Below are positions 1 through 30,929 of a stretch of DNA of 30,929 bases, piece after piece. The notes beneath the pieces are model-generated. The model ran no database searches and was not told the DNA's origin. It was given only the letters and a program-made list of their open reading frames with translations. Every line of letters starts with the position of its first letter. Within the stretch, counting starts at the first letter, position 1. Both the position numbers and the translations under genes were made by a program. Source of the DNA: an uncultured Halieaceae bacterium (GTDB lineage Bacteria > Pseudomonadota > Gammaproteobacteria > Pseudomonadales > Halieaceae). Where the stretch lies: positions 1 through 30,929 of the forward strand of contig CALINF010000331.1 of NCBI GenBank assembly GCA_938045215.1. The letters are read 5' to 3'.

Positions 1-1737
1 TACCCACCATCACTGACGGGCATTCGCGGCAGCACTGATGGCTCTTTTGAGATTGCTCATGCGATAGCTCGAGAAGGCCGATCCTTTCCTTCCCCACGCC
101 AGCAAACTGAAAAAACCTATGACCTGGTAGTAGTCGGTGCAGGTATCTCCGGTCTGTCGGCAGCAAAGTTCTTTCGTGACCGCAGCGACGCCAACAGCCG
201 CATCCTGATACTGGACAACCATGATGACTTTGGCGGGCACGCGCGACGTAACGAGTTGAATGTGGATGGCGAGACACTTCTGGGCTACGGTGGCAGCCAG
301 ACCATCGATACGCCCTCGGCGTACTCGGACGTCTCCAGCCAGTTGTTAAAAGACGTCGCTATCGACACCGATCGCTTCTATGAGTTTTACGACCAGTCTT
401 TCTTCAGCCGCCGTGGTATGGATGAGAGCATCTACTTCGATGAAAAAACTTACGGCACTCGGCGCCTGGTCGCCAATCCACTTGAATCCGCAAGCCTGAC
501 GCCTGAGCAAGTGGCGGCAGCTATACACGCCATGCCTATCCCCAAGAGCGATCAGGAAGCGTTTCTAAAGCTACTGGGTGACGAAGTAGACTACCTGCAA
601 GGGATGGAGAGCGACAAAAAGGAAGCGCTACTGCGCAACATCAGCTACCTCGATTTTCTCGATCAATACGCCGGTGTGCCCGAGTCCGTTCGCCAGATTC
701 TACAAGATTCATTTCTACCCATGATCGGTGTTGGCTGGGAAGCGGCTTCTGCCTGGGAAGCAAAAGAATATCAATTCCCGGGCACTGCGCATTTGGGATT
801 CGAGGAATATGCATCTCGCGATGAACCCTACATTCATCACTTCCCTGATGGCAATGCCGGTATCGCTCGCTCACTGGTACGCGACCTGATTCCAAAGGCC
901 GTTCCCGGCTCGGGCATGGAAGACCTCGTCACTGCACGCGTGAATTACTCAGCCCTTGATACTGATGAAAGCCTTGTAAAAATTCGCCTGAACAGCACTG
1001 TGATTGACGCTCGCCATAGCGCTGACGGTAAAGAAGTCGACGTTACGTATGTAAACAATGGCAACTCCTATCGAGTTCGTGCGCGGCATGTGGTTATGGC
1101 CTGCTATAACGCCATCATTCCCCATATCTGCCATGAAATGCCGCAGCCACAGGCGGAGGCGATTCGTTACGCAACCAAAATTCCTTTCGTGATAGGCAGC
1201 ATCGCCATTCGCAACTGGCAGGCGTTTGCGGATGCCGGCCACTACATGATGTACTCGCCTGGCGACGTCATGTTCAAGCGGCTACGTCTGGACTTCCCAG
1301 TGAGCATGGGTGCATATCAGTTTGCGCAGAAGCCCGATGAACCTATTGTGATCTCCGCATGGTACTCGCCGACAGTCCGCGGGCTGGACAATATGGCACA
1401 GTACAAGGCCGGCCGAGCCAGGCTATTGCAGATGAGCTATGCAGAATTTGAAACCGATATATATTCGCATTTCGATGGAATGCTTGGGCCCTACGGCTTC
1501 GATGCGGAAAAGGAGATCGCGGCAATAACGCTGAATCGCTGGCCGCACGGCTATGCTTACGAATTCGAAGGCATAGGCGTTCCACCGGAGTACGATCGCT
1601 ACAACGGGCCACATATTTTGGGCCGCGCACAGATGGGGCGAATATCGGTGGCCAACTCAGACTCTGAAGCCTATGCCTATGTCGATGGCGCTATCGATTC
1701 GGCTGATCGTGCAGTGAATGAACAACTGGCGCTATAA
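1..1737 (+). CDS. spdH: Spermidine dehydrogenase-like FAD/haem b oxidoreductase, 5'-truncated by the window edge
   Basis: Frame 1 is open from base 1 and reads YPPSLTGIRGSTDGSFEIAHAIAREG...YDLVVVGAGISGLSAA...LILDNHDDFGGHARRNE, so the ORF-track start at 256 is an internal TTG. The Rossmann GxGxxG, DDFGGHA and C-terminal NRWPHGYAYE and ANSDS motifs match the Pseudomonas aeruginosa SpdH family as recalled. Confidence 0.85.
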   Translation, partial: YPPSLTGIRGSTDGSFEIAHAIAREGRSFPSPRQQTEKTYDLVVVGAGISGLSAAKFFRDRSDANSRILILDNHDDFGGHARRNELNVDGETLLGYGGSQTIDTPSAYSDVSSQLLKDVAIDTDRFYEFYDQSFFSRRGMDESIYFDEKTYGTRRLVANPLESASLTPEQVAAAIHAMPIPKSDQEAFLKLLGDEVDYLQGMESDKKEALLRNISYLDFLDQYAGVPESVRQILQDSFLPMIGVGWEAASAWEAKEYQFPGTAHLGFEEYASRDEPYIHHFPDGNAGIARSLVRDLIPKAVPGSGMEDLVTARVNYSALDTDESLVKIRLNSTVIDARHSADGKEVDVTYVNNGNSYRVRARHVVMACYNAIIPHICHEMPQPQAEAIRYATKIPFVIGSIAIRNWQAFADAGHYMMYSPGDVMFKRLRLDFPVSMGAYQFAQKPDEPIVISAWYSPTVRGLDNMAQYKAGRARLLQMSYAEFETDIYSHFDGMLGPYGFDAEKEIAAITLNRWPHGYAYEFEGIGVPPEYDRYNGPHILGRAQMGRISVANSDSEAYAYVDGAIDSADRAVNEQLAL

Positions 1738-1801
1738 CCCAAGAACGTTTCATCGCGGCAACACCGCGACTCGAACAAACCACCTGAAAGAGGATCAATC
1801 G

Positions 1802-2245
1802 ATGAACAAGCTTATACTAACGCTGGCTTTACTGGTTCTTGCAAACGGGCCATTTGCTGCAGAGAACGAAACCATTGTGCCTGCCAAGATCAGTCGCGCA
1901 GACATTGGTGGTGATATCTTCAATCGCGAAACGATGACCAAAACGACTCATGAAGATGGCCACACCACACTCGACGTGACCAGCCTGATGTCCAGCGACA
2001 AGAAATTCGCATCTGGTATGTACCAATCGGGCAAGACTCGCTCCGAAATCACCGAACCCTATGGCGTGGATGAGTTTATGTACTTTACGCAAGGCAGCGT
2101 TACGCTGACATCAAGTGACGGCAGCGTACAAACTATTGAAGCAGGCGAGGCCGTTACCATTCCAAAGGAGTGGACGGGAATCTGGGAAACAGACGGCTAC
2201 ACAAAATTCTGGGTAATCTATTCAGCAGACGGTTCGGGGCTATAA
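1802..2245 (+). CDS. DUF861 (Cupin_3/EutQ-like) cupin with predicted Sec signal peptide, 147 aa
   Basis: GAGGA SD upstream of ATG 1802. The N-terminus MNKLILTLALLVLANGPFAA-E is basic, then hydrophobic, then ends in an Ala-rich cleavage-like site. Cupin motifs are SGMYQSG, DEFMYFTQGSVTLT and IEAGEAVTIPKEWTGIW. Confidence 0.8.
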   Translation: MNKLILTLALLVLANGPFAAENETIVPAKISRADIGGDIFNRETMTKTTHEDGHTTLDVTSLMSSDKKFASGMYQSGKTRSEITEPYGVDEFMYFTQGSVTLTSSDGSVQTIEAGEAVTIPKEWTGIWETDGYTKFWVIYSADGSGL

Positions 2246-2299
2246 CCAACTGCGCCGATTTAGCCCTCGTCGGTACAGCGCTGGTATCGGAGCTCGTCA

Positions 2300-3112
2300 A
2301 TGACAACGGTGCAATCGTTTCCCTTTGACGTAGATCCAGCACCTGTCGTAGCGGCTTTGCAGCAAGATGGCGCGGTGATTATTGAGCGGCTGGCCGCTTC
2401 GCAACTTTTGGACACTATAGATGCGGAGCTTGAGCCGCATTTTGCCTCGGAAGGGGACAAGTTCAAAAATGACTTCAACGGCTATAAAACACGACGCCTG
2501 AGCGCGATACTTGCGCTATCACATCACTGCGCAGAACTCATCGCACGCCCACTGGTGCTAGCAGTGGCCGATGCTGTGCTCAAGCCTCACTGCGATAGCT
2601 ATCGACTCGGCAGTACTACCGCCATCGAGATCCAGCCGGGCGAGGCAAACCAGACACTACATCAGGATGATGATTTTTATCCGATGCGTATCCCCCATGT
2701 TGAATTCCAACTGGGCGCTATGTGGGCGCTGGATGACTTTACGGTAGAAAACGGCGCTACACGGGTTGTGCCAGGTAGTCACTGGACCGCGCGTAACAAT
2801 AATGGGCAAGAAGACGATGCCGAAAATAGAGCGTTGGCTCACTCGGTGATGCCCAGAGGCTCATTGCTTCTGTATTTTGGCTCTACCTGGCATGGCGGTG
2901 GTGCGAACACCAGCGACAAGCCGCGCGCCGGACTGATTAATACCTATGCTCTGGGCTGGCTGCGCCAGGAAGAGAATCAATATCTTTGCGTACCGCGTGA
3001 TATTGCCAGAAGCCATCCGGATCGGGTACAGAGATTGATGGGGTATCAGGCCCATGGACAGTATCTGGGGGTATTCCCTGGCGACCCGGACGGCTATTGG
3101 TACGATGCATAA
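2300..3112 (+). CDS. Phytanoyl-CoA dioxygenase (PhyH) family Fe(II)/2-oxoglutarate oxygenase
   Basis: HxD motif (LHQDD), [20 protein letters not shown], distal His in WHGGGANTS and the 2OG-binding Arg in PRAG. Confidence 0.88.
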
Positions 3113-3141
3113 CCAGGTCATTACGAAAGGGTGCCAGTTCT

Positions 3142-4359
3142 ATGCCTGAACAACACGTAGCCCTTGTCTACCACCGCACGGTATTTGATGACTGGCGCTC
3201 AATTGCGATAGCCATCTATATGGCATTGGCGGGGTACACCGTCATGGTGGGGATTCCCGTCATCAGCACGGCCTGGGTTTCGCTTTTAGGGTTTACTGAA
3301 GTGCAGGTAGGACGCGTAGCGGGCGCAGACCTGGGCGGCTTCTCTCTGGGTGCTGTTGTCATTTCACTTTTTATCGCACGAGTAAACCGTCGTCTGTTGG
3401 CAGTGTATTCCGCTGCGTTGGCAATTGCCGGCAACGCGCTTTGTATGGTGATGCTCAGTTACGAAGAAACCCTGTGGCTGCGATTTGTTGCAGGAATTGG
3501 CAGTGGCGCTTTCACGGCCATTGCCATTGCAACACTCGCCGGCACATCCAAACCCGCGCGGGCGTTCAACATACTGCTATTTTCCTTTGCATTCTCGCAA
3601 GGCGGCGAACTCTACCTGTTACCGAAGCTGACGATGAATCAGATCTACCTGTTTTTTATCGGTACTTACATAGTGGGGCTGTTACTTCTACCCTGGCTAC
3701 CACCGCGGCCCGTAGAGAAAAGCCTGGATGTGGAGCTTGATATTGAAGACAACAAGCACGCACACCACCAGGAGCACGTTCAAGTGCCCAAGTCGGTGCC
3801 ATGGCTGGTTCTCGCCGCAGTACTGTTTACCTATCTCAATATCGGTGCCTACTGGACCTATATCGAACTCGCCAGCGCAGCCTCGTCAGCTGATCCAGAG
3901 TGGGTCGGTGAGCTACTTGTCTACACGTCGGTTTTTTCTGTCATCGGCTGCGCTTGTGCCACACTGATCAGCAACCGCTTTGGGCTCGCGCGCCCCCTGC
4001 TCGCCACACTGATTGCGCAGGCTGTTATCGTCGGCATGCTCGCCAACGGCATCACCAATATCAATGTCATGATCAGTATGTTCGCTTTTAATTTCTGCTG
4101 GATATTCGTGGACGTCTATCAATCCGCCACGATAGCCAATATTGACCATTCCGGTCGATTCGCCGCACTGATGCCGGGTGCTCAGGGTCTGGGACAAATT
4201 CTGGGACCCAATCTCGCCGCATCCATACTGGCGCTGGGGCTGGGGTATGGCAGCGTATTCGTTATGTGTGCGCTCGCTTCGCTCACCGGCTTTGCGATCT
4301 ACCTTTTCATGTATCTACGCTTACGAAAAATCATTCCGGCGCTGGCAGATGCCCCATAG
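3142..4359 (+). CDS. MFS transporter, about 12 TM
   Basis: Two hydrophobic halves with a central hydrophilic loop. Motif-A-like LFIARVNRR, LRFVAGIGSG and ISNRFGLAR. ATG 3142 was chosen over the track start at 3097, which overlaps phyH. Confidence 0.85.
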   Translation: MPEQHVALVYHRTVFDDWRSIAIAIYMALAGYTVMVGIPVISTAWVSLLGFTEVQVGRVAGADLGGFSLGAVVISLFIARVNRRLLAVYSAALAIAGNALCMVMLSYEETLWLRFVAGIGSGAFTAIAIATLAGTSKPARAFNILLFSFAFSQGGELYLLPKLTMNQIYLFFIGTYIVGLLLLPWLPPRPVEKSLDVELDIEDNKHAHHQEHVQVPKSVPWLVLAAVLFTYLNIGAYWTYIELASAASSADPEWVGELLVYTSVFSVIGCACATLISNRFGLARPLLATLIAQAVIVGMLANGITNINVMISMFAFNFCWIFVDVYQSATIANIDHSGRFAALMPGAQGLGQILGPNLAASILALGLGYGSVFVMCALASLTGFAIYLFMYLRLRKIIPALADAP

Positions 4360-4407
4360 AAAGCGATACCTGTACTCATACGAACTAACCGGGCAAAAAT
4401 GCGCAAA

Positions 4408-4599
4408 CTATCTCTGCTTTAGAAGCCGCGATAGGAGAAGAAACGACAGGCTCATTCCAACTAGCAAAATCGCGAGTGAGGCCACGTCCCGATAGGGTGT
4501 GACGACTGTCCAAACCTGCTCCCTGTCCAACCAGAAAAGAAGATACATTGAAATCAGCCAGGGAGTGATGGCAACCGCGCCGATAAGGACCAACCGCAT
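4408..4599 (-). CDS. Small two-TM hypothetical membrane protein, 63 aa
   Basis: GGGAGAG SD-like sequence just upstream of ATG 4599. Two hydrophobic stretches flank a short loop, followed by a basic tail (SRLLKQR). It fills an otherwise empty gap. Confidence 0.55.
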   Translation of the reverse strand: MRLVLIGAVAITPWLISMYLLFWLDREQVWTVVTPYRDVASLAILLVGMSLSFLLLSRLLKQR

Positions 4600-4753
4600 A
4601 TTCTCTCCCGGAAGCTGCAATAAATTACAATCACTTGTCGTGTTGCCGATTCTGCTACCCTAACATGGTGCGGACAGGTTTTTCTCTCACCCTATCGGCA
4701 CGGATGTACACGGTACAACTGGATGCGACACTTTCGAGCAACGCGCTGCTCAC

Positions 4754-5686
4754 TTGCAGGCAGCCAATTGGGGGCATTCCCATCTGACGACTTTACTAGG
4801 ACACAGGCTATTGAATGGCTGGGCGCTCTTTGGAATTATAGCTGCGCTCATTTCCTCGCTTGTTATCAATCAAATGTTTGCTGCAAACCTCTCTACCGGC
4901 GAAGGTATTTCAGCAATGATCGGGTACTCAGTACGTCTGGCAGTTCCGTTTATCTATCTCGCAATGGCAGCCTCGTCATTCAACATTCTGTTCCCAGGCA
5001 ACGTATCGCGCTGGTGGTTGCGTAACCGTCGGTACATTGGACTATGCTTCGCAGCAGGGATGGCATGGCAAGCCGTTTTTATCTTCACACTGTCCACCGT
5101 CTATCGCGACTATTACGCAGAGAGTGTCTACTACTTTCGCGACGAGCTGGAGGGCAGTGTTGGCTATATTTTCCTCGCCGCTATGGTGCTCACCTCATTT
5201 GCGCTGGGGCGCAAGCGCGTCGATCAAACGCAGTGGAAGATTATTCAGAAGGGCGGTATCTATTGTCTGTGGGCCTACGCGTTTAGCGTTTACTGGTGGA
5301 ATCTCTTTTACTACGCCGACCCAAGGCCAATTGACTATCTTTACTACTGGAGTGGGTTCCTTGCATTCTCACTGCGTATTGCAGCCTGGGGTAAGCAGCG
5401 CCAACAAAAGAGCCGGGCGCACAACTCTCACACAACCAGTGCACTTGTGTACAAGAGCCTGGGCGGCATACTCATCGTCTCCGGTATGTTCATCGCGGCA
5501 ACGGGATTGTATTGGCAGACCGCTGTTACGGGGTTTCTCACCTCGACAGGGTGGTCCGCTGAGCTTGAACTCTGGTTACCCTTCTGGCCGTTCGAGCCCT
5601 TTTTATCCCTACTGACAATCGGCTTGGGCGCTGCGGTTTTTACGAAATCTACAATAGGGGTTGGCAATGTCTCACAACCAGTTTGA
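4754..5686 (+). CDS. Ferric reductase-like/MsrQ-like transmembrane protein lacking the haem-ligating His residues
   Basis: LRNRRYIGLCF, AAMVLTS and QWKIIQ align by eye with MsrQ RRxLGL, LAxTS and WxxLH. Multiple TM helices. The TTG start is uncertain. Confidence 0.7.
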   Translation: MQAANWGHSHLTTLLGHRLLNGWALFGIIAALISSLVINQMFAANLSTGEGISAMIGYSVRLAVPFIYLAMAASSFNILFPGNVSRWWLRNRRYIGLCFAAGMAWQAVFIFTLSTVYRDYYAESVYYFRDELEGSVGYIFLAAMVLTSFALGRKRVDQTQWKIIQKGGIYCLWAYAFSVYWWNLFYYADPRPIDYLYYWSGFLAFSLRIAAWGKQRQQKSRAHNSHTTSALVYKSLGGILIVSGMFIAATGLYWQTAVTGFLTSTGWSAELELWLPFWPFEPFLSLLTIGLGAAVFTKSTIGVGNVSQPV

Positions 5687-7262
5687 TGCCATCATTTTGG
5701 GCGCGGGTCACAATGGACTGACAGCTGCAAACTATCTCGCCATCGGCGGGATGAAGGTGTGTGTTCTTGAGCAGCGTCACGTCGTCGGCGGCGCCGCCGT
5801 GAGTGAAGAATTCCACCCGGGCTACCGCAACTCACTCGCATCGTACGTTGTCAGCTTGTTACGCAGCGAAGTGGTTCGGGATCTAGAGCTGGAACGCTAT
5901 GGCTACGAGCCACTACTGCTGGAGAATTCGCTATACCTGAATTCTGGCGGTGACTACCTGCTGCTAAATGGTGACGAGGGTCATGACCGGGCAGAGTTCG
6001 GTCGCTTTTCCGCTAGCGACTACGATGCCATGCTCGCCTTCGAGGAAAGCGTCGACAAGGTTGGTGGCATACTTGCAAAACAGTGGTTGAAGACCCCGCC
6101 CAAGCTGCATGGTGGTGGGCTGAGCGACCTGTTGGAGAGCGTGAAGCTGGGCCTGGACGTACACCGCCTTGATAAGGACAGCCGCTGGAGGCTACTACAG
6201 TTTTTCATCGGCGCACCCCAGAGCATCATCGAGCGCTGGTTTGAGAGTGACAAGGTCAAGGCCATGGTTGCAGCGCACATTATGCCCGCCAACTATGCGC
6301 CCCTGACCCAGCCAGGCGCCAGCCTGGCAATGCTACACCACGCAGTCGGCGAGATAGCCGGACGCAAGGGCGCGTGGGGTCTGGTGAAGGGCGGAATGGG
6401 TACGATTACGCAGGCAATGGCGAATTCGGCACGAGACAAGGGCGTCACGATCCAGACCAATGCCGGGGTTGAGCAGATTCTCATCGAGGGCGGCGCGGTC
6501 TCAGGCGTGCGACTGGAAAATGGCGACACGATTCTCGCCCCGGTGGTGGCGGCCAACACCGATCCCAAGCGTACGTTCCTGACACTGGTGGGCGAGGAAC
6601 ACTTGCCCAGCGACTTTGTTCGCGACATCAGCGCGTTCCGCCAGGAATCTGCGTCTCTGCGTATGAATCTCGCACTCAGTGGGCTCCCTGATTTCAAGGC
6701 ACTGCCCTCTGCAGGCATCGGCCCCCAGCATCAAGCCAGCATCACGCTGATAGAGAGCATGCAGCACCTTGATGAGGCCTACTTGTCAGCGCGCTCCGGT
6801 ATACCTGCACAGCCACCAATCATTGAGGCCATTATTCCCAGCGCGGTCGACAACAGTCTCACTGACAAGCCAGGTACTCACGTGATGAGCCTGCTATGCA
6901 AATATATGCCATACGATCTGGCGAACGGTGAGCATTGGGACGCCAAGAAGCCCAGTGTGGTGCAGAATATCCTCGAGCATGTCACCCGCTTCATTCCGAA
7001 TCTTCCTGAGATATTAGTCCACACGCAATGCCTGACGCCGCTGGATATTGAGCGGCTGTTTGGTATGACGCGAGGTGATATCTGTCATGGACGTATGGAG
7101 CCGGATCAACTGTACAGCGCCCGCCCCCATCCGGATGCCGCGCAATATGCCACACCAATCGGCGGACTCTACCTGTGCGGTTCCGGCACTCACCCCGGGG
7201 GGGGTGTTACCGGTGCACCAGGCCACAACGCCGCTCGCCGTATCCTGAAGGACAGGCGCTAG
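5667..7262 (+). CDS. COG1233 phytoene dehydrogenase-like (PYROXD2-like) FAD oxidoreductase, copy A
   Basis: GAGHNGL Rossmann motif, VGGAAVSEEFHPG, LHHAVGE...GAWGLVKGGMG and C-terminal LYLCGSGTHPGGGVTGAPGHNAA. The start overlaps the upstream gene by 20 nt. Confidence 0.88.
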   Translation: MSHNQFDAIILGAGHNGLTAANYLAIGGMKVCVLEQRHVVGGAAVSEEFHPGYRNSLASYVVSLLRSEVVRDLELERYGYEPLLLENSLYLNSGGDYLLLNGDEGHDRAEFGRFSASDYDAMLAFEESVDKVGGILAKQWLKTPPKLHGGGLSDLLESVKLGLDVHRLDKDSRWRLLQFFIGAPQSIIERWFESDKVKAMVAAHIMPANYAPLTQPGASLAMLHHAVGEIAGRKGAWGLVKGGMGTITQAMANSARDKGVTIQTNAGVEQILIEGGAVSGVRLENGDTILAPVVAANTDPKRTFLTLVGEEHLPSDFVRDISAFRQESASLRMNLALSGLPDFKALPSAGIGPQHQASITLIESMQHLDEAYLSARSGIPAQPPIIEAIIPSAVDNSLTDKPGTHVMSLLCKYMPYDLANGEHWDAKKPSVVQNILEHVTRFIPNLPEILVHTQCLTPLDIERLFGMTRGDICHGRMEPDQLYSARPHPDAAQYATPIGGLYLCGSGTHPGGGVTGAPGHNAARRILKDRR

Positions 7263-7311
7263 CGCCCTGACTTGCCTTGGGTGGGGGGTTTCTACGCTAT
7301 TGCTTAGCCAG

Positions 7312-8892
7312 CTAACGATCCCTGAGTATGGCGTTGGCCGCATTATGTCCAGGCAGCCCACTGACGCCACCACCTGGATGAGCGCCAGAACCACACAGGT
7401 ACACGCCCTGCACTGGCATCTTGTACGCAGCGTGTCCTGGAATCGGTCGCAGAGAATAGAATTGGTCAAGGTGCAACGCGCCGTGGAAGATATCCCCGCC
7501 AACCATGTTCAGGTCCCGCTCAATATCCAGTGGCGTCTTTATCTGTCGCCCGACTATCGACGCTTTGAAGTTCGGTGCGTATTGATCAATGGTATCGACA
7601 ATGACGTCGGCCGCCTCATCACGAACATCATCCCAATTGCGACCATCCGGTAAATGGCGCTGAAAATGCTGACAGAACAGGCTGGCCACGTGGCCGCCCG
7701 GTGGCGCCAGCGAATCGTCCTGGGTTGATGGCACCTGCATGGATATCACTGGTTTGCGCGACCAGCCCAGTTGCCTTGCATCATAATAAGCGTTCTGGAT
7801 GTAACCTAGCGACGGACTGACTTCGATCGCGCCCATGAAGTGCTCTTCACCCCGACCCGCCATGCTCGTAAACCTGGGTAGCTCAGACAATGCCACATTC
7901 ATGCGAAAGGTCGCAGAGTGGCTTCGATAATTTTCGATTCTGCGTTGATCGGGTGGGTCGAGACTGTCGCTATCAAGAAGTTTTTGCAAGAGTATTTGTG
8001 GATGCACATTGGCCGCAACGAATCGCGATGTGAGCTCTCTGCCATCAGCAGTGAGCACACCACACGCCTTGCCATCGCGAGTCAGGATTTTGCTAACCGG
8101 CGAACTGGTTTCTATTCGGGCTCCCTTGCTGCGTACAAACGAGGCCATTGATTCACTGATCGCGCCCATGCCGCCTCTAGCAATACCCCAGGCGCCCGCG
8201 CGACCCTTAACCTCACCGAAAGCGTGGTGCAATAACACGTAGGCTGTACCAGCATGGTATGGCTCGGCAAAGTTCCCAATAACACCCTCCAGCCCCAGCA
8301 CACCCTTAAATGCTTCACCCTCAAACCAGGTGTCCAGGTAATCGCCAAGCGAGCGTGTCATCAGTTCCGCCAGCACCGTCTGGTGATGTTTGTCCAATTT
8401 ACGCAATAGGTTCCCGGCTTTAAGCAAACCGACCGCATCTCGCCAACCTCCACCAATATTGGGAGGCGACTGCACCGCCAGTTCGCGCAGCGCCATCGCC
8501 ACCGTCGCAATGCCAGAGTCGAATTCTTCCATGCGCTGGGCATCACGCCGGGAGAAGCGCGCCACCTCGGCGTGAGCCTGGGCATCATCGCGTGTCAATA
8601 ACAGATGGTCGTTTTCGAGCAAACTGAGCGTGCCTGCGGGTCGTTCAAGAATATCCAGCCCGTGCTGCTCCAGCTGCAGATCAGCAATGACCCGTGGATG
8701 CAGCAAGCTGACGGAGTACGAGTACACCGAGTTTCTAAAGCCCGGGTGAAATTCCTCCGTTACAGCGGCACCACCCACCACAGGTCGTGACTCCAGCATC
8801 AGAACCCGCAGTCCGGCACGCGCAAGGTAGCCAGCGCAGGTCAGTCCGTTGTGTCCTGCACCGATGACAATAACGTCGGCATCCATCGCCAT
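7312..8892 (-). CDS. COG1233 phytoene dehydrogenase-like (PYROXD2-like) FAD oxidoreductase, copy B
   Basis: GAGHNGL, VGGAAVTEEFHPG, LLHHAFGE...GAWGIARGGMG and YLCGSGAHPGGGVSGLPGHNAA. A GAGGGA SD precedes ATG 8892. Confidence 0.88.
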   Translation of the reverse strand: MAMDADVIVIGAGHNGLTCAGYLARAGLRVLMLESRPVVGGAAVTEEFHPGFRNSVYSYSVSLLHPRVIADLQLEQHGLDILERPAGTLSLLENDHLLLTRDDAQAHAEVARFSRRDAQRMEEFDSGIATVAMALRELAVQSPPNIGGGWRDAVGLLKAGNLLRKLDKHHQTVLAELMTRSLGDYLDTWFEGEAFKGVLGLEGVIGNFAEPYHAGTAYVLLHHAFGEVKGRAGAWGIARGGMGAISESMASFVRSKGARIETSSPVSKILTRDGKACGVLTADGRELTSRFVAANVHPQILLQKLLDSDSLDPPDQRRIENYRSHSATFRMNVALSELPRFTSMAGRGEEHFMGAIEVSPSLGYIQNAYYDARQLGWSRKPVISMQVPSTQDDSLAPPGGHVASLFCQHFQRHLPDGRNWDDVRDEAADVIVDTIDQYAPNFKASIVGRQIKTPLDIERDLNMVGGDIFHGALHLDQFYSLRPIPGHAAYKMPVQGVYLCGSGAHPGGGVSGLPGHNAANAILRDR

Positions 8893-8912
8893 AGAATCAT
8901 CCCTCACAGTAG

Positions 8913-8950
8913 TGTGACCGAAAGCACGGTCACAGAGTATCCAAAGTATA
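8913..8950 (-). promoter_or_regulatory. Candidate -10 box (TATACT, minus strand 8950-8945) followed by a perfect 8-bp inverted repeat (8913-8934)
   Basis: TGTGACCG-AAAGCA-CGGTCACA is visible directly. No -35 match lies at 17 bp spacing. Confidence 0.35.
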
Positions 8951-9088
8951 GGCAGTGCATACTCTATGCGCCTCCGCGCCGATGGGCTAGGAAGATAAGG
9001 CCGTTTCTATGTGCTTAACTCACAATGACGGTTTACACGTTCAGGACATTTCAATCAGACACGTTTTTTACCCCCAGGAGACAATGTC

Positions 9089-9439
9089 ATGCCAGAAATC
9101 AGCGTACAGCACGGATGTGCTTCTCTTACCGATTTGGTCAAAGTGGACTCATTCGGCGACCCTATTGGCGAGCTTCCGCTACAGACCGACAAGGGCTTCT
9201 TCGAACAAGGTAATATGGTTGCAGGCACCTGGGAGTGCGAGGTGGGCGCGCTGAAGCTCGACCTCGATGTGACCGAATTCTGCCATCTGCTGGAAGGACA
9301 CTGGAAGCTTACGTCAGAGTCAGGACAGGTAACCGAAGTGAAAGCCGGCGACAGTTGGGTATTCCCAAAAGGGTGGAAAGGTACTGCCGAAGTGCTGCAG
9401 AAAGTCCGCAAGGTCTATCTGATGATAATGCCGGGTTAA
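9089..9439 (+). CDS. DUF861 (Cupin_3) cupin, cytoplasmic
   Basis: AGTWECEVG, TEFCHLLEGHWKLT and VKAGDSWVFPKGWKGT. CAGGAG SD. DUF861 cupins commonly neighbour PuuB-like oxidases. Confidence 0.85.
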   Translation: MPEISVQHGCASLTDLVKVDSFGDPIGELPLQTDKGFFEQGNMVAGTWECEVGALKLDLDVTEFCHLLEGHWKLTSESGQVTEVKAGDSWVFPKGWKGTAEVLQKVRKVYLMIMPG

Positions 9440-9546
9440 CTTCCCTATCCCCTACCCCACCGTTATAGCTGCTCTCTCCGGGCGCGGCCTCAGGTAATCT
9501 GCTGGTCGCCCTGTACGGTGGCTGTTAACGCCGGATTTCGCGCACT

Positions 9547-10848
9547 CTAAAGAGCATCCTTGAGCTTGTACCAGCTCATCCCCAGCGCGAGACCGGGCCG
9601 GCGCAGGAGCTTACCTCCAGGGAATGGCCAATGTGGAATTCTGGCAAACACATTAAAACGTTCGGGTGAGCCGCTGATCATCTCGGCCATGATGCGGGCC
9701 ATGATGTGTGTGGGAGCCACCCCATGCCCCGAATAGGCCTGAATGTAGCTGACTCCTTCTGACAGGTGACCGAGCTGGGGCATACGATTGATACCGATAC
9801 CAATCTGCCCACTCCAGCCATAGTCGACCTGAGCATCTTGCAGTTCGGGAAATACCTTATGCATCTTGCGGGACAGGACGCCCACCACGTCGCTGGGTTC
9901 AAGTCCGGAATAGTTCGATAAGCCACCAAACAACATGCGCTTGTCGGCGGACAGGCGAAAATAATCAAGCGCCGTTCGTGGATCACAAACGGCCACATCA
10001 CCCGGTAGAATTTTCTGCGCCAGGTTATCAGGCAAGGGGGCGGTGGCAATAACCGAACTGCTGGAGGGCAACACGCGACTGGCAAGGCGACTGACCAAAC
10101 CCCCGAGATACGCATTGCCACACAAAATCACCTTGCGTGCAGTGATGCTGCCGCGCTCCGTGACTACACGAGGCCTGGGCCCCTGCACCAGGTTCAGCAC
10201 CCTGGATTGCTCAAAAATTCTGGTGCCTAGCCGCTCCGCGGCCCTCGCCTCGCCAATGCAGAGATTCAGCGGATGAATATGCCCATTGGCGTAATTGAGC
10301 AATCCTCCGAGATACTGCTGCGAGCTCACAAACTGTTTCAGCTCATCCTTGTCCAGCAGTGTGTATTCGTGTGTATTGCCGATCGACTTTTCAAAGTCCT
10401 TCCACTGGGCAAACGCCGTCATATGCCGAGGCTTCAATGCGACATCGCAGTATCCCCATTTCAGGTCGCAATCGATTTCATACTTCTCAACACGCTCGGC
10501 AATAATGTCGCGTGCCTCCAGACCCATCTGATAAATCGCCCGCACGCCCTCTTCGCCGATGTGTTTGGTGAATCGCTCAGGATCGTGACCAATACCACCT
10601 ATGATCTGTCCGCCATTGCGGCCGGTGGCGCCCCAACTGATCCGATTCGCCTCCAACAACGCCACGTCTATCCCGCGCTCGGCTAATTCAAGGGCTGTAT
10701 TGACGCCACTAAACCCACCACCTACAACCACCACATCAGCGTCGATATCCTCTTCCAGAGTGGGGTAGTCGGTCTGCCAGTTAGCGGTAGCAGCGTAAAA
10801 GGAGCAGGTATGCTCTTGAGTTTCAGACGGACTCTTTAGTCCCAGCAT
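9547..10848 (-). CDS. puuB: Gamma-glutamylputrescine oxidase-like FAD oxidoreductase (PuuB/PauB, DAO family)
   Basis: SFYAATAN, VVVVGGGFSG, GATGRNGGQ, GHIHPLNL, DYFRLSADKRMLFGG and YSGHGV. A strong GGAGG SD precedes ATG 10848. Confidence 0.85.
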   Translation of the reverse strand: MLGLKSPSETQEHTCSFYAATANWQTDYPTLEEDIDADVVVVGGGFSGVNTALELAERGIDVALLEANRISWGATGRNGGQIIGGIGHDPERFTKHIGEEGVRAIYQMGLEARDIIAERVEKYEIDCDLKWGYCDVALKPRHMTAFAQWKDFEKSIGNTHEYTLLDKDELKQFVSSQQYLGGLLNYANGHIHPLNLCIGEARAAERLGTRIFEQSRVLNLVQGPRPRVVTERGSITARKVILCGNAYLGGLVSRLASRVLPSSSSVIATAPLPDNLAQKILPGDVAVCDPRTALDYFRLSADKRMLFGGLSNYSGLEPSDVVGVLSRKMHKVFPELQDAQVDYGWSGQIGIGINRMPQLGHLSEGVSYIQAYSGHGVAPTHIMARIMAEMISGSPERFNVFARIPHWPFPGGKLLRRPGLALGMSWYKLKDAL

Positions 10849-10933
10849 TGAATTCCTCCAAGAAAAACTTTCACTAACTAACACGACAACAACAGCGGAA
10901 AACTGCCGGAATAGCTGCGTTCGATATTGAGCC

Positions 10934-10948
10934 TTAATCGCAGATTAA
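10934..10948. promoter_or_regulatory. Palindrome TTAATC-GCA-GATTAA in the puuB/puuA divergent region, candidate operator
   Basis: Perfect 6-bp arms seen in the sequence. Function is inferred from position only. Confidence 0.3.
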
Positions 10949-11078
10949 CGTCAAACCTGTGCACGTTGGCACTGCACTCCCGCCCTATACGTCAGGTAGA
11001 CGAGCGTTCACAGAGCAGATTAGCTATTCTTGTTTAACGCACGCCATGAAGACAACACAGGATGGAAAGGTTCAACTG

Positions 11079-12464
11079 ATGAAGATCGCCCCGCAATCTG
11101 AGCTAGAGCATTTTTTGCAATCGCACCCTGATGTTCAAATGCTGGAACTACTCATGCCGGACATCAATGGCATTCTGCGCTGCAAACGCATACACCGACG
11201 CGAATTCGACAGTTTATTCGATCGCAGTTTCAAGGCCCCGCTGAGCGTCCCACTACTTGGCATAATGGGTGAGTTGTACGATGAGGACCTATCTCACGAC
11301 CTGCTGGCGGGCGATCCCGATCAACTCCTGTTGCCAATTACAGGATCGCTGGCAACGATACCCTGGCTGGAATCGTCCACGGCTCAGGTCTTGGGTGGGT
11401 TTGCGGATATGGATTTGCAACCATCATGGACCGATCCTAGAAACGTACTGGCCAACGTGCTGGATCAATACACCAGCAGGCAACTAAAGCCGGTGGTCGC
11501 AACGGAGCTGGAGTTCTATCTACTGGCTAACAACAGCGACTCGGTCCCCTCCCCCCTTATGGGTGAGATACCGGGCACCGATCTCAAACAACAGGGCATA
11601 CAGTACTGCATGGCAGACGATCTGTTTGAATGCGACGCATTCCTGGATGACGTTAGAAAAGCCTGCGAGACTCAGAATGTACCCCTGACTGCCATACACT
11701 CGGAGTTCTCCGCAGGTCAGTGGGAAATTAATACCCATCATACAGACGATCCTGTGACGGCCTGCGACCACGCCGTATTGTTGAAACGCATCGTCAAAGG
11801 CGTTGCGCGCAAACACGGCTTTGGAGCTACCTTCATGGCTAAGCCCTTCGATGAATCCGCCGGCAGCGGTCTACACATTCATGCCAGCGTTTACGGTAGC
11901 GATGGCCGTAACATCTTCGCCGAGCTAAGCGGTGAATCGTCTACGGTTGTCTCAGACACGCTTCTGCATGCGATTGGAGGTCTGAGCGATACTCTGAGTG
12001 AGTCGATGGCAATCTTCGCGCCAAACGCAAACTCGTACCGCCGTTTCAAGGCTGGCGCTTTTGCCCCTTCCTCCCATACCTGGGGCCACAACCACCGGGA
12101 GGTGGCATTGCGTATACCCGTATCGTCGCCGGATAATCGGCGGATTGAACACCGGGTCGCGGGAGCAGATGCCAACCCTTACCTTGTAATGGCTGCAGTA
12201 CTGGCGGGCCTACTCCATGGTATGAGCAACAAGCTGGACCCCGGAGCGCCAATACCCAGCGGTGCCGATCTGTCTAATTCGCAAGTCACGCTGCCGCGTC
12301 GATGGGATGAAGCGCTCGCGCTGTTTAGAAGCAGCACAATACTGCCGGAGTATCTGGGTAAAACCTACTGCGACACCTTTGCCGCACTGCGCCAGGGTGA
12401 GTGTAACGACTATCATGGCCGCGTTTCCAACCTCGACTATGAGTGGTATCTCAGAGCACTGTAG
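11079..12464 (+). CDS. puuA: Glutamine synthetase-like gamma-glutamyl-polyamine synthetase (PuuA/PauA), copy 1
   Basis: PDINGILRCK, ATELEFY, EFSAGQWEIN, GSGLHIH, NANSYRR and RIEHRVAGADANPY. The GS-I YEAP flap is replaced by AFAP...TWG. Divergent from puuB. Confidence 0.85.
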   Translation: MKIAPQSELEHFLQSHPDVQMLELLMPDINGILRCKRIHRREFDSLFDRSFKAPLSVPLLGIMGELYDEDLSHDLLAGDPDQLLLPITGSLATIPWLESSTAQVLGGFADMDLQPSWTDPRNVLANVLDQYTSRQLKPVVATELEFYLLANNSDSVPSPLMGEIPGTDLKQQGIQYCMADDLFECDAFLDDVRKACETQNVPLTAIHSEFSAGQWEINTHHTDDPVTACDHAVLLKRIVKGVARKHGFGATFMAKPFDESAGSGLHIHASVYGSDGRNIFAELSGESSTVVSDTLLHAIGGLSDTLSESMAIFAPNANSYRRFKAGAFAPSSHTWGHNHREVALRIPVSSPDNRRIEHRVAGADANPYLVMAAVLAGLLHGMSNKLDPGAPIPSGADLSNSQVTLPRRWDEALALFRSSTILPEYLGKTYCDTFAALRQGECNDYHGRVSNLDYEWYLRAL

Positions 12465-12482
12465 TACTGGCTTTAAATGACA

Positions 12483-13253
12483 CTAGGCGGAAAATTTTTC
12501 CTGGGAACGGCGGTAGTGCGCAGGTGTTTGACCCGTCGCCTTTTTGAACGCAGCGTAAAACGTTGATGTCGAGTTAAAACCCACCTGTAGCGCTACGTCG
12601 AGGATCGATGCGGTTTCATTTCCGCCCAAGGCCAGTATTCGTGTGGCTTCCGCCACCCGATGGCGATTCACAAAGTCAAAGAATGAAACACCGTGCCCTT
12701 CGTTGATTGCCTGCGATAGATGGTTAACTGAACAACCCAACATAGCTGCGAGCTGGGGCAGCGACAAGTGCGAATCCAGATACACCCTATCCTCGTTCAT
12801 CGCTTCCGACAAACGCACTGTGACCGCCCTCAAGCCCGATGCACTGAGCCCCGACTTTGCGTATCGCTTGCCATGAGAGGAGCCTGCGGTAACACGACCT
12901 ATAAGCTGCGGCTCTCGATAGTAGTCCTCGATTTTTAGCGCGCTATCCCCGTCCATGGTGATGAACTCCGCGCCGATCCAACCTGTTGCGGGATCCTCAT
13001 CTCCCTCCGGAGATGCTCGATACTGAAACGCGATAGTGGACTCTCCTGCAAGCACCTCTCCTACCAACGTGTAGCAATGGTTATCCTGACGAAAATACTC
13101 CTGAAGATGGCTGACCAGCTCATCTCGTGCGAGCAGCTGCTGGGAAGGAATATCGAAATAGGTGCCTCCTCGAGAGAGATGATCGGCGACCTGTTTAGGA
13201 TCATGCCGATTCCAGGCATCGAAGTAGCTTTCCACAAAATCAGAGGTCAACAT
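12483..13253 (-). CDS. AraC family regulator with an N-terminal SnoaL/NTF2-like domain
   Basis: N-terminal FVESYFDAWNRHD...YFDIP is SnoaL-like. C-terminal LSLPQLAAMLGCSVNHLSQAIN, FFDFVNRHRV and ILDVALQVGFNSTSTFYAAFKKATGQTP form the AraC double HTH. Confidence 0.85.
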   Translation of the reverse strand: MLTSDFVESYFDAWNRHDPKQVADHLSRGGTYFDIPSQQLLARDELVSHLQEYFRQDNHCYTLVGEVLAGESTIAFQYRASPEGDEDPATGWIGAEFITMDGDSALKIEDYYREPQLIGRVTAGSSHGKRYAKSGLSASGLRAVTVRLSEAMNEDRVYLDSHLSLPQLAAMLGCSVNHLSQAINEGHGVSFFDFVNRHRVAEATRILALGGNETASILDVALQVGFNSTSTFYAAFKKATGQTPAHYRRSQEKFSA

Positions 13254-13300
13254 CTGCAACAGACCCTACCAACAGTACAATAGACTACATTGAATACCAT
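13247..13300 (-). CDS. Possible 17-aa leader peptide (MVFNVVYCTVGRVCCRC) overlapping the regulator start codon
   Basis: AGGAGG (13314-13309) lies 8 nt before ATG 13300. The stop TGA (13249-13247) overlaps ATG TTG A of the AraC gene by 7 nt. Confidence 0.3.
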   Translation of the reverse strand: MVFNVVYCTVGRVCCRC

Positions 13301-13306
13301 ATACCT

Positions 13307-13406
13307 CCCCTCCTGTCATGAACGGCGAAGCGCGAAGACGATCATGCTGTACCGCAATTACCAACCAATGCCTGTAGGCATGGAAGCGCAATCGGTGACA
13401 GAGGGG
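13307..13406. other. Predicted structured RNA element in the araC / membrane-protein divergent region
   Basis: Outer arms CCCCTCCTGTCA (13307-13318) and TGACAGAGGGG (13396-13406) pair with one bulge. Inner hairpin ATGCCT-GT-AGGCAT at 13368-13381. Confidence 0.3.
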
Positions 13407-13448
13407 TTATGTTAGTCTCACGCATTCGACAGCCGACAAGCCTTTGCT

Positions 13449-14306
13449 ATGAGCCACCACCCTACCGACACAGCCATGGCCCAACGAGCGGGGTTTGATC
13501 CACGGCAGTTGATCAAGGTCGTTGTGTACGGCCTGCTGCTCGTAAACTTTGGTCTTTATCTTGTCGAAGATATAGCGATATCTGCTCATACGCTTCGCAA
13601 CGGCGGGACATGGCTGGACTATACGGCTGCTTTTGCGGTGTCTCTGGATGTACTTGCATGGCTTACTCTTCTGGCTCTGTTCGAACTTGAAACCTACCTG
13701 CTTTCTGACGACGCCTTTACACCTCGCAGAATAAAGGCGATGCACGGCATCAGAATTGTCTGCTACCTGTTTCTTGCACACACCCTGCTAGCTTACGCGA
13801 ATGCTGGCAAGGATCTCATAGGTCTGACTCCGATACAGGAGACAGATAGCCTGTGTCAGCTGGTGGGGCGCGACATTTCTTTTGGTTTTAATCTGGAGTA
13901 CACCGAGCTGAATCTGGAAAACTGCATCGAGTTATCCCGTGCGACAGAGTTCTACTTAATCGAGAACGACTCGGTGGTGACCGATGCGCAAGGGCTGCAG
14001 ATAGAGAGGGAGCTTGTCTGGCTGGATCTGGTTGAAGCTGTTACCTGGCTGGTGATCCTGCTTTGCATGGAGGTCATCGTGCGCTTGCAGGATCGCGGGA
14101 CAACTCGCGGCGTGCTGATTCGCAGTGCCAGCGGGATCAAACTCTTCCTCTACCTGTTGCTGTGGGGCGCGGCGGCTTACTGGATTTACCGGGGGCATTA
14201 TATGTATGCCTGGGATGAAGCGCTGTGGATTCTCGGCTTCTTCGCTATCGAGATGAATATCTCGGACTGGAAGAAAGAAATTCGAAGTGCTGACGCAGCG
14301 CCCTAG
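13449..14306 (+). CDS. Hypothetical 6-TM membrane protein with three internal two-helix repeats
   Basis: Three [K/R]xxxYxxL helices alternate with three [D/E]xxxWx7E helices. A large loop contains two Cys (136 and 159). Alternative start at 13476. Confidence 0.8.
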   Translation: MSHHPTDTAMAQRAGFDPRQLIKVVVYGLLLVNFGLYLVEDIAISAHTLRNGGTWLDYTAAFAVSLDVLAWLTLLALFELETYLLSDDAFTPRRIKAMHGIRIVCYLFLAHTLLAYANAGKDLIGLTPIQETDSLCQLVGRDISFGFNLEYTELNLENCIELSRATEFYLIENDSVVTDAQGLQIERELVWLDLVEAVTWLVILLCMEVIVRLQDRGTTRGVLIRSASGIKLFLYLLLWGAAAYWIYRGHYMYAWDEALWILGFFAIEMNISDWKKEIRSADAAP

Positions 14307-15514
14307 AACGCCGGTGGTGGTGTTGCGCGCGCCCTGGCCGGTGCCCAGAAGGGCTTATCCTTGACCTCACAGCGTGCAACCTTGCGATAATACCGCAGCT
14401 CTTTTTGATAGTAGATCTCTGCCCAAATCTCACGATCCAGCATCGATGTCTCGACCATGGCAAGCGCGATGTTCGCCTTGACAGAGGGAGACCACATGGC
14501 TGATGTGATATAGCCAATCTCTTTACTACACCGTTTACCGCTGTACAGAATCGCCCCCTCTGCAGGTTTGTTGCCCTCGATATCCAGTTTCGTAAGCGTG
14601 TATCTGGGGCCCCGATCGCGCTCCTCCAGCAGGGCGCGGCGTCCATTAAAATGCGGCTTTTTGAAATCCACCAACCAGCCCAGATTCAGCTCGAACGGCG
14701 TCTGGTCGTGCTGAAAATGAATGGTCTTTAACGCCTCGGAAAATTCCATATCCGGCATAATAAAGCCAGCTTCCAGTCGAGCCATATTGGTCGCCGCTTC
14801 CCCATAGGGGTGTATCCCGTGATGCTCGCCCGCTGCGTAAAGTGCATCCCACATCGCTATTGCCTGAGACGGGTCTATCCACAGCTCGTAACCTAAGTCA
14901 CCCGTAAAGCCTGTGCGTGAAACCATCAGCGACGCGTCGTTGAAAGGGAAATGCATCACGCCAAACGGCTTCAGGTTTTCGATACCATCGAGACCCATGG
15001 TCAGCAATGTGGCGCAGGACGTGGGGCCCTGCAAAGACAGTGCCGCATAGCGCTCTGTCATATCTTCGACTGACAGATCATCAAACCCCAGACAGCTCTT
15101 GCGCAGCCAGGCCAGGCACGGACTCCCACAGGTCAGCATGAAACGATCCTCGCCAAGCCTGAAGATTGTTCCGTCATCAACCATGCGGCCTTCATCGGTA
15201 CACCAGCAAACGTAGGTGACCCTGTCGACTTTCAACTTGGACACGTCCCGTGTAACCATGCGATCCAGCATGGCAACTGCATCCGGCCCACTGATCATAT
15301 ATTTCTGCATGGGGCAGATGCCGTAGGTGGCACAGGTATTTCTGATGCAGAAATATTCGTACTCGGCATCGTAATAGTAATCGGCAAACTTAAACCCGTT
15401 CCACGAGGACCACGCATCGCGCAGGTTCATCGGTGCCTGGCGCTCATGAAAATGCGAGTGCTTTAGTCGCTCCCCCGCAAACGGATCATTGTGGGCGATG
15501 GCTTCACTCGTCAT
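14303..15514 (-). CDS. Stand-alone GcvT-like aminomethyltransferase (folate-binding) family protein
   Basis: GRMVDDGTIFRL, ALSLQGP, SRTGFTGDLGYELW, ARLEAG, FNGRRAL and IGYITSAMWSP. GAGG SD lies 9 nt before ATG 15514 (alternative start 15523). It overlaps the upstream stop. Confidence 0.87.
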   Translation of the reverse strand: MTSEAIAHNDPFAGERLKHSHFHERQAPMNLRDAWSSWNGFKFADYYYDAEYEYFCIRNTCATYGICPMQKYMISGPDAVAMLDRMVTRDVSKLKVDRVTYVCWCTDEGRMVDDGTIFRLGEDRFMLTCGSPCLAWLRKSCLGFDDLSVEDMTERYAALSLQGPTSCATLLTMGLDGIENLKPFGVMHFPFNDASLMVSRTGFTGDLGYELWIDPSQAIAMWDALYAAGEHHGIHPYGEAATNMARLEAGFIMPDMEFSEALKTIHFQHDQTPFELNLGWLVDFKKPHFNGRRALLEERDRGPRYTLTKLDIEGNKPAEGAILYSGKRCSKEIGYITSAMWSPSVKANIALAMVETSMLDREIWAEIYYQKELRYYRKVARCEVKDKPFWAPARARATPPPAF

Positions 15515-17123
15515 AGCAATCATCCTCAGGTACGGTGTTGGGCCGCTTCAGGTCGATCAGGATCTCGCGTGCCGCATTGGCGCCGCACGCGGAAGAGACG
15601 CCGCCTCCGGGGTGGGTTGATGATCCACACATATACATATTTTTTAGGGGCATTCTGTATTGCCCGTAGCCCGGGAAAGGGCGGTTGAAAAGCAGTTGAT
15701 CAATCGTAAGCTCTCCCTGAAAAATATTGCCCTCTGTCAGCCCTATCTCGTTCTCAATTTCGTGAGGGGTGCGCACTTCCATGTGAACAATGAGGTCTTT
15801 GAACCCCGGGCTATAGCGCTCGAGTTTATCAATGACCGTTTGCCCAAACTGATCCCGTTTCTCGGGTGTCCAGGGTCCATCAGCAAGCTCGGGTGGGCAG
15901 TACTGGACAAAATTGGACATCCAGTGCTTACCGACAGGCGCCACGGTGGGATCCCAAGCCGAAGGAATAATCGATTCAATAAAAGGATCGTCAGACCAGC
16001 GGCCGCGCTTCCAGCAATCGTACGCTCGCTCCATGGTTTCCAGTGAACCTGCAAAACCCTGCCCGCCGCGGTTGATGTAGCGATTGTCGGGCACATTGTT
16101 AAACTTCGGCATCCCAGACAACGCAATATTCACTTTGCCCGATGAGCCACGGATCTTGAAGTTTTTGGCTCGCTCGAAGATGCCCGGCGGCAGGTCCTTC
16201 TTGTCCATCACCTTGGTAAAGGTACGACGCGCATCCAGGTTCGATACGACGATACCAGCGTGAACCTCTTCGCCACTCTCCAGTGCCACTCCCACAGCCT
16301 TGCCATCTTCAACCAAAATCTGTTGAACCCCGGCCCCGGTACGTATCTCTCCGCCTTCAGCCTGTAATGCACTAGCCAGCGCGTTTGAAATTGCGCCCAT
16401 ACCACCGCGAGCCAAACCCCAGGCACCCACGTTGCCATCCACGTCGCCCATGACGTGGTGCAACAGAATATAGGCGGAACCCGGTGAATACACGCCCAGC
16501 GCAGTTCCAATGATGCCAGGACTGGCCATAGCGGCCTTAATCAGGTCGCTCTCAAAGTATTCATCCAGAAACTCAGCAGCACTCATCGTGAAAAAACGCA
16601 CATACTCATAGAGTTCTCGTTCACCCAAAGACCAGAACTCTTTGGCCAGAAACAACATCTCACGGATATCGCGCGGCTTGAATGAACTAGGATCCGGGGG
16701 CGTTCGCATCAACGTCTTGCGGATCAGCTGTGCATAGCGCCCCAGGTCTGCCTGAAAGCGCATCATAGAGTCTGCATCGTGCGGTGAATGCCGTCTCAAT
16801 TCCAGATAGCTGGCTTCGGCATCTGGATAATCTATGAGTGTCTCGCCGCTGTCGCTAAAAGTTACTGTGCCCAGGTAAGGCACCAGAAGCAGACCATGTC
16901 GGGTAAGATCAAGATCGCGATGAATGCTTTGACGCATCATGCTGCACACATAGGAACAGCTGGAGTAGAACCATCCATCGTGCATCTCGCGGGTGACCGC
17001 CGCGCCACCGATGTAGTCGTTCTTCTCTACCACCACCACGTCCAAACCGGCTTTTGCCAGGTATGCGGCATTGGTCAAGCCGTTGTGACCAGCGCCAACA
17101 ACGATGGCATCGTACTGTTTCAT
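15504..17123 (-). CDS. COG1233 (PYROXD2-like) FAD oxidoreductase, copy C
   Basis: GAGHNGL, IGGAAVT, YILLHHVMGD...GAWGLARGGMG, TEGNIFQGEL and YMCGSSTHPGGGVS. Confidence 0.9.
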   Translation of the reverse strand: MKQYDAIVVGAGHNGLTNAAYLAKAGLDVVVVEKNDYIGGAAVTREMHDGWFYSSCSYVCSMMRQSIHRDLDLTRHGLLLVPYLGTVTFSDSGETLIDYPDAEASYLELRRHSPHDADSMMRFQADLGRYAQLIRKTLMRTPPDPSSFKPRDIREMLFLAKEFWSLGERELYEYVRFFTMSAAEFLDEYFESDLIKAAMASPGIIGTALGVYSPGSAYILLHHVMGDVDGNVGAWGLARGGMGAISNALASALQAEGGEIRTGAGVQQILVEDGKAVGVALESGEEVHAGIVVSNLDARRTFTKVMDKKDLPPGIFERAKNFKIRGSSGKVNIALSGMPKFNNVPDNRYINRGGQGFAGSLETMERAYDCWKRGRWSDDPFIESIIPSAWDPTVAPVGKHWMSNFVQYCPPELADGPWTPEKRDQFGQTVIDKLERYSPGFKDLIVHMEVRTPHEIENEIGLTEGNIFQGELTIDQLLFNRPFPGYGQYRMPLKNMYMCGSSTHPGGGVSSACGANAAREILIDLKRPNTVPEDDCYDE

Positions 17124-18664
17124 TTGAGTATCTCGTGGGCTGCGTTGAAGCCGGGGCCGCCCATCAAGCCGCCACCCGGGTGGCTACCCGCGCCACAGAG
17201 ATACAGACCCGGAATCGGGGTGCCGTATTGGGCCGCCTCATAGGTAGGACGCATCATCAGCAGCTGATCAACGGCAAACTCGGTATGGTGCCAATGGCCA
17301 CCGGTCACATGGTGAAGCGACTCCAGGTCATGGGGCGTCAGGAGTTCCGCGTGCAGGACAAGCTCCCTCAGACCCGGCGCATGGCGCTCCAGGGTTGTGA
17401 GCAACCGTTCCAGCAAGGCCGAGCGGGCCGCGTCTGTCCAGCCGCCTTTCGGTGAAGCGGGGACATACATTACATTTGCTGACAGCACATGCTGACCGGC
17501 GGGCGCCATCGACGCATCCTGTAATGAGGGAATCACCAACTCCATTACCGGGTTCTCCGACGCAGCACCGTATTTGGCATCGTCGAACGCAAACTCCAGC
17601 GCGTCCGGCTCTGAGGCGATGATCATGCGTCCGTCCGGACGATCCACGCCGACGAACGAAGGGACATCGCCAAGTGCAAGATGGAGCTTGGCCACATAGC
17701 CCTCACAGCGCAGTCGCTGGATACGATTGGCGAACTCTATTTCCAGATACCTTGCCCCAACCAGTTGCAAGAATGTGCGCTGTGGATCGGCGCAGGAGAC
17801 AATTCTGGTGGCCGTGATCTTCTCGCCGTCGGCCAGCTCTACTCCGGTTGCCTGCTGGCCATCCTCGCTCTGCGAGATGCATATCTTTGTGACCGGGGCA
17901 TTAAGGCGCACCTGCGCGCCCGCAGCAGTGGCTGCGTTGAGCAGTGCATTGATGAGCCCCTCTATGCCCGTGCCGGGAATAGCATGCCCACCGTTATGAT
18001 CTCCCAACATTCGATACAACAGCGCAAAGACCGCGCTGTTGGGTGAGCGCGGCGCCAGCTTTGACCCCACAAGTCCATCCCAGCTCAGAGCGGCCTGGAG
18101 GTGTTTGTTGTCGAAGTATTCATCCATAAGATCGCGCATCGGCAATGTGGCGACCCGAAGGAACTCGAGCATGTCTTCCTTGCCCAGCCTTCGCAGGCGC
18201 AATCCCAACTGCCCGAACGTCAACATCTCTCCCGGGCTGTTGTTGCCAATGCGCGGCATTGTCTTCATCCAAAAGGGTTCAAGCGCGCGCGCGAACTTTT
18301 GCATCGCTGCGCGGTACCTTAGATAGCTGCTCTTATCATCATCCGAGACCCCGGTTACGCCGTCTACACCTATGACGACGTGCTCACCATCCAGGTTCAG
18401 CCCTATCGTGGGCAGCGGCGCGATAGCGGGTTGATAGCCATGCGATTGGAGCTGCAGATCTTCTACAACCCTGGGAGAAAAGTGGCTGATAGTGTGAGCA
18501 ACAGATGCCTTGAAACCCGGATGAAACTCACGGGCAGATGCAAGGCCACCAGGCGCAGCCGAAGCTTCCAGAACCAGCACGCGTTGACCCTGTTTGGCCA
18601 GGTAGGCCGCACAGATCAGTCCGTTGTGACCTGCGCCGATTACGATTGTGTCGTAGCTATTCAC
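17120..18664 (-). CDS. COG1233 FAD oxidoreductase, copy D (divergent partner of copy C)
   Basis: GAGHNGL, PGGLASAREFHPG, TGGHWHH and LYLCGAGSHPGGG. GTG start. Its stop overlaps the start of copy C by 4 nt (ATGA). Confidence 0.88.
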   Translation of the reverse strand: MNSYDTIVIGAGHNGLICAAYLAKQGQRVLVLEASAAPGGLASAREFHPGFKASVAHTISHFSPRVVEDLQLQSHGYQPAIAPLPTIGLNLDGEHVVIGVDGVTGVSDDDKSSYLRYRAAMQKFARALEPFWMKTMPRIGNNSPGEMLTFGQLGLRLRRLGKEDMLEFLRVATLPMRDLMDEYFDNKHLQAALSWDGLVGSKLAPRSPNSAVFALLYRMLGDHNGGHAIPGTGIEGLINALLNAATAAGAQVRLNAPVTKICISQSEDGQQATGVELADGEKITATRIVSCADPQRTFLQLVGARYLEIEFANRIQRLRCEGYVAKLHLALGDVPSFVGVDRPDGRMIIASEPDALEFAFDDAKYGAASENPVMELVIPSLQDASMAPAGQHVLSANVMYVPASPKGGWTDAARSALLERLLTTLERHAPGLRELVLHAELLTPHDLESLHHVTGGHWHHTEFAVDQLLMMRPTYEAAQYGTPIPGLYLCGAGSHPGGGLMGGPGFNAAHEILK

Positions 18665-18755
18665 AGATTCGCCTGCCCGAGTCTATTGCAACTATGGAGG
18701 TTACCGGCGGGTACCGTGCGTCACTACCGCGCCTATACGCCGGGAGATTGGTGTT

Positions 18756-20798
18756 TCAGCAGACCGCTTGAACATCTACCGTACAATCGTAATAGCACGC
18801 GCCACCCGCCATATCGGCTTTGTGCCCCGGTATCAACGCATTGATCGTCTGACCCGTAGCACTCTCTACAAGCCAGGCGCCCTTGGGAACAAATACGGTG
18901 CCGGTACGGACACTGTCGGATATCGCAAGCGGCATCCTGACTTCGCCCTGATCATTGAAGAGACTCACTTCTTCACCATGAGACAACGCGAGGCTCGCCG
19001 CGTCCACGGGGTGCATCTCGCACACAATATCGCTCTTGTGATCCGCAAGCCCCCCGAACGTCGAGTTGATACGTCGCTCCGATGCCGGACTCACGAGAAC
19101 GAATTGTCGTGCTGCCTCAAGCTCGCGATAACGGGGCAGACCGAGCCCAGCCTCCGCCTCCAGGGCCTCACTGTATAGCTCAATTTTGCCACTGGGCGTC
19201 GCGGGCGATACTCCACGTAGCAAGCCCGGAGTAGTTATCGCTGACATATCTATTGCGCTATCAAGAGGGAGCCTACTAGGTTGCCGTCCATCAAGACCAG
19301 GGGTGGCTGCATTTACGGCTTGATCCATCAACTGTTCATCTGTATCGGTGAAGCACTCGTCCTTGAATCCGAAGCGGGTAGCGAGGCGGCGGAATATCTC
19401 CATATTGGGCAGCGCGTTCCCAAGCGGATCCAGCACGGGGGCGCTGCGCTGCAAATAGTGATGACCATAGGCCTTGTAGAGATCGCCGTATTCCAGGTGT
19501 GTGGCCGCTGGCAGGATTACGTCGGCGCAGGCCATTGAATCGGTCATGCTCACATCACAACCCACCACGAATACATCTTCGTCGAGCAAAGCCGCCCGCA
19601 TATCATCCTGGCGCGGATGTACCGCGATCGGATTGTGATTGTAGATAAACACCCCTTTGAGTGGCACTTCGCTGCCGGGGTCAAGGATATGCCGGGGCAG
19701 GTCCAGCACATTAAACTGACGCACATCAGCCGGGGCCAGGTCGGGGCGCTCAAGCGCATCATGGTCAATCGGAAAGTAGCCGGAGACATCACAGACGCCT
19801 GCCCCTTGCATGCCAAAGTTTCCTGTCAGCGCGGGCAGCGCAAACAGCGCACGCAGGCCAGAGCCCCCGTTGCGATTGCGCTCGGGGGCCACGCCTACGG
19901 AAATTGCCGCAGGCGACAGTTCCTGCCACCATTTGGCGAACTGCTCTATGTCTTCCACTGCCAGGCCGCAGATAGCGGCTGCCCGCTGTGGAGAATAGTT
20001 CGCTGCCTCAGCGAGAAACTGCTCTGCCCCGCTGACATGGCTCTCGATAAAGGCCTCGTCCAGTCCGCCGCGCCTGTTAAGGAGAGCTGCCACCGCATAG
20101 GCCAACACTACATCAGTGCCTGGCATGACCGGCAAATGGAGATCGGCCTCCTGAGCGATGCGTGTACGCTTCGGATCTACTACCACCAGCTTTGCGCCCT
20201 GTTTCTGAGCGTCACGCAATAGCGTCGTTAGATGCAAATTGCAGGCAGTGATGTTGTTACCCCATACGACAATCAAGCGAGAGTGTTGCAGCTCTGTGAA
20301 GGAAATACCGCCTACGTCGCCAAACACACTGTCCCACGCGGCGCTGGAGACACCCGCGCACAGAGGCGAAGAGTCGACCGCGCTCGCACCCAGGCGATGA
20401 AAAAAACGCTTGTCCATGGAACCGCCAGCGAGCAACCCCATGGGGCCACCATAGCTTAGGGGCGCTATCGCCTCGGCACCGTACTCCTCAATGATTGCCG
20501 CAAAGCGCTGATGCACAACGTCCAACGCCTCTTCCCATGACACGCGTCGGTATGCTCCGCCGCCTTTGGGGCCGCTGCGCAACAGTGGCTGGGTCAGGCG
20601 CTGCTCGCCGTGTACTTGCAGCGGTAAACCTTGTGCCACCTTCGCGCAGATTTTCCCTCGAGTGAACGGGTTTGCCTGACTTCCGCGAACTTTCTGTACC
20701 TTGCCATCAGCCACTTCAATCGACAGACTGCAGGTATCGGCACAATCTAAAGGGCAAATACTGGGGTGGCTTGTAAGGGGTGATTCAACCGATGCCAT
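18756..20798 (-). CDS. Mo/W-bisPGD molybdopterin oxidoreductase with N-terminal 4Fe-4S cluster (uncharacterised MopB subfamily)
   Basis: CPLDCADTC...GKICAK iron-sulfur motif, LVVVDPKRT, PGTDVVLA, ADVILPAATHLE, SGKIELYS and a C-terminal molydopterin-binding domain (EMHPVDA...NDQGEV). No Tat signal. AGGAG SD. Confidence 0.88.
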   Translation of the reverse strand: MASVESPLTSHPSICPLDCADTCSLSIEVADGKVQKVRGSQANPFTRGKICAKVAQGLPLQVHGEQRLTQPLLRSGPKGGGAYRRVSWEEALDVVHQRFAAIIEEYGAEAIAPLSYGGPMGLLAGGSMDKRFFHRLGASAVDSSPLCAGVSSAAWDSVFGDVGGISFTELQHSRLIVVWGNNITACNLHLTTLLRDAQKQGAKLVVVDPKRTRIAQEADLHLPVMPGTDVVLAYAVAALLNRRGGLDEAFIESHVSGAEQFLAEAANYSPQRAAAICGLAVEDIEQFAKWWQELSPAAISVGVAPERNRNGGSGLRALFALPALTGNFGMQGAGVCDVSGYFPIDHDALERPDLAPADVRQFNVLDLPRHILDPGSEVPLKGVFIYNHNPIAVHPRQDDMRAALLDEDVFVVGCDVSMTDSMACADVILPAATHLEYGDLYKAYGHHYLQRSAPVLDPLGNALPNMEIFRRLATRFGFKDECFTDTDEQLMDQAVNAATPGLDGRQPSRLPLDSAIDMSAITTPGLLRGVSPATPSGKIELYSEALEAEAGLGLPRYRELEAARQFVLVSPASERRINSTFGGLADHKSDIVCEMHPVDAASLALSHGEEVSLFNDQGEVRMPLAISDSVRTGTVFVPKGAWLVESATGQTINALIPGHKADMAGGACYYDCTVDVQAVC

Positions 20799-20834
20799 TG
20801 CTAACTGACTCCTGTATTTAACACCAAGGCCGAT

Positions 20835-21773
20835 TCAGTCGGTGCCGATACGACTGGCACGCATATACAGAAACTGCAGCGCCAATGTAGCGGCTGCCAG
20901 CGAGGTAATATCGGCGTGATCGTAAGCTGGAGACACCTCCACCACGTCAAAGCCCACGATATTCAAATCGGCTATACCCTGTAGTATACGCAATGCTTTT
21001 GACGTGCTCAGCCCACCAACGACCGGCGTACCTGTACCCGGCGCGTAGGCCGGGTCCAGACCGTCTATGTCAAAGGTCAGGTAAGTGGGCGTGTCGCCCA
21101 CCCGATTGCGTATGCGCGCTACTATTTGCTCAACAGACAACTCATTGGCGGCGTGCCCATCAATAACCTCAAACGGATGATCCGGCTTATCGTAGTCGGT
21201 GCGAATGCCTACTTGAATGGTCTTGTCGGCGTCTATCAGGCCCTCACGTGGCGCGTGGTAGAACATGCAGCCGTGATTGTATTTTTGCTCCTCCTCGTAG
21301 GAGTCGGTATGGGCATCGAAGTGAATCATCGCCATGGTGCCATGGCTAGCCGCATGGCCACGCAGCAGGGGCAAGGTTACGAAGTGGTCGCCTCCGAAAG
21401 TGATCAGGGTCTTGCCCGCACCGGTGATCATGGCGGCGTGTTCCTCTACTTGAACCAGCATGTCTTCGCTGTCGCCCCAGAGAAAATCGATGTCGCCGTA
21501 GTCAATCGCTTGCAACCTGTCGGGTAGGGCAAAGTCCCAGGGCCAGCGATTCTCTTCCCAACGCAGGTTCGCACTGGCCTGGCGTATGCCATTGGGTCCA
21601 AAACGGGCGCCGGAGCGACCGCTGGTACCCAGATCATAGGGAACACCCATTACTGCCGCGCCGATATCGTCATCTGACAGATCGCGACTAATTGGCAGTC
21701 CCATAAAACTGAAAATATTCGCGTACATGCCCCGGTCACTCAGCGGCGATGCGCCCTTTGCTTGTTGGCTCAT
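20835..21773 (-). CDS. speB: Agmatinase (ureohydrolase family)
   Basis: GVPYDLGTSGRSGARFGPNGIR, GGDHFVT, HFDAHTD, TFDIDGLDPAYAPGTGTP and DVVEVSPAYD. Confidence 0.9.
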   Translation of the reverse strand: MSQQAKGASPLSDRGMYANIFSFMGLPISRDLSDDDIGAAVMGVPYDLGTSGRSGARFGPNGIRQASANLRWEENRWPWDFALPDRLQAIDYGDIDFLWGDSEDMLVQVEEHAAMITGAGKTLITFGGDHFVTLPLLRGHAASHGTMAMIHFDAHTDSYEEEQKYNHGCMFYHAPREGLIDADKTIQVGIRTDYDKPDHPFEVIDGHAANELSVEQIVARIRNRVGDTPTYLTFDIDGLDPAYAPGTGTPVVGGLSTSKALRILQGIADLNIVGFDVVEVSPAYDHADITSLAAATLALQFLYMRASRIGTD

Positions 21774-21827
21774 CAATCCGTCCTCAACATAATCCTGCTA
21801 TTAAAAAGCTGCCACTGAAGTTTGCTA

Positions 21828-23177
21828 CTACAGGCAGGCATCATACTCCAGCGGCGTCACCTGCCGGTCATATTCATCCATTTCCTGTTGCTTTAACAGC
21901 GTAAACACCCGCTGGAAATCACTGCCGAAATTGTCCCGGATAAATGCCGAGTCGGCGAAGCTGGTGAGCGCGTCCGGCCAGTAGCGCGGCAAGCTGGCCG
22001 GTACCTGGTCATAGGCATTTCCCGCCAGTGGCTCAGGTGCAGATAACTGGTTCTCGATGCCATGCAGCATGCCGGCCAGGAGCGCAGCAATCACCAGATG
22101 AGGATGAGCGTCTGCTCCCGGCACACGATGCTCCAGCCGTGTTGCAACAGGTGCATCAGCAGGCACCCGCACTGCAACGGTGCGATTCTCATATCCCCAG
22201 GTGGGCGCCATCGGCGCATGCGTGCCACGCTGAAAGCGTCGATAGGAGTTCAGATTGGGGGCAAACAGCAGCATGCTGTCCCGCATACCATACAGGCAAC
22301 CGGCAATCGCCTGACGCAGTAGATCAGTACCCTTGCCTGTACCATCATCGAAAGCGTTGTTGCCCTCACTATTGAGGACACTGCAGTGCAGGTGCATACC
22401 GTTGCCCGCCAACTCCCCGAAGGGCTTTGCCATGAAGCTGGCGATCAGGCCGTGGCGCTTGGCAACACCCTTGATCGCCCGCTGCAGCATCAGCGCCTGA
22501 TCTGCCGCCACCAGCGCGTCGGCATTGTGGTAGAGGTTGATCTCATACTGGGAAGGTGCGCCCTCCTTGATCAGCGTATCAATAGGCAGGTTCTGTGCCA
22601 CACAGGCATCGCGTATCTCATGCATCAGAGCAGACATATCACTCATGGTATCGATGCAGTAGGTTTGGCCGGTCGCCAGAGCACCGCCTACCCGATCCGT
22701 CTGGGTATGCACCGGGCGCCCCAACGTATCGTGCTCGTCTTTCAGCAAATAGAATTCCATCTCGCTGGCAACCACAGGTGTGAGCCCCAGTGCTGCAAAG
22801 CGATCCATGAGCCCCTGCAACAGAATGCGCGGGTCGAGCGAGCAAGGCTCGCCGCTGACCTCGTGCAGGGAGATCATCACCTGCCCCGTTGGCCGCTGTG
22901 CCCACGGCACGGTTGCCAGGGTGCGGATATCAGCCTGACACAGACCATCGCCGTCACCGGAATCAAACACCCAGGCTTCGACATCGCGTCCCCAGACATC
23001 GAACGCGAGCGAGCTAATGGGTAACTTAAGCCCGCCGGCGATCACCTTTTCAATTTTGTCCCGCGTCACCCATTTACCACGCAGGCCGCCCGCGATGTCC
23101 GGCAGGATGATTTCAAATATCTCGATAGCGGGATTGTCCTCGAGAAAGCGCTGCAAGCGCTCACTGGCATCGGACAT
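21828..23177 (-). CDS. puuA: Glutamine synthetase-like gamma-glutamyl-polyamine synthetase (PuuA/PauA/SpuI-like), copy 2
   Basis: PDIAGGLRGK, ASEMEFY, EGAPSQYEIN, GNGMHLH, NSYRRF, THAP...TWGYENR and RLEHRVPGADA. AAGGA SD before ATG 23177. Confidence 0.87.
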   Translation of the reverse strand: MSDASERLQRFLEDNPAIEIFEIILPDIAGGLRGKWVTRDKIEKVIAGGLKLPISSLAFDVWGRDVEAWVFDSGDGDGLCQADIRTLATVPWAQRPTGQVMISLHEVSGEPCSLDPRILLQGLMDRFAALGLTPVVASEMEFYLLKDEHDTLGRPVHTQTDRVGGALATGQTYCIDTMSDMSALMHEIRDACVAQNLPIDTLIKEGAPSQYEINLYHNADALVAADQALMLQRAIKGVAKRHGLIASFMAKPFGELAGNGMHLHCSVLNSEGNNAFDDGTGKGTDLLRQAIAGCLYGMRDSMLLFAPNLNSYRRFQRGTHAPMAPTWGYENRTVAVRVPADAPVATRLEHRVPGADAHPHLVIAALLAGMLHGIENQLSAPEPLAGNAYDQVPASLPRYWPDALTSFADSAFIRDNFGSDFQRVFTLLKQQEMDEYDRQVTPLEYDACL

Positions 23178-23219
23178 AGTGAATTCCTTAGCTGTTGTTA
23201 TGGTCTGGGTGCCCAAAAC

Positions 23220-23308
23220 ACCACTTTAGGGGTAATTCGTACCCTCGGGGTCTGTGCCACACTATTAAACATTGCAACATAACACCCAACCATACCACTT
23301 CGGGGTAG
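23220..23308. promoter_or_regulatory. Three related ACC(A)C-TT(C/T)-GGGGT elements in the puuA2/spuC divergent region
   Basis: ACCACTTTAGGGGTA (23220-23234), TACCCTCGGGGT (23240-23251) and TACCACTTCGGGGTA (23293-23307). Confidence 0.35.
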
Positions 23309-23362
23309 TACATCCGGAGTGTAGCCGCTCAGCGCGGCTTTCACACATCAGAGGTACATGGC

Positions 23363-24733
23363 ATGAACAGTAAAGTTGACACCGCCACGCTGCGCCAACT
23401 GGATCAGTCTCACCACCTGCATCCGTTCACGGACTTCAAAGACTACGCAAACCACGGCGGTCGCATCGTGAACAAGGCGGAGCACATCTACATCTACGAC
23501 AGTGAAGGCCACAAGATGCTGGACGGCATGTCGGGCCTTTGGTGTTGCAACCTTGGCTACAGCCAGAAGAGTATTATTGAAGCTGTGTACCAGCAGATGC
23601 AGGAATTGCCCTATTACAATAATTTCTTCAACTGCTCCAACCAGCCCGCAGTGGAGCTGGCCAAGGCACTGGTTGATGTGACGCCCGCACAATTCAATCA
23701 CGTATTCTTCACCAACTCTGGCTCAGAGGCCAACGATACGAATATCCGTTTGGTTCACCGCTACTACGACCTGCTGGGCAAACCGGACAAAAAACAAATT
23801 ATCAGCCGCAAGAATGCCTATCACGGCAGCACCATTGCCGCCGCCTCGCTCGGCGGTATGAGCGCGATGCACAATCAGGCGCGAGGTCTGGATTATGTTC
23901 ACCATATCAATCAGCCGCACTGGTTTGAGGCAGGTGGTGATATGGACCCCAACGAATTTGGCCTGAAAGTTGCCCGCGAACTGGAAGCCATGATTGACCA
24001 CCTGGGCGAAGGCAACGTGGCTGCGTTCATCGCCGAGCCAGTGCAAGGCGCAGGCGGCGTGATCATTCCGCCCGACACTTACTGGCCTGAGATACAACGC
24101 ATCTGTGATGAGCGCGATATATTGTTGATTCTCGACGAGGTGATTTGCGGCTTTGGTCGCACCGGGCGCTGGTTCGGCTGCGAAACCTATGATCTCAAGC
24201 CCGACCTGATGACATTCGCCAAAGCAATCACCAACGGCTATATGCCGCTGGGTGGCGTGATGGTGAGCGATAAGATTACCGATGTACTGATGTCAGGTGG
24301 TGGCGAATTCGCCCACGGACTCACCTACTCAGGCCACCCCGCCTCCTGCGCGGCAGGGTTGGAAACGCTGCGCATTCTGCGCGAAGGTAATATCATCGAA
24401 ACCGCAGCGACAACCATTGGACCTCATCTGCAAACGCGCCTGCGTGAACTTGAAGATCATCCAATCGTAGGTCAGGTGCGCGGCAAAGGCATGTTTGCCG
24501 CAGTGGAGCTTGTGCGCGACAAAACCACGCGCGAGCGTCTCGAGCCAGAATCGGGTGGCGCCGTTTATTGTCGCAACCGGGCAAACAGCAACGGCCTGAT
24601 GGTGCGCCAGACAGGTGATGCCATGATTATGGCACCACCGTTGGTGTGTGATATGAGCGAAATCGACACTCTCGTCGACAAGCTGGGCGCCGCGCTGGAT
24701 GAAACCGCCGCGCACTACAGCATAAGCAAATGA
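23363..24733 (+). CDS. spuC: Class III PLP aminotransferase, putrescine:pyruvate aminotransferase-like
   Basis: HHLHPFTD, LDGMSGLWCCNLGY, FTNSGSEAND, AYHGST, FIAEPVQGAGGVIIPP, DEVICGFGRTG, the PLP Lys in TFAKAIT, and HGLTYSGHP. Confidence 0.88.
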   Translation: MNSKVDTATLRQLDQSHHLHPFTDFKDYANHGGRIVNKAEHIYIYDSEGHKMLDGMSGLWCCNLGYSQKSIIEAVYQQMQELPYYNNFFNCSNQPAVELAKALVDVTPAQFNHVFFTNSGSEANDTNIRLVHRYYDLLGKPDKKQIISRKNAYHGSTIAAASLGGMSAMHNQARGLDYVHHINQPHWFEAGGDMDPNEFGLKVARELEAMIDHLGEGNVAAFIAEPVQGAGGVIIPPDTYWPEIQRICDERDILLILDEVICGFGRTGRWFGCETYDLKPDLMTFAKAITNGYMPLGGVMVSDKITDVLMSGGGEFAHGLTYSGHPASCAAGLETLRILREGNIIETAATTIGPHLQTRLRELEDHPIVGQVRGKGMFAAVELVRDKTTRERLEPESGGAVYCRNRANSNGLMVRQTGDAMIMAPPLVCDMSEIDTLVDKLGAALDETAAHYSISK

Positions 24734-24735
24734 CT

Positions 24736-24763
24736 AAAAGCCCGGCCCAGTGCCGGGCTTTTT
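24736..24763 (+). terminator. Rho-independent terminator-like hairpin, potentially bidirectional
   Basis: AAAAGCCCGGC-CCAGT-GCCGGGCTTTT-T: GC-rich stem with a 5-T tail on the plus strand and a 4-A run on the other side. Confidence 0.75.
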
Positions 24764-24778
24764 CATGGATAGCAGCGT

Positions 24779-26149
24779 ATGAGTGAGACTATCAGTCACA
24801 GCAAAACCCTGCGGCAGCGCGACATGGTGCTGTTCACTGTATCGGCGATACTGCTTCTTGATACGCTCACCGCGGCAGCATCTGTTGGTGCACCCGCTGT
24901 TTTCTGGTGGCTGTTTCTGGGTGTCATCTTTTTCATACCCTTTGCCATGATATGCGCCGAGATGGGCTGTGCTTATCCTGAACAGGGCGGCATTTACGCA
25001 TGGATAAGGGACGGGTTCGGTGGCCGCTGGGCTTCCCGCGCAACCTGGTGCTACTGGGTGAACACCGCAGTCTGGATTCCCGCCATTTTTCTCCTGTTCG
25101 CGGGTGTCTTCAAACAGATGTTTTTCCCCGACCTATCACTGGGATGGCAGATCACTATCGGCGTCGTGCTGACGTGGCTGGCGGTGGCCGTCAATGTGAT
25201 GACCCTGGACGTGGGTAAGTGGATTCCCAACCTTGGTGCGATCTTAAAGGTCATTATCTTCATCGCCATCATCATTGGCGCGTACAACTATATCGGGTCC
25301 AACGGTATGGCAAATCCGCTAACCCTGGCAACCTTGAAGCCAGACTGGAGCAATAGTCTGCAGTACATCCCCGCCATCATCTACGGGATGTTGGGCTTTG
25401 AGCTGGTCAGTGCGGGCAGTGCTGAGATGAAAAACCCAGCCAGAGATGTACCACGTGCCATCTTCATCTCCGGCAGTATCATCATTGTGCTGTATCTACT
25501 GGGCACCATTGCCGTACTCGCCGCCATTCCGTCGGGCGATATCAACCTGGTCGAAGGGCTCATCGACACACTGCAATTGTTCTTCGGCGACTCTGCTGCA
25601 GGCAGGGTCTTCGTTATGGCGCTGGGCATCGGCGCGTTGTACACATTCTTCTCCAACGGCGTGACCTGGGCACTGGGTTGTAACCGCGCTGCTGCAGAGG
25701 CCGCCATCGAAGGTGAGTTGCCAAAGATATTCGCTTTGGAGAGCAAAAATCTGGGCACGCCAATTGGTGCGGCCGTGTTGATGGGGTTGGTGAGCACCGT
25801 GGTACTGATTCTGTACGGTATGCTGGCAGGCTCCAATGAGGACCTGTTCTGGTCGCTCTTTGCTTTTTCTGCCGTCATCTTCCTGCTGCCCTACCAGGGC
25901 ATGCTACTGGCTTTCATACGCATGCGGATCCGCGATCCCGACCATCACCGTCCCTATGCAGTACCCGGGGGGCTCGGTGCTGCCAGACTATTTGCCTGGC
26001 TGTGTATAGCAGTCCTGGGCCTCTCTATTGTGCTATTCATGTACACCCCCGGCAGCGGCTTGGAATGGCCAGTGCTGATAGGCGTCGTGACTACACTGCT
26101 TATTGGTGAGGTGGTGATTCGGTTTGCGGAGAACCATCGCAGCGGCTAG
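24779..26149 (+). CDS. APC family amino acid/polyamine transporter, AguD (agmatine/putrescine antiporter)-like
   Basis: FWWLFL...FFIPFAMICAEMGCAYPEQGGIYAWIRDGFGGRWASRATWCYWVN, GFELVS...EMKNPARDVPRA and a C-terminal RPYAVPGG. Confidence 0.85.
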   Translation: MSETISHSKTLRQRDMVLFTVSAILLLDTLTAAASVGAPAVFWWLFLGVIFFIPFAMICAEMGCAYPEQGGIYAWIRDGFGGRWASRATWCYWVNTAVWIPAIFLLFAGVFKQMFFPDLSLGWQITIGVVLTWLAVAVNVMTLDVGKWIPNLGAILKVIIFIAIIIGAYNYIGSNGMANPLTLATLKPDWSNSLQYIPAIIYGMLGFELVSAGSAEMKNPARDVPRAIFISGSIIIVLYLLGTIAVLAAIPSGDINLVEGLIDTLQLFFGDSAAGRVFVMALGIGALYTFFSNGVTWALGCNRAAAEAAIEGELPKIFALESKNLGTPIGAAVLMGLVSTVVLILYGMLAGSNEDLFWSLFAFSAVIFLLPYQGMLLAFIRMRIRDPDHHRPYAVPGGLGAARLFAWLCIAVLGLSIVLFMYTPGSGLEWPVLIGVVTTLLIGEVVIRFAENHRSG

Positions 26150-26211
26150 CCAACAATCCGGGCAATGTGGGCGTACACTAGGACACCACATCATCAGCCT
26201 GGGGATTAGGT

Positions 26212-26526
26212 ATGCAACACGACAGTCCCGGTCACTACGCCGTCATTTTTACCGCACGAATTCGCCAGCTGGATGACGCCTACCGAGTTACGGCGGCGCG
26301 CATGCGCGAGCTGGCCATGTCCGAGTTCGGCTGTCACAAGTTCACCGCGGTCGCCGAGGGCGATACCGAAATCGCCGTATCCTATTGGGATTCGCTGGAA
26401 CAGATCCGCGCATGGCGCAACCATCCGGAGCACCAGCGCGCACAAAAACTGGGGCGGGATGCCTGGTATGACGACTACACCGTAGAAGTCACACGAATCG
26501 AACGCGCCTACTCATCAAGCAAGTAA
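26212..26526 (+). CDS. Antibiotic biosynthesis monooxygenase (ABM) family protein
   Basis: YAVIFT, EIAVSYWDSLEQIRAWRNHPEHQRAQKLGR and WYDDYTVEV. Confidence 0.85.
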   Translation: MQHDSPGHYAVIFTARIRQLDDAYRVTAARMRELAMSEFGCHKFTAVAEGDTEIAVSYWDSLEQIRAWRNHPEHQRAQKLGRDAWYDDYTVEVTRIERAYSSSK

Positions 26527-26609
26527 GCTCGGCGTCGCATCAATCCGCTGGACGCAAACCGGCGTATATTGCCTACTTATTGATCACTTGATGACCGCGG
26601 GTTGACACC

Positions 26610-27161
26610 ATGCTGACACACAGCGAGCAAACAATGACTGAACCGAGCTTCTACCGCCCGGCTTTTACCCAGACCGTCTGGTTCAATGCCATCTGGTTCC
26701 AGAGCGTCTGGTTCTGCGCAGTACTGGGTCGAGACAACCTGCTACCGGTCACAGTGGCGTTGCTGGCTGTCCATTTGCTGCTGTGTCGTTCGCTGGACAA
26801 GGAACTGCTTCAGCTTTCTACCATCGCTTTTGTTGGCATTGCCACCGACGCCACGCTAAGCGCAACCGGCGTGTACCAGTTTGATGGGAATGTACTTGTA
26901 CCATTGTGGCTGTGCGCGCTGTGGCTTGGCTTTGCGACTACACTCAACCGCAGTCTGTCATTTTTCGGCAGACACCCGGCCCTGACGATTGCTGTAGGCG
27001 CTGTGGGATTGCCGCTGAACTACTGGGCAGGCGAACGCCTGGGCGCCGTTAGCTTCGGCTATGATTTGATCCCTACCTTGTTCATTCTTGCGGCTGTATG
27101 GTCCATCATCTTCCCCTTGATGTTCAAAATCACCGCCGCGCTGGACGCGCAGGAGCAGTAA
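26610..27161 (+). CDS. DUF2878 family membrane protein
   Basis: NAIWFQSVWFCAVLG, VPLWLCALWLGFATTLNRSL and GLPLNYWAGERLGAV. Alternative start at 26634. Confidence 0.8.
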   Translation: MLTHSEQTMTEPSFYRPAFTQTVWFNAIWFQSVWFCAVLGRDNLLPVTVALLAVHLLLCRSLDKELLQLSTIAFVGIATDATLSATGVYQFDGNVLVPLWLCALWLGFATTLNRSLSFFGRHPALTIAVGAVGLPLNYWAGERLGAVSFGYDLIPTLFILAAVWSIIFPLMFKITAALDAQEQ

Positions 27162-27163
27162 AT

Positions 27164-27655
27164 ATGCGCATGCTGTTATCGCTGGTGCTGCTGGCCATTG
27201 CTTTGCCAGTGGCCGCAACCGATACCACTCTGGTGAAGGTGGGCGAGGCCAAACTGAAGGTGCTGTTCTGGGACGTCTATAACTCTACGCTGTACTCTGA
27301 CAACGGGCGCTATCGGGAAGGCCAGGTACCACTGCGACTGGACATTCAGTATCTGCTGGATATCGAATCGGAGGCACTGGTAGCACGTACAGCCGAAGAG
27401 TGGGATGAGCTTGGGCTGGAGCATGACAATCGCGATGAATGGCTTATCTCGCTAGCTGCCTTGTGGCCCGATGTGAACAAGAACGACGTGCTTACCATGG
27501 AGCTGGATGATGACAGGCGCAGTACTTTTTACCGTAATGGTGAATTGCTGGGCACGATAGAGGACACTGCCTTTGGCGCCAGTTTTATCGACATCTGGCT
27601 GTCACCCAACACAACGCGACCCAATCTGCGCGCCGCACTGATAGGCACCGACTAG
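27164..27655 (+). CDS. Exported chalcone isomerase-like protein
   Basis: Signal peptide MRMLLSLVLLAIALPVAA, then VGEAKLKVLFWDVYNSTLY, LWPDVNKNDVL and FGASFIDIWLSPNTTRPNLRAAL. It starts 2 nt after the DUF2878 stop. Confidence 0.82.
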   Translation: MRMLLSLVLLAIALPVAATDTTLVKVGEAKLKVLFWDVYNSTLYSDNGRYREGQVPLRLDIQYLLDIESEALVARTAEEWDELGLEHDNRDEWLISLAALWPDVNKNDVLTMELDDDRRSTFYRNGELLGTIEDTAFGASFIDIWLSPNTTRPNLRAALIGTD

Positions 27656-27661
27656 ACTCCC

Positions 27662-27695
27662 ATCAACACCAGCGGCGATGCGTCACCGCGTTGAT
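27662..27695. terminator. Imperfect hairpin between convergent genes
   Basis: ATCAAC...GCGG-CGATGCGTCA-CCGC-GTTGAT. No clear U-tract. Confidence 0.25.
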
Positions 27696-27715
27696 TAACC
27701 AACCCACTTCCCAGA

Positions 27716-29281
27716 TCAGGCTACCGCATCCTCAGCGACAAAGTAGCGGGGGTCTTCGATGACGTTCACTTCCACCAGACTTCCCGCCTTCTTGAGCAAA
27801 TTGCGGCAATCCTCGCTCAAGTGCACCAGGTGTAAGGTTTTACCCGAATTCAGATAGCGCTCGGCCAGGGTGTCGATCGCTTCCAGTCCCGAGTGATCAC
27901 ACACTCGCGAGTCGGCAAAATCCACCACCACATCATCGTTCGCTTGCGACGGCTCAAACTGTTCCAGAAAGGAGGTAACCGACCCAAAGAACAGTGGACC
28001 GTGCACGGCATAGACCGTAGAGCCCTTGTGATCTTCCATGGTATCCACCCGCACCTGTTTGGCGTGCTCCCACGCAAACACCAGCGCGGACACAATCACA
28101 CCCACAATCACGGCCATCGCAAGATCGGTTGCAACCGTGACACCCGACACCAGGACAAGCACCATCGCGTCGCTGCGCGGCACCTTGCGGATCACGCGAA
28201 AACTACTCCATTCAAACGTACCGATCACCACGATAAACATCACGCCGATAAGAGCAGCCAGCGGTATCTGTTCGATCAGCGCTGAGGCGACCAGGATAAA
28301 CAGCAGCAAGAACAGTGCTGCAGAGATACCAGACAAGCGACCACGACCACCGGAGTTCACATTAATCATGCTTTGGCCAATCATTGCGCAGCCGCCCATG
28401 CCACCGAAGAAGCCGGTAACCGTGTTCGCCACGCCCTGGCCTACACACTCCTTGTTGCCGCGACCGCGCGTCTCGGTGATCTCATCGACCAGACGCAGGG
28501 TGAGTAGTGACTCGATCAGTCCGATAGCCGCCAGAATGATCGAATAGGGCAGGATAATCAGCAATGTGTCCCAGTTCAGCGGCACGCTGGGGATATGAAA
28601 GGAAGGCAGGCCACCCTTGATGGAGGCGATATCGCCCACCACACGGGTATCAAGATCCAGACCGAAAACCAGCAGGCTAACGACAATAATGGCGACCAGA
28701 GAGGACGGCACCGCAGTCGTCAATCGCGGCAGGAAGTGAATGATTGCCATGGTTAACATCACCAGGCCAACCAGCCCATACAGCTGCCCCCCTTCCAGCC
28801 ATGCCACATCGACAATCGAGCCTTCCATGAAGGTGCCCTGCAACCAGCCAGGGTCGCCGGGAACGCCAAACTGACCCAGCTGGGCAAGAAAAATCACGAT
28901 GGCAAGGCCGTTGACGAAGCCCAACATAACGGGATGAGGCACCATACGGATAAATTTACCCAGGCGCAGCGCTCCGGCCGTTATCTGAATCAACCCCATC
29001 AGCACTACAGTGGCAAAAAGATATTCCACGCCATGATCAGCCACCAGTGCAACCATCACCACCGCCAGCGCGCCGGTTGCACCCGAAATCATACCCGGAC
29101 GCCCGCCGATACAGGCGGTAATTAGGCCTACCATGAAGGCCGCGTACAGGCCCACCAGGGGCTCTACTCCAGCAACGAATGCAAAGGCTACCGCCTCCGG
29201 CACCAGGGCCAGGGCAACGGTGAGTCCTGACAGGATGTCGCTCCTGGCGGTAGCGACTTTATTGGCGTGTAGCTCAAACAT
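27716..29281 (-). CDS. sulP: SulP/SLC26 inorganic anion transporter with STAS domain
   Basis: [44 protein letters not shown] and the STAS segment GPLFFGS...[19 protein letters not shown] 29281 was chosen over the track start at 29374. Confidence 0.92.
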
Positions 29282-29471
29282 AAACAGTTCTCTGGCAATA
29301 TCGTCTCCCTGGCCCATAAATCGGGGGGCGAAGGAGCAGTAGGGCTTGGCCGATCGGCTGCTTTGTAGGCGCAATAGCCGCTGTTATGGTGTGAGCAATC
29401 GGGGAAGGCCGGAAGTGTAGAGGACTACCCTTCATGTCACAATGCAGATAAGACTTTGATTCTGGTACAAA

Positions 29472-30929
29472 TTACGCTTGCGCGGCCTGCGCCTCACCGG
29501 CTTCGCCGCTAACGGGACTGACCGACTCGATATACTCGCGATAGCGCAGCTCAGCCGAATCACCAAACAACAGGTTACAAGCCTCTCGCAGTCCGGGTGA
29601 TGCCAGAATCTCCTCTGACCGCACCACCAGCTCAATCTTGGAACGACGGCGCATGAAATCCTCCAGTTTGACGATCATTTCCCTGCGGGCCGCCAGCTCA
29701 ATCTCGCAGCGAGTGTACTCTGCAGCGCGTATCAATAACTCGGCCTCACGCTTGTCCTCGCGGATTGCCTCAAGCAACTCAAAAGCCGATGCCCCATAAC
29801 GTCGCCAGAAACGCTCAGACAGAGGTTCTGGCGAGGTGGGGTCGGTCAGAGTATCGAGTTTCATCCGTCGCGCCTGCAACATGAATTCATCGCGCAGCTC
29901 CAGCGGTGGCTCACCGTACCAGCGGCCGCGAGGCTCAGGAACGTCTACGCCCAGACTTTGTACCAGCTCTACAACCTCGTTGCCTACATTCAGGCAGTCT
30001 GTAAGCTTGCCCCCAAAAATACTCAGGTGAGAGCGCTCGCGGTCTACTTCGATTTCATGCTTACGAGATAGCTGCACCCAATCGGCCTCCCCACCCTCAC
30101 CCTGAATTGCCAGAGGCCGCACGCCAACGCGCTCGGCAATGATGTCAGCCGACGTCAGAGGTTTGTCCAGATCCAGGAGCGCGTTGACATTGCTCAGTAT
30201 AAACTCACGATCTTCCTCAGTGACCTCTACCTCGGGCGCGTCAACCTGCGTATCGGTGGTACCAATACAGGTCTTAGGGCCCATGGGAATAAGGAAAAAG
30301 AGTCGGCCGTCACTGGCAAAGAACGTCAGCACCCTGCGGTTGTCGGTAATCTGGTCCACGATCAGGTGCACACCCTTGGAGAACAAGTGTCGGTGAGAGG
30401 TCACAATACCCGTTTGCCGATTGCGCTGGTCTACCCAGGGGCCACAGGCATTAATCACAACGCGGGAACGTATGTTGAACTGATCGCCAGTCACTTCATC
30501 TCGTGCAGTTGTCGTCCACTGCTGCCCATCAAACTGTGCTTGCTGTGAACTCACATAGTTGGCGGCAATACAGCCGTAGTTGAGGCTCTGCCTGATAAAG
30601 CTAAAAACAAAGCGCGCGTCATTGTCATAGAGGTAGCAATCGGAGTATTCCAGGCCGCCTGCCGCCTTACTGGTGTTGATCTCGGGCTCAGCCTGCTCGA
30701 TCGTGGCCGCACTGAGGTAACGCGGAGCGCGGGTTTTGCAACGGCCCATCAGCCAGTACAGCACGCTGCCAAGGAAGACAAAGAAAGACCAGAAGCGAAA
30801 GCCGCGCTGAATGGTGGTGAAAAAGCGGATCTCCTTTACGGTTGACGGATAGGCGCGCATCAACTCATTGCGTGACTTGCACAGCTTGTTAACCAGCAGG
30901 TATTCATGGCTCTCGAGGTACTTGATGCC
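29472..30929 (-). CDS. Glycerol-3-phosphate dehydrogenase/oxidase (GlpD-like) FAD oxidoreductase, 5'-truncated
   Basis: The frame stays open to the window edge (GIKYLESHEYLLVNKLCKSRNELMRAYP, compare GlpD GGLRYLE). Other motifs are VINACGPWVD, SKGVHLIV, IGTTD, GVRPL and IFGGKLT. Confidence 0.85.
   Translation of the reverse strand, partial: GIKYLESHEYLLVNKLCKSRNELMRAYPSTVKEIRFFTTIQRGFRFWSFFVFLGSVLYWLMGRCKTRAPRYLSAATIEQAEPEINTSKAAGGLEYSDCYLYDNDARFVFSFIRQSLNYGCIAANYVSSQQAQFDGQQWTTTARDEVTGDQFNIRSRVVINACGPWVDQRNRQTGIVTSHRHLFSKGVHLIVDQITDNRRVLTFFASDGRLFFLIPMGPKTCIGTTDTQVDAPEVEVTEEDREFILSNVNALLDLDKPLTSADIIAERVGVRPLAIQGEGGEADWVQLSRKHEIEVDRERSHLSIFGGKLTDCLNVGNEVVELVQSLGVDVPEPRGRWYGEPPLELRDEFMLQARRMKLDTLTDPTSPEPLSERFWRRYGASAFELLEAIREDKREAELLIRAAEYTRCEIELAARREMIVKLEDFMRRRSKIELVVRSEEILASPGLREACNLLFGDSAELRYREYIESVSPVSGEAGEAQAAQA

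Follow-up and report, generated by a model that had tools for sequence, protein, structure and literature searches.

We found that a paralogous pair of flavoproteins (g15 and g14) and a GcvT-like protein (g13), hereafter the trio, lie among polyamine-type genes in the MAG of a marine, Halioglobus-like Halieaceae bacterium (67% complete). Each of the 80 related loci collected with g13 as the anchor contains the trio, and the genes around it follow at least four distinct arrangements. g14 and g13 are also predicted to form a complex. From homologies, gene order, co-conservation, and this predicted interface, we infer a composite amine-catabolism island of three units that would dismantle di- and polyamines, N-methylated ones included, a reading that we consider somewhat probable. 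Literature searches returned no paper describing the trio or the other core enzymes.

The island occupies positions 1 to 26,526 of the window, the whole stretch of 30,929 nt that was analyzed, and its 21 genes are all amine-related or encode uncharacterized partners (Table 1). Because the window is an entire contig, the island may extend past base 1. Six of the 21 consecutive genes encode amine-oxidoreductase-type flavoproteins, and a cluster of this composition is not a chance pattern. Pfam and NCBIfam profile matches recovered every gene class that the original prediction had named, each where it had been placed; its "AguD-like" label for the transporter is not established, as the best NCBIfam matches of g20, an APC permease, are to GadC- and TyrP-type antiporters and all score far below cut-off. 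That earlier gene list had also missed two members of the island, an MFS transporter (g04) and a SnoaL-AraC regulator (g11).

Table 1. Genes of the island, with positions in the window
Gene	Product	Position	Strand	Basis
g01	Spermidine dehydrogenase (SpdH) homologue, 5′ end truncated by contig end	1..1737	+	PDB 7d9f match
g02	Cupin_3 protein, probable Sec signal peptide	1718..2245	+	Pfam Cupin_3 1.8e-9; hydrophobic leader
g03	PhyH-family Fe/2-oxoglutarate dioxygenase	2300..3112	+	Pfam PhyH 7e-31
g04	MFS transporter	3097..4359	+	Pfam MFS_1 1.5e-14
g05	Membrane protein, distantly YedZ/MsrQ-like	4754..5686	+	No Pfam family
g06	Solo PYROXD2/CrtI-like flavoprotein (COG1233 a)	5661..7262	+	Pfam Amino_oxidase, DAO
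g07	Solo PYROXD2/CrtI-like flavoprotein (COG1233 b)	7312..8907	-	Pfam/NCBIfam; 41% identity to g06
g08	Cytoplasmic Cupin_3 protein	9089..9439	+	Pfam Cupin_3 2e-21
g09	PuuB-family gamma-glutamyl-amine oxidase homologue	9547..10884	-	44% identity to E. coli PuuB
g10	PuuA-like glutamine-synthetase-family ligase	10959..12464	+	39% identity to E. coli PuuA; Pfam Gln-synt_C 2e-96
g11	SnoaL-AraC regulator	12483..13259	-	Pfam HTH_18 + SnoaL_2
g12	Conserved membrane protein, putative novel fold	13449..14306	+	No Pfam match
g13	Stand-alone GcvT-like tetrahydrofolate-binding protein	14303..15523	-	Pfam GCV_T + GCV_T_C
g14	PYROXD2-type flavoprotein, better conserved of the pair	15504..17123	-	Model closest to human PYROXD2
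g15	Paralogous flavoprotein	17120..18664	-	34% identity to g14
g16	Cytoplasmic Mo/W-bisPGD enzyme, N-terminal 4Fe-4S motif	18756..20798	-	Pfam Molybdopterin, Molydop_binding, Molybdop_Fe4S4
g17	Agmatinase SpeB	20835..21776	-	NCBIfam PRK02190, TIGR01230
g18	Second PuuA-like ligase	21828..23216	-	36% identity to E. coli PuuA
g19	SpuC-type class III aminotransferase	23363..24733	+	NCBIfam PRK07480
g20	APC-family amino acid/amine permease	24779..26149	+	Pfam AA_permease_2 2e-54
g21	Small ABM-domain protein	26212..26526	+	Pfam ABM 29 bits (cut-off 23.1)

The four COG1233 flavoproteins share 31 to 41% mutual identity, with g14 at 34% to g15, 36% to g06, and 37% to g07. The genes g15 and g14 overlap by 4 nt, and in the related loci g15 is invariably a neighbor of g14 and g13; across these loci, g14 retains 81 to 97% identity. 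The top NCBIfam names of the four proteins are CrtO, CrtI, and CrtD, and the Halieaceae include aerobic phototrophs that produce carotenoids. That these genes encode carotenoid desaturases or ketolases placed among amine genes by chance is nevertheless exceedingly improbable: their scores fall far short of the cut-offs (225 to 270 bits against 1000 for CrtO; 87 to 114 against 238 for crtI_fam), neither the window nor the related loci match any other carotenoid-biosynthesis family, and a GcvT-like gene invariably goes with the flavoprotein genes. The structural model of g14 is also much nearer to human PYROXD2 (37% identity, TM 0.92 over 526 aa) than to CrtI (20%, TM 0.77). Its next-best structural match is limonene dehydrogenase CtmA/CtmB (24% identity), which likewise consists of two paralogous CrtI-fold flavoprotein subunits and so provides a precedent for the pair, although its target is a methyl group on a hydrocarbon and it is not known to have a folate partner. 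PYROXD2 is itself an orphan flavoprotein, for which our literature searches found neither an assigned reaction nor a GcvT-like partner. In urine and plasma, N-methylated amines vary with PYROXD2: lower expression goes with higher trimethylamine and dimethylamine (PMC3169529), and a missense variant goes with N-methylpipecolate (PMC5780481). The bacterial g14 would differ from it in having two partners, its paralogue and a folate protein.

The putative folate protein, g13, retains the T-protein motifs DD and G(Y/F)E. Its nearest solved relative is the C-terminal tetrahydrofolate (THF) domain of the trimethylamine N-oxide (TMAO) demethylase Tdm (171 bits; 251 bits in NCBIfam), to which it aligns over residues 411 to 754 of 793 only; no homologue of the N-terminal half of Tdm is annotated in the island, where the flavoprotein pair would be the oxidizing partner instead. 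g13 also matches the THF domains of dimethylglycine oxidase/dehydrogenase, sarcosine dehydrogenase, and heterotetrameric sarcosine oxidase, in which a flavin-containing part oxidizes the amine and an attached GcvT-fold part takes up the methyl carbon on THF. Those folate-coupled N-demethylases belong to the DAO family, whereas the island flavoproteins are of the CrtI/PYROXD2 fold family, come as two paralogues, and have their THF protein as a separate polypeptide. PurU occurs in sarcosine oxidase operons, and it likewise adjoins the trio in 10 related loci; the formaldehyde-handling GFA does so in 9. The predicted complex of g14 and g13 scored 0.83 (best control, 0.00), a mark attained by 51 of 78 solved complexes and by 2 of 108 mismatched pairs, although this is a model score and not a measurement. 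The modeled complex and the PurU and GFA neighbors both support folate-coupled N-demethylation.

The COG1233 proteins might instead resemble polyamine oxidases, cleaving the secondary amines of unmethylated polyamines or of their gamma-glutamyl derivatives, with a role for the GcvT-like protein other than methyl capture. All four match Pfam Amino_oxidase, a family that includes polyamine oxidases, SpdH-like genes are common neighbors, and six amine-oxidoreductase-type flavoproteins suggest a substrate with many C-N bonds. GcvT-fold proteins, however, handle one-carbon units carried on THF, whereas cleavage of unmethylated polyamines yields C3 or C4 aldehydes that THF cannot carry. Given the retained motifs of g13 and the neighboring C1 genes, which point to C1 release, we regard this alternative as unlikely.

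To relate the trio to polyamine genes, we used the 51 loci that extend for 6 kb or more to either side of it, in which counts overstate independence because the loci are kin. The SnoaL-AraC regulator is found in 41/51 and g12 in 39/51, followed by PuuB-like (35/51), GS/PuuA-like (21/51), and SpdH-like genes (17/51); at least one of the last three classes accompanies the trio in 42/51 loci and in several gene orders. The conserved core thus comprises the trio, the SnoaL-AraC regulator, g12, PuuA/PuuB-like genes, cupins, solo flavoproteins, and SpdH-like genes. On the other hand, only 2/51 loci link the trio to speB, the second PuuA-like gene, spuC, and the APC permease, and in our Halieaceae genome sample speB lies beside a trio in four genomes besides the MAG. 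These four genes are a late addition, linked to the trio only in the closest relatives, and the expected synteny of accessory and polyamine genes therefore holds for the core and not for them. An independent re-linkage is seen in another genus of the family, where the same SulP-GlpD flank hosts two trios together with SpeB, a GS-like gene, and a solo flavoprotein, arranged differently.

This late addition, and the different composition of that second island, would also fit a mosaic of unrelated modules, in which the trio core takes small methylamines or quaternary-amine products (trimethylamine, dimethylamine, or betaine-type compounds) and no polyamines as substrates, and lies near speB, spuC, and SpdH only because this part of the chromosome is a hot spot for nitrogen scavenging. 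In other lineages, Puu-like genes give way to Rieske oxygenases, TonB receptors, and BetI-type TetR regulators as neighbors of the trio; outside the order, 4 of 57 proteins neighboring trio paralogues are BetI-type TetR regulators and 3 of 57 are Rieske oxygenases. Even within the Halieaceae, Rieske oxygenases immediately precede the orthologous trio in some loci that contain no Puu-like genes, and the association of PYROXD2 with trimethylamine and dimethylamine points the same way (PMC3169529). Against the mosaic stand the 42/51 loci above and, in the window, a close same-strand run of the trio with speB and a PuuA-like gene (gaps of 36 to 91 bp). Moreover, PuuB of the Puu pathway acts on gamma-glutamylated diamines, a substrate class expected of its homologue here and one to which small methylamines do not belong. 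We therefore consider the mosaic possible but doubtful. Its contexts in other lineages make the trio look like an N-demethylation module of general use, not a polyamine-specific one.

The polyamine-type genes share much with the E. coli Puu and Pseudomonas Pau/Spu/SpdH systems. g01 aligns from residue 1 to 574 with residues 35 to 618 of the 620 in P. aeruginosa SpdH (459 bits, E = 2e-136); by this alignment it is a true SpdH homologue, from which the contig end removes only the Tat leader, and twin-arginine leaders with RRDF are found on the orthologues from related loci. The overlapping g02 likely starts at M29, near base 1802. The match of g09 to PuuB is full length (424 aa), and the PuuA-like ligases g10 and g18 are 38% identical to each other. 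The agmatinase clears both of its cut-offs (PRK02190, 417 bits against 302; TIGR01230, 269 against 174), and the SpuC-type transaminase clears that of its subfamily (PRK07480, 696 against 510). g10 does not reach the equivalog cut-off of either the GGputSyn or the type III GS model, and the predicted puuA and puuB genes stand as family-level homologues and not as equivalogs. Compared with the E. coli set (PuuP, A, D, R, C, B, E), the island lacks PuuD, PuuP, PuuR, and PuuC, and its regulator is instead an AraC protein with a SnoaL domain. No PuuD homologue turned up in any of the 80 related loci or in the 67%-complete MAG, and PuuC-like dehydrogenases lie on other contigs only; the Puu pathway envisaged here is therefore incomplete, leaving a gamma-glutamyl route without a known exit.

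Eleven further island genes have no counterpart in the Puu, Pau, or Spu systems. Members of the g06/g07 family are present in 23 related loci, and the position of g08 between a PuuB-like gene and a solo flavoprotein is conserved. g05, which overlaps the start of g06, has no Pfam or NCBIfam match and no His conserved in at least 90% of 16 family members; an atlas feature match to the YedZ family (0.88) is a lead only. A paralogue follows a second SpdH gene on another contig of the MAG (C80), and other contigs also hold a second trio and further GS-like genes, so that this genome has invested repeatedly in such functions. The g12 model has a pLDDT of 88.8, and a PDB/AFDB structure search matched it to nothing beyond two uncharacterized relatives. 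In g16, the position of the metal ligand in acetylene hydratase and thiosulfate reductase is occupied by a Cys, with Ala and not His as the next residue; the gene adjoins the trio in 13/80 loci, and its relatives lie mostly in unrelated contexts. g04 occurs in 11/80 loci and the g03 family, whose best solved relatives are generic dioxygenases, in 1/80.

We propose that the conserved core, g05 to g16, forms the first unit of the composite island. In it, the trio would act as one enzyme that oxidizes an N-methyl C-N bond and passes the methyl carbon to THF as 5,10-methylene-THF, while g10 would gamma-glutamylate, and g09 then oxidize, a primary amino group of the trio's own substrate. This core would have its own SnoaL-AraC regulator and also hold g12, the two solo PYROXD2-like flavoproteins, a cupin, the MsrQ-like membrane protein, and the molybdenum enzyme. 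The second unit would be a periplasmic front end, in which the Tat-exported SpdH and the secreted cupin cleave the secondary amines of spermidine-like polyamines. The third, gained only in the Halioglobus/Parahalioglobus lineage, would serve ordinary agmatine and putrescine through SpeB, the second PuuA-like ligase, the SpuC-type transaminase, and the APC permease. Jointly, the three units would import and break down di- and polyamines, including N-methylated ones. The original prediction that the extra enzymes convert non-canonical amines for gamma-glutamylation is partly supported, by the co-conservation in the core, and is weakened by the trio's more general contexts elsewhere; methylated polyamine-like substrates are plausible, and diatom long-chain polyamines and methyl-lysines are guesses. 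Most likely, these unstudied enzymes strip methyl groups from unusual polyamine-like amines.

The window is a complete 30.9-kb contig of a 2.2-Mb MAG that is 67% complete; the MAGs nearest to it belong to Halioglobus (family Halieaceae). By ORF listing together with Pfam and NCBIfam scans, it holds 25 genes, 21 of them within 1-26526. The original prediction of polyamine genes interleaved with uncharacterised redox genes in this island was confirmed, because homology scans identify relatives of SpdH, PuuB, PuuA, agmatinase and an aminotransferase and, set among them, uncharacterised genes for four CrtI/COG1233-type flavoproteins, a GcvT-like protein, a Mo-bisPGD enzyme and a PhyH dioxygenase. 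Further uncharacterised genes there encode a SnoaL-AraC regulator, an MFS transporter, an ABM protein, two Cupin_3 proteins, of which one bears a signal peptide, and two membrane proteins that match no Pfam family. The transporter g20 is an APC permease, for which the predicted label "AguD-like" could not be established. The island is followed, at 26610-30929, by DUF2878, chalcone-isomerase-like (CHI-like), SulP/STAS and GlpD-like genes, in which we saw no link to amine catabolism.

Three adjacent genes form a conserved unit of the island: g15 and g14, which encode paralogous flavoproteins, and g13, which encodes a stand-alone GcvT-like protein (the trio). A scan of 185,579 species genomes anchored on g13 gave 254 relatives. 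The best 80 loci, mostly from Halieaceae and Porticoccaceae with a few from Alphaproteobacteria, were retained; every window protein was mapped onto them, all of their ORFs were clustered, and neighbors were counted in the 51 loci whose flanks both extend for at least 6 kb. We found that the trio is present in every related locus of sufficient length and that its linkage to neighboring genes is kept across at least four different gene orders. Genes similar to g13 occur in 78 of 151 sampled Halieaceae genomes, which represent 24 of the 40 genera, and a genome often has two or three of them. The prediction that the accessory enzymes feed non-canonical amines into a gamma-glutamylation pathway therefore stands in part: the accessory core does co-occur with Puu- and SpdH-like genes, but SpeB, SpuC and the APC permease seldom adjoin the trio (table).

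Coordinates of selected features and frequencies of trio neighbors in the 51 loci with full flanks
Feature	Position	Strand	Full-flank loci	Observation
g05, membrane protein	4754-5686	+		distantly YedZ/MsrQ-like
g12, membrane protein	13449-14306	+	39/51	model pLDDT 88.8: six long helices and a small Cys-containing beta insert
g16, Mo-bisPGD enzyme	18756-20798			N-terminal Fe-S motif, no Tat leader
SnoaL-AraC regulator			41/51	
PuuB-like			35/51	
GS/PuuA-like			21/51	
SpdH-like			17/51	
Any of PuuB-, GS- or SpdH-like			42/51	
SpeB			2/51	
SpuC			2/51	
APC permease			2/51	
Trio neighborhoods without Puu-like genes (examples in related loci)	L027:5484-6656; L042:18945-20084; L042:11531-13909; L115-L119; L123			

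A SpeB orthologue is common in the 151 Halieaceae genomes, and it lies beside the trio in only four of them besides this MAG. In gene order, the island thus consists of a conserved core of accessory genes, among them Puu-like and SpdH-like ones, and of a canonical agmatine/putrescine unit that was joined to it later. In one of those four genomes, from another Halieaceae genus (G318:C103:1-36000; loci L113 and L114), the genes at the right end of the window (GlpD-like, CHI-like, DUF2878 and SulP) border an amine island of another composition, with two trios, SpeB, a GS-like gene and a solo flavoprotein. It would seem that the chromosomal site at the SulP-GlpD flank is conserved while its amine-gene content changes.

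Nine of the 51 full-flank loci contain no Puu-like or SpdH-like gene, and in several of these the orthologous trio has another AraC gene, a TonB receptor and Rieske oxygenases at its side. Paralogous trios in five loci sampled outside the order and in one locus of another Halieaceae genus neighbor ABC transporters, Rieske oxygenases and BetI-type TetR regulators. Rieske/ring-hydroxylating oxygenases, BetI-type TetR regulators and a TonB-dependent receptor are what the trio usually has beside it when Puu-like genes are missing. Because loci without Puu- or SpdH-like genes hold the trio beside Rieske and BetI-type genes, the trio looks like a general, putative N-demethylation module that serves different amine pathways, here one with Puu- and SpdH-like enzymes. 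The main alternative, that the island is a mosaic of modules with different substrates, we consider rather unlikely.

The four COG1233 flavoproteins of the island share 31-41% identity among themselves. The structure closest to the g14 model (pLDDT 85.8) in Swiss-Prot is mammalian PYROXD2 (TM 0.92, 35-37% identity, residues 1-526, E about 5e-48), followed by the two limonene dehydrogenase subunits and then by CrtI at 20% identity. Thus, g14 resembles the PYROXD2 family over its full length in both fold and sequence. A role as carotenoid desaturase or ketolase (CrtI, CrtD, CrtO) was rejected: the flavoproteins score 225-270 bits against a CrtO cut-off of 1000 and 87-114 against a crtI_fam cut-off of 238, and the annotated genes of the window and the related loci include no other carotenoid-family gene. 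Lower PYROXD2 expression is associated with higher trimethylamine and dimethylamine (PMC3169529), and N-methylpipecolate is associated with a PYROXD2 missense variant (PMC5780481).

The GcvT-like protein g13 covers positions 11-254 of the 255 in the Pfam GCV_T profile and also matches GCV_T_C. The solved structure nearest to it is the THF domain at the C-terminus of TMAO demethylase (171 bits); T-proteins are also among its PDB matches, as are the THF domains of dimethylglycine oxidase (DMGO) and sarcosine oxidase alpha. It retains the DD and G(Y/F)E motifs, which align to Asp96 and Glu195 in the T-protein of T. maritima. A GcvT-fold THF-binding module is what g13 has in common with the folate-coupled flavoprotein N-demethylases DMGDH, SARDH, DMGO and SoxABDG. 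In those enzymes, however, the oxidising module is a DAO-family flavoprotein, whereas g14 and g15 have the CrtI/PYROXD2 fold; the only DAO-family protein of the window is g09, a PuuB homologue. Unlike in the glycine cleavage system, no window gene matches the partners GcvH and GcvP, and g13 scores 134 against the GcvT equivalog TIGR00528 (cut-off 236). Families absent from the window that recur in the related loci include the formyl-THF deformylase PurU (10 loci) and the glutathione-dependent formaldehyde-activating enzyme GFA (9 loci).

A predicted complex of g14 with g13 alone scored 0.83 (best control, 0.00), a mark reached by 51 of 78 solved complexes and by 2 of 108 mismatched pairs. As a model, the prediction supports a putative binding between these two proteins. 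Along with the folate-related features of g13, the PurU and GFA neighbors and the resemblance of g14 to PYROXD2, it speaks for folate-coupled demethylation by the trio. In the literature, we found no publication on the trio and nothing joining COG1233 or phytoene dehydrogenase with aminomethyltransferase or polyamine; searches for PYROXD2 with demethylase returned unrelated papers only. The homABCDER homarine operon (PMC13236597) was considered and is unrelated to the island genes.

Among the Puu-type genes, g09 is 44% identical to E. coli PuuB over 424/426 residues, which establishes homology rather than substrate. The GS-like proteins g10 and g18 align with E. coli PuuA along the full length, at 39% and 36% identity. 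With the GGputSyn equivalog model (cut-off 650) they reach 208 and 198 bits, and with the type III GS model (cut-off 470) 207-212 bits; these scores speak neither for nor against their identity as GmaS (gamma-glutamylmethylamide synthetase). No match to the gamma-glutamyl-GABA hydrolase PuuD turned up in the window or the 80 related loci, nor, at E up to 0.01, in the 67%-complete MAG, and genes for PuuC-like aldehyde dehydrogenases occur only on other MAG contigs and in seven related loci. The island therefore shares a PuuB homologue with the E. coli Puu pathway but has neither PuuD nor an in-cluster PuuC. The SpdH homologue g01 is similar to the solved P. aeruginosa SpdH over its full length (459 bits, aligned to residues 35-618 of 620). 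About 34 N-terminal residues, including the leader, are cut off by the contig end; orthologues elsewhere carry a twin-arginine leader with an RRDF motif, from which we predict Tat export. The SpeB protein g17 exceeds both agmatinase cut-offs (TIGR01230, 269 bits vs 174; PRK02190, 417 vs 302), and g19, of SpuC type, exceeds that of the PRK07480 aminotransferase subfamily.

Related genes are also present elsewhere in the MAG. A second trio is divided between two short contigs, C283 and C52; C157 and C293 carry additional GS-like genes, and C338 has two class III aminotransferases and a PuuC-like dehydrogenase. On C80, a second SpdH-like gene is followed by a paralogue of g05, an arrangement also seen in Porticoccaceae loci. 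No His is conserved at 90% or more in the 16-member g05 family; if the family is related to the haem-binding YedZ/MsrQ, its haem ligands would have been lost. The trio's most faithful neighbor after the AraC regulator is g12. Structure searches of PDB and AFDB with g12 matched no known fold, returning two uncharacterised relatives only, and an Atlas search gave unnamed clusters only. A g12 paralogue (33% identity) adjoins a GS-like gene on C157.

The molybdenum enzyme g16 lies upstream of the trio in 13 of the 80 loci. One Cys of g16 takes the alignment position that the metal ligand has in acetylene hydratase and thiosulfate reductase, and the residue after it is Ala. In formate dehydrogenases, the Cys/SeCys ligand is followed by His, and g16 differs from them also in its score against the Fdh-alpha model (250 bits vs a cut-off of 666). 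Directly downstream of GcvT, 31 of the 80 loci encode a MOSC-domain protein of about 196 aa (e.g., L037:11247-11837), a gene that was not found in the MAG; none of the 80 loci has both g16 and the MOSC gene. Both proteins need the molybdenum cofactor, and MOSC/mARC enzymes reduce N-hydroxylated and N-oxide compounds. This suggests that the two share a role, perhaps in a slot for a molybdenum-dependent reductase, although the pattern may be a mere lineage effect. Homologues of g16 with 49-68% identity lie in unrelated neighborhoods (e.g., beside glutamate-mutase-like genes), where we found no functional clue.

About 80-93% of words sampled from 13400-23300 are present in 17 metagenome runs from seawater, marine sediment, soil and sludge. 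Sediment RNA libraries yielded low-depth, near-identical contigs or fragments across the whole island (7300-27200), which may reflect DNA carry-over and are not proof of transcription. The ends of contigs from two of these libraries lie only a few bases apart, at ~18761-18765, in g16 close to its 3' end and upstream of g15; these ends could mark a separate start of a trio transcript or strain variation that breaks contigs. Scans of the window gave 7 promoter-like sites (11.6 expected) and 22 terminator-like sites (13.5 ± 4.5 in shuffles), with no clear enrichment of either.

On balance, we lean toward a composite amine island, the core of which would be a putative PYROXD2-pair/GcvT demethylase; together with PuuA-like and PuuB-like enzymes, it would act on methylated substrates that resemble di- or polyamines. 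Nothing that we found speaks specifically for the diatom long-chain polyamines or methyl-lysines originally named as candidate substrates. A bolder and decidedly improbable proposal is that the island constitutes a complete, undescribed route that mineralises N-methylated polyamines, such as fragments of the long-chain polyamines associated with diatom silica. In such a route, SpdH-like and PYROXD2-like flavoproteins would cut the polyamine chain, the PYROXD2-pair/GcvT enzyme would pass the N-methyl carbons to folate, and a molybdenum enzyme (Mo-bisPGD here, the MOSC protein in sister lineages, never both) would reduce N-oxygenated intermediates. In seawater, polyamines and methylated amines rank among the main carriers of dissolved organic nitrogen, and Halieaceae and Porticoccaceae are abundant coastal bacteria. 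If this route were real, the orphan human enzyme PYROXD2 would gain an assigned reaction.

The demethylase model is directly testable because cultured relatives have nearly the same gene order. Parahalioglobus pacificus KCTC 23430 (L015) shares the order speB, trio, PuuB-like gene, and Congregibacter variabilis IMCC43200 (L013) and Luminiphilus syltensis NOR5-1B (L066) are further cultured carriers. If the demethylase model holds, a PYROXD2-type flavoprotein pair with a separate folate protein would represent a new N-demethylation architecture. Variants of human PYROXD2 shift the levels of several N-methylated metabolites, and the model would give this enzyme a concrete reaction to test; it would also account for the multiple trio copies in these bacteria.

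Follow-up and report, generated by a model that had tools for sequence, protein, structure and literature searches.

A conserved pair of unlike PYROXD2-family flavoproteins encoded with a GcvT-like protein in a Halieaceae amine island: a candidate folate-linked N-demethylase

The window, i.e. the whole stretch of 30,929 nucleotides analysed here, belongs to a Halieaceae MAG (66.7% complete, G000) and carries an island for polyamine/agmatine catabolism that hosts four paralogous flavoproteins, denoted A, B, C and D. The genes considered are as follows.

1-1737: fifth gene of the amine-oxidase fold, unrelated to A-D
3097-4359, + strand: MFS transporter upstream of A (Pfam MFS_1)
4754-5686, + strand: 310-aa protein without family match, labelled a membrane protein in the preliminary description of this DNA
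5661-7262, + strand: paralogue A, PYROXD2-family flavoprotein, 533 aa, putatively stand-alone (Pfam Amino_oxidase/DAO/NAD_binding_8)
7312-8907, - strand: paralogue B, PYROXD2-family flavoprotein, 531 aa (motif and PYROXD2 identity)
9547-10884, - strand: DAO-family FAD oxidase, PuuB- or pipecolate-oxidase-like (Pfam DAO, 230 bits)
10959-12464, + strand: glutamine-synthetase-like (GS-like) ligase, candidate gamma-glutamyl-amine synthetase (Gln-synt_C, 323 bits)
12483-13259, - strand: SnoaL-AraC regulator (Pfam SnoaL_2 and HTH_18)
13449-14306, + strand: uncharacterised 285-aa membrane protein, often the fourth gene beside the D-C-GcvT (type 1) unit
14303-15523, - strand: stand-alone GcvT-like tetrahydrofolate-binding protein, 406 aa (Pfam GCV_T and GCV_T_C)
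15504-17123, - strand: paralogue C, motif-bearing flavoprotein of the D-C-GcvT unit, 539 aa
17120-18664, - strand: paralogue D, divergent partner flavoprotein, 514 aa
18756-20798, - strand: Mo-bisPGD oxidoreductase, lacking a signal peptide according to the preliminary description (Pfam Molybdopterin, Molydop_binding, Fe4S4)
20835-21776, - strand: agmatinase (NCBIfam PRK02190, 417 bits, cut-off 302; TIGR01230, 269 bits, cut-off 174)
21828-23216, - strand: second GS-like ligase (Gln-synt_C, 314 bits)
23363-24733, + strand: class-III (SpuC-type) aminotransferase (NCBIfam PRK07480, 696 bits, cut-off 510)
24779-26149, + strand: APC-family amino acid/amine permease (Pfam AA_permease_2, 186 bits)

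With two PuuA-like ligases, agmatinase, a PuuB-like DAO oxidase, a SpuC-like aminotransferase and an APC permease, the island is one of amine catabolism. Several of its enzymes stay below the NCBIfam cut-offs: the best match of the DAO oxidase is AmaA (194 bits), the first GS-like ligase reaches 208 bits with the gamma-glutamylputrescine synthetase model, and the second falls short of every GS model. On the minus strand the genes run from the second ligase through agmatinase, Mo enzyme, D and C to GcvT. The Mo-bisPGD gene, for which the NCBIfam search reached no equivalog, shares the strand of D and ends 91 nt upstream of it; it adjoins D in three further genomes (G152, G101 and G086) and is absent beside most other loci. 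Neither Pfam nor NCBIfam searches returned a match for the 285-aa membrane protein, and the Atlas search gave unnamed clusters only. Its homologues are 47-54% identical (80% in the same-genus G152) and adjoin the type-1 unit at L021-L024, L049-L051, in G152 and in HTCC2148. The same unit is adjoined by homologues of the DAO oxidase (L021, L023, L049) and of the SnoaL-AraC regulator (L023, L025, L049, G152), while GS-like genes adjoin cassettes at L029-L031, L040, L049, L055, L056 and L059.

The four paralogues align end to end, with pairwise BLASTP identities of 31-41%, and their open reading frames of 514-539 aa agree with the length of about 515-540 aa given earlier. A, B and C contain the signature L-H-H-x-x-G ... 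G-A-W-G ... G-G-M-G, and the position is occupied by LLYRMLGD-HNGGHAIPGTGIEG in D. The preceding segment differs in each protein (AAHIMPAN in A, GLEGVIGN in B, ASPGIIGT in C, SWDGLVGS in D), precisely as the preliminary description had quoted for all four, together with the motif in three of them. For A, the start at ATG 5667 chosen there is more likely than 5661. The own MAG yields at least seven matches to this PYROXD2-like family. A 100%-complete genome from the same genus (G152) shows synteny over the complete island, and in a different genus (G101) the four copies again sit in one cluster; this clustering is not a matter of chance.

Automatic annotation would make A-D carotenoid enzymes, either CrtO-type ketolases or CrtI-type desaturases: CrtO is their best NCBIfam model, and database names read "phytoene dehydrogenase-like". 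The overall fold is indeed shared (4rep, TM 0.75; 4dgk). However, identities are 17-24%, and the scores amount to 225-270 bits against a cut-off of 1000 for CrtO (225 for A) and to 87-114 against 238 for crtI_fam, with CrtO at about a quarter of its cut-off. In trees that included CrtI/CrtD and PYROXD2 and left out CrtO and RetSat, A-D fall outside CrtI/CrtD with 100% support. The earlier remark that carotenoid genes are missing holds for the window and extends further, as neither the own MAG nor the complete genome of G152, which carries the island, contains a crtI_fam (TIGR02734) match above cut-off or a phytoene/squalene synthase (PF00494); both are found in related Halieaceae. The carotenoid pathway is thus absent from this genus, and the carotenoid assignment, contradicted on all three counts, has a negligible probability.

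A-D are instead PYROXD2-family FAD proteins, a branch of the CrtI/amine-oxidase fold. Their full-length alignments with animal PYROXD2 reach E values of 1e-62 to 1e-133 and identities of 29-43%, with 36-40% for A, 35-37% for C and 29-33% for D. B is the closest to animal PYROXD2, at 38-43% to metazoan sequences over the full length; with a choanoflagellate homologue B shows 35%, and A scores slightly above it. A Swiss-Prot fold search with the C model (AF2 pLDDT 93.5) ranked mammalian PYROXD2 first (TM 0.93, 36-37% identity), followed by CtmAB (24-25%) and then CrtI (about 20%). The assignment to PYROXD2-like flavoproteins in the preliminary description is borne out by this homology, the fold match and the tree. 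The segment L-L-H-H-x-M-G ... G-A-W-G ... G-G-M-G is shared with PYROXD2, yet one loop reads Ala-Ser-Tyr in PYROXD2, holds Cys in C and Ala-His in D. In the trees, A/B, PYROXD2 and C+D form an unresolved trichotomy, and none of A-D is a PYROXD2 orthologue.

The genes of D and C overlap in an ATGA stop/start. The GcvT-like gene overlaps the end of C, its start being probably ATG 15514. The two flavoproteins are asymmetric. L-x-H-H is present in 84/84 C-type genes and in 0/76 D-type partners; the Cys of G-x-x-x-S-x-C-S-Y occurs in 72 of the 84, and a conserved A-H in 53 of the 76. HPGGG and the FAD dinucleotide fold are retained in D, L-H-H/GAWG is not, and D orthologues are just 64-67% identical where C orthologues share 85%. 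C orthologues are 79-87% identical across Halieaceae, Porticoccaceae and Woeseiaceae. The subclades of C and D mirror one another, which indicates that the cassettes duplicate as units.

In 10 Pseudomonadales genomes, the richest of which holds four cassettes, all 20 cassette-bearing loci combine a C-type, a D-type and a GcvT-like gene. The trio was also counted at 62 well-flanked loci from at least eight phyla, comprising Gamma- and Alphaproteobacteria, Acidobacteriota, Gemmatimonadota, Chloroflexota, Dormibacterota, Planctomycetota and Actinomycetes. Beside the C-type gene, a second, unlike paralogue was found at 60 of these loci, a GcvT gene (within 2.5 kb) at 61, and both at 59. C and D are thereby two unlike partners in one conserved three-gene unit, of which C is probably the catalytic flavoprotein. 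These counts also bear on the preliminary description, which took A-D for four amine dehydrogenases of differing specificity. The amine-catabolic setting stands; the independence of C and D does not. Four complete enzymes would suit the variable segment before the L-H-H motif, the common location in an amine island and the apparent stand-alone nature of A and B, but they would leave no place for the 60/62 adjacency, the ATGA overlap, the mirrored phylogenies and the loss of L-x-H-H in every D-type protein, and we regard this reading as quite unlikely.

The contexts of the trio in other genomes contain folate and betaine functions. A PurU-C'-D'-GcvT' operon was found, adjoined by an AraC regulator with an Arabinose_bd domain, and PurU lies within 6 kb at 10/62 loci. 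Over the same distance we also found a GbcA-like (betaine-type) Rieske oxygenase (17/62), a class-III transaminase (15/62) and an APC permease (13/62). The Leisingera cassette is accompanied by a BCCT transporter and a TMADH-like gene, the Kiloniella cassette by a PuuC-like aldehyde dehydrogenase, a CoA ligase and a GbcB-type reductase. Within the window, no PurU, FolD or ETF gene stands beside the D-C-GcvT unit. The best NCBIfam match of the GcvT-like protein is the C-terminal part of trimethylamine N-oxide (TMAO) demethylase (251 bits), and in the PDB it is closest to residues 411-754 of TMAO demethylase 9q5a (E 3e-49), followed by T-proteins, SoxA, DMGO, DMGDH and DmdA.

The explanation we favour, with confidence modestly above even, is that D-C-GcvT constitutes a two-flavoprotein, folate-linked N-demethylase, with A and B, more tentatively, as stand-alone amine dehydrogenases. 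Gene context and analogy suggest the following chemistry. D and C, co-translated via the ATGA overlap, would work together as an unlike pair in a physical complex, C being the catalytic subunit that keeps the L-L-H-H...GGMG active-site signature and D, with the FAD fold alone preserved, an auxiliary or electron-relay subunit. The pair would form an iminium by dehydrogenating the N-methyl C-N bond of a secondary or tertiary amine, and the GcvT-like protein would pass the one-carbon unit to tetrahydrofolate as 5,10-methylene-THF. The net reaction would be oxidative N-demethylation without free formaldehyde, i.e. the chemistry of dimethylglycine/sarcosine dehydrogenase performed by a non-homologous flavoprotein. 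In this island an N-methylated di- or polyamine, either as such or gamma-glutamylated, is the probable substrate, and the demethylated product may enter the route of GS-like ligase, DAO oxidase and aminotransferase. We found no description of a two-flavoprotein, folate-linked N-demethylase of this type in the literature.

The closest functional parallels are dimethylglycine and sarcosine dehydrogenases, dimethylglycine oxidase and 4-methylaminobutyrate oxidase, which likewise combine a flavoprotein with a GcvT-fold folate module, have PurU and betaine-catabolic neighbours, and convert N-methyl via iminium to 5,10-methylene-THF, as proposed here; their THF domains are matched by the GcvT-like protein. 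In those enzymes, however, a DAO-type FAD domain is fused to the THF domain, whereas here the flavoproteins are of the PF01593 CrtI/PYROXD2 type, occur as two unlike paralogues and leave the folate module as a separate polypeptide. The heterotetrameric sarcosine oxidase SoxBDAG and N-methylglutamate dehydrogenase are also multi-subunit folate-linked N-demethylases with purU operons, and the GcvT-like domain of SoxA has its counterpart in the window. They are built from other subunit types, and SoxB, SoxD and SoxG homologues are absent here. Among solved structures and NCBIfam models, the GcvT-like protein comes closest to the TMAO demethylase Tdm, but Tdm's catalytic N-terminal domain is missing here, the 251 bits are far under the equivalog cut-off of 1100, and the partner is a flavoprotein pair.

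DmdA and LigM are examples of GcvT-family proteins that function alone as methyltransferases, and the reactions of the flavoproteins and of the folate protein could therefore be distinct. C and D might then oxidise a non-N-methyl C-N bond, as polyamine or secondary-amine dehydrogenases of the SpdH/PAO type, with the GcvT-like protein serving another step or acting independently, as DmdA does, on the released aminoalkyl/C1 fragment. This would fit an island for polyamines and agmatine that holds GS-like, DAO and transaminase genes, and the structural neighbours include putrescine oxidase, NicA2 and MAO. It is nevertheless unlikely, as a folate protein at 61/62 loci across phyla and the recurrent PurU, GbcA-like Rieske and BCCT neighbours would go unexplained.

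Paired paralogues have a precedent within this fold in the CtmAB limonene dehydrogenase and the delta24-sterol desaturase (PMC4109377, PMC11061730), where a single enzyme consists of two neighbouring paralogues that are about 26-27% identical. They share the homologous N-terminal G-F-[LR]-x-[NS] loop and are the next-best reviewed structural matches. C and D could accordingly be imagined to desaturate C-C bonds, or to hydroxylate allylic positions, in a lipid or terpenoid other than a carotenoid, given that CtmAB, the delta24-sterol desaturase and CrtI types are the sole biochemically characterised enzymes of the wider fold and that the neighbouring Mo enzyme is reminiscent of the anaerobic oxidation of sterol side chains (PMC11061730). 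On the other hand, CtmAB and the desaturase, which target the allylic C-H of terpenes and sterols, share 24-25% identity as compared to 36-37% for PYROXD2, and their flavin-linked His is missing at the consensus position in A, B and C. They rely on ferredoxin partners and have no folate protein; here ferredoxin, terpene and lipid genes are absent, the neighbours being amine, betaine and folate genes, and the Mo gene is lacking from most cassettes. We judge a lipid or terpenoid substrate very improbable. It should be noted that the characterised fold relatives CrtI, CrtD, CtmAB and delta24-sterol desaturase act on lipid C-H/C-C bonds rather than amines, which counts against an N-demethylase.

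A and B form one clade and may, more tentatively, be stand-alone, single-subunit members of the PYROXD2 family. The order of MFS transporter and A is kept in G152 and G101, the transporter being 93% and 61% identical, respectively. The end of the 310-aa protein overlaps the start of A; a Pfam search gave no match for it, it is 84% conserved upstream of A in G152, and no homologue was found upstream of A in G101. B orthologues lie inside the same island (94% identity in G152, 74% in G101), and distant B-like genes (48-53% identical) occur in unrelated contexts. Most likely, A and B would dehydrogenate other amines without a folate partner, and the MFS transporter might feed A. The occurrence of B-like and bacterial PYROXD2-clade genes elsewhere without amine context weakens an amine reading for A, B and PYROXD2.

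PYROXD2 itself, a mitochondrial flavoprotein of animals, is a single gene with neither a paired paralogue nor a GcvT neighbour. Variants of it associate with TMA/DMA, N6-methyllysine, N-methylpipecolate and N2-acetyl-N6,N6-dimethyllysine, so that human genetics points to N-methyl amines (PMC3169529, PMC11888523, PMC13352909), and no reaction was assigned to it in the literature found up to July 2026, as the preliminary description had stated on both points. Its suggestion that the locus could give PYROXD2 a function is carried by family homology, which supplies a candidate reaction, and not by orthology. The three bacterial members of the PYROXD2 clade examined occur singly and outside any amine or folate context, and a transfer of function to PYROXD2 accordingly draws on homology at family level. 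Within these bounds the proposed chemistry may extend to human PYROXD2, and candidate N-demethylation via the C/D unit gives PYROXD2 a testable reaction.

Gene calling together with Pfam and NCBIfam models revealed a dense amine-catabolic island in the window, which derives from a Halieaceae (OM60/NOR5-type) MAG of 66.7% completeness (G000).

Genes of the island (nucleotide positions, strand, gene)
1-1737, +, amine-oxidase-fold gene, 5' end cut
1718-2245, +, cupin
2300-3112, +, PhyH dioxygenase
3097-4359, +, MFS transporter
4754-5686, +, 310-aa protein without family match
5661-7262, +, flavoprotein A
7312-8907, -, flavoprotein B
9089-9439, +, second cupin
9547-10884, -, DAO-type oxidase
10959-12464, +, GS-like ligase
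12483-13259, -, SnoaL-AraC regulator
13449-14306, +, 285-aa membrane protein
14303-23216, -, run of GS-like, agmatinase, Mo-bisPGD oxidoreductase, D, C and GcvT-like genes
23363-24733, +, SpuC-type aminotransferase
24779-26149, +, APC permease

The flavoproteins A, B, C and D align end to end with BLASTP identities of 31–41%, and all motifs quoted for these four paralogues in the preliminary description were found. The entire island is kept in the same gene order in the complete same-genus genome G152, and all four paralogues are clustered in G101, a member of the Halieaceae from another genus. Upstream of A, the amine-oxidase-fold, cupin_3 (signal-less), PhyH-type 2-oxoglutarate dioxygenase and MFS genes are closely packed (1-4359, +). 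This run is conserved in G152, where the amine-oxidase-fold gene encodes 621 aa. The 310-aa protein, a membrane protein according to the first sequence reading, overlaps the start of A by ~20 nt; it is 84% conserved in the same genus and was not found before A in G101. At the island edge (26212-27655, +), small ABM-type monooxygenase-like, DUF2878 and chalcone-isomerase-like genes have no evident tie to amine catabolism.

A full-library search with C returned 9168 proteins at E up to 1e-10, with animal PYROXD2 (oyster, mayfly, flatworm, choanoflagellate) among the top representatives. All four window proteins match animal PYROXD2 over ~530 residues (E 1e-62 to 1e-133, 29–43% identity). In full-length BLASTP comparisons B shows 38–43% identity (three metazoans), followed by A (36–40%), C (35–37%) and D (29–33%); against the choanoflagellate homologue A stands slightly above B (36.4% vs 35.5%). 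The fold comparison, which rests on the AlphaFold model of C only (pLDDT 93.5), gave mammalian PYROXD2 as Swiss-Prot matches 1–5 (36–37% identity, TM 0.93–0.94, rmsd 2.1–2.4 Å). Limonene dehydrogenase CtmB/CtmA came next, at 24–25% identity not a close relative when set against PYROXD2, and then CrtI-type enzymes at ~20%. No solved structure of a PYROXD2-family member was found, the nearest to the C model being CrtD (4rep, TM 0.75). The segment L-L-H-H-x-x-G ... G-A-W-G ... G-G-M-G is present in A, B and C and conserved across the PYROXD2 clade, and it is absent from D and from every D-type partner. In the tree, the PYROXD2 core (97%), A/B (97%) and C+D (96%) form three distinct, well-supported groups (95–97%), without resolution of their branching order. 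The likeness to PYROXD2 noted in the preliminary description thus extends over the full length of all four proteins, and the phylogeny places them in the PYROXD2 family and apart from CrtI. They do not fall within the PYROXD2 clade, and by this phylogeny none of A, B, C and D is a PYROXD2 orthologue.

The flavoproteins were also compared with carotenoid enzymes. CrtO (NF045689) is the best NCBIfam model for A–D, but at 225–270 bits against an equivalog cut-off of 1000. PYROXD2-type genes from Chloroflexota, Planctomycetota and Actinomycetes score similarly (215–301 bits), and a search of three genomes from other phyla, of 251 genomes from a single class and of the control genomes yielded no match above this cut-off. 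Scores on crtI_fam (TIGR02734) all remain below its curated cut-off of 238.1 bits (A 87, B 114, C 110 and D 111 bits). In trees rooted on Halieaceae CrtI/CrtD sequences, a branch with 100% support sets A–D apart from a CrtD-like gene and from the CrtI of Halieaceae, which scores 623 bits. Neither a crtI_fam match above cut-off nor a match to phytoene/squalene synthase (PF00494) was found in G000 (66.7% complete) or G152 (100% complete). PF00494 matches are present in G101 and in the genome G142, and other Halieaceae have both CrtI and phytoene/squalene synthase. A carotenoid role of A–D was therefore rejected on the sub-cut-off CrtI/CrtO scores and on the lack of a carotenoid pathway in G000 and G152, though the latter has the island. 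The model scores, the tree and the missing synthase bear out the original impression of non-CrtI-type proteins unaccompanied by carotenoid genes.

Two of the paralogues belong to a conserved unit. The stop codon of D and the start codon of C share ATGA, the end of C overlaps the gene of a stand-alone GcvT-like tetrahydrofolate (THF)-binding protein, and D and C are 34% identical. Within the same GTDB order, 18 of the 20 loci fetched have a close C-type homologue, with 47% or more identity to C, and all 18 combine the C-type gene with a second paralogue and a GcvT-like gene. The second paralogue is D-type in 17 of these loci and more divergent in the remaining one (L038). Two gene orders occur, D-C-GcvT as in the window (C 79–85% identical to window C) and C'-D'-GcvT' (60–69%), with up to four cassettes per genome. 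A pattern scan with one genome per species gave 80 loci with C-type genes of 47–87% identity, from Gamma- and Alphaproteobacteria, Acidobacteriota, Gemmatimonadota, Chloroflexota, Dormibacterota, Planctomycetota and Actinomycetes. Counts were made on the 62 loci flanked by 3.2 kb or more on each side: a second paralogue lies within 400 nt of the C-type gene in 60, a GcvT-like gene is no more than 2.5 kb away in 61, and both are present in 59, the three exceptions being near misses. The branching of the C subclades is mirrored by that of the D subclades, which argues that the cassettes were inherited and duplicated as units. The proposal that the window encodes four amine dehydrogenases of different specificity was revised accordingly: C and D are parts of one conserved unit with the GcvT-like protein, and only A and B stand alone. 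G000 itself holds a second cassette of the C'-D' type (contig C283, 117-2016, -), in which C' shares 61% identity with C and is followed by a D-like gene of which only the start precedes the contig end, as well as a further partial family member (C52, 51-1253).

The two flavoproteins of the unit are unlike. The L-x-H-H segment common with PYROXD2 is present in all 84 C-type genes and in none of 76 D-type partners; the FAD dinucleotide fold and the HPGGG block are kept in both. Across the same genome pairs, orthologue identity amounts to 85% for C-type, 64–67% for D-type and ~75% for GcvT-like proteins. D and C, which adjoin in 60/62 loci, resemble in their pairing CtmAB and delta24-sterol desaturase (PMC4109377, PMC11061730), enzymes of the same fold that also consist of two diverged paralogues encoded side by side. 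Both subunits of these enzymes have a His linked to the flavin, within the consensus G-F-[LR]-x-[NS]-[TL]-H-A (PMC11061730). The homologous N-terminal loop is recognisable in the window family. The CtmAB His position is occupied by Cys in C-type genes (72/84), Ala in A and Tyr in B, and D-type genes have A-H one or two residues beyond it (53/76); in C itself this Cys lies within G-W-F-Y-S-S-C-S-Y. The conserved Cys in C and His in D are possible sites of covalent flavin attachment; as the His consensus is not exactly matched, covalent flavinylation is regarded as a testable lead and no more.

The best NCBIfam relative of the GcvT-like protein is TMAO demethylase (251 bits). Its first PDB match is to residues 411-754 of 9q5a, the THF domain of TMAO demethylase (E 3e-49), followed by T-proteins, SoxA, dimethylglycine oxidase, DMGDH and DmdA. 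Genes found no more than 6 kb from the cassettes of the 62 loci include a GbcA-like Rieske oxygenase (17 loci), a class-III aminotransferase (15), an APC permease (13) and PurU (10). One cassette shares an operon with purU, beside an AraC regulator with an Arabinose_bd domain; no purU/folD recycling genes were found in the window. In Kiloniella laminariae DSM 19542 (L072, 6696-17284), a single run comprises aminotransferase, C', D', GcvT', ADP-forming acyl-CoA ligase, PuuC-like aldehyde dehydrogenase and GbcB-type ferredoxin reductase genes; this strain is a cultured carrier of a long C'-D'-GcvT' operon, and Leisingera, Mesorhizobium and Halioglobus are further cultured carriers of cassettes. 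In Leisingera, C', D' and GcvT' are grouped with a BCCT betaine/carnitine/choline transporter and an aminotransferase, with a TMADH-like flavoprotein alongside, and in HTCC2148 a GbcA-like Rieske gene immediately precedes D-C-GcvT. The cassettes are hence surrounded by genes of methylated-amine and betaine catabolism and one-carbon recycling.

The D-C-GcvT form recurs with the SnoaL-AraC regulator, the DAO oxidase, the GS-like ligase and the 285-aa membrane protein. The latter is its commonest fourth neighbour, located upstream on the same strand in the loci L021, L022, L024 and L050, and after GcvT in the window, L023, L049, L051, G152 and HTCC2148. It has no family match, and an atlas search gave unnamed clusters only; it may be a substrate importer or membrane anchor. 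The Mo-bisPGD oxidoreductase (18756-20798, -) lies between agmatinase and D and contains an Fe4S4 domain; it reached no NCBIfam equivalog, and is cytoplasmic without Tat signal according to the first sequence reading. It also adjoins D in G152, G101 and the genome G086, there as two ORFs of 357 and 349 aa. This enzyme was considered as an obligatory partner of the cassette and rejected, as it is missing from most cassettes.

By analogy with known systems, D-C-GcvT is probably a folate-linked N-demethylase built from two PYROXD2-family flavoproteins, accompanied in the window by the stand-alone family members A and B. D and C would form a heteromeric flavin dehydrogenase with C as catalytic and D as auxiliary or electron-relay subunit. 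This enzyme would oxidise an N-methyl C–N bond to the iminium, and the GcvT-like protein would pass the carbon to THF. The most plausible substrate of the island would be an N-methylated di- or polyamine or a gamma-glutamyl derivative, which is the weakest step of the argument; the demethylated product would suit the GS-like, DAO and aminotransferase genes. A GcvT-fold THF module likewise accompanies the flavoprotein of DMGDH/SARDH/DMGO/MABO and SoxBDAG, and in the trio it is a separate gene overlapping C. The proposed reaction would be that of DMGDH, SARDH, SoxBDAG and MABO, but with a split architecture and a non-homologous flavoprotein: theirs is DAO-type (PF01266, SoxB-like), whereas C and D are of the PF01593 CrtI/PYROXD2 type, and the PF01266 matches in A–C span the N-terminal dinucleotide fold only.

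A and B keep the PYROXD2 signature and are the most PYROXD2-like of the window proteins. A comes after an MFS transporter in three genomes, and A-like genes elsewhere adjoin a GS-like ligase; B is kept in the island within the family. A and B are tentatively assigned as amine dehydrogenases. This reading is weakened by their relatives: distant B-like genes and the bacterial PYROXD2-clade members P0127, P0166 and P0144 are all single genes with no informative neighbours. One B-like gene, with 53% identity to B, lies in divergent orientation beside a small gene of the SET-domain (lysine methyltransferase) type on a metagenomic contig of 3 kb (L134, 548-2840); this arrangement was seen once and is possibly due to chance.

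For PYROXD2, a conserved mitochondrial flavoprotein, methylated amines give a strong and replicated metabolite-QTL signal, and a severe infantile disorder has been reported. PYROXD2 variants are associated with trimethylamine in urine and dimethylamine in plasma, with higher levels where expression is lower (PMC3169529). Associations extend to N6-methyllysine and N-methylpipecolate (PMC11888523) and to N2-acetyl-N6,N6-dimethyllysine (PMC13352909). No reaction is assigned to PYROXD2 in the literature examined, the latest from July 2026 (PMC13352909). The bacterial trio, albeit no orthologue, would provide a family-level precedent for C–N dehydrogenation of N-methyl groups.

No description of the D-C-GcvT trio was found in the literature searched, a search that most subscription journals lay beyond. 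It is conceivable, if somewhat doubtful, that the trio represents an undescribed class of folate-linked amine N-demethylase, found in at least eight bacterial phyla and multi-copy in marine Halieaceae, possibly with covalent flavins, and that by homology PYROXD2, A and B catalyse the same C–N dehydrogenation on N-methylated amines, for example N6-methyl-lysine derivatives, dimethylamine or trimethylamine. If true, the trio would be a third, non-homologous route to folate-linked N-demethylation beside the DMGDH/SARDH-type and SoxBDAG-type systems. It would give PYROXD2 a concrete candidate chemistry, with D+C+GcvT and single-subunit A and B as reagents. Thousands of "phytoene dehydrogenase-like" labels are probably wrong. 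Abundant marine heterotrophs carry the trio several times per genome; it also occurs in soil Acidobacteriota, Chloroflexota and rhizobia, and may therefore account for an unassigned share of methylated-amine and methylated-polyamine turnover.

Follow-up and report, generated by a model that had tools for sequence, protein, structure and literature searches.

In a 30,929-nucleotide stretch of DNA from an uncultured Halieaceae bacterium (the window), a gene on the forward strand at positions 13,449 to 14,306 (P0001, an open reading frame with a stop-free translation) encodes a six-helix membrane protein of 285 amino acids. Among its neighbors are genes for two flavin amine-oxidase-like proteins and a glutamine-synthetase-like protein. 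What does the membrane protein do? A first-pass annotation, made from the sequence alone, had described it as an uncharacterized protein built from three repeats, and had suggested that it binds polyamines or other cations within the membrane.

Three tandem two-helix repeats

The protein has exactly three copies of the motif behind that description, [DE]x3Wx7E, at residues 67, 196, and 256 (D67/W71/E79, E196/W200/E208, and D256/W260/E268), which confirms the exact threefold spacing. When the 285-residue sequence was shuffled 20,000 times, none of the shuffles had three copies, 23 had two copies, and 1,145 had one copy. A second motif, [KR]x3Y, is also present in exactly three copies (K23/Y27, R102/Y106, and K231/Y235), each of which starts the helix before a motif helix. 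All of the residues that the first-pass annotation had named, including these pairs and the cysteines C136 and C159, were found in the translation.

AlphaFold2 (run with 31 relatives; pLDDT 86.6, pTM 0.81) predicts six long helices, at residues 18 to 48, 55 to 84, 92 to 122, 180 to 215, 222 to 247, and 251 to 283, and hydropathy agrees with the six transmembrane helices proposed earlier. All of the following features are on the forward strand. Repeat 1 (residues 18 to 86, positions 13,500 to 13,706), as delimited by the predicted helices, conservation, and couplings within the hairpin of helices 1 and 2 (H1-H2), consists of helix 1, with K23-x3-Y27 and N33, and helix 2, with D67-x3-W71-x7-E79-x-E81-T82. 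Repeat 2 is split by an insert: helix 3 (residues 92 to 122, positions 13,722 to 13,814), identified from the AlphaFold2 model and from a coupling between R102 and E208, carries R102-x3-Y106, and helix 4 (residues 180 to 215, positions 13,986 to 14,093), identified from conservation and a coupling between E196 and E257, carries D193 and E196-x3-W200-x7-E208. Repeat 3 (residues 222 to 283, positions 14,112 to 14,297), identified from the predicted helices and conservation, comprises helix 5, with K231-x3-Y235 and W245, and helix 6, with D256-E257-x2-W260-x7-E268-x-N270.

BLASTP of the repeat segments against each other gave no alignment. Since BLASTP is blind to the similarity between these segments, profiles were needed to detect the repeat, and we compared profiles built from 98 diverse family members with each other (hhalign). 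Repeat 1 and repeat 2, with the insert removed, aligned over 71 columns (E = 1.6e-6), in a register that equates K23 with R102, Y27 with Y106, D67 with E196, W71 with W200, and E79 with E208. When all six helices were scored against each other, odd helices matched odd helices with scores of 11.2 to 18.0 and even helices matched even helices with scores of 13.5 to 23.1; as controls, the nine odd-even pairs scored 4.8 to 7.8 and 15 comparisons with reversed profiles scored 4.5 to 9.6. The protein is a threefold repeat of a two-helix unit, beyond chance: both the helix-by-helix profiles and the alignment of repeats 1 and 2 bear out the pseudo-threefold repeat that had been read from the motifs.

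An uncharacterized family

A word-indexed search identified 478 homologues among clusters at 90% identity, and an exhaustive HMMER search identified 456 clusters at 50% identity, with lengths of 275 to 295 amino acids in almost every case. One metagenomic scan gave more than 600 pattern matches. Most members come from marine Gammaproteobacteria; the named sources include Halioglobus, Halieaceae, Oceanicoccus, Porticoccaceae/SAR92, Woeseiaceae, OM182, Colwellia, and Microbulbifer. The membrane protein is found in 4 of 400 sampled genomes of the class (counting the source genome, G000) and in 28 of 201 sampled genomes of the order, with one to three copies per genome. All four of the other sampled genomes from the source organism's family carry it. 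Cultured bacteria with the gene include Congregibacter variabilis IMCC43200, Luminiphilus syltensis NOR5-1B, Oceanicoccus sagamiensis, and Microbulbifer species.

The source genome also contains a paralogue of 281 amino acids (contig G000:C157), which is encoded directly behind a glutamine-synthetase-like gene. Shorter forms of about 200 amino acids, which lack the insert and keep every motif element, are found in Thiocapsa, Arcobacteraceae/Campylobacterales, Thioalkalivibrionaceae, and Sandarakinorhabdus. The paralogue and the minimal form have the same motif pattern as the window protein. We propose to define the family as proteins of about 200 to 290 amino acids with three [KR]x3Y helices that alternate with three [DNE]x3Wx7E helices, where the second helix ends with E-x-E-T and the sixth helix ends with E-x-N; the window protein has all of these features. 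The source records call members "hypothetical"; some use "shikimate kinase" or "CDP-diglyceride synthetase," labels that look like mis-transfers. The family needs a name.

No model in Pfam or NCBIfam matches the window protein, and Pfam scans turned up no consistent match among the 98 relatives or for the paralogue or the minimal form. A profile search against the sequences in the PDB gave one chance match only (SATB1, E = 0.74). Using both the full-length and the minimal-form models, we searched for similar folds with Foldseek (PDB, AFDB clusters, and ESM Atlas) and with VIA, which is independent of Foldseek; these searches returned only unnamed members of the same family and generic three- or six-helix bundles. 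A feature search of the ESM Atlas returned only unnamed clusters. For the minimal form, the best full-length resemblances were to cytochrome b561 (Foldseek TM 0.44, E = 0.33) and, by VIA, to the N-terminal six-helix domain of CAP (Z 9.6 over 159 residues), scores that are to be expected between unrelated helical bundles. Cytochrome b561 and the CAP domain are, like the window protein, up-and-down six-helix bundles with nearest-neighbor connections, but CAP is soluble, while the window protein is an integral membrane protein.

We found no publication on this family in literature searches. A preprint from 2026 proposed that bacterial CysZ and YihY are relatives of the mitochondrial carriers; these are other proteins than the present family. 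Overall, the Pfam, NCBIfam, PDB profile, and fold searches matched no characterized family, as the first-pass annotation had supposed, and we rate the family as new at the level of both protein family and architecture, relative to the families tested.

Conservation and two subfamilies

Among the 98 diverse members, the conserved residues of repeat 1 are K23 (98 members), Y27 (92), D67 (95), W71 (97), E79 (97), E81 (93), and T82 (94). In repeat 2, W200 is found in all 98 members, R102 is found in 69 (with lysine in 5 more), Y106 in 77, and E208 in 74; position 196 is always polar, with Asn in 67, Glu in 25, and Asp in 6. The corresponding counts for repeat 3 are 78 for K231, 96 for Y235, 94 for W245, 98 for D256, 98 for W260, 91 for E268, and 96 for N270. 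Thus, D67, W71, E79, W200, D256, W260, and E268 are each at least 91% conserved. Six conserved carboxylates had been predicted: five of the six positions, along with all three tryptophans, are indeed conserved, but position 196 is usually Asn.

Positions 196 and 257 covary (rank 20 among the direct couplings described below): 194 sequences have Glu at both positions and 136 have Asn and Ala, while mixed pairs are rare. The clade of the window protein has Y37, H111, T112, A115, E196, A254, E257, G263, and A266, and the other clade has, at the same nine positions in order, F, Y, A, G, N, F, A, A, and F. The subfamilies differ at positions that line helices 3, 4, and 6. Given the signature of E196 and E257, the window's clade has two extra carboxylates and more polar groups; with smaller side chains in helix 6 (A254, G263, and A266), it may also have a larger and more acidic interior. 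These contrasts between subfamilies are confounded with phylogeny.

Topology and helix packing

The segments assigned to the cytoplasm have 12 Lys or Arg among their 71 residues, and those assigned to the periplasm have 6 among 90. This bias, together with the acidic, cysteine-bearing insert, fits a topology with both termini in the cytoplasm and the insert in the periplasm. If so, the odd helices would run from the cytoplasm to the outside and the even helices would run inward. With these directions, the outer part of the membrane would hold D67, E196, and D256, with the tryptophans one turn deeper, and E79, E208, and E268 would lie at the same level as K23, R102, and K231, at the boundary with the cytoplasm.

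The insert (residues 123 to 179, positions 13,815 to 13,985, forward strand), as delimited by secondary structure in the AlphaFold2 model and by conservation, is predicted to be mostly beta, with four short strands and two short helices. By the helix bounds in the model, it has about 57 residues rather than the 75 or so that had been estimated. It is acidic (14 Asp or Glu versus 4 Lys or Arg), and it is missing from the family variants of about 200 amino acids. C136 and C159 are invariant (98 of 98 members for each) and probably form a disulfide in the periplasm.

For evidence on how the helices pack, we used mean-field direct coupling analysis (DCA) of 358 non-identical sequences, with an effective number of sequences (Neff) of 251, which is modest. 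D67, D256, and the three motif tryptophans are nearly invariant, so almost no covariation signal comes from them. The top pair was R102-E208 (z of about 9.5): E208 is found in 69 of the 74 sequences with Arg or Lys at position 102 and in about 5 of the 24 sequences without. This covariation supports a salt bridge within repeat 2. By symmetry, K23-E79 and K231-E268 would be the equivalent pairs in repeats 1 and 3; these residues are too invariant for covariation.

The top 140 couplings form a closed ring, H1-H2-H3-H4-H5-H6-H1, with 7 couplings for H1-H2, 8 for H2-H3, 11 for H3-H4, 6 for H4-H5, 7 for H5-H6, and 8 for H6-H1. The cross contacts include 9 between even helices and 2 between odd helices. 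Mean conservation is 0.61 to 0.70 for the even helices and 0.52 to 0.57 for the odd helices. One face is clearly conserved in each of helices 1, 4, 5, and 6 (p = 0.001); for helix 3, p = 0.067, and helix 2 has no significant variable face. D67, W71, W200, D256, and W260 deviate from the conserved face of their helix by no more than about 30 degrees, and E196 by about 63 degrees, while E79, E208, and E268 are rotated 57 to 109 degrees from it, towards the neighboring odd helix.

These patterns suggest that the motif-bearing even helices are the inner set, with the odd helices around them, and that the Asp or Asn and Trp residues of the motif point inward. We infer the central placement of the carboxylates from covariation and from the periodicity of conservation. 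The idea of functional carboxylates within the membrane fares differently for the two ends of the motif. At the outer end, D67, W71, W200, D256, and W260 are on the conserved side of their helices and not on the variable, lipid-facing side, as had been expected. The glutamates at the other end do not appear to be free ligands: R102 and E208 covary, and all three glutamates are at the cytoplasmic end, beside the Lys or Arg of their own repeat. They look like salt bridges that staple each hairpin or act as a gate.

Genomic neighborhood

On one side of the membrane-protein gene is a divergent gene for a SnoaL-like/AraC-family regulator (positions 12,483 to 13,259, reverse strand; Pfam HTH_18, 2.8e-20, and SnoaL_2, 2.1e-7). 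By the gene coordinates, the intergenic region between them is 189 bp (positions 13,260 to 13,448), and a simple scan of it for promoters found no sigma-70-like promoter. Beyond the regulator is a glutamine-synthetase-like gene of the gamma-glutamyl-amine synthetase type (positions 10,959 to 12,464, forward strand; Pfam Gln-synt_C, 2.3e-96), whose product matches gamma-glutamylputrescine synthetase in NCBIfam (2.1e-61), below the cut-off. On the other side is a convergent gene for a GcvT-like, folate-dependent aminomethyltransferase or demethylase (positions 14,303 to 15,523, reverse strand; Pfam GCV_T, 1.3e-54), whose stop codon overlaps with that of the membrane-protein gene; in NCBIfam, the GcvT-like protein matches the C-terminal part of trimethylamine N-oxide (TMAO) demethylase, below the cut-off. 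It is followed, also on the reverse strand, by two genes for flavin amine-oxidase/CrtI-like proteins: AO539, of 539 amino acids (positions 15,504 to 17,123; Pfam Amino_oxidase, 4.8e-17), and AO514, of 514 amino acids (positions 17,120 to 18,664; Pfam Amino_oxidase, 7.4e-20). Literature searches on PYROXD2 found nothing on the linked cassette.

We then counted the neighbors within 6 kb on either side of the membrane-protein gene at 80 genome loci of the window's clade (E196/E257). The GcvT-like gene was present at 63 of the loci, AO514 at 59, AO539 at 56, and a homologue of the AraC-SnoaL regulator at 38. The divergent pairing with the regulator, which the first-pass annotation had noted, is therefore real in the window but is found at fewer than half of the loci, and the link to the GcvT-like and two-flavoprotein cassette is stronger. 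The linkage to the cassette also survives three gene orders or orientations: in Halieaceae, the membrane-protein gene is convergent with the cassette; in Porticoccaceae, it is co-directional and immediately upstream, and often flanked on both sides by paralogous cassettes (gaps of 30 and 88 nt); and in Woeseiaceae, it is downstream. This argues for a functional tie. Among the sampled genomes, which are related and not independent, the membrane protein is in 15 of 18 that have an AO539-family gene versus 13 of 183 that do not.

The cassette adjoins proteins with Glu at positions 196 and 257 in 56 of 64 well-flanked loci, versus 7 of 22 for the N/A type. Across 80 metagenome loci of the N/A clade, a glutamine-synthetase-like gene precedes the membrane-protein gene in 23, and DAO-type oxidoreductases are nearby in 18. 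Genes for Fic, QueC/QueE, MtnA, and FTHFS are also found at loci of this clade, which is probably plain synteny. Glutamine-synthetase-like genes adjoin the paralogue and distant family members as well: in one distant member (26 to 28% identity to the window protein), the membrane protein is co-directional with a PuuD-like peptidase C26 and a glutamine-synthetase-like gene. Another member is in a run with an APC permease, an arginase-family gene, a sulfotransferase-like gene, and a DAO gene. Overall, the genomic company of the family is amine catabolism in several independent clades.

Candidate functions

Our preferred reading, with a probability of about 0.4, is that the protein admits a cationic amine, as a channel or carrier with pseudo-threefold symmetry, and represents a new family. 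It would be a small inner-membrane bundle of six helices, in three tandem hairpins with both termini in the cytoplasm. Each odd helix would begin at the cytoplasmic face with K/R-x3-Y; each even helix would enter from the periplasm with D/N/E-x3-W and end at the cytoplasmic face with Glu, which would pair with the Lys or Arg of its own repeat (as covariation supports for R102-E208, and symmetry suggests for K23-E79 and K231-E268). The even helices would be more buried, and in the outer half of the membrane their Asp, Asn, or Glu and Trp residues would point into the protein, where they could provide a cation with a pseudo-threefold site that is both acidic and aromatic. The disulfide-bonded beta insert of repeat 2 would cap the periplasmic side. 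A cationic amine might enter via a channel or via a carrier driven by the membrane potential. The window's subfamily, with the extra E196 and E257, may feed the linked catabolic cassette (AO539, AO514, and the GcvT-like protein), and the paralogous N196/A257 subfamily may serve amine pathways that proceed by gamma-glutamylation (Puu-like).

If the protein is a transporter, then both its family and its architecture would be new among bacterial systems that move cationic amines across the membrane. The protein would also help to explain how the substrate of the uncharacterized cassette enters the cell, and help to identify that substrate. The family is present in abundant marine heterotrophs that recycle dissolved organic nitrogen (OM60/NOR5, SAR92, and Woeseiaceae). 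However, an APC-family permease is already present within the window, which we count against amine entry, and a compact six-helix bundle may, as a monomer, have no permeation path.

The most serious alternative, which we consider unlikely, is a general channel or carrier for inorganic cations or ammonium (for instance, Mg2+, Ca2+, K+, or NH4+), whose presence in amine islands would reflect the handling of released ammonium or charge balance rather than import of the organic substrate. Insert-less relatives and some insert-bearing relatives have unrelated neighborhoods (plsB/MerR, a beta-lactamase-family gene, CoA transferase, or endonuclease I), which argues for a more general role, and the minimal forms of about 200 amino acids keep the whole motif in such settings. 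In most of the family, the layer is D/N/D and helix 6 has a bulky Phe, which suggests a small site, and conserved layers of carboxylate and Trp would suit a small cation. On the other hand, the linkage to amine catabolism recurs across several clades and gene orders, and the subfamily changes in the cassette-linked clade would enlarge and acidify the site.

The commonest neighbors across clades are flavin oxidoreductases, and across genomes the membrane protein and the AO539 family strongly co-occur. Could it be a membrane partner of the flavoproteins (AO514/AO539 or DAO-type), such as an anchor, a site of quinone reduction, or an assembly factor? The best fold resemblance of the minimal form is to a six-helix redox protein, cytochrome b561, but a TM of 0.44 at E = 0.33 is no match. 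The four heme-ligand histidines of the cytochrome b561/ferric-reductase type are absent: none of His 47, 99, 111, and 250 is shared by more than 39 of the 98 members, and with no conserved His, heme binding is unlikely. Furthermore, the cytoplasmic loops (5 to 20 residues) are very short for docking, the minimal forms have no flavoprotein neighbor, and 13 genomes have the membrane protein without an AO539-family gene. We view this role as improbable.

We give similarly little credence to an intramembrane enzyme with catalytic Asp, Glu, Tyr, or Lys, such as a hydrolase or transferase that acts on a lipid or an amine conjugate. The invariant polar residues are unusually dense within the membrane (K23, Y27, N33, D67, E79, E81, T82, D256, E268, and N270), and the top Foldseek matches of the full-length model, although weak, are UbiA-type prenyltransferases (probability 0.47, TM 0.22). 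However, these residues are spread with threefold symmetry, which is typical of pores and carriers and not of a single active site, and no enzyme family was matched by sequence or fold.

Finally, a sensor that reports a periplasmic amine to the SnoaL-AraC regulator is very improbable: although the regulator gene is divergent and 189 bp away in the window, has homologues at 38 of the 80 loci, and might be informed by ligand binding to the periplasmic insert, it is missing from over half of the loci and often not adjacent, it has a ligand-type domain of its own, no such regulator accompanies the paralogue or the distant members, and the short cytoplasmic loops of the membrane protein hold no signaling domain.

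Comparison with known membrane proteins

The channel or carrier reading draws on the recognition of organic cations by a carboxylate and Trp, which is established in EmrE/SMR and PotD and serves here only as an analogy. EmrE forms a dual-topology dimer of four-helix subunits, and PotD is a soluble binding protein of the periplasm. The SMR family (PF00893) has four helices, about 110 amino acids, and a membrane-embedded Glu in helix 1, while the window protein has 285 amino acids and six helices and no Pfam or NCBIfam match. Compared to the two-lobe soluble fold of PotD/PotF, the window protein is an integral membrane bundle of helices, and it has no sequence match to a solved structure. Nor does it have a Pfam match to Amt/Mep/Rh (PF00909), which have eleven helices instead of six.

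Outside this family, the mitochondrial carriers (SLC25) are the only proteins known to have a tripartite two-helix repeat. Like the window protein, these have six transmembrane helices in three tandem two-helix repeats with pseudo-threefold symmetry, conserved charges at one membrane face that form salt bridges, and both termini on the same side. Although the repeat is shared, we found neither of the SLC25 signatures (PX[DE]XX[KR] and [FY][DE]XX[KR]) in the window protein by regular-expression search, no match to Pfam Mito_carr (PF00153) in the window protein or the 98 relatives, and no carrier among the Foldseek or VIA matches. Also, the repeats of the window protein are about 65 amino acids long and have no matrix helix, its covarying salt bridge (R102-E208) is within a repeat and not between repeats, and the family is bacterial.

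An unrelated bacterial example of the tripartite two-helix design bears on the origin of pseudo-symmetric membrane proteins. A bolder and distinctly tentative proposal is that the window protein founds a new superfamily in bacteria, whose members would be pseudo-threefold carriers or channels with six helices and an independent, prokaryotic counterpart to the design of the mitochondrial carriers: Asp, Asn, or Glu residues would form a ring with Trp that binds a polyamine or methylated amine, three Lys/Arg-Glu pairs at the cytoplasmic face would serve as a salt-bridge gate, and positions 196, 257, 254, 263, and 266 would tune the subfamilies to different amines.

There is also a likeness to the P2X and ASIC/ENaC channels, which had no sequence or fold match to the window protein. 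These channels are built with threefold symmetry from in-out-in two-helix units, with the second helix inside and an extracellular, Cys-containing domain between the two helices of the unit. In contrast, the three units of the window protein are fused in one chain of 285 amino acids, and just one of them has an ectodomain, of about 57 amino acids.

Gene content of the window

The window is an amine-catabolic island. Its gene content (positions 5661-8907, 9547-10884, 15504-18664, and 18756-26149) includes four flavoproteins that resemble CrtI or amine oxidases and one DAO-type oxidoreductase, along with two GS-like genes, an arginase-family gene, a class-III aminotransferase, and an APC permease. 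The island also encodes a molybdopterin oxidoreductase, which appears to be cytoplasmic. Besides the six-helix membrane protein, the island contains a second uncharacterized protein, a 310-amino-acid ORF (4754-5686, + strand) that had no match in Pfam at E ≤ 1e-5. Its 3' end slightly overlaps the beginning of the gene at 5661-7262, which encodes a flavin amine-oxidase-like protein.

The three-gene cassette of AO514, AO539, and a GcvT-like gene (14303-18664 in the window) also occurs at loci L032, L033, L045-L049, L058, L072, and L084. In Porticoccaceae/SAR92-type genomes, the cassette is present twice, flanking a single membrane-protein gene: the copy upstream of that gene is diverged (about 40-62% identity), and the one downstream is close (about 63-85% identity).

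Other members of the membrane-protein family

The window's own genome encodes a second family member, a protein of 281 amino acids on contig C157 (L009:1116-1961, + strand), which is of the N196/A257 type. A GS-like gene lies upstream, 22 nt from its start. Farther downstream, on the opposite strand, is a partial ORF that we take, by eye, to resemble shikimate kinase. This ORF may be the source of the "shikimate kinase" label that the family bears in some databases.

Family forms of about 200 amino acids (such as L012:1189-1800 from genome G101; alignment A5) have neither the periplasmic insert nor the Cys pair but retain all three K/RxxxY and D/NxxxWx7E elements. Their hosts are Thiocapsa, Arcobacteraceae, Thioalkalivibrionaceae, and Sandarakinorhabdus, and their gene neighborhoods are unrelated.

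In some genomes (loci L030, L052, and L090), two family copies adjoin each other, in tandem or inverted; at L090, an arginase-family gene lies between them. The small genome G499 (1.8 Mb) also has two copies (C48:53168-53989 and C70:3500-4312), each with one in-frame stop (TAA, TAG), which may be pseudogenes or assembly errors.

Follow-up and report, generated by a model that had tools for sequence, protein, structure and literature searches.

Closest described systems

The flavoprotein amine demethylases, i.e., the dimethylglycine and sarcosine enzymes DMGDH/DMGO and SARDH and the heterotetrameric sarcosine oxidase (TSOX), couple a flavin site that oxidises N-methyl groups to a tetrahydrofolate (THF) site of the GcvT fold, where the C1 unit is captured. 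Here, we describe three adjacent genes, the trio, whose inferred function resembles theirs. However, the construction is different. The flavin domain of the dimethylglycine and sarcosine enzymes is of the DAO type, while that of the trio is of the CrtI/PYROXD2 type, and the trio has two paralogous flavoproteins (FAD1 and FAD2) and its folate module on a separate polypeptide. A second form of the trio, type B, has the order FAD2'-FAD1'-GcvT', which resembles the soxB-then-soxA arrangement of sarcosine oxidase both in the sequence of the genes and in how the work is shared between them.

Among solved structures and NCBIfam models alike, the nearest relative of the trio's GcvT-like protein is the C-terminal folate domain of the trimethylamine N-oxide (TMAO) demethylase Tdm, and neither of the two proteins has the FDVSHMG motif of true T-proteins. 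However, Tdm has a metal-dependent DUF1989 domain at the N-terminus and no flavoprotein, while the trio has a flavoprotein pair.

The limonene dehydrogenase CtmAB and the delta-24 sterol desaturase each consist of two paralogous CrtI-like flavoproteins whose genes are adjacent. These heterodimers abstract a hydride or a hydrogen at a methyl or allylic carbon, and both subunits carry the covalent-flavin His motif G-F-[LR]-x-[NS]-[TL]-H-A (PMC11061730). They act on hydrocarbons and have no folate partner, while the trio has a GcvT-like one. They are precedents for heterodimers with the fold of the flavoprotein pair.

Finally, the human mitochondrial protein PYROXD2 is 36-37% identical to FAD2 over the full length, but no partner of the FAD1 or GcvT type is known for it. 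PYROXD2 is linked to infantile disease. In the literature, we found neither a paper that assigns it a reaction nor a characterised PYROXD2-like/GcvT system. Lower PYROXD2 expression accompanies higher urinary TMA and plasma DMA (PMC3169529), and an association of N2-acetyl-N6,N6-dimethyllysine with this locus has been reported (PMC13352909). Any transfer of function between FAD2 and PYROXD2 is an inference.

Three overlapping genes

All three genes lie on the minus strand of the window, i.e., the whole stretch of 30,929 nucleotides that was analysed. They encode a FAD1-type, CrtI/PYROXD2-like flavoprotein subunit (17120..18664, GTG start, 514 aa), a FAD2-type, PYROXD2-like flavoprotein subunit (15504..17123, 539 aa) and a stand-alone GcvT-like folate-binding protein (14303..15514, 403 aa). 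In the ORFs of the window, a 4-nt overlap (ATGA) joins FAD1 and FAD2. The GcvT-like gene overlaps FAD2 by 11 nt if it starts at the ATG at 15514, which has a GAGGA 7-8 nt on its 5' side, while an alternative in-frame ATG at 15523 would give an overlap of 20 nt.

Pfam and NCBIfam place FAD1 (Amino_oxidase and NAD_binding_8 domains) and FAD2 in the Amino_oxidase/CrtI family, and the best matches of both score far under all equivalog cut-offs. The GcvT-like protein contains the domains GCV_T (185.6 bits) and GCV_T_C. A domain search of the large ORFs in the window found no gcvH or gcvP domain. The preliminary description of this DNA had reported three genes overlapping by 4 and 11 nt, a pair of COG1233 (non-DAO) flavoproteins with a GcvT-like protein, and no gcvP or gcvH; all of this is confirmed, the 11 nt given the start at 15514.

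A promoter and terminator scan at the operon gave no more matches than in shuffled sequence. Near-identical fragments of all genes occur in three sediment libraries labelled RNA-Seq. As the depth is only 2-4 and a neighbouring gene on the opposite strand is also covered, DNA carry-over cannot be excluded in these libraries, and the evidence for expression is weak.

The GcvT-like protein

The motifs DD (113-114), SRTGFTGDLGYE and RLEAG of the GcvT-like protein show no variation across 46 orthologues and paralogues. DD113-114, SRTGxTGxxGYE (S199-E210) and RLEAG (R246-G250) align with the motifs of T-protein and Tdm, which in T-protein bind folate. The protein thus has the folate and catalytic motifs of the flavoprotein amine demethylases, and it scores 71-92 bits against their folate domains. 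Its best solved (PDB) match is the C-terminal folate domain of Tdm (171 bits). The best NCBIfam match is also Tdm, with 250 bits, covering model positions 385-761 only. It is not a member of the Tdm family, as a DUF1989 match is lacking and more than 1100 bits are required. Full-length Tdm was above its cut-off in none of the 41 related genomes.

The GCV_T and GCV_T_C domains could suggest that the third gene is an ordinary glycine-cleavage T protein. There is next to no chance of this, and it is effectively refuted: the protein misses both GcvT cut-offs (TIGR00528, 134 versus 236; PRK00389, 196 versus 300), gcvH and gcvP are absent nearby, and the FDVSHMG motif is replaced. Moreover, the related complete genomes G001, G014 and G024 carry a canonical gcvT elsewhere, scoring above 320 bits compared with 134 for the GcvT-like protein.

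Stand-alone enzymes of the GcvT fold do exist, namely DmdA, which acts on DMSP, and the aromatic O-demethylases LigM/DesA. These are among the weaker NCBIfam matches, and GbcA-like Rieske oxygenase genes, found among the neighbours of the trio, suggest betaine-type substrates. The GcvT-like protein could then work alone as a DmdA-like, THF-dependent methyltransferase that directly demethylates a quaternary ammonium or sulfonium compound, while the flavoproteins oxidise the product separately. We find this unlikely. The DmdA model (PRK12486) gives only 126 bits, so its cut-off of 410 is not met, and the best match is instead the formaldehyde-capturing domain of Tdm. Further, a single machine is favoured by the one-to-one adjacency with the flavoprotein pair, as all 20 stand-alone Tdm-C-like GcvT genes that were checked in related genomes adjoin such a pair, and by the complex model discussed below, which passed its controls.

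Two paralogous flavoprotein subunits

Among 67 orthologues, FAD2 has a mean identity of 84% with 252 invariant residues, while the mean identity of FAD1 is 61% (67 orthologues). FAD1 is thus the less conserved subunit. FAD2 is probably the catalytic one, although catalysis is inferred and there is no biochemistry. GxGxxG and a C-terminal HPGGG motif are conserved in the orthologues of both.

In the phylogenetic tree, the subunits form two starred clades, to each of which every trio contributes one member. The FAD1 clade (starred, 100/100) includes the second gene of the type-B trios as well as that of the Mesorhizobium trio. The two clades are old, and the pattern of one member per clade is as in a fixed heteromer, although there is no complex model of FAD1 with FAD2. 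Like CtmAB and the delta-24 sterol desaturase, FAD1 and FAD2 are paralogous subunits encoded side by side.

The AlphaFold2 model of FAD2 has a pLDDT of 94. Its best structural match in Swiss-Prot is human PYROXD2 (TM 0.94), followed by the limonene dehydrogenase subunits CtmB/CtmA at 24-25% identity. Full-length similarity in fold and sequence together with intact FAD motifs puts the protein in the PYROXD2-like branch of COG1233/CrtI. Neither FAD1 nor FAD2 has a DAO-family flavin domain, both being of the CrtI/PYROXD2 type. The best PDB folds for the flavoproteins are CrtD (4rep) and CrtI (4dgk). The characterised relatives of the FAD1/FAD2 fold act on hydrocarbon C-H bonds and not on amines.

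Among the relatives, a reaction is known only for the limonene dehydrogenase and the delta-24 sterol desaturase. It can be speculated that the pair hydroxylates or desaturates a non-amine C-H bond in the manner of CtmAB, with the GcvT-like protein merely scavenging formaldehyde from elsewhere in the island. This appears improbable. The identity to CtmA/B is 24-25% compared with 37% for PYROXD2, and the covalent-flavin motif of CtmAB is not retained in FAD2, where the consensus is EGWFYSSCSY without a His; in FAD1 it is inexact (PGFKASVAHS), with the His shifted one place further. In addition, terpenoid and steroid genes are absent nearby, and the context of the loci in Halieaceae, Porticoccaceae and Mesorhizobium is one of amine catabolism.

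Conservation of the trio

The trio was found across gamma- and alphaproteobacteria, and bloom-associated marine Halieaceae and Porticoccaceae have between one and four trios per genome. Gene order was counted over the 68 related loci with sufficient upstream DNA and neighbouring genes over 82 loci. The order FAD1-FAD2-GcvT-like is kept in all 68, and the 4-nt overlap between FAD1 and FAD2 in 57 of them. This arrangement is far above chance expectation, and the synteny survey proposed in the preliminary description thus came out in favour of a conserved triplet. The second order, FAD2'-FAD1'-GcvT' (type B), reaches as far as Mesorhizobium and is present in the five of five distant homologues checked, Mesorhizobium included. 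The FAD2 family consists of about 2,100 clusters (50% identity, E < 1e-30). For its distant relatives P0122, P0126 and P0127, the gene contexts are short or uninformative. No natural fusion of a flavoprotein with GcvT was seen among the best 150 family representatives.

The same description had placed the three genes at the end of a run puuA2-speB-Mo. Such genes do lie upstream here. However, the agmatinase and the glutamine synthetase (GS)-like gene are lineage-specific, and the molybdenum enzyme is directly upstream of the trio in only 12 of the 82 loci; thus, the conserved unit is the trio and not the whole upstream run.

A model of the FAD2-GcvT complex

Complex modelling, another of the proposed checks, was run for the FAD2-GcvT pair only. 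The model has an ipSAE of 0.85, while the best of three controls is at 0.00. In the benchmark, this mark was attained by 58 of 80 solved complexes and by 2 of 110 mismatched pairs; these counts apply only approximately, because our own alignments were used in the complex model. The residues at the modelled interface are no more conserved than the remainder of the proteins (p 0.41 and 0.15). The model supports binding of the predicted partners, for which there are no co-purification or binding data.

A proposed folate-linked demethylase

We suggest that the trio is one enzyme, a three-subunit folate-linked oxidative N-demethylase. We consider this reading reasonably likely, but biochemical and genetic data are lacking for all members, and what the enzyme does, in which direction, with which electron acceptor and on which substrate is inferred. 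The preliminary description had proposed an amine demethylase that is split into subunits, coupled to folate and based on a flavoprotein outside the DAO family. This proposal is supported computationally by the conservation, the motifs, the Tdm-like domain, the FAD2-GcvT model, the C1 and methylamine neighbours and the similarity to PYROXD2.

In the enzyme, two paralogous flavoproteins of the PYROXD2/CrtI type, one FAD1-type and one FAD2-type, would form a heteromer docked to the GcvT-like folate-binding subunit. A flavoprotein, probably FAD2, would take a hydride off an N-methyl group carried by a tertiary or secondary amine, and the resulting iminium or formaldehyde equivalent would be passed to the THF held by the GcvT-like subunit, giving 5,10-methylene-THF and the demethylated amine. 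The flavin electrons would go to a quinone or another partner, not to NAD, while the methylene-THF would then be oxidised and formate freed by PurU. This would be the logic of the dimethylglycine and sarcosine dehydrogenases and of the TMAO demethylase, carried out by another flavoprotein family and with separate subunits. As substrate, a methylated amine is most likely, be it trimethylamine/dimethylamine or the methylated form of a di- or polyamine.

The reaction could also run in reverse. Methylation from methylene-THF with a flavin is known from ThyX and TrmFO, and a folate-binding subunit beside a flavoprotein would suit a reductive methylation of an amine of this type. However, the flavin would have to be reduced without any NAD(P)H-binding partner being present, and the context, with transporters, aminotransferases, an aldehyde dehydrogenase and purU, is catabolic. 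We regard the reverse direction as very improbable.

The trio is most likely a previously undescribed machine, present in many marine and soil bacteria. If the proposed demethylase is correct, it would add a third, and common, type of construction to the folate-linked N-demethylases, and PYROXD2 would gain a concrete, testable reaction. Methylated amines are large marine pools of nitrogen and carbon, and the proposal would also bear on their consumption by marine bacteria that lack Tdm.

Neighbouring genes

Upstream of the trio, all on the minus strand, follow a cytoplasmic Mo-bisPGD oxidoreductase (18756..20798, 680 aa; Molybdop_Fe4S4, Molybdopterin, Molydop_binding), separated from FAD1 by 91 nt, an agmatinase (20835..21776) above its NCBIfam cut-offs (417 > 302) and a GS-like gamma-glutamyl-amine ligase (21828..23216) under every equivalog cut-off. 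The agmatinase and GS-like pair is found upstream of the trio in only three other loci (L007, L008 and L020). This run is confined to the lineage and gives little information on the substrate.

The Mo ligand of the Mo-bisPGD enzyme is the Cys in SPLCAG. The enzyme is unlike formate dehydrogenases because no His follows this Cys, and with a score of 250 versus a cut-off of 666 for the formate dehydrogenase model, that identity was rejected. It is an accessory partner in some lineages. A gene for a small MOSC protein, an unrelated molybdenum enzyme, never occurs together with the Mo-bisPGD gene beside the trio (82 loci), but one of the two is often adjacent. It can be speculated that in type A, the orthologue group of the window, either of them is an N-O reductase, which would use the flavin electrons to form a tertiary amine from its N-oxide (e.g., TMAO), whereupon the flavoproteins would demethylate this amine onto folate. 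Overall, N-oxides would be demethylated in Cellvibrionales independently of Tdm and in a redox-neutral way, and by extension PYROXD2 would be the missing mitochondrial trimethylamine/dimethylamine dehydrogenase. This extended scheme is rather unlikely. If the proposed demethylase is correct, the alternation of the two molybdenum enzymes suggests an undescribed link between N-O reduction and N-demethylation.

On the other side of the trio lies a six-helix membrane protein of unknown family (13449..14306, plus strand, 285 aa; model pLDDT 89), which adjoins the trio in 49 of the 82 loci. In Porticoccaceae, it is directly upstream and on the same strand. Fold and family searches gave no match beyond its own family, and it is possibly an amine importer or a membrane partner. 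A SnoaL-AraC regulator (12483..13259, minus strand; SnoaL_2 and HTH_18), likewise next to the trio in 49 of the 82, probably regulates it.

Further away, Pfam identifies a cupin (9089..9439, plus strand), a PuuB/PauB-like DAO oxidase (9547..10884, minus strand) and a second GS-like ligase (10959..12464, plus strand). These are frequent neighbours of the polyamine-catabolism type; of the 82 loci, 42 have DAO, 28 have GS and 14 have cupin. The ligases, oxidases and aminotransferases around the trio point to amines generally but do not name a methylated substrate. A full route from TMA through MMA to gamma-glutamylmethylamide is not supported, as GmaS exceeds its cut-off in just 2 of the 41 relatives and none of the local GS-like genes attains any equivalog cut-off. 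A purU equivalog is found in 11 loci, frequently within the same gene string as the trio. GFA-family genes follow GcvT' in 10 loci, and a single GFA-PYROXD2-like fusion protein was found.

Organization and conservation of the three genes

Three minus-strand genes, spanning 14303-18664, encode two flavoproteins of the Amino_oxidase/CrtI family, FAD1 (17120-18664, 514 aa) and FAD2 (15504-17123, 539 aa), and a GcvT-like protein (14303-15514, 403 aa) with the GCV_T and GCV_T_C domains. FAD1 and FAD2 share 4 nt (ATGA). FAD2 shares 11 nt with the GcvT-like gene if the latter starts at the ATG at 15514, which is preceded by GAGGA; an alternative in-frame ATG at 15523 would give an overlap of 20 nt. 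No gcvH or gcvP was found in the window. The ORF calls and domain search agree with the preliminary description, which had reported three coupled genes with these overlaps, without gcvP and gcvH, and flavin proteins outside the DAO family; in NCBIfam both flavoproteins score best with CrtO, reaching 230-270 bits where the cut-off is 1000. The source organism is a Halieaceae (OM60/NOR5) gammaproteobacterium, whose genome is a MAG (67% complete), and the closest homologues are found in Halioglobus MAGs (92% identity).

A scan using one genome per species gave 80 loci encoding close GcvT-like relatives, from Halieaceae, Porticoccaceae/SAR92, other Cellvibrionales and a few alphaproteobacterial MAGs. 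The order FAD1, FAD2, GcvT on a single strand (type A) is kept in 68/68 loci with sufficient upstream DNA. The 4-nt overlap is kept in 57 of these 68, and the spacing between FAD2 and GcvT falls within -20 to +54 nt, with one exception.

In about 20 loci a second trio, in the order FAD2'-FAD1'-GcvT' (type B), is found nearby, with about 62%, 42% and 47% identity, respectively, to the window proteins. Further copies exist on two other contigs of the window's own genome, C52 and C283. All 20 stand-alone GcvT genes resembling the C-terminus of the TMAO demethylase Tdm that were examined in related genomes adjoin such a flavoprotein pair. Among 400 genomes sampled from the phylum, 10 others contain a FAD2 homologue at 55-60% identity, and 5/5 examined loci from this sample, including one on a Mesorhizobium chromosome, carry the type-B trio.

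Proposed function of the trio

We suggest that the trio is a three-subunit folate-linked oxidative N-demethylase. This is close to the split THF-coupled amine dealkylase first proposed from the three coupled genes, and it is the best-supported reading after synteny, fold and motif analysis; however, there is no biochemical evidence, and FAD1-FAD2 binding was not modelled. The trio would work on the same principle as DMGDH, SARDH, TSOX and Tdm, differing from them by its PYROXD2-type flavoprotein heteromer.

The nearest match of the GcvT-like protein is the folate domain at the C-terminus of Tdm (PDB 9q5a, 171 bits; NCBIfam, 250 bits); the protein scores under the family cut-offs of both GcvT and DmdA. 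The motifs DD, SRTGxTGxxGYE and RLEAG are kept and are invariant across 46 sequences, while the FDVSHMG motif found in true T proteins is missing, as in Tdm. In related complete genomes, a canonical gcvT is located elsewhere.

In a maximum-likelihood tree the flavoproteins form two starred clades, FAD1-type (100/100) and FAD2-type (100/96), each trio supplying one member of each, with several-fold shorter branches in the FAD2-type clade. FAD2 is the best conserved across 67 orthologues (mean identity 84%), followed by GcvT (73%) and FAD1 (61%). Together with the conserved trio, this is what is expected of a fixed heteromer in which one subunit, FAD2, is under strong constraint; FAD2 is probably the catalytic subunit, although biochemical data are lacking.

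The window encodes three further CrtI/PYROXD2-like or amine-oxidase flavoproteins, at 1-1737 (SpdH-like), 5661-7262 and 7312-8907. In the tree, its two single PYROXD2-like copies cluster together, apart from the trio subunits; one of these two is preceded by a membrane protein without Pfam match (4754-5686).

The predicted structure of FAD2 (pLDDT 94) best matches mammalian PYROXD2 (36-37% identity, TM 0.94), in human a mitochondrial orphan flavoprotein, followed by both subunits of the limonene dehydrogenase CtmAB (24-25%) and then by carotenoid desaturases. In both CtmAB and the delta-24 sterol desaturase, paralogous flavoproteins with this fold pair up as a heterodimer that oxidizes methyl or allylic carbons (PMC11061730), but their covalent-flavin motif is not retained in the trio. 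FAD2 residues 50-61 (about 16941-16976, minus strand) align with this flavin-linking His motif and contain an invariant stretch with two cysteines, Y53-S54-x-C56-S57-Y58-V59-C60-S61; whether a cysteinyl-flavin link exists is unknown.

Reduced PYROXD2 expression accompanies raised urinary trimethylamine and plasma dimethylamine (PMC3169529), and the locus is associated with N2-acetyl-N6,N6-dimethyl-lysine (PMC13352909). Our literature search found no paper giving PYROXD2 a reaction; the human genetics fits a methylamine-consuming role of the family. One family representative, an 816-aa protein (locus L127, 1437-3887), joins a GFA formaldehyde-activating-family domain and a PYROXD2-like flavoprotein in a single chain; its contig, with RTC, VMP1 and CDP-OH transferase neighbours, is probably eukaryotic.

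A complex of FAD2 and the GcvT-like protein was modelled using our own alignments, with rows in the same locus order. The ipSAE was 0.87, 0.84 and 0.85, against 0.00 for the best of three controls. That mark is reached by 58/80 solved complexes and 2/110 mismatched pairs, counts that are only approximate here because our own alignments were used, and the score is the model's own confidence. The modelled interface involves FAD2 residues 65-101, 228-239, 348-349, 390-398 and the C-terminus, and GcvT-like residues 48-60, 164-168, 231-235, 314-316 and 341-347; their conservation does not exceed that of the remaining residues in either protein.

Genomic context and candidate substrates

The same strand carries, upstream of the trio, a Mo-bisPGD enzyme (18756-20798), an agmatinase and a GS-like ligase. 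This run, pointed out in the preliminary description, is indeed present in the window, but its agmatinase/GS part is confined to this lineage.

In 12 loci the type-A trio has a Mo-bisPGD oxidoreductase immediately upstream, and in 32 a small MOSC-domain protein immediately downstream, mostly on the same strand and 9-71 nt away. These two unrelated molybdenum enzymes alternate among the loci (L007-L086 and the window) and never occur together, an exclusion that is partly phylogenetic since the loci share kinship; neither gene adjoins the type-B trios examined. All MOSC proteins assayed to date act as reductases of N-oxygenated compounds (PMC10637980). Full Tdm was not found in any of the 41 related genomes searched, and an FMO-like gene is present in eight, including both of the window's genus. 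Taken together, a route from amine N-oxide reduction to demethylation is allowed, but not shown. In the two same-genus genomes the FMO-like gene is Tmm-like (about 266 bits each).

Clustering all ORFs from 82 loci reveals a six-helix membrane protein and a SnoaL-AraC regulator near the trio in 49 loci each; a PuuB/PauB-like DAO oxidase is found in 42 loci and GS-like ligases are found in 28. Rarer neighbours are SpdH-like flavoproteins, class-III aminotransferases, an aldehyde dehydrogenase, cupins and various transporters. The Mesorhizobium trio is surrounded by a Pot-type ABC transporter, an amine oxidase, an aminotransferase and a BetI-type repressor. Judging from this context, the candidate substrates are methylated di- or polyamines, or simple methylamines; the actual substrate is unknown, and expression evidence for the trio is weak. 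Relevant to C1 chemistry are a purU equivalog (11/82 loci, frequently as purU-(Mo)-FAD1-FAD2-GcvT), a GFA-family gene directly after GcvT' (10 loci) and GbcA-like Rieske oxygenases, which adjoin the trio in five loci and GcvT' on contig C52.

The six-helix membrane protein of the window (13449-14306, plus strand, 285 aa; pLDDT 89) is modelled with confidence and contains a beta-rich insert in a loop (residues 125-180); it has no PDB match, no Pfam family and no match in AlphaFold DB clusters beyond its own family. On C52 (locus L005, 3-6437), a flavoprotein and GcvT' are followed by the GbcA-like Rieske oxygenase (272 bits, cut-off 670), and an M20 hydrolase and a DUF2855 protein also follow the pair; this looks like a separate methylated-amine module.
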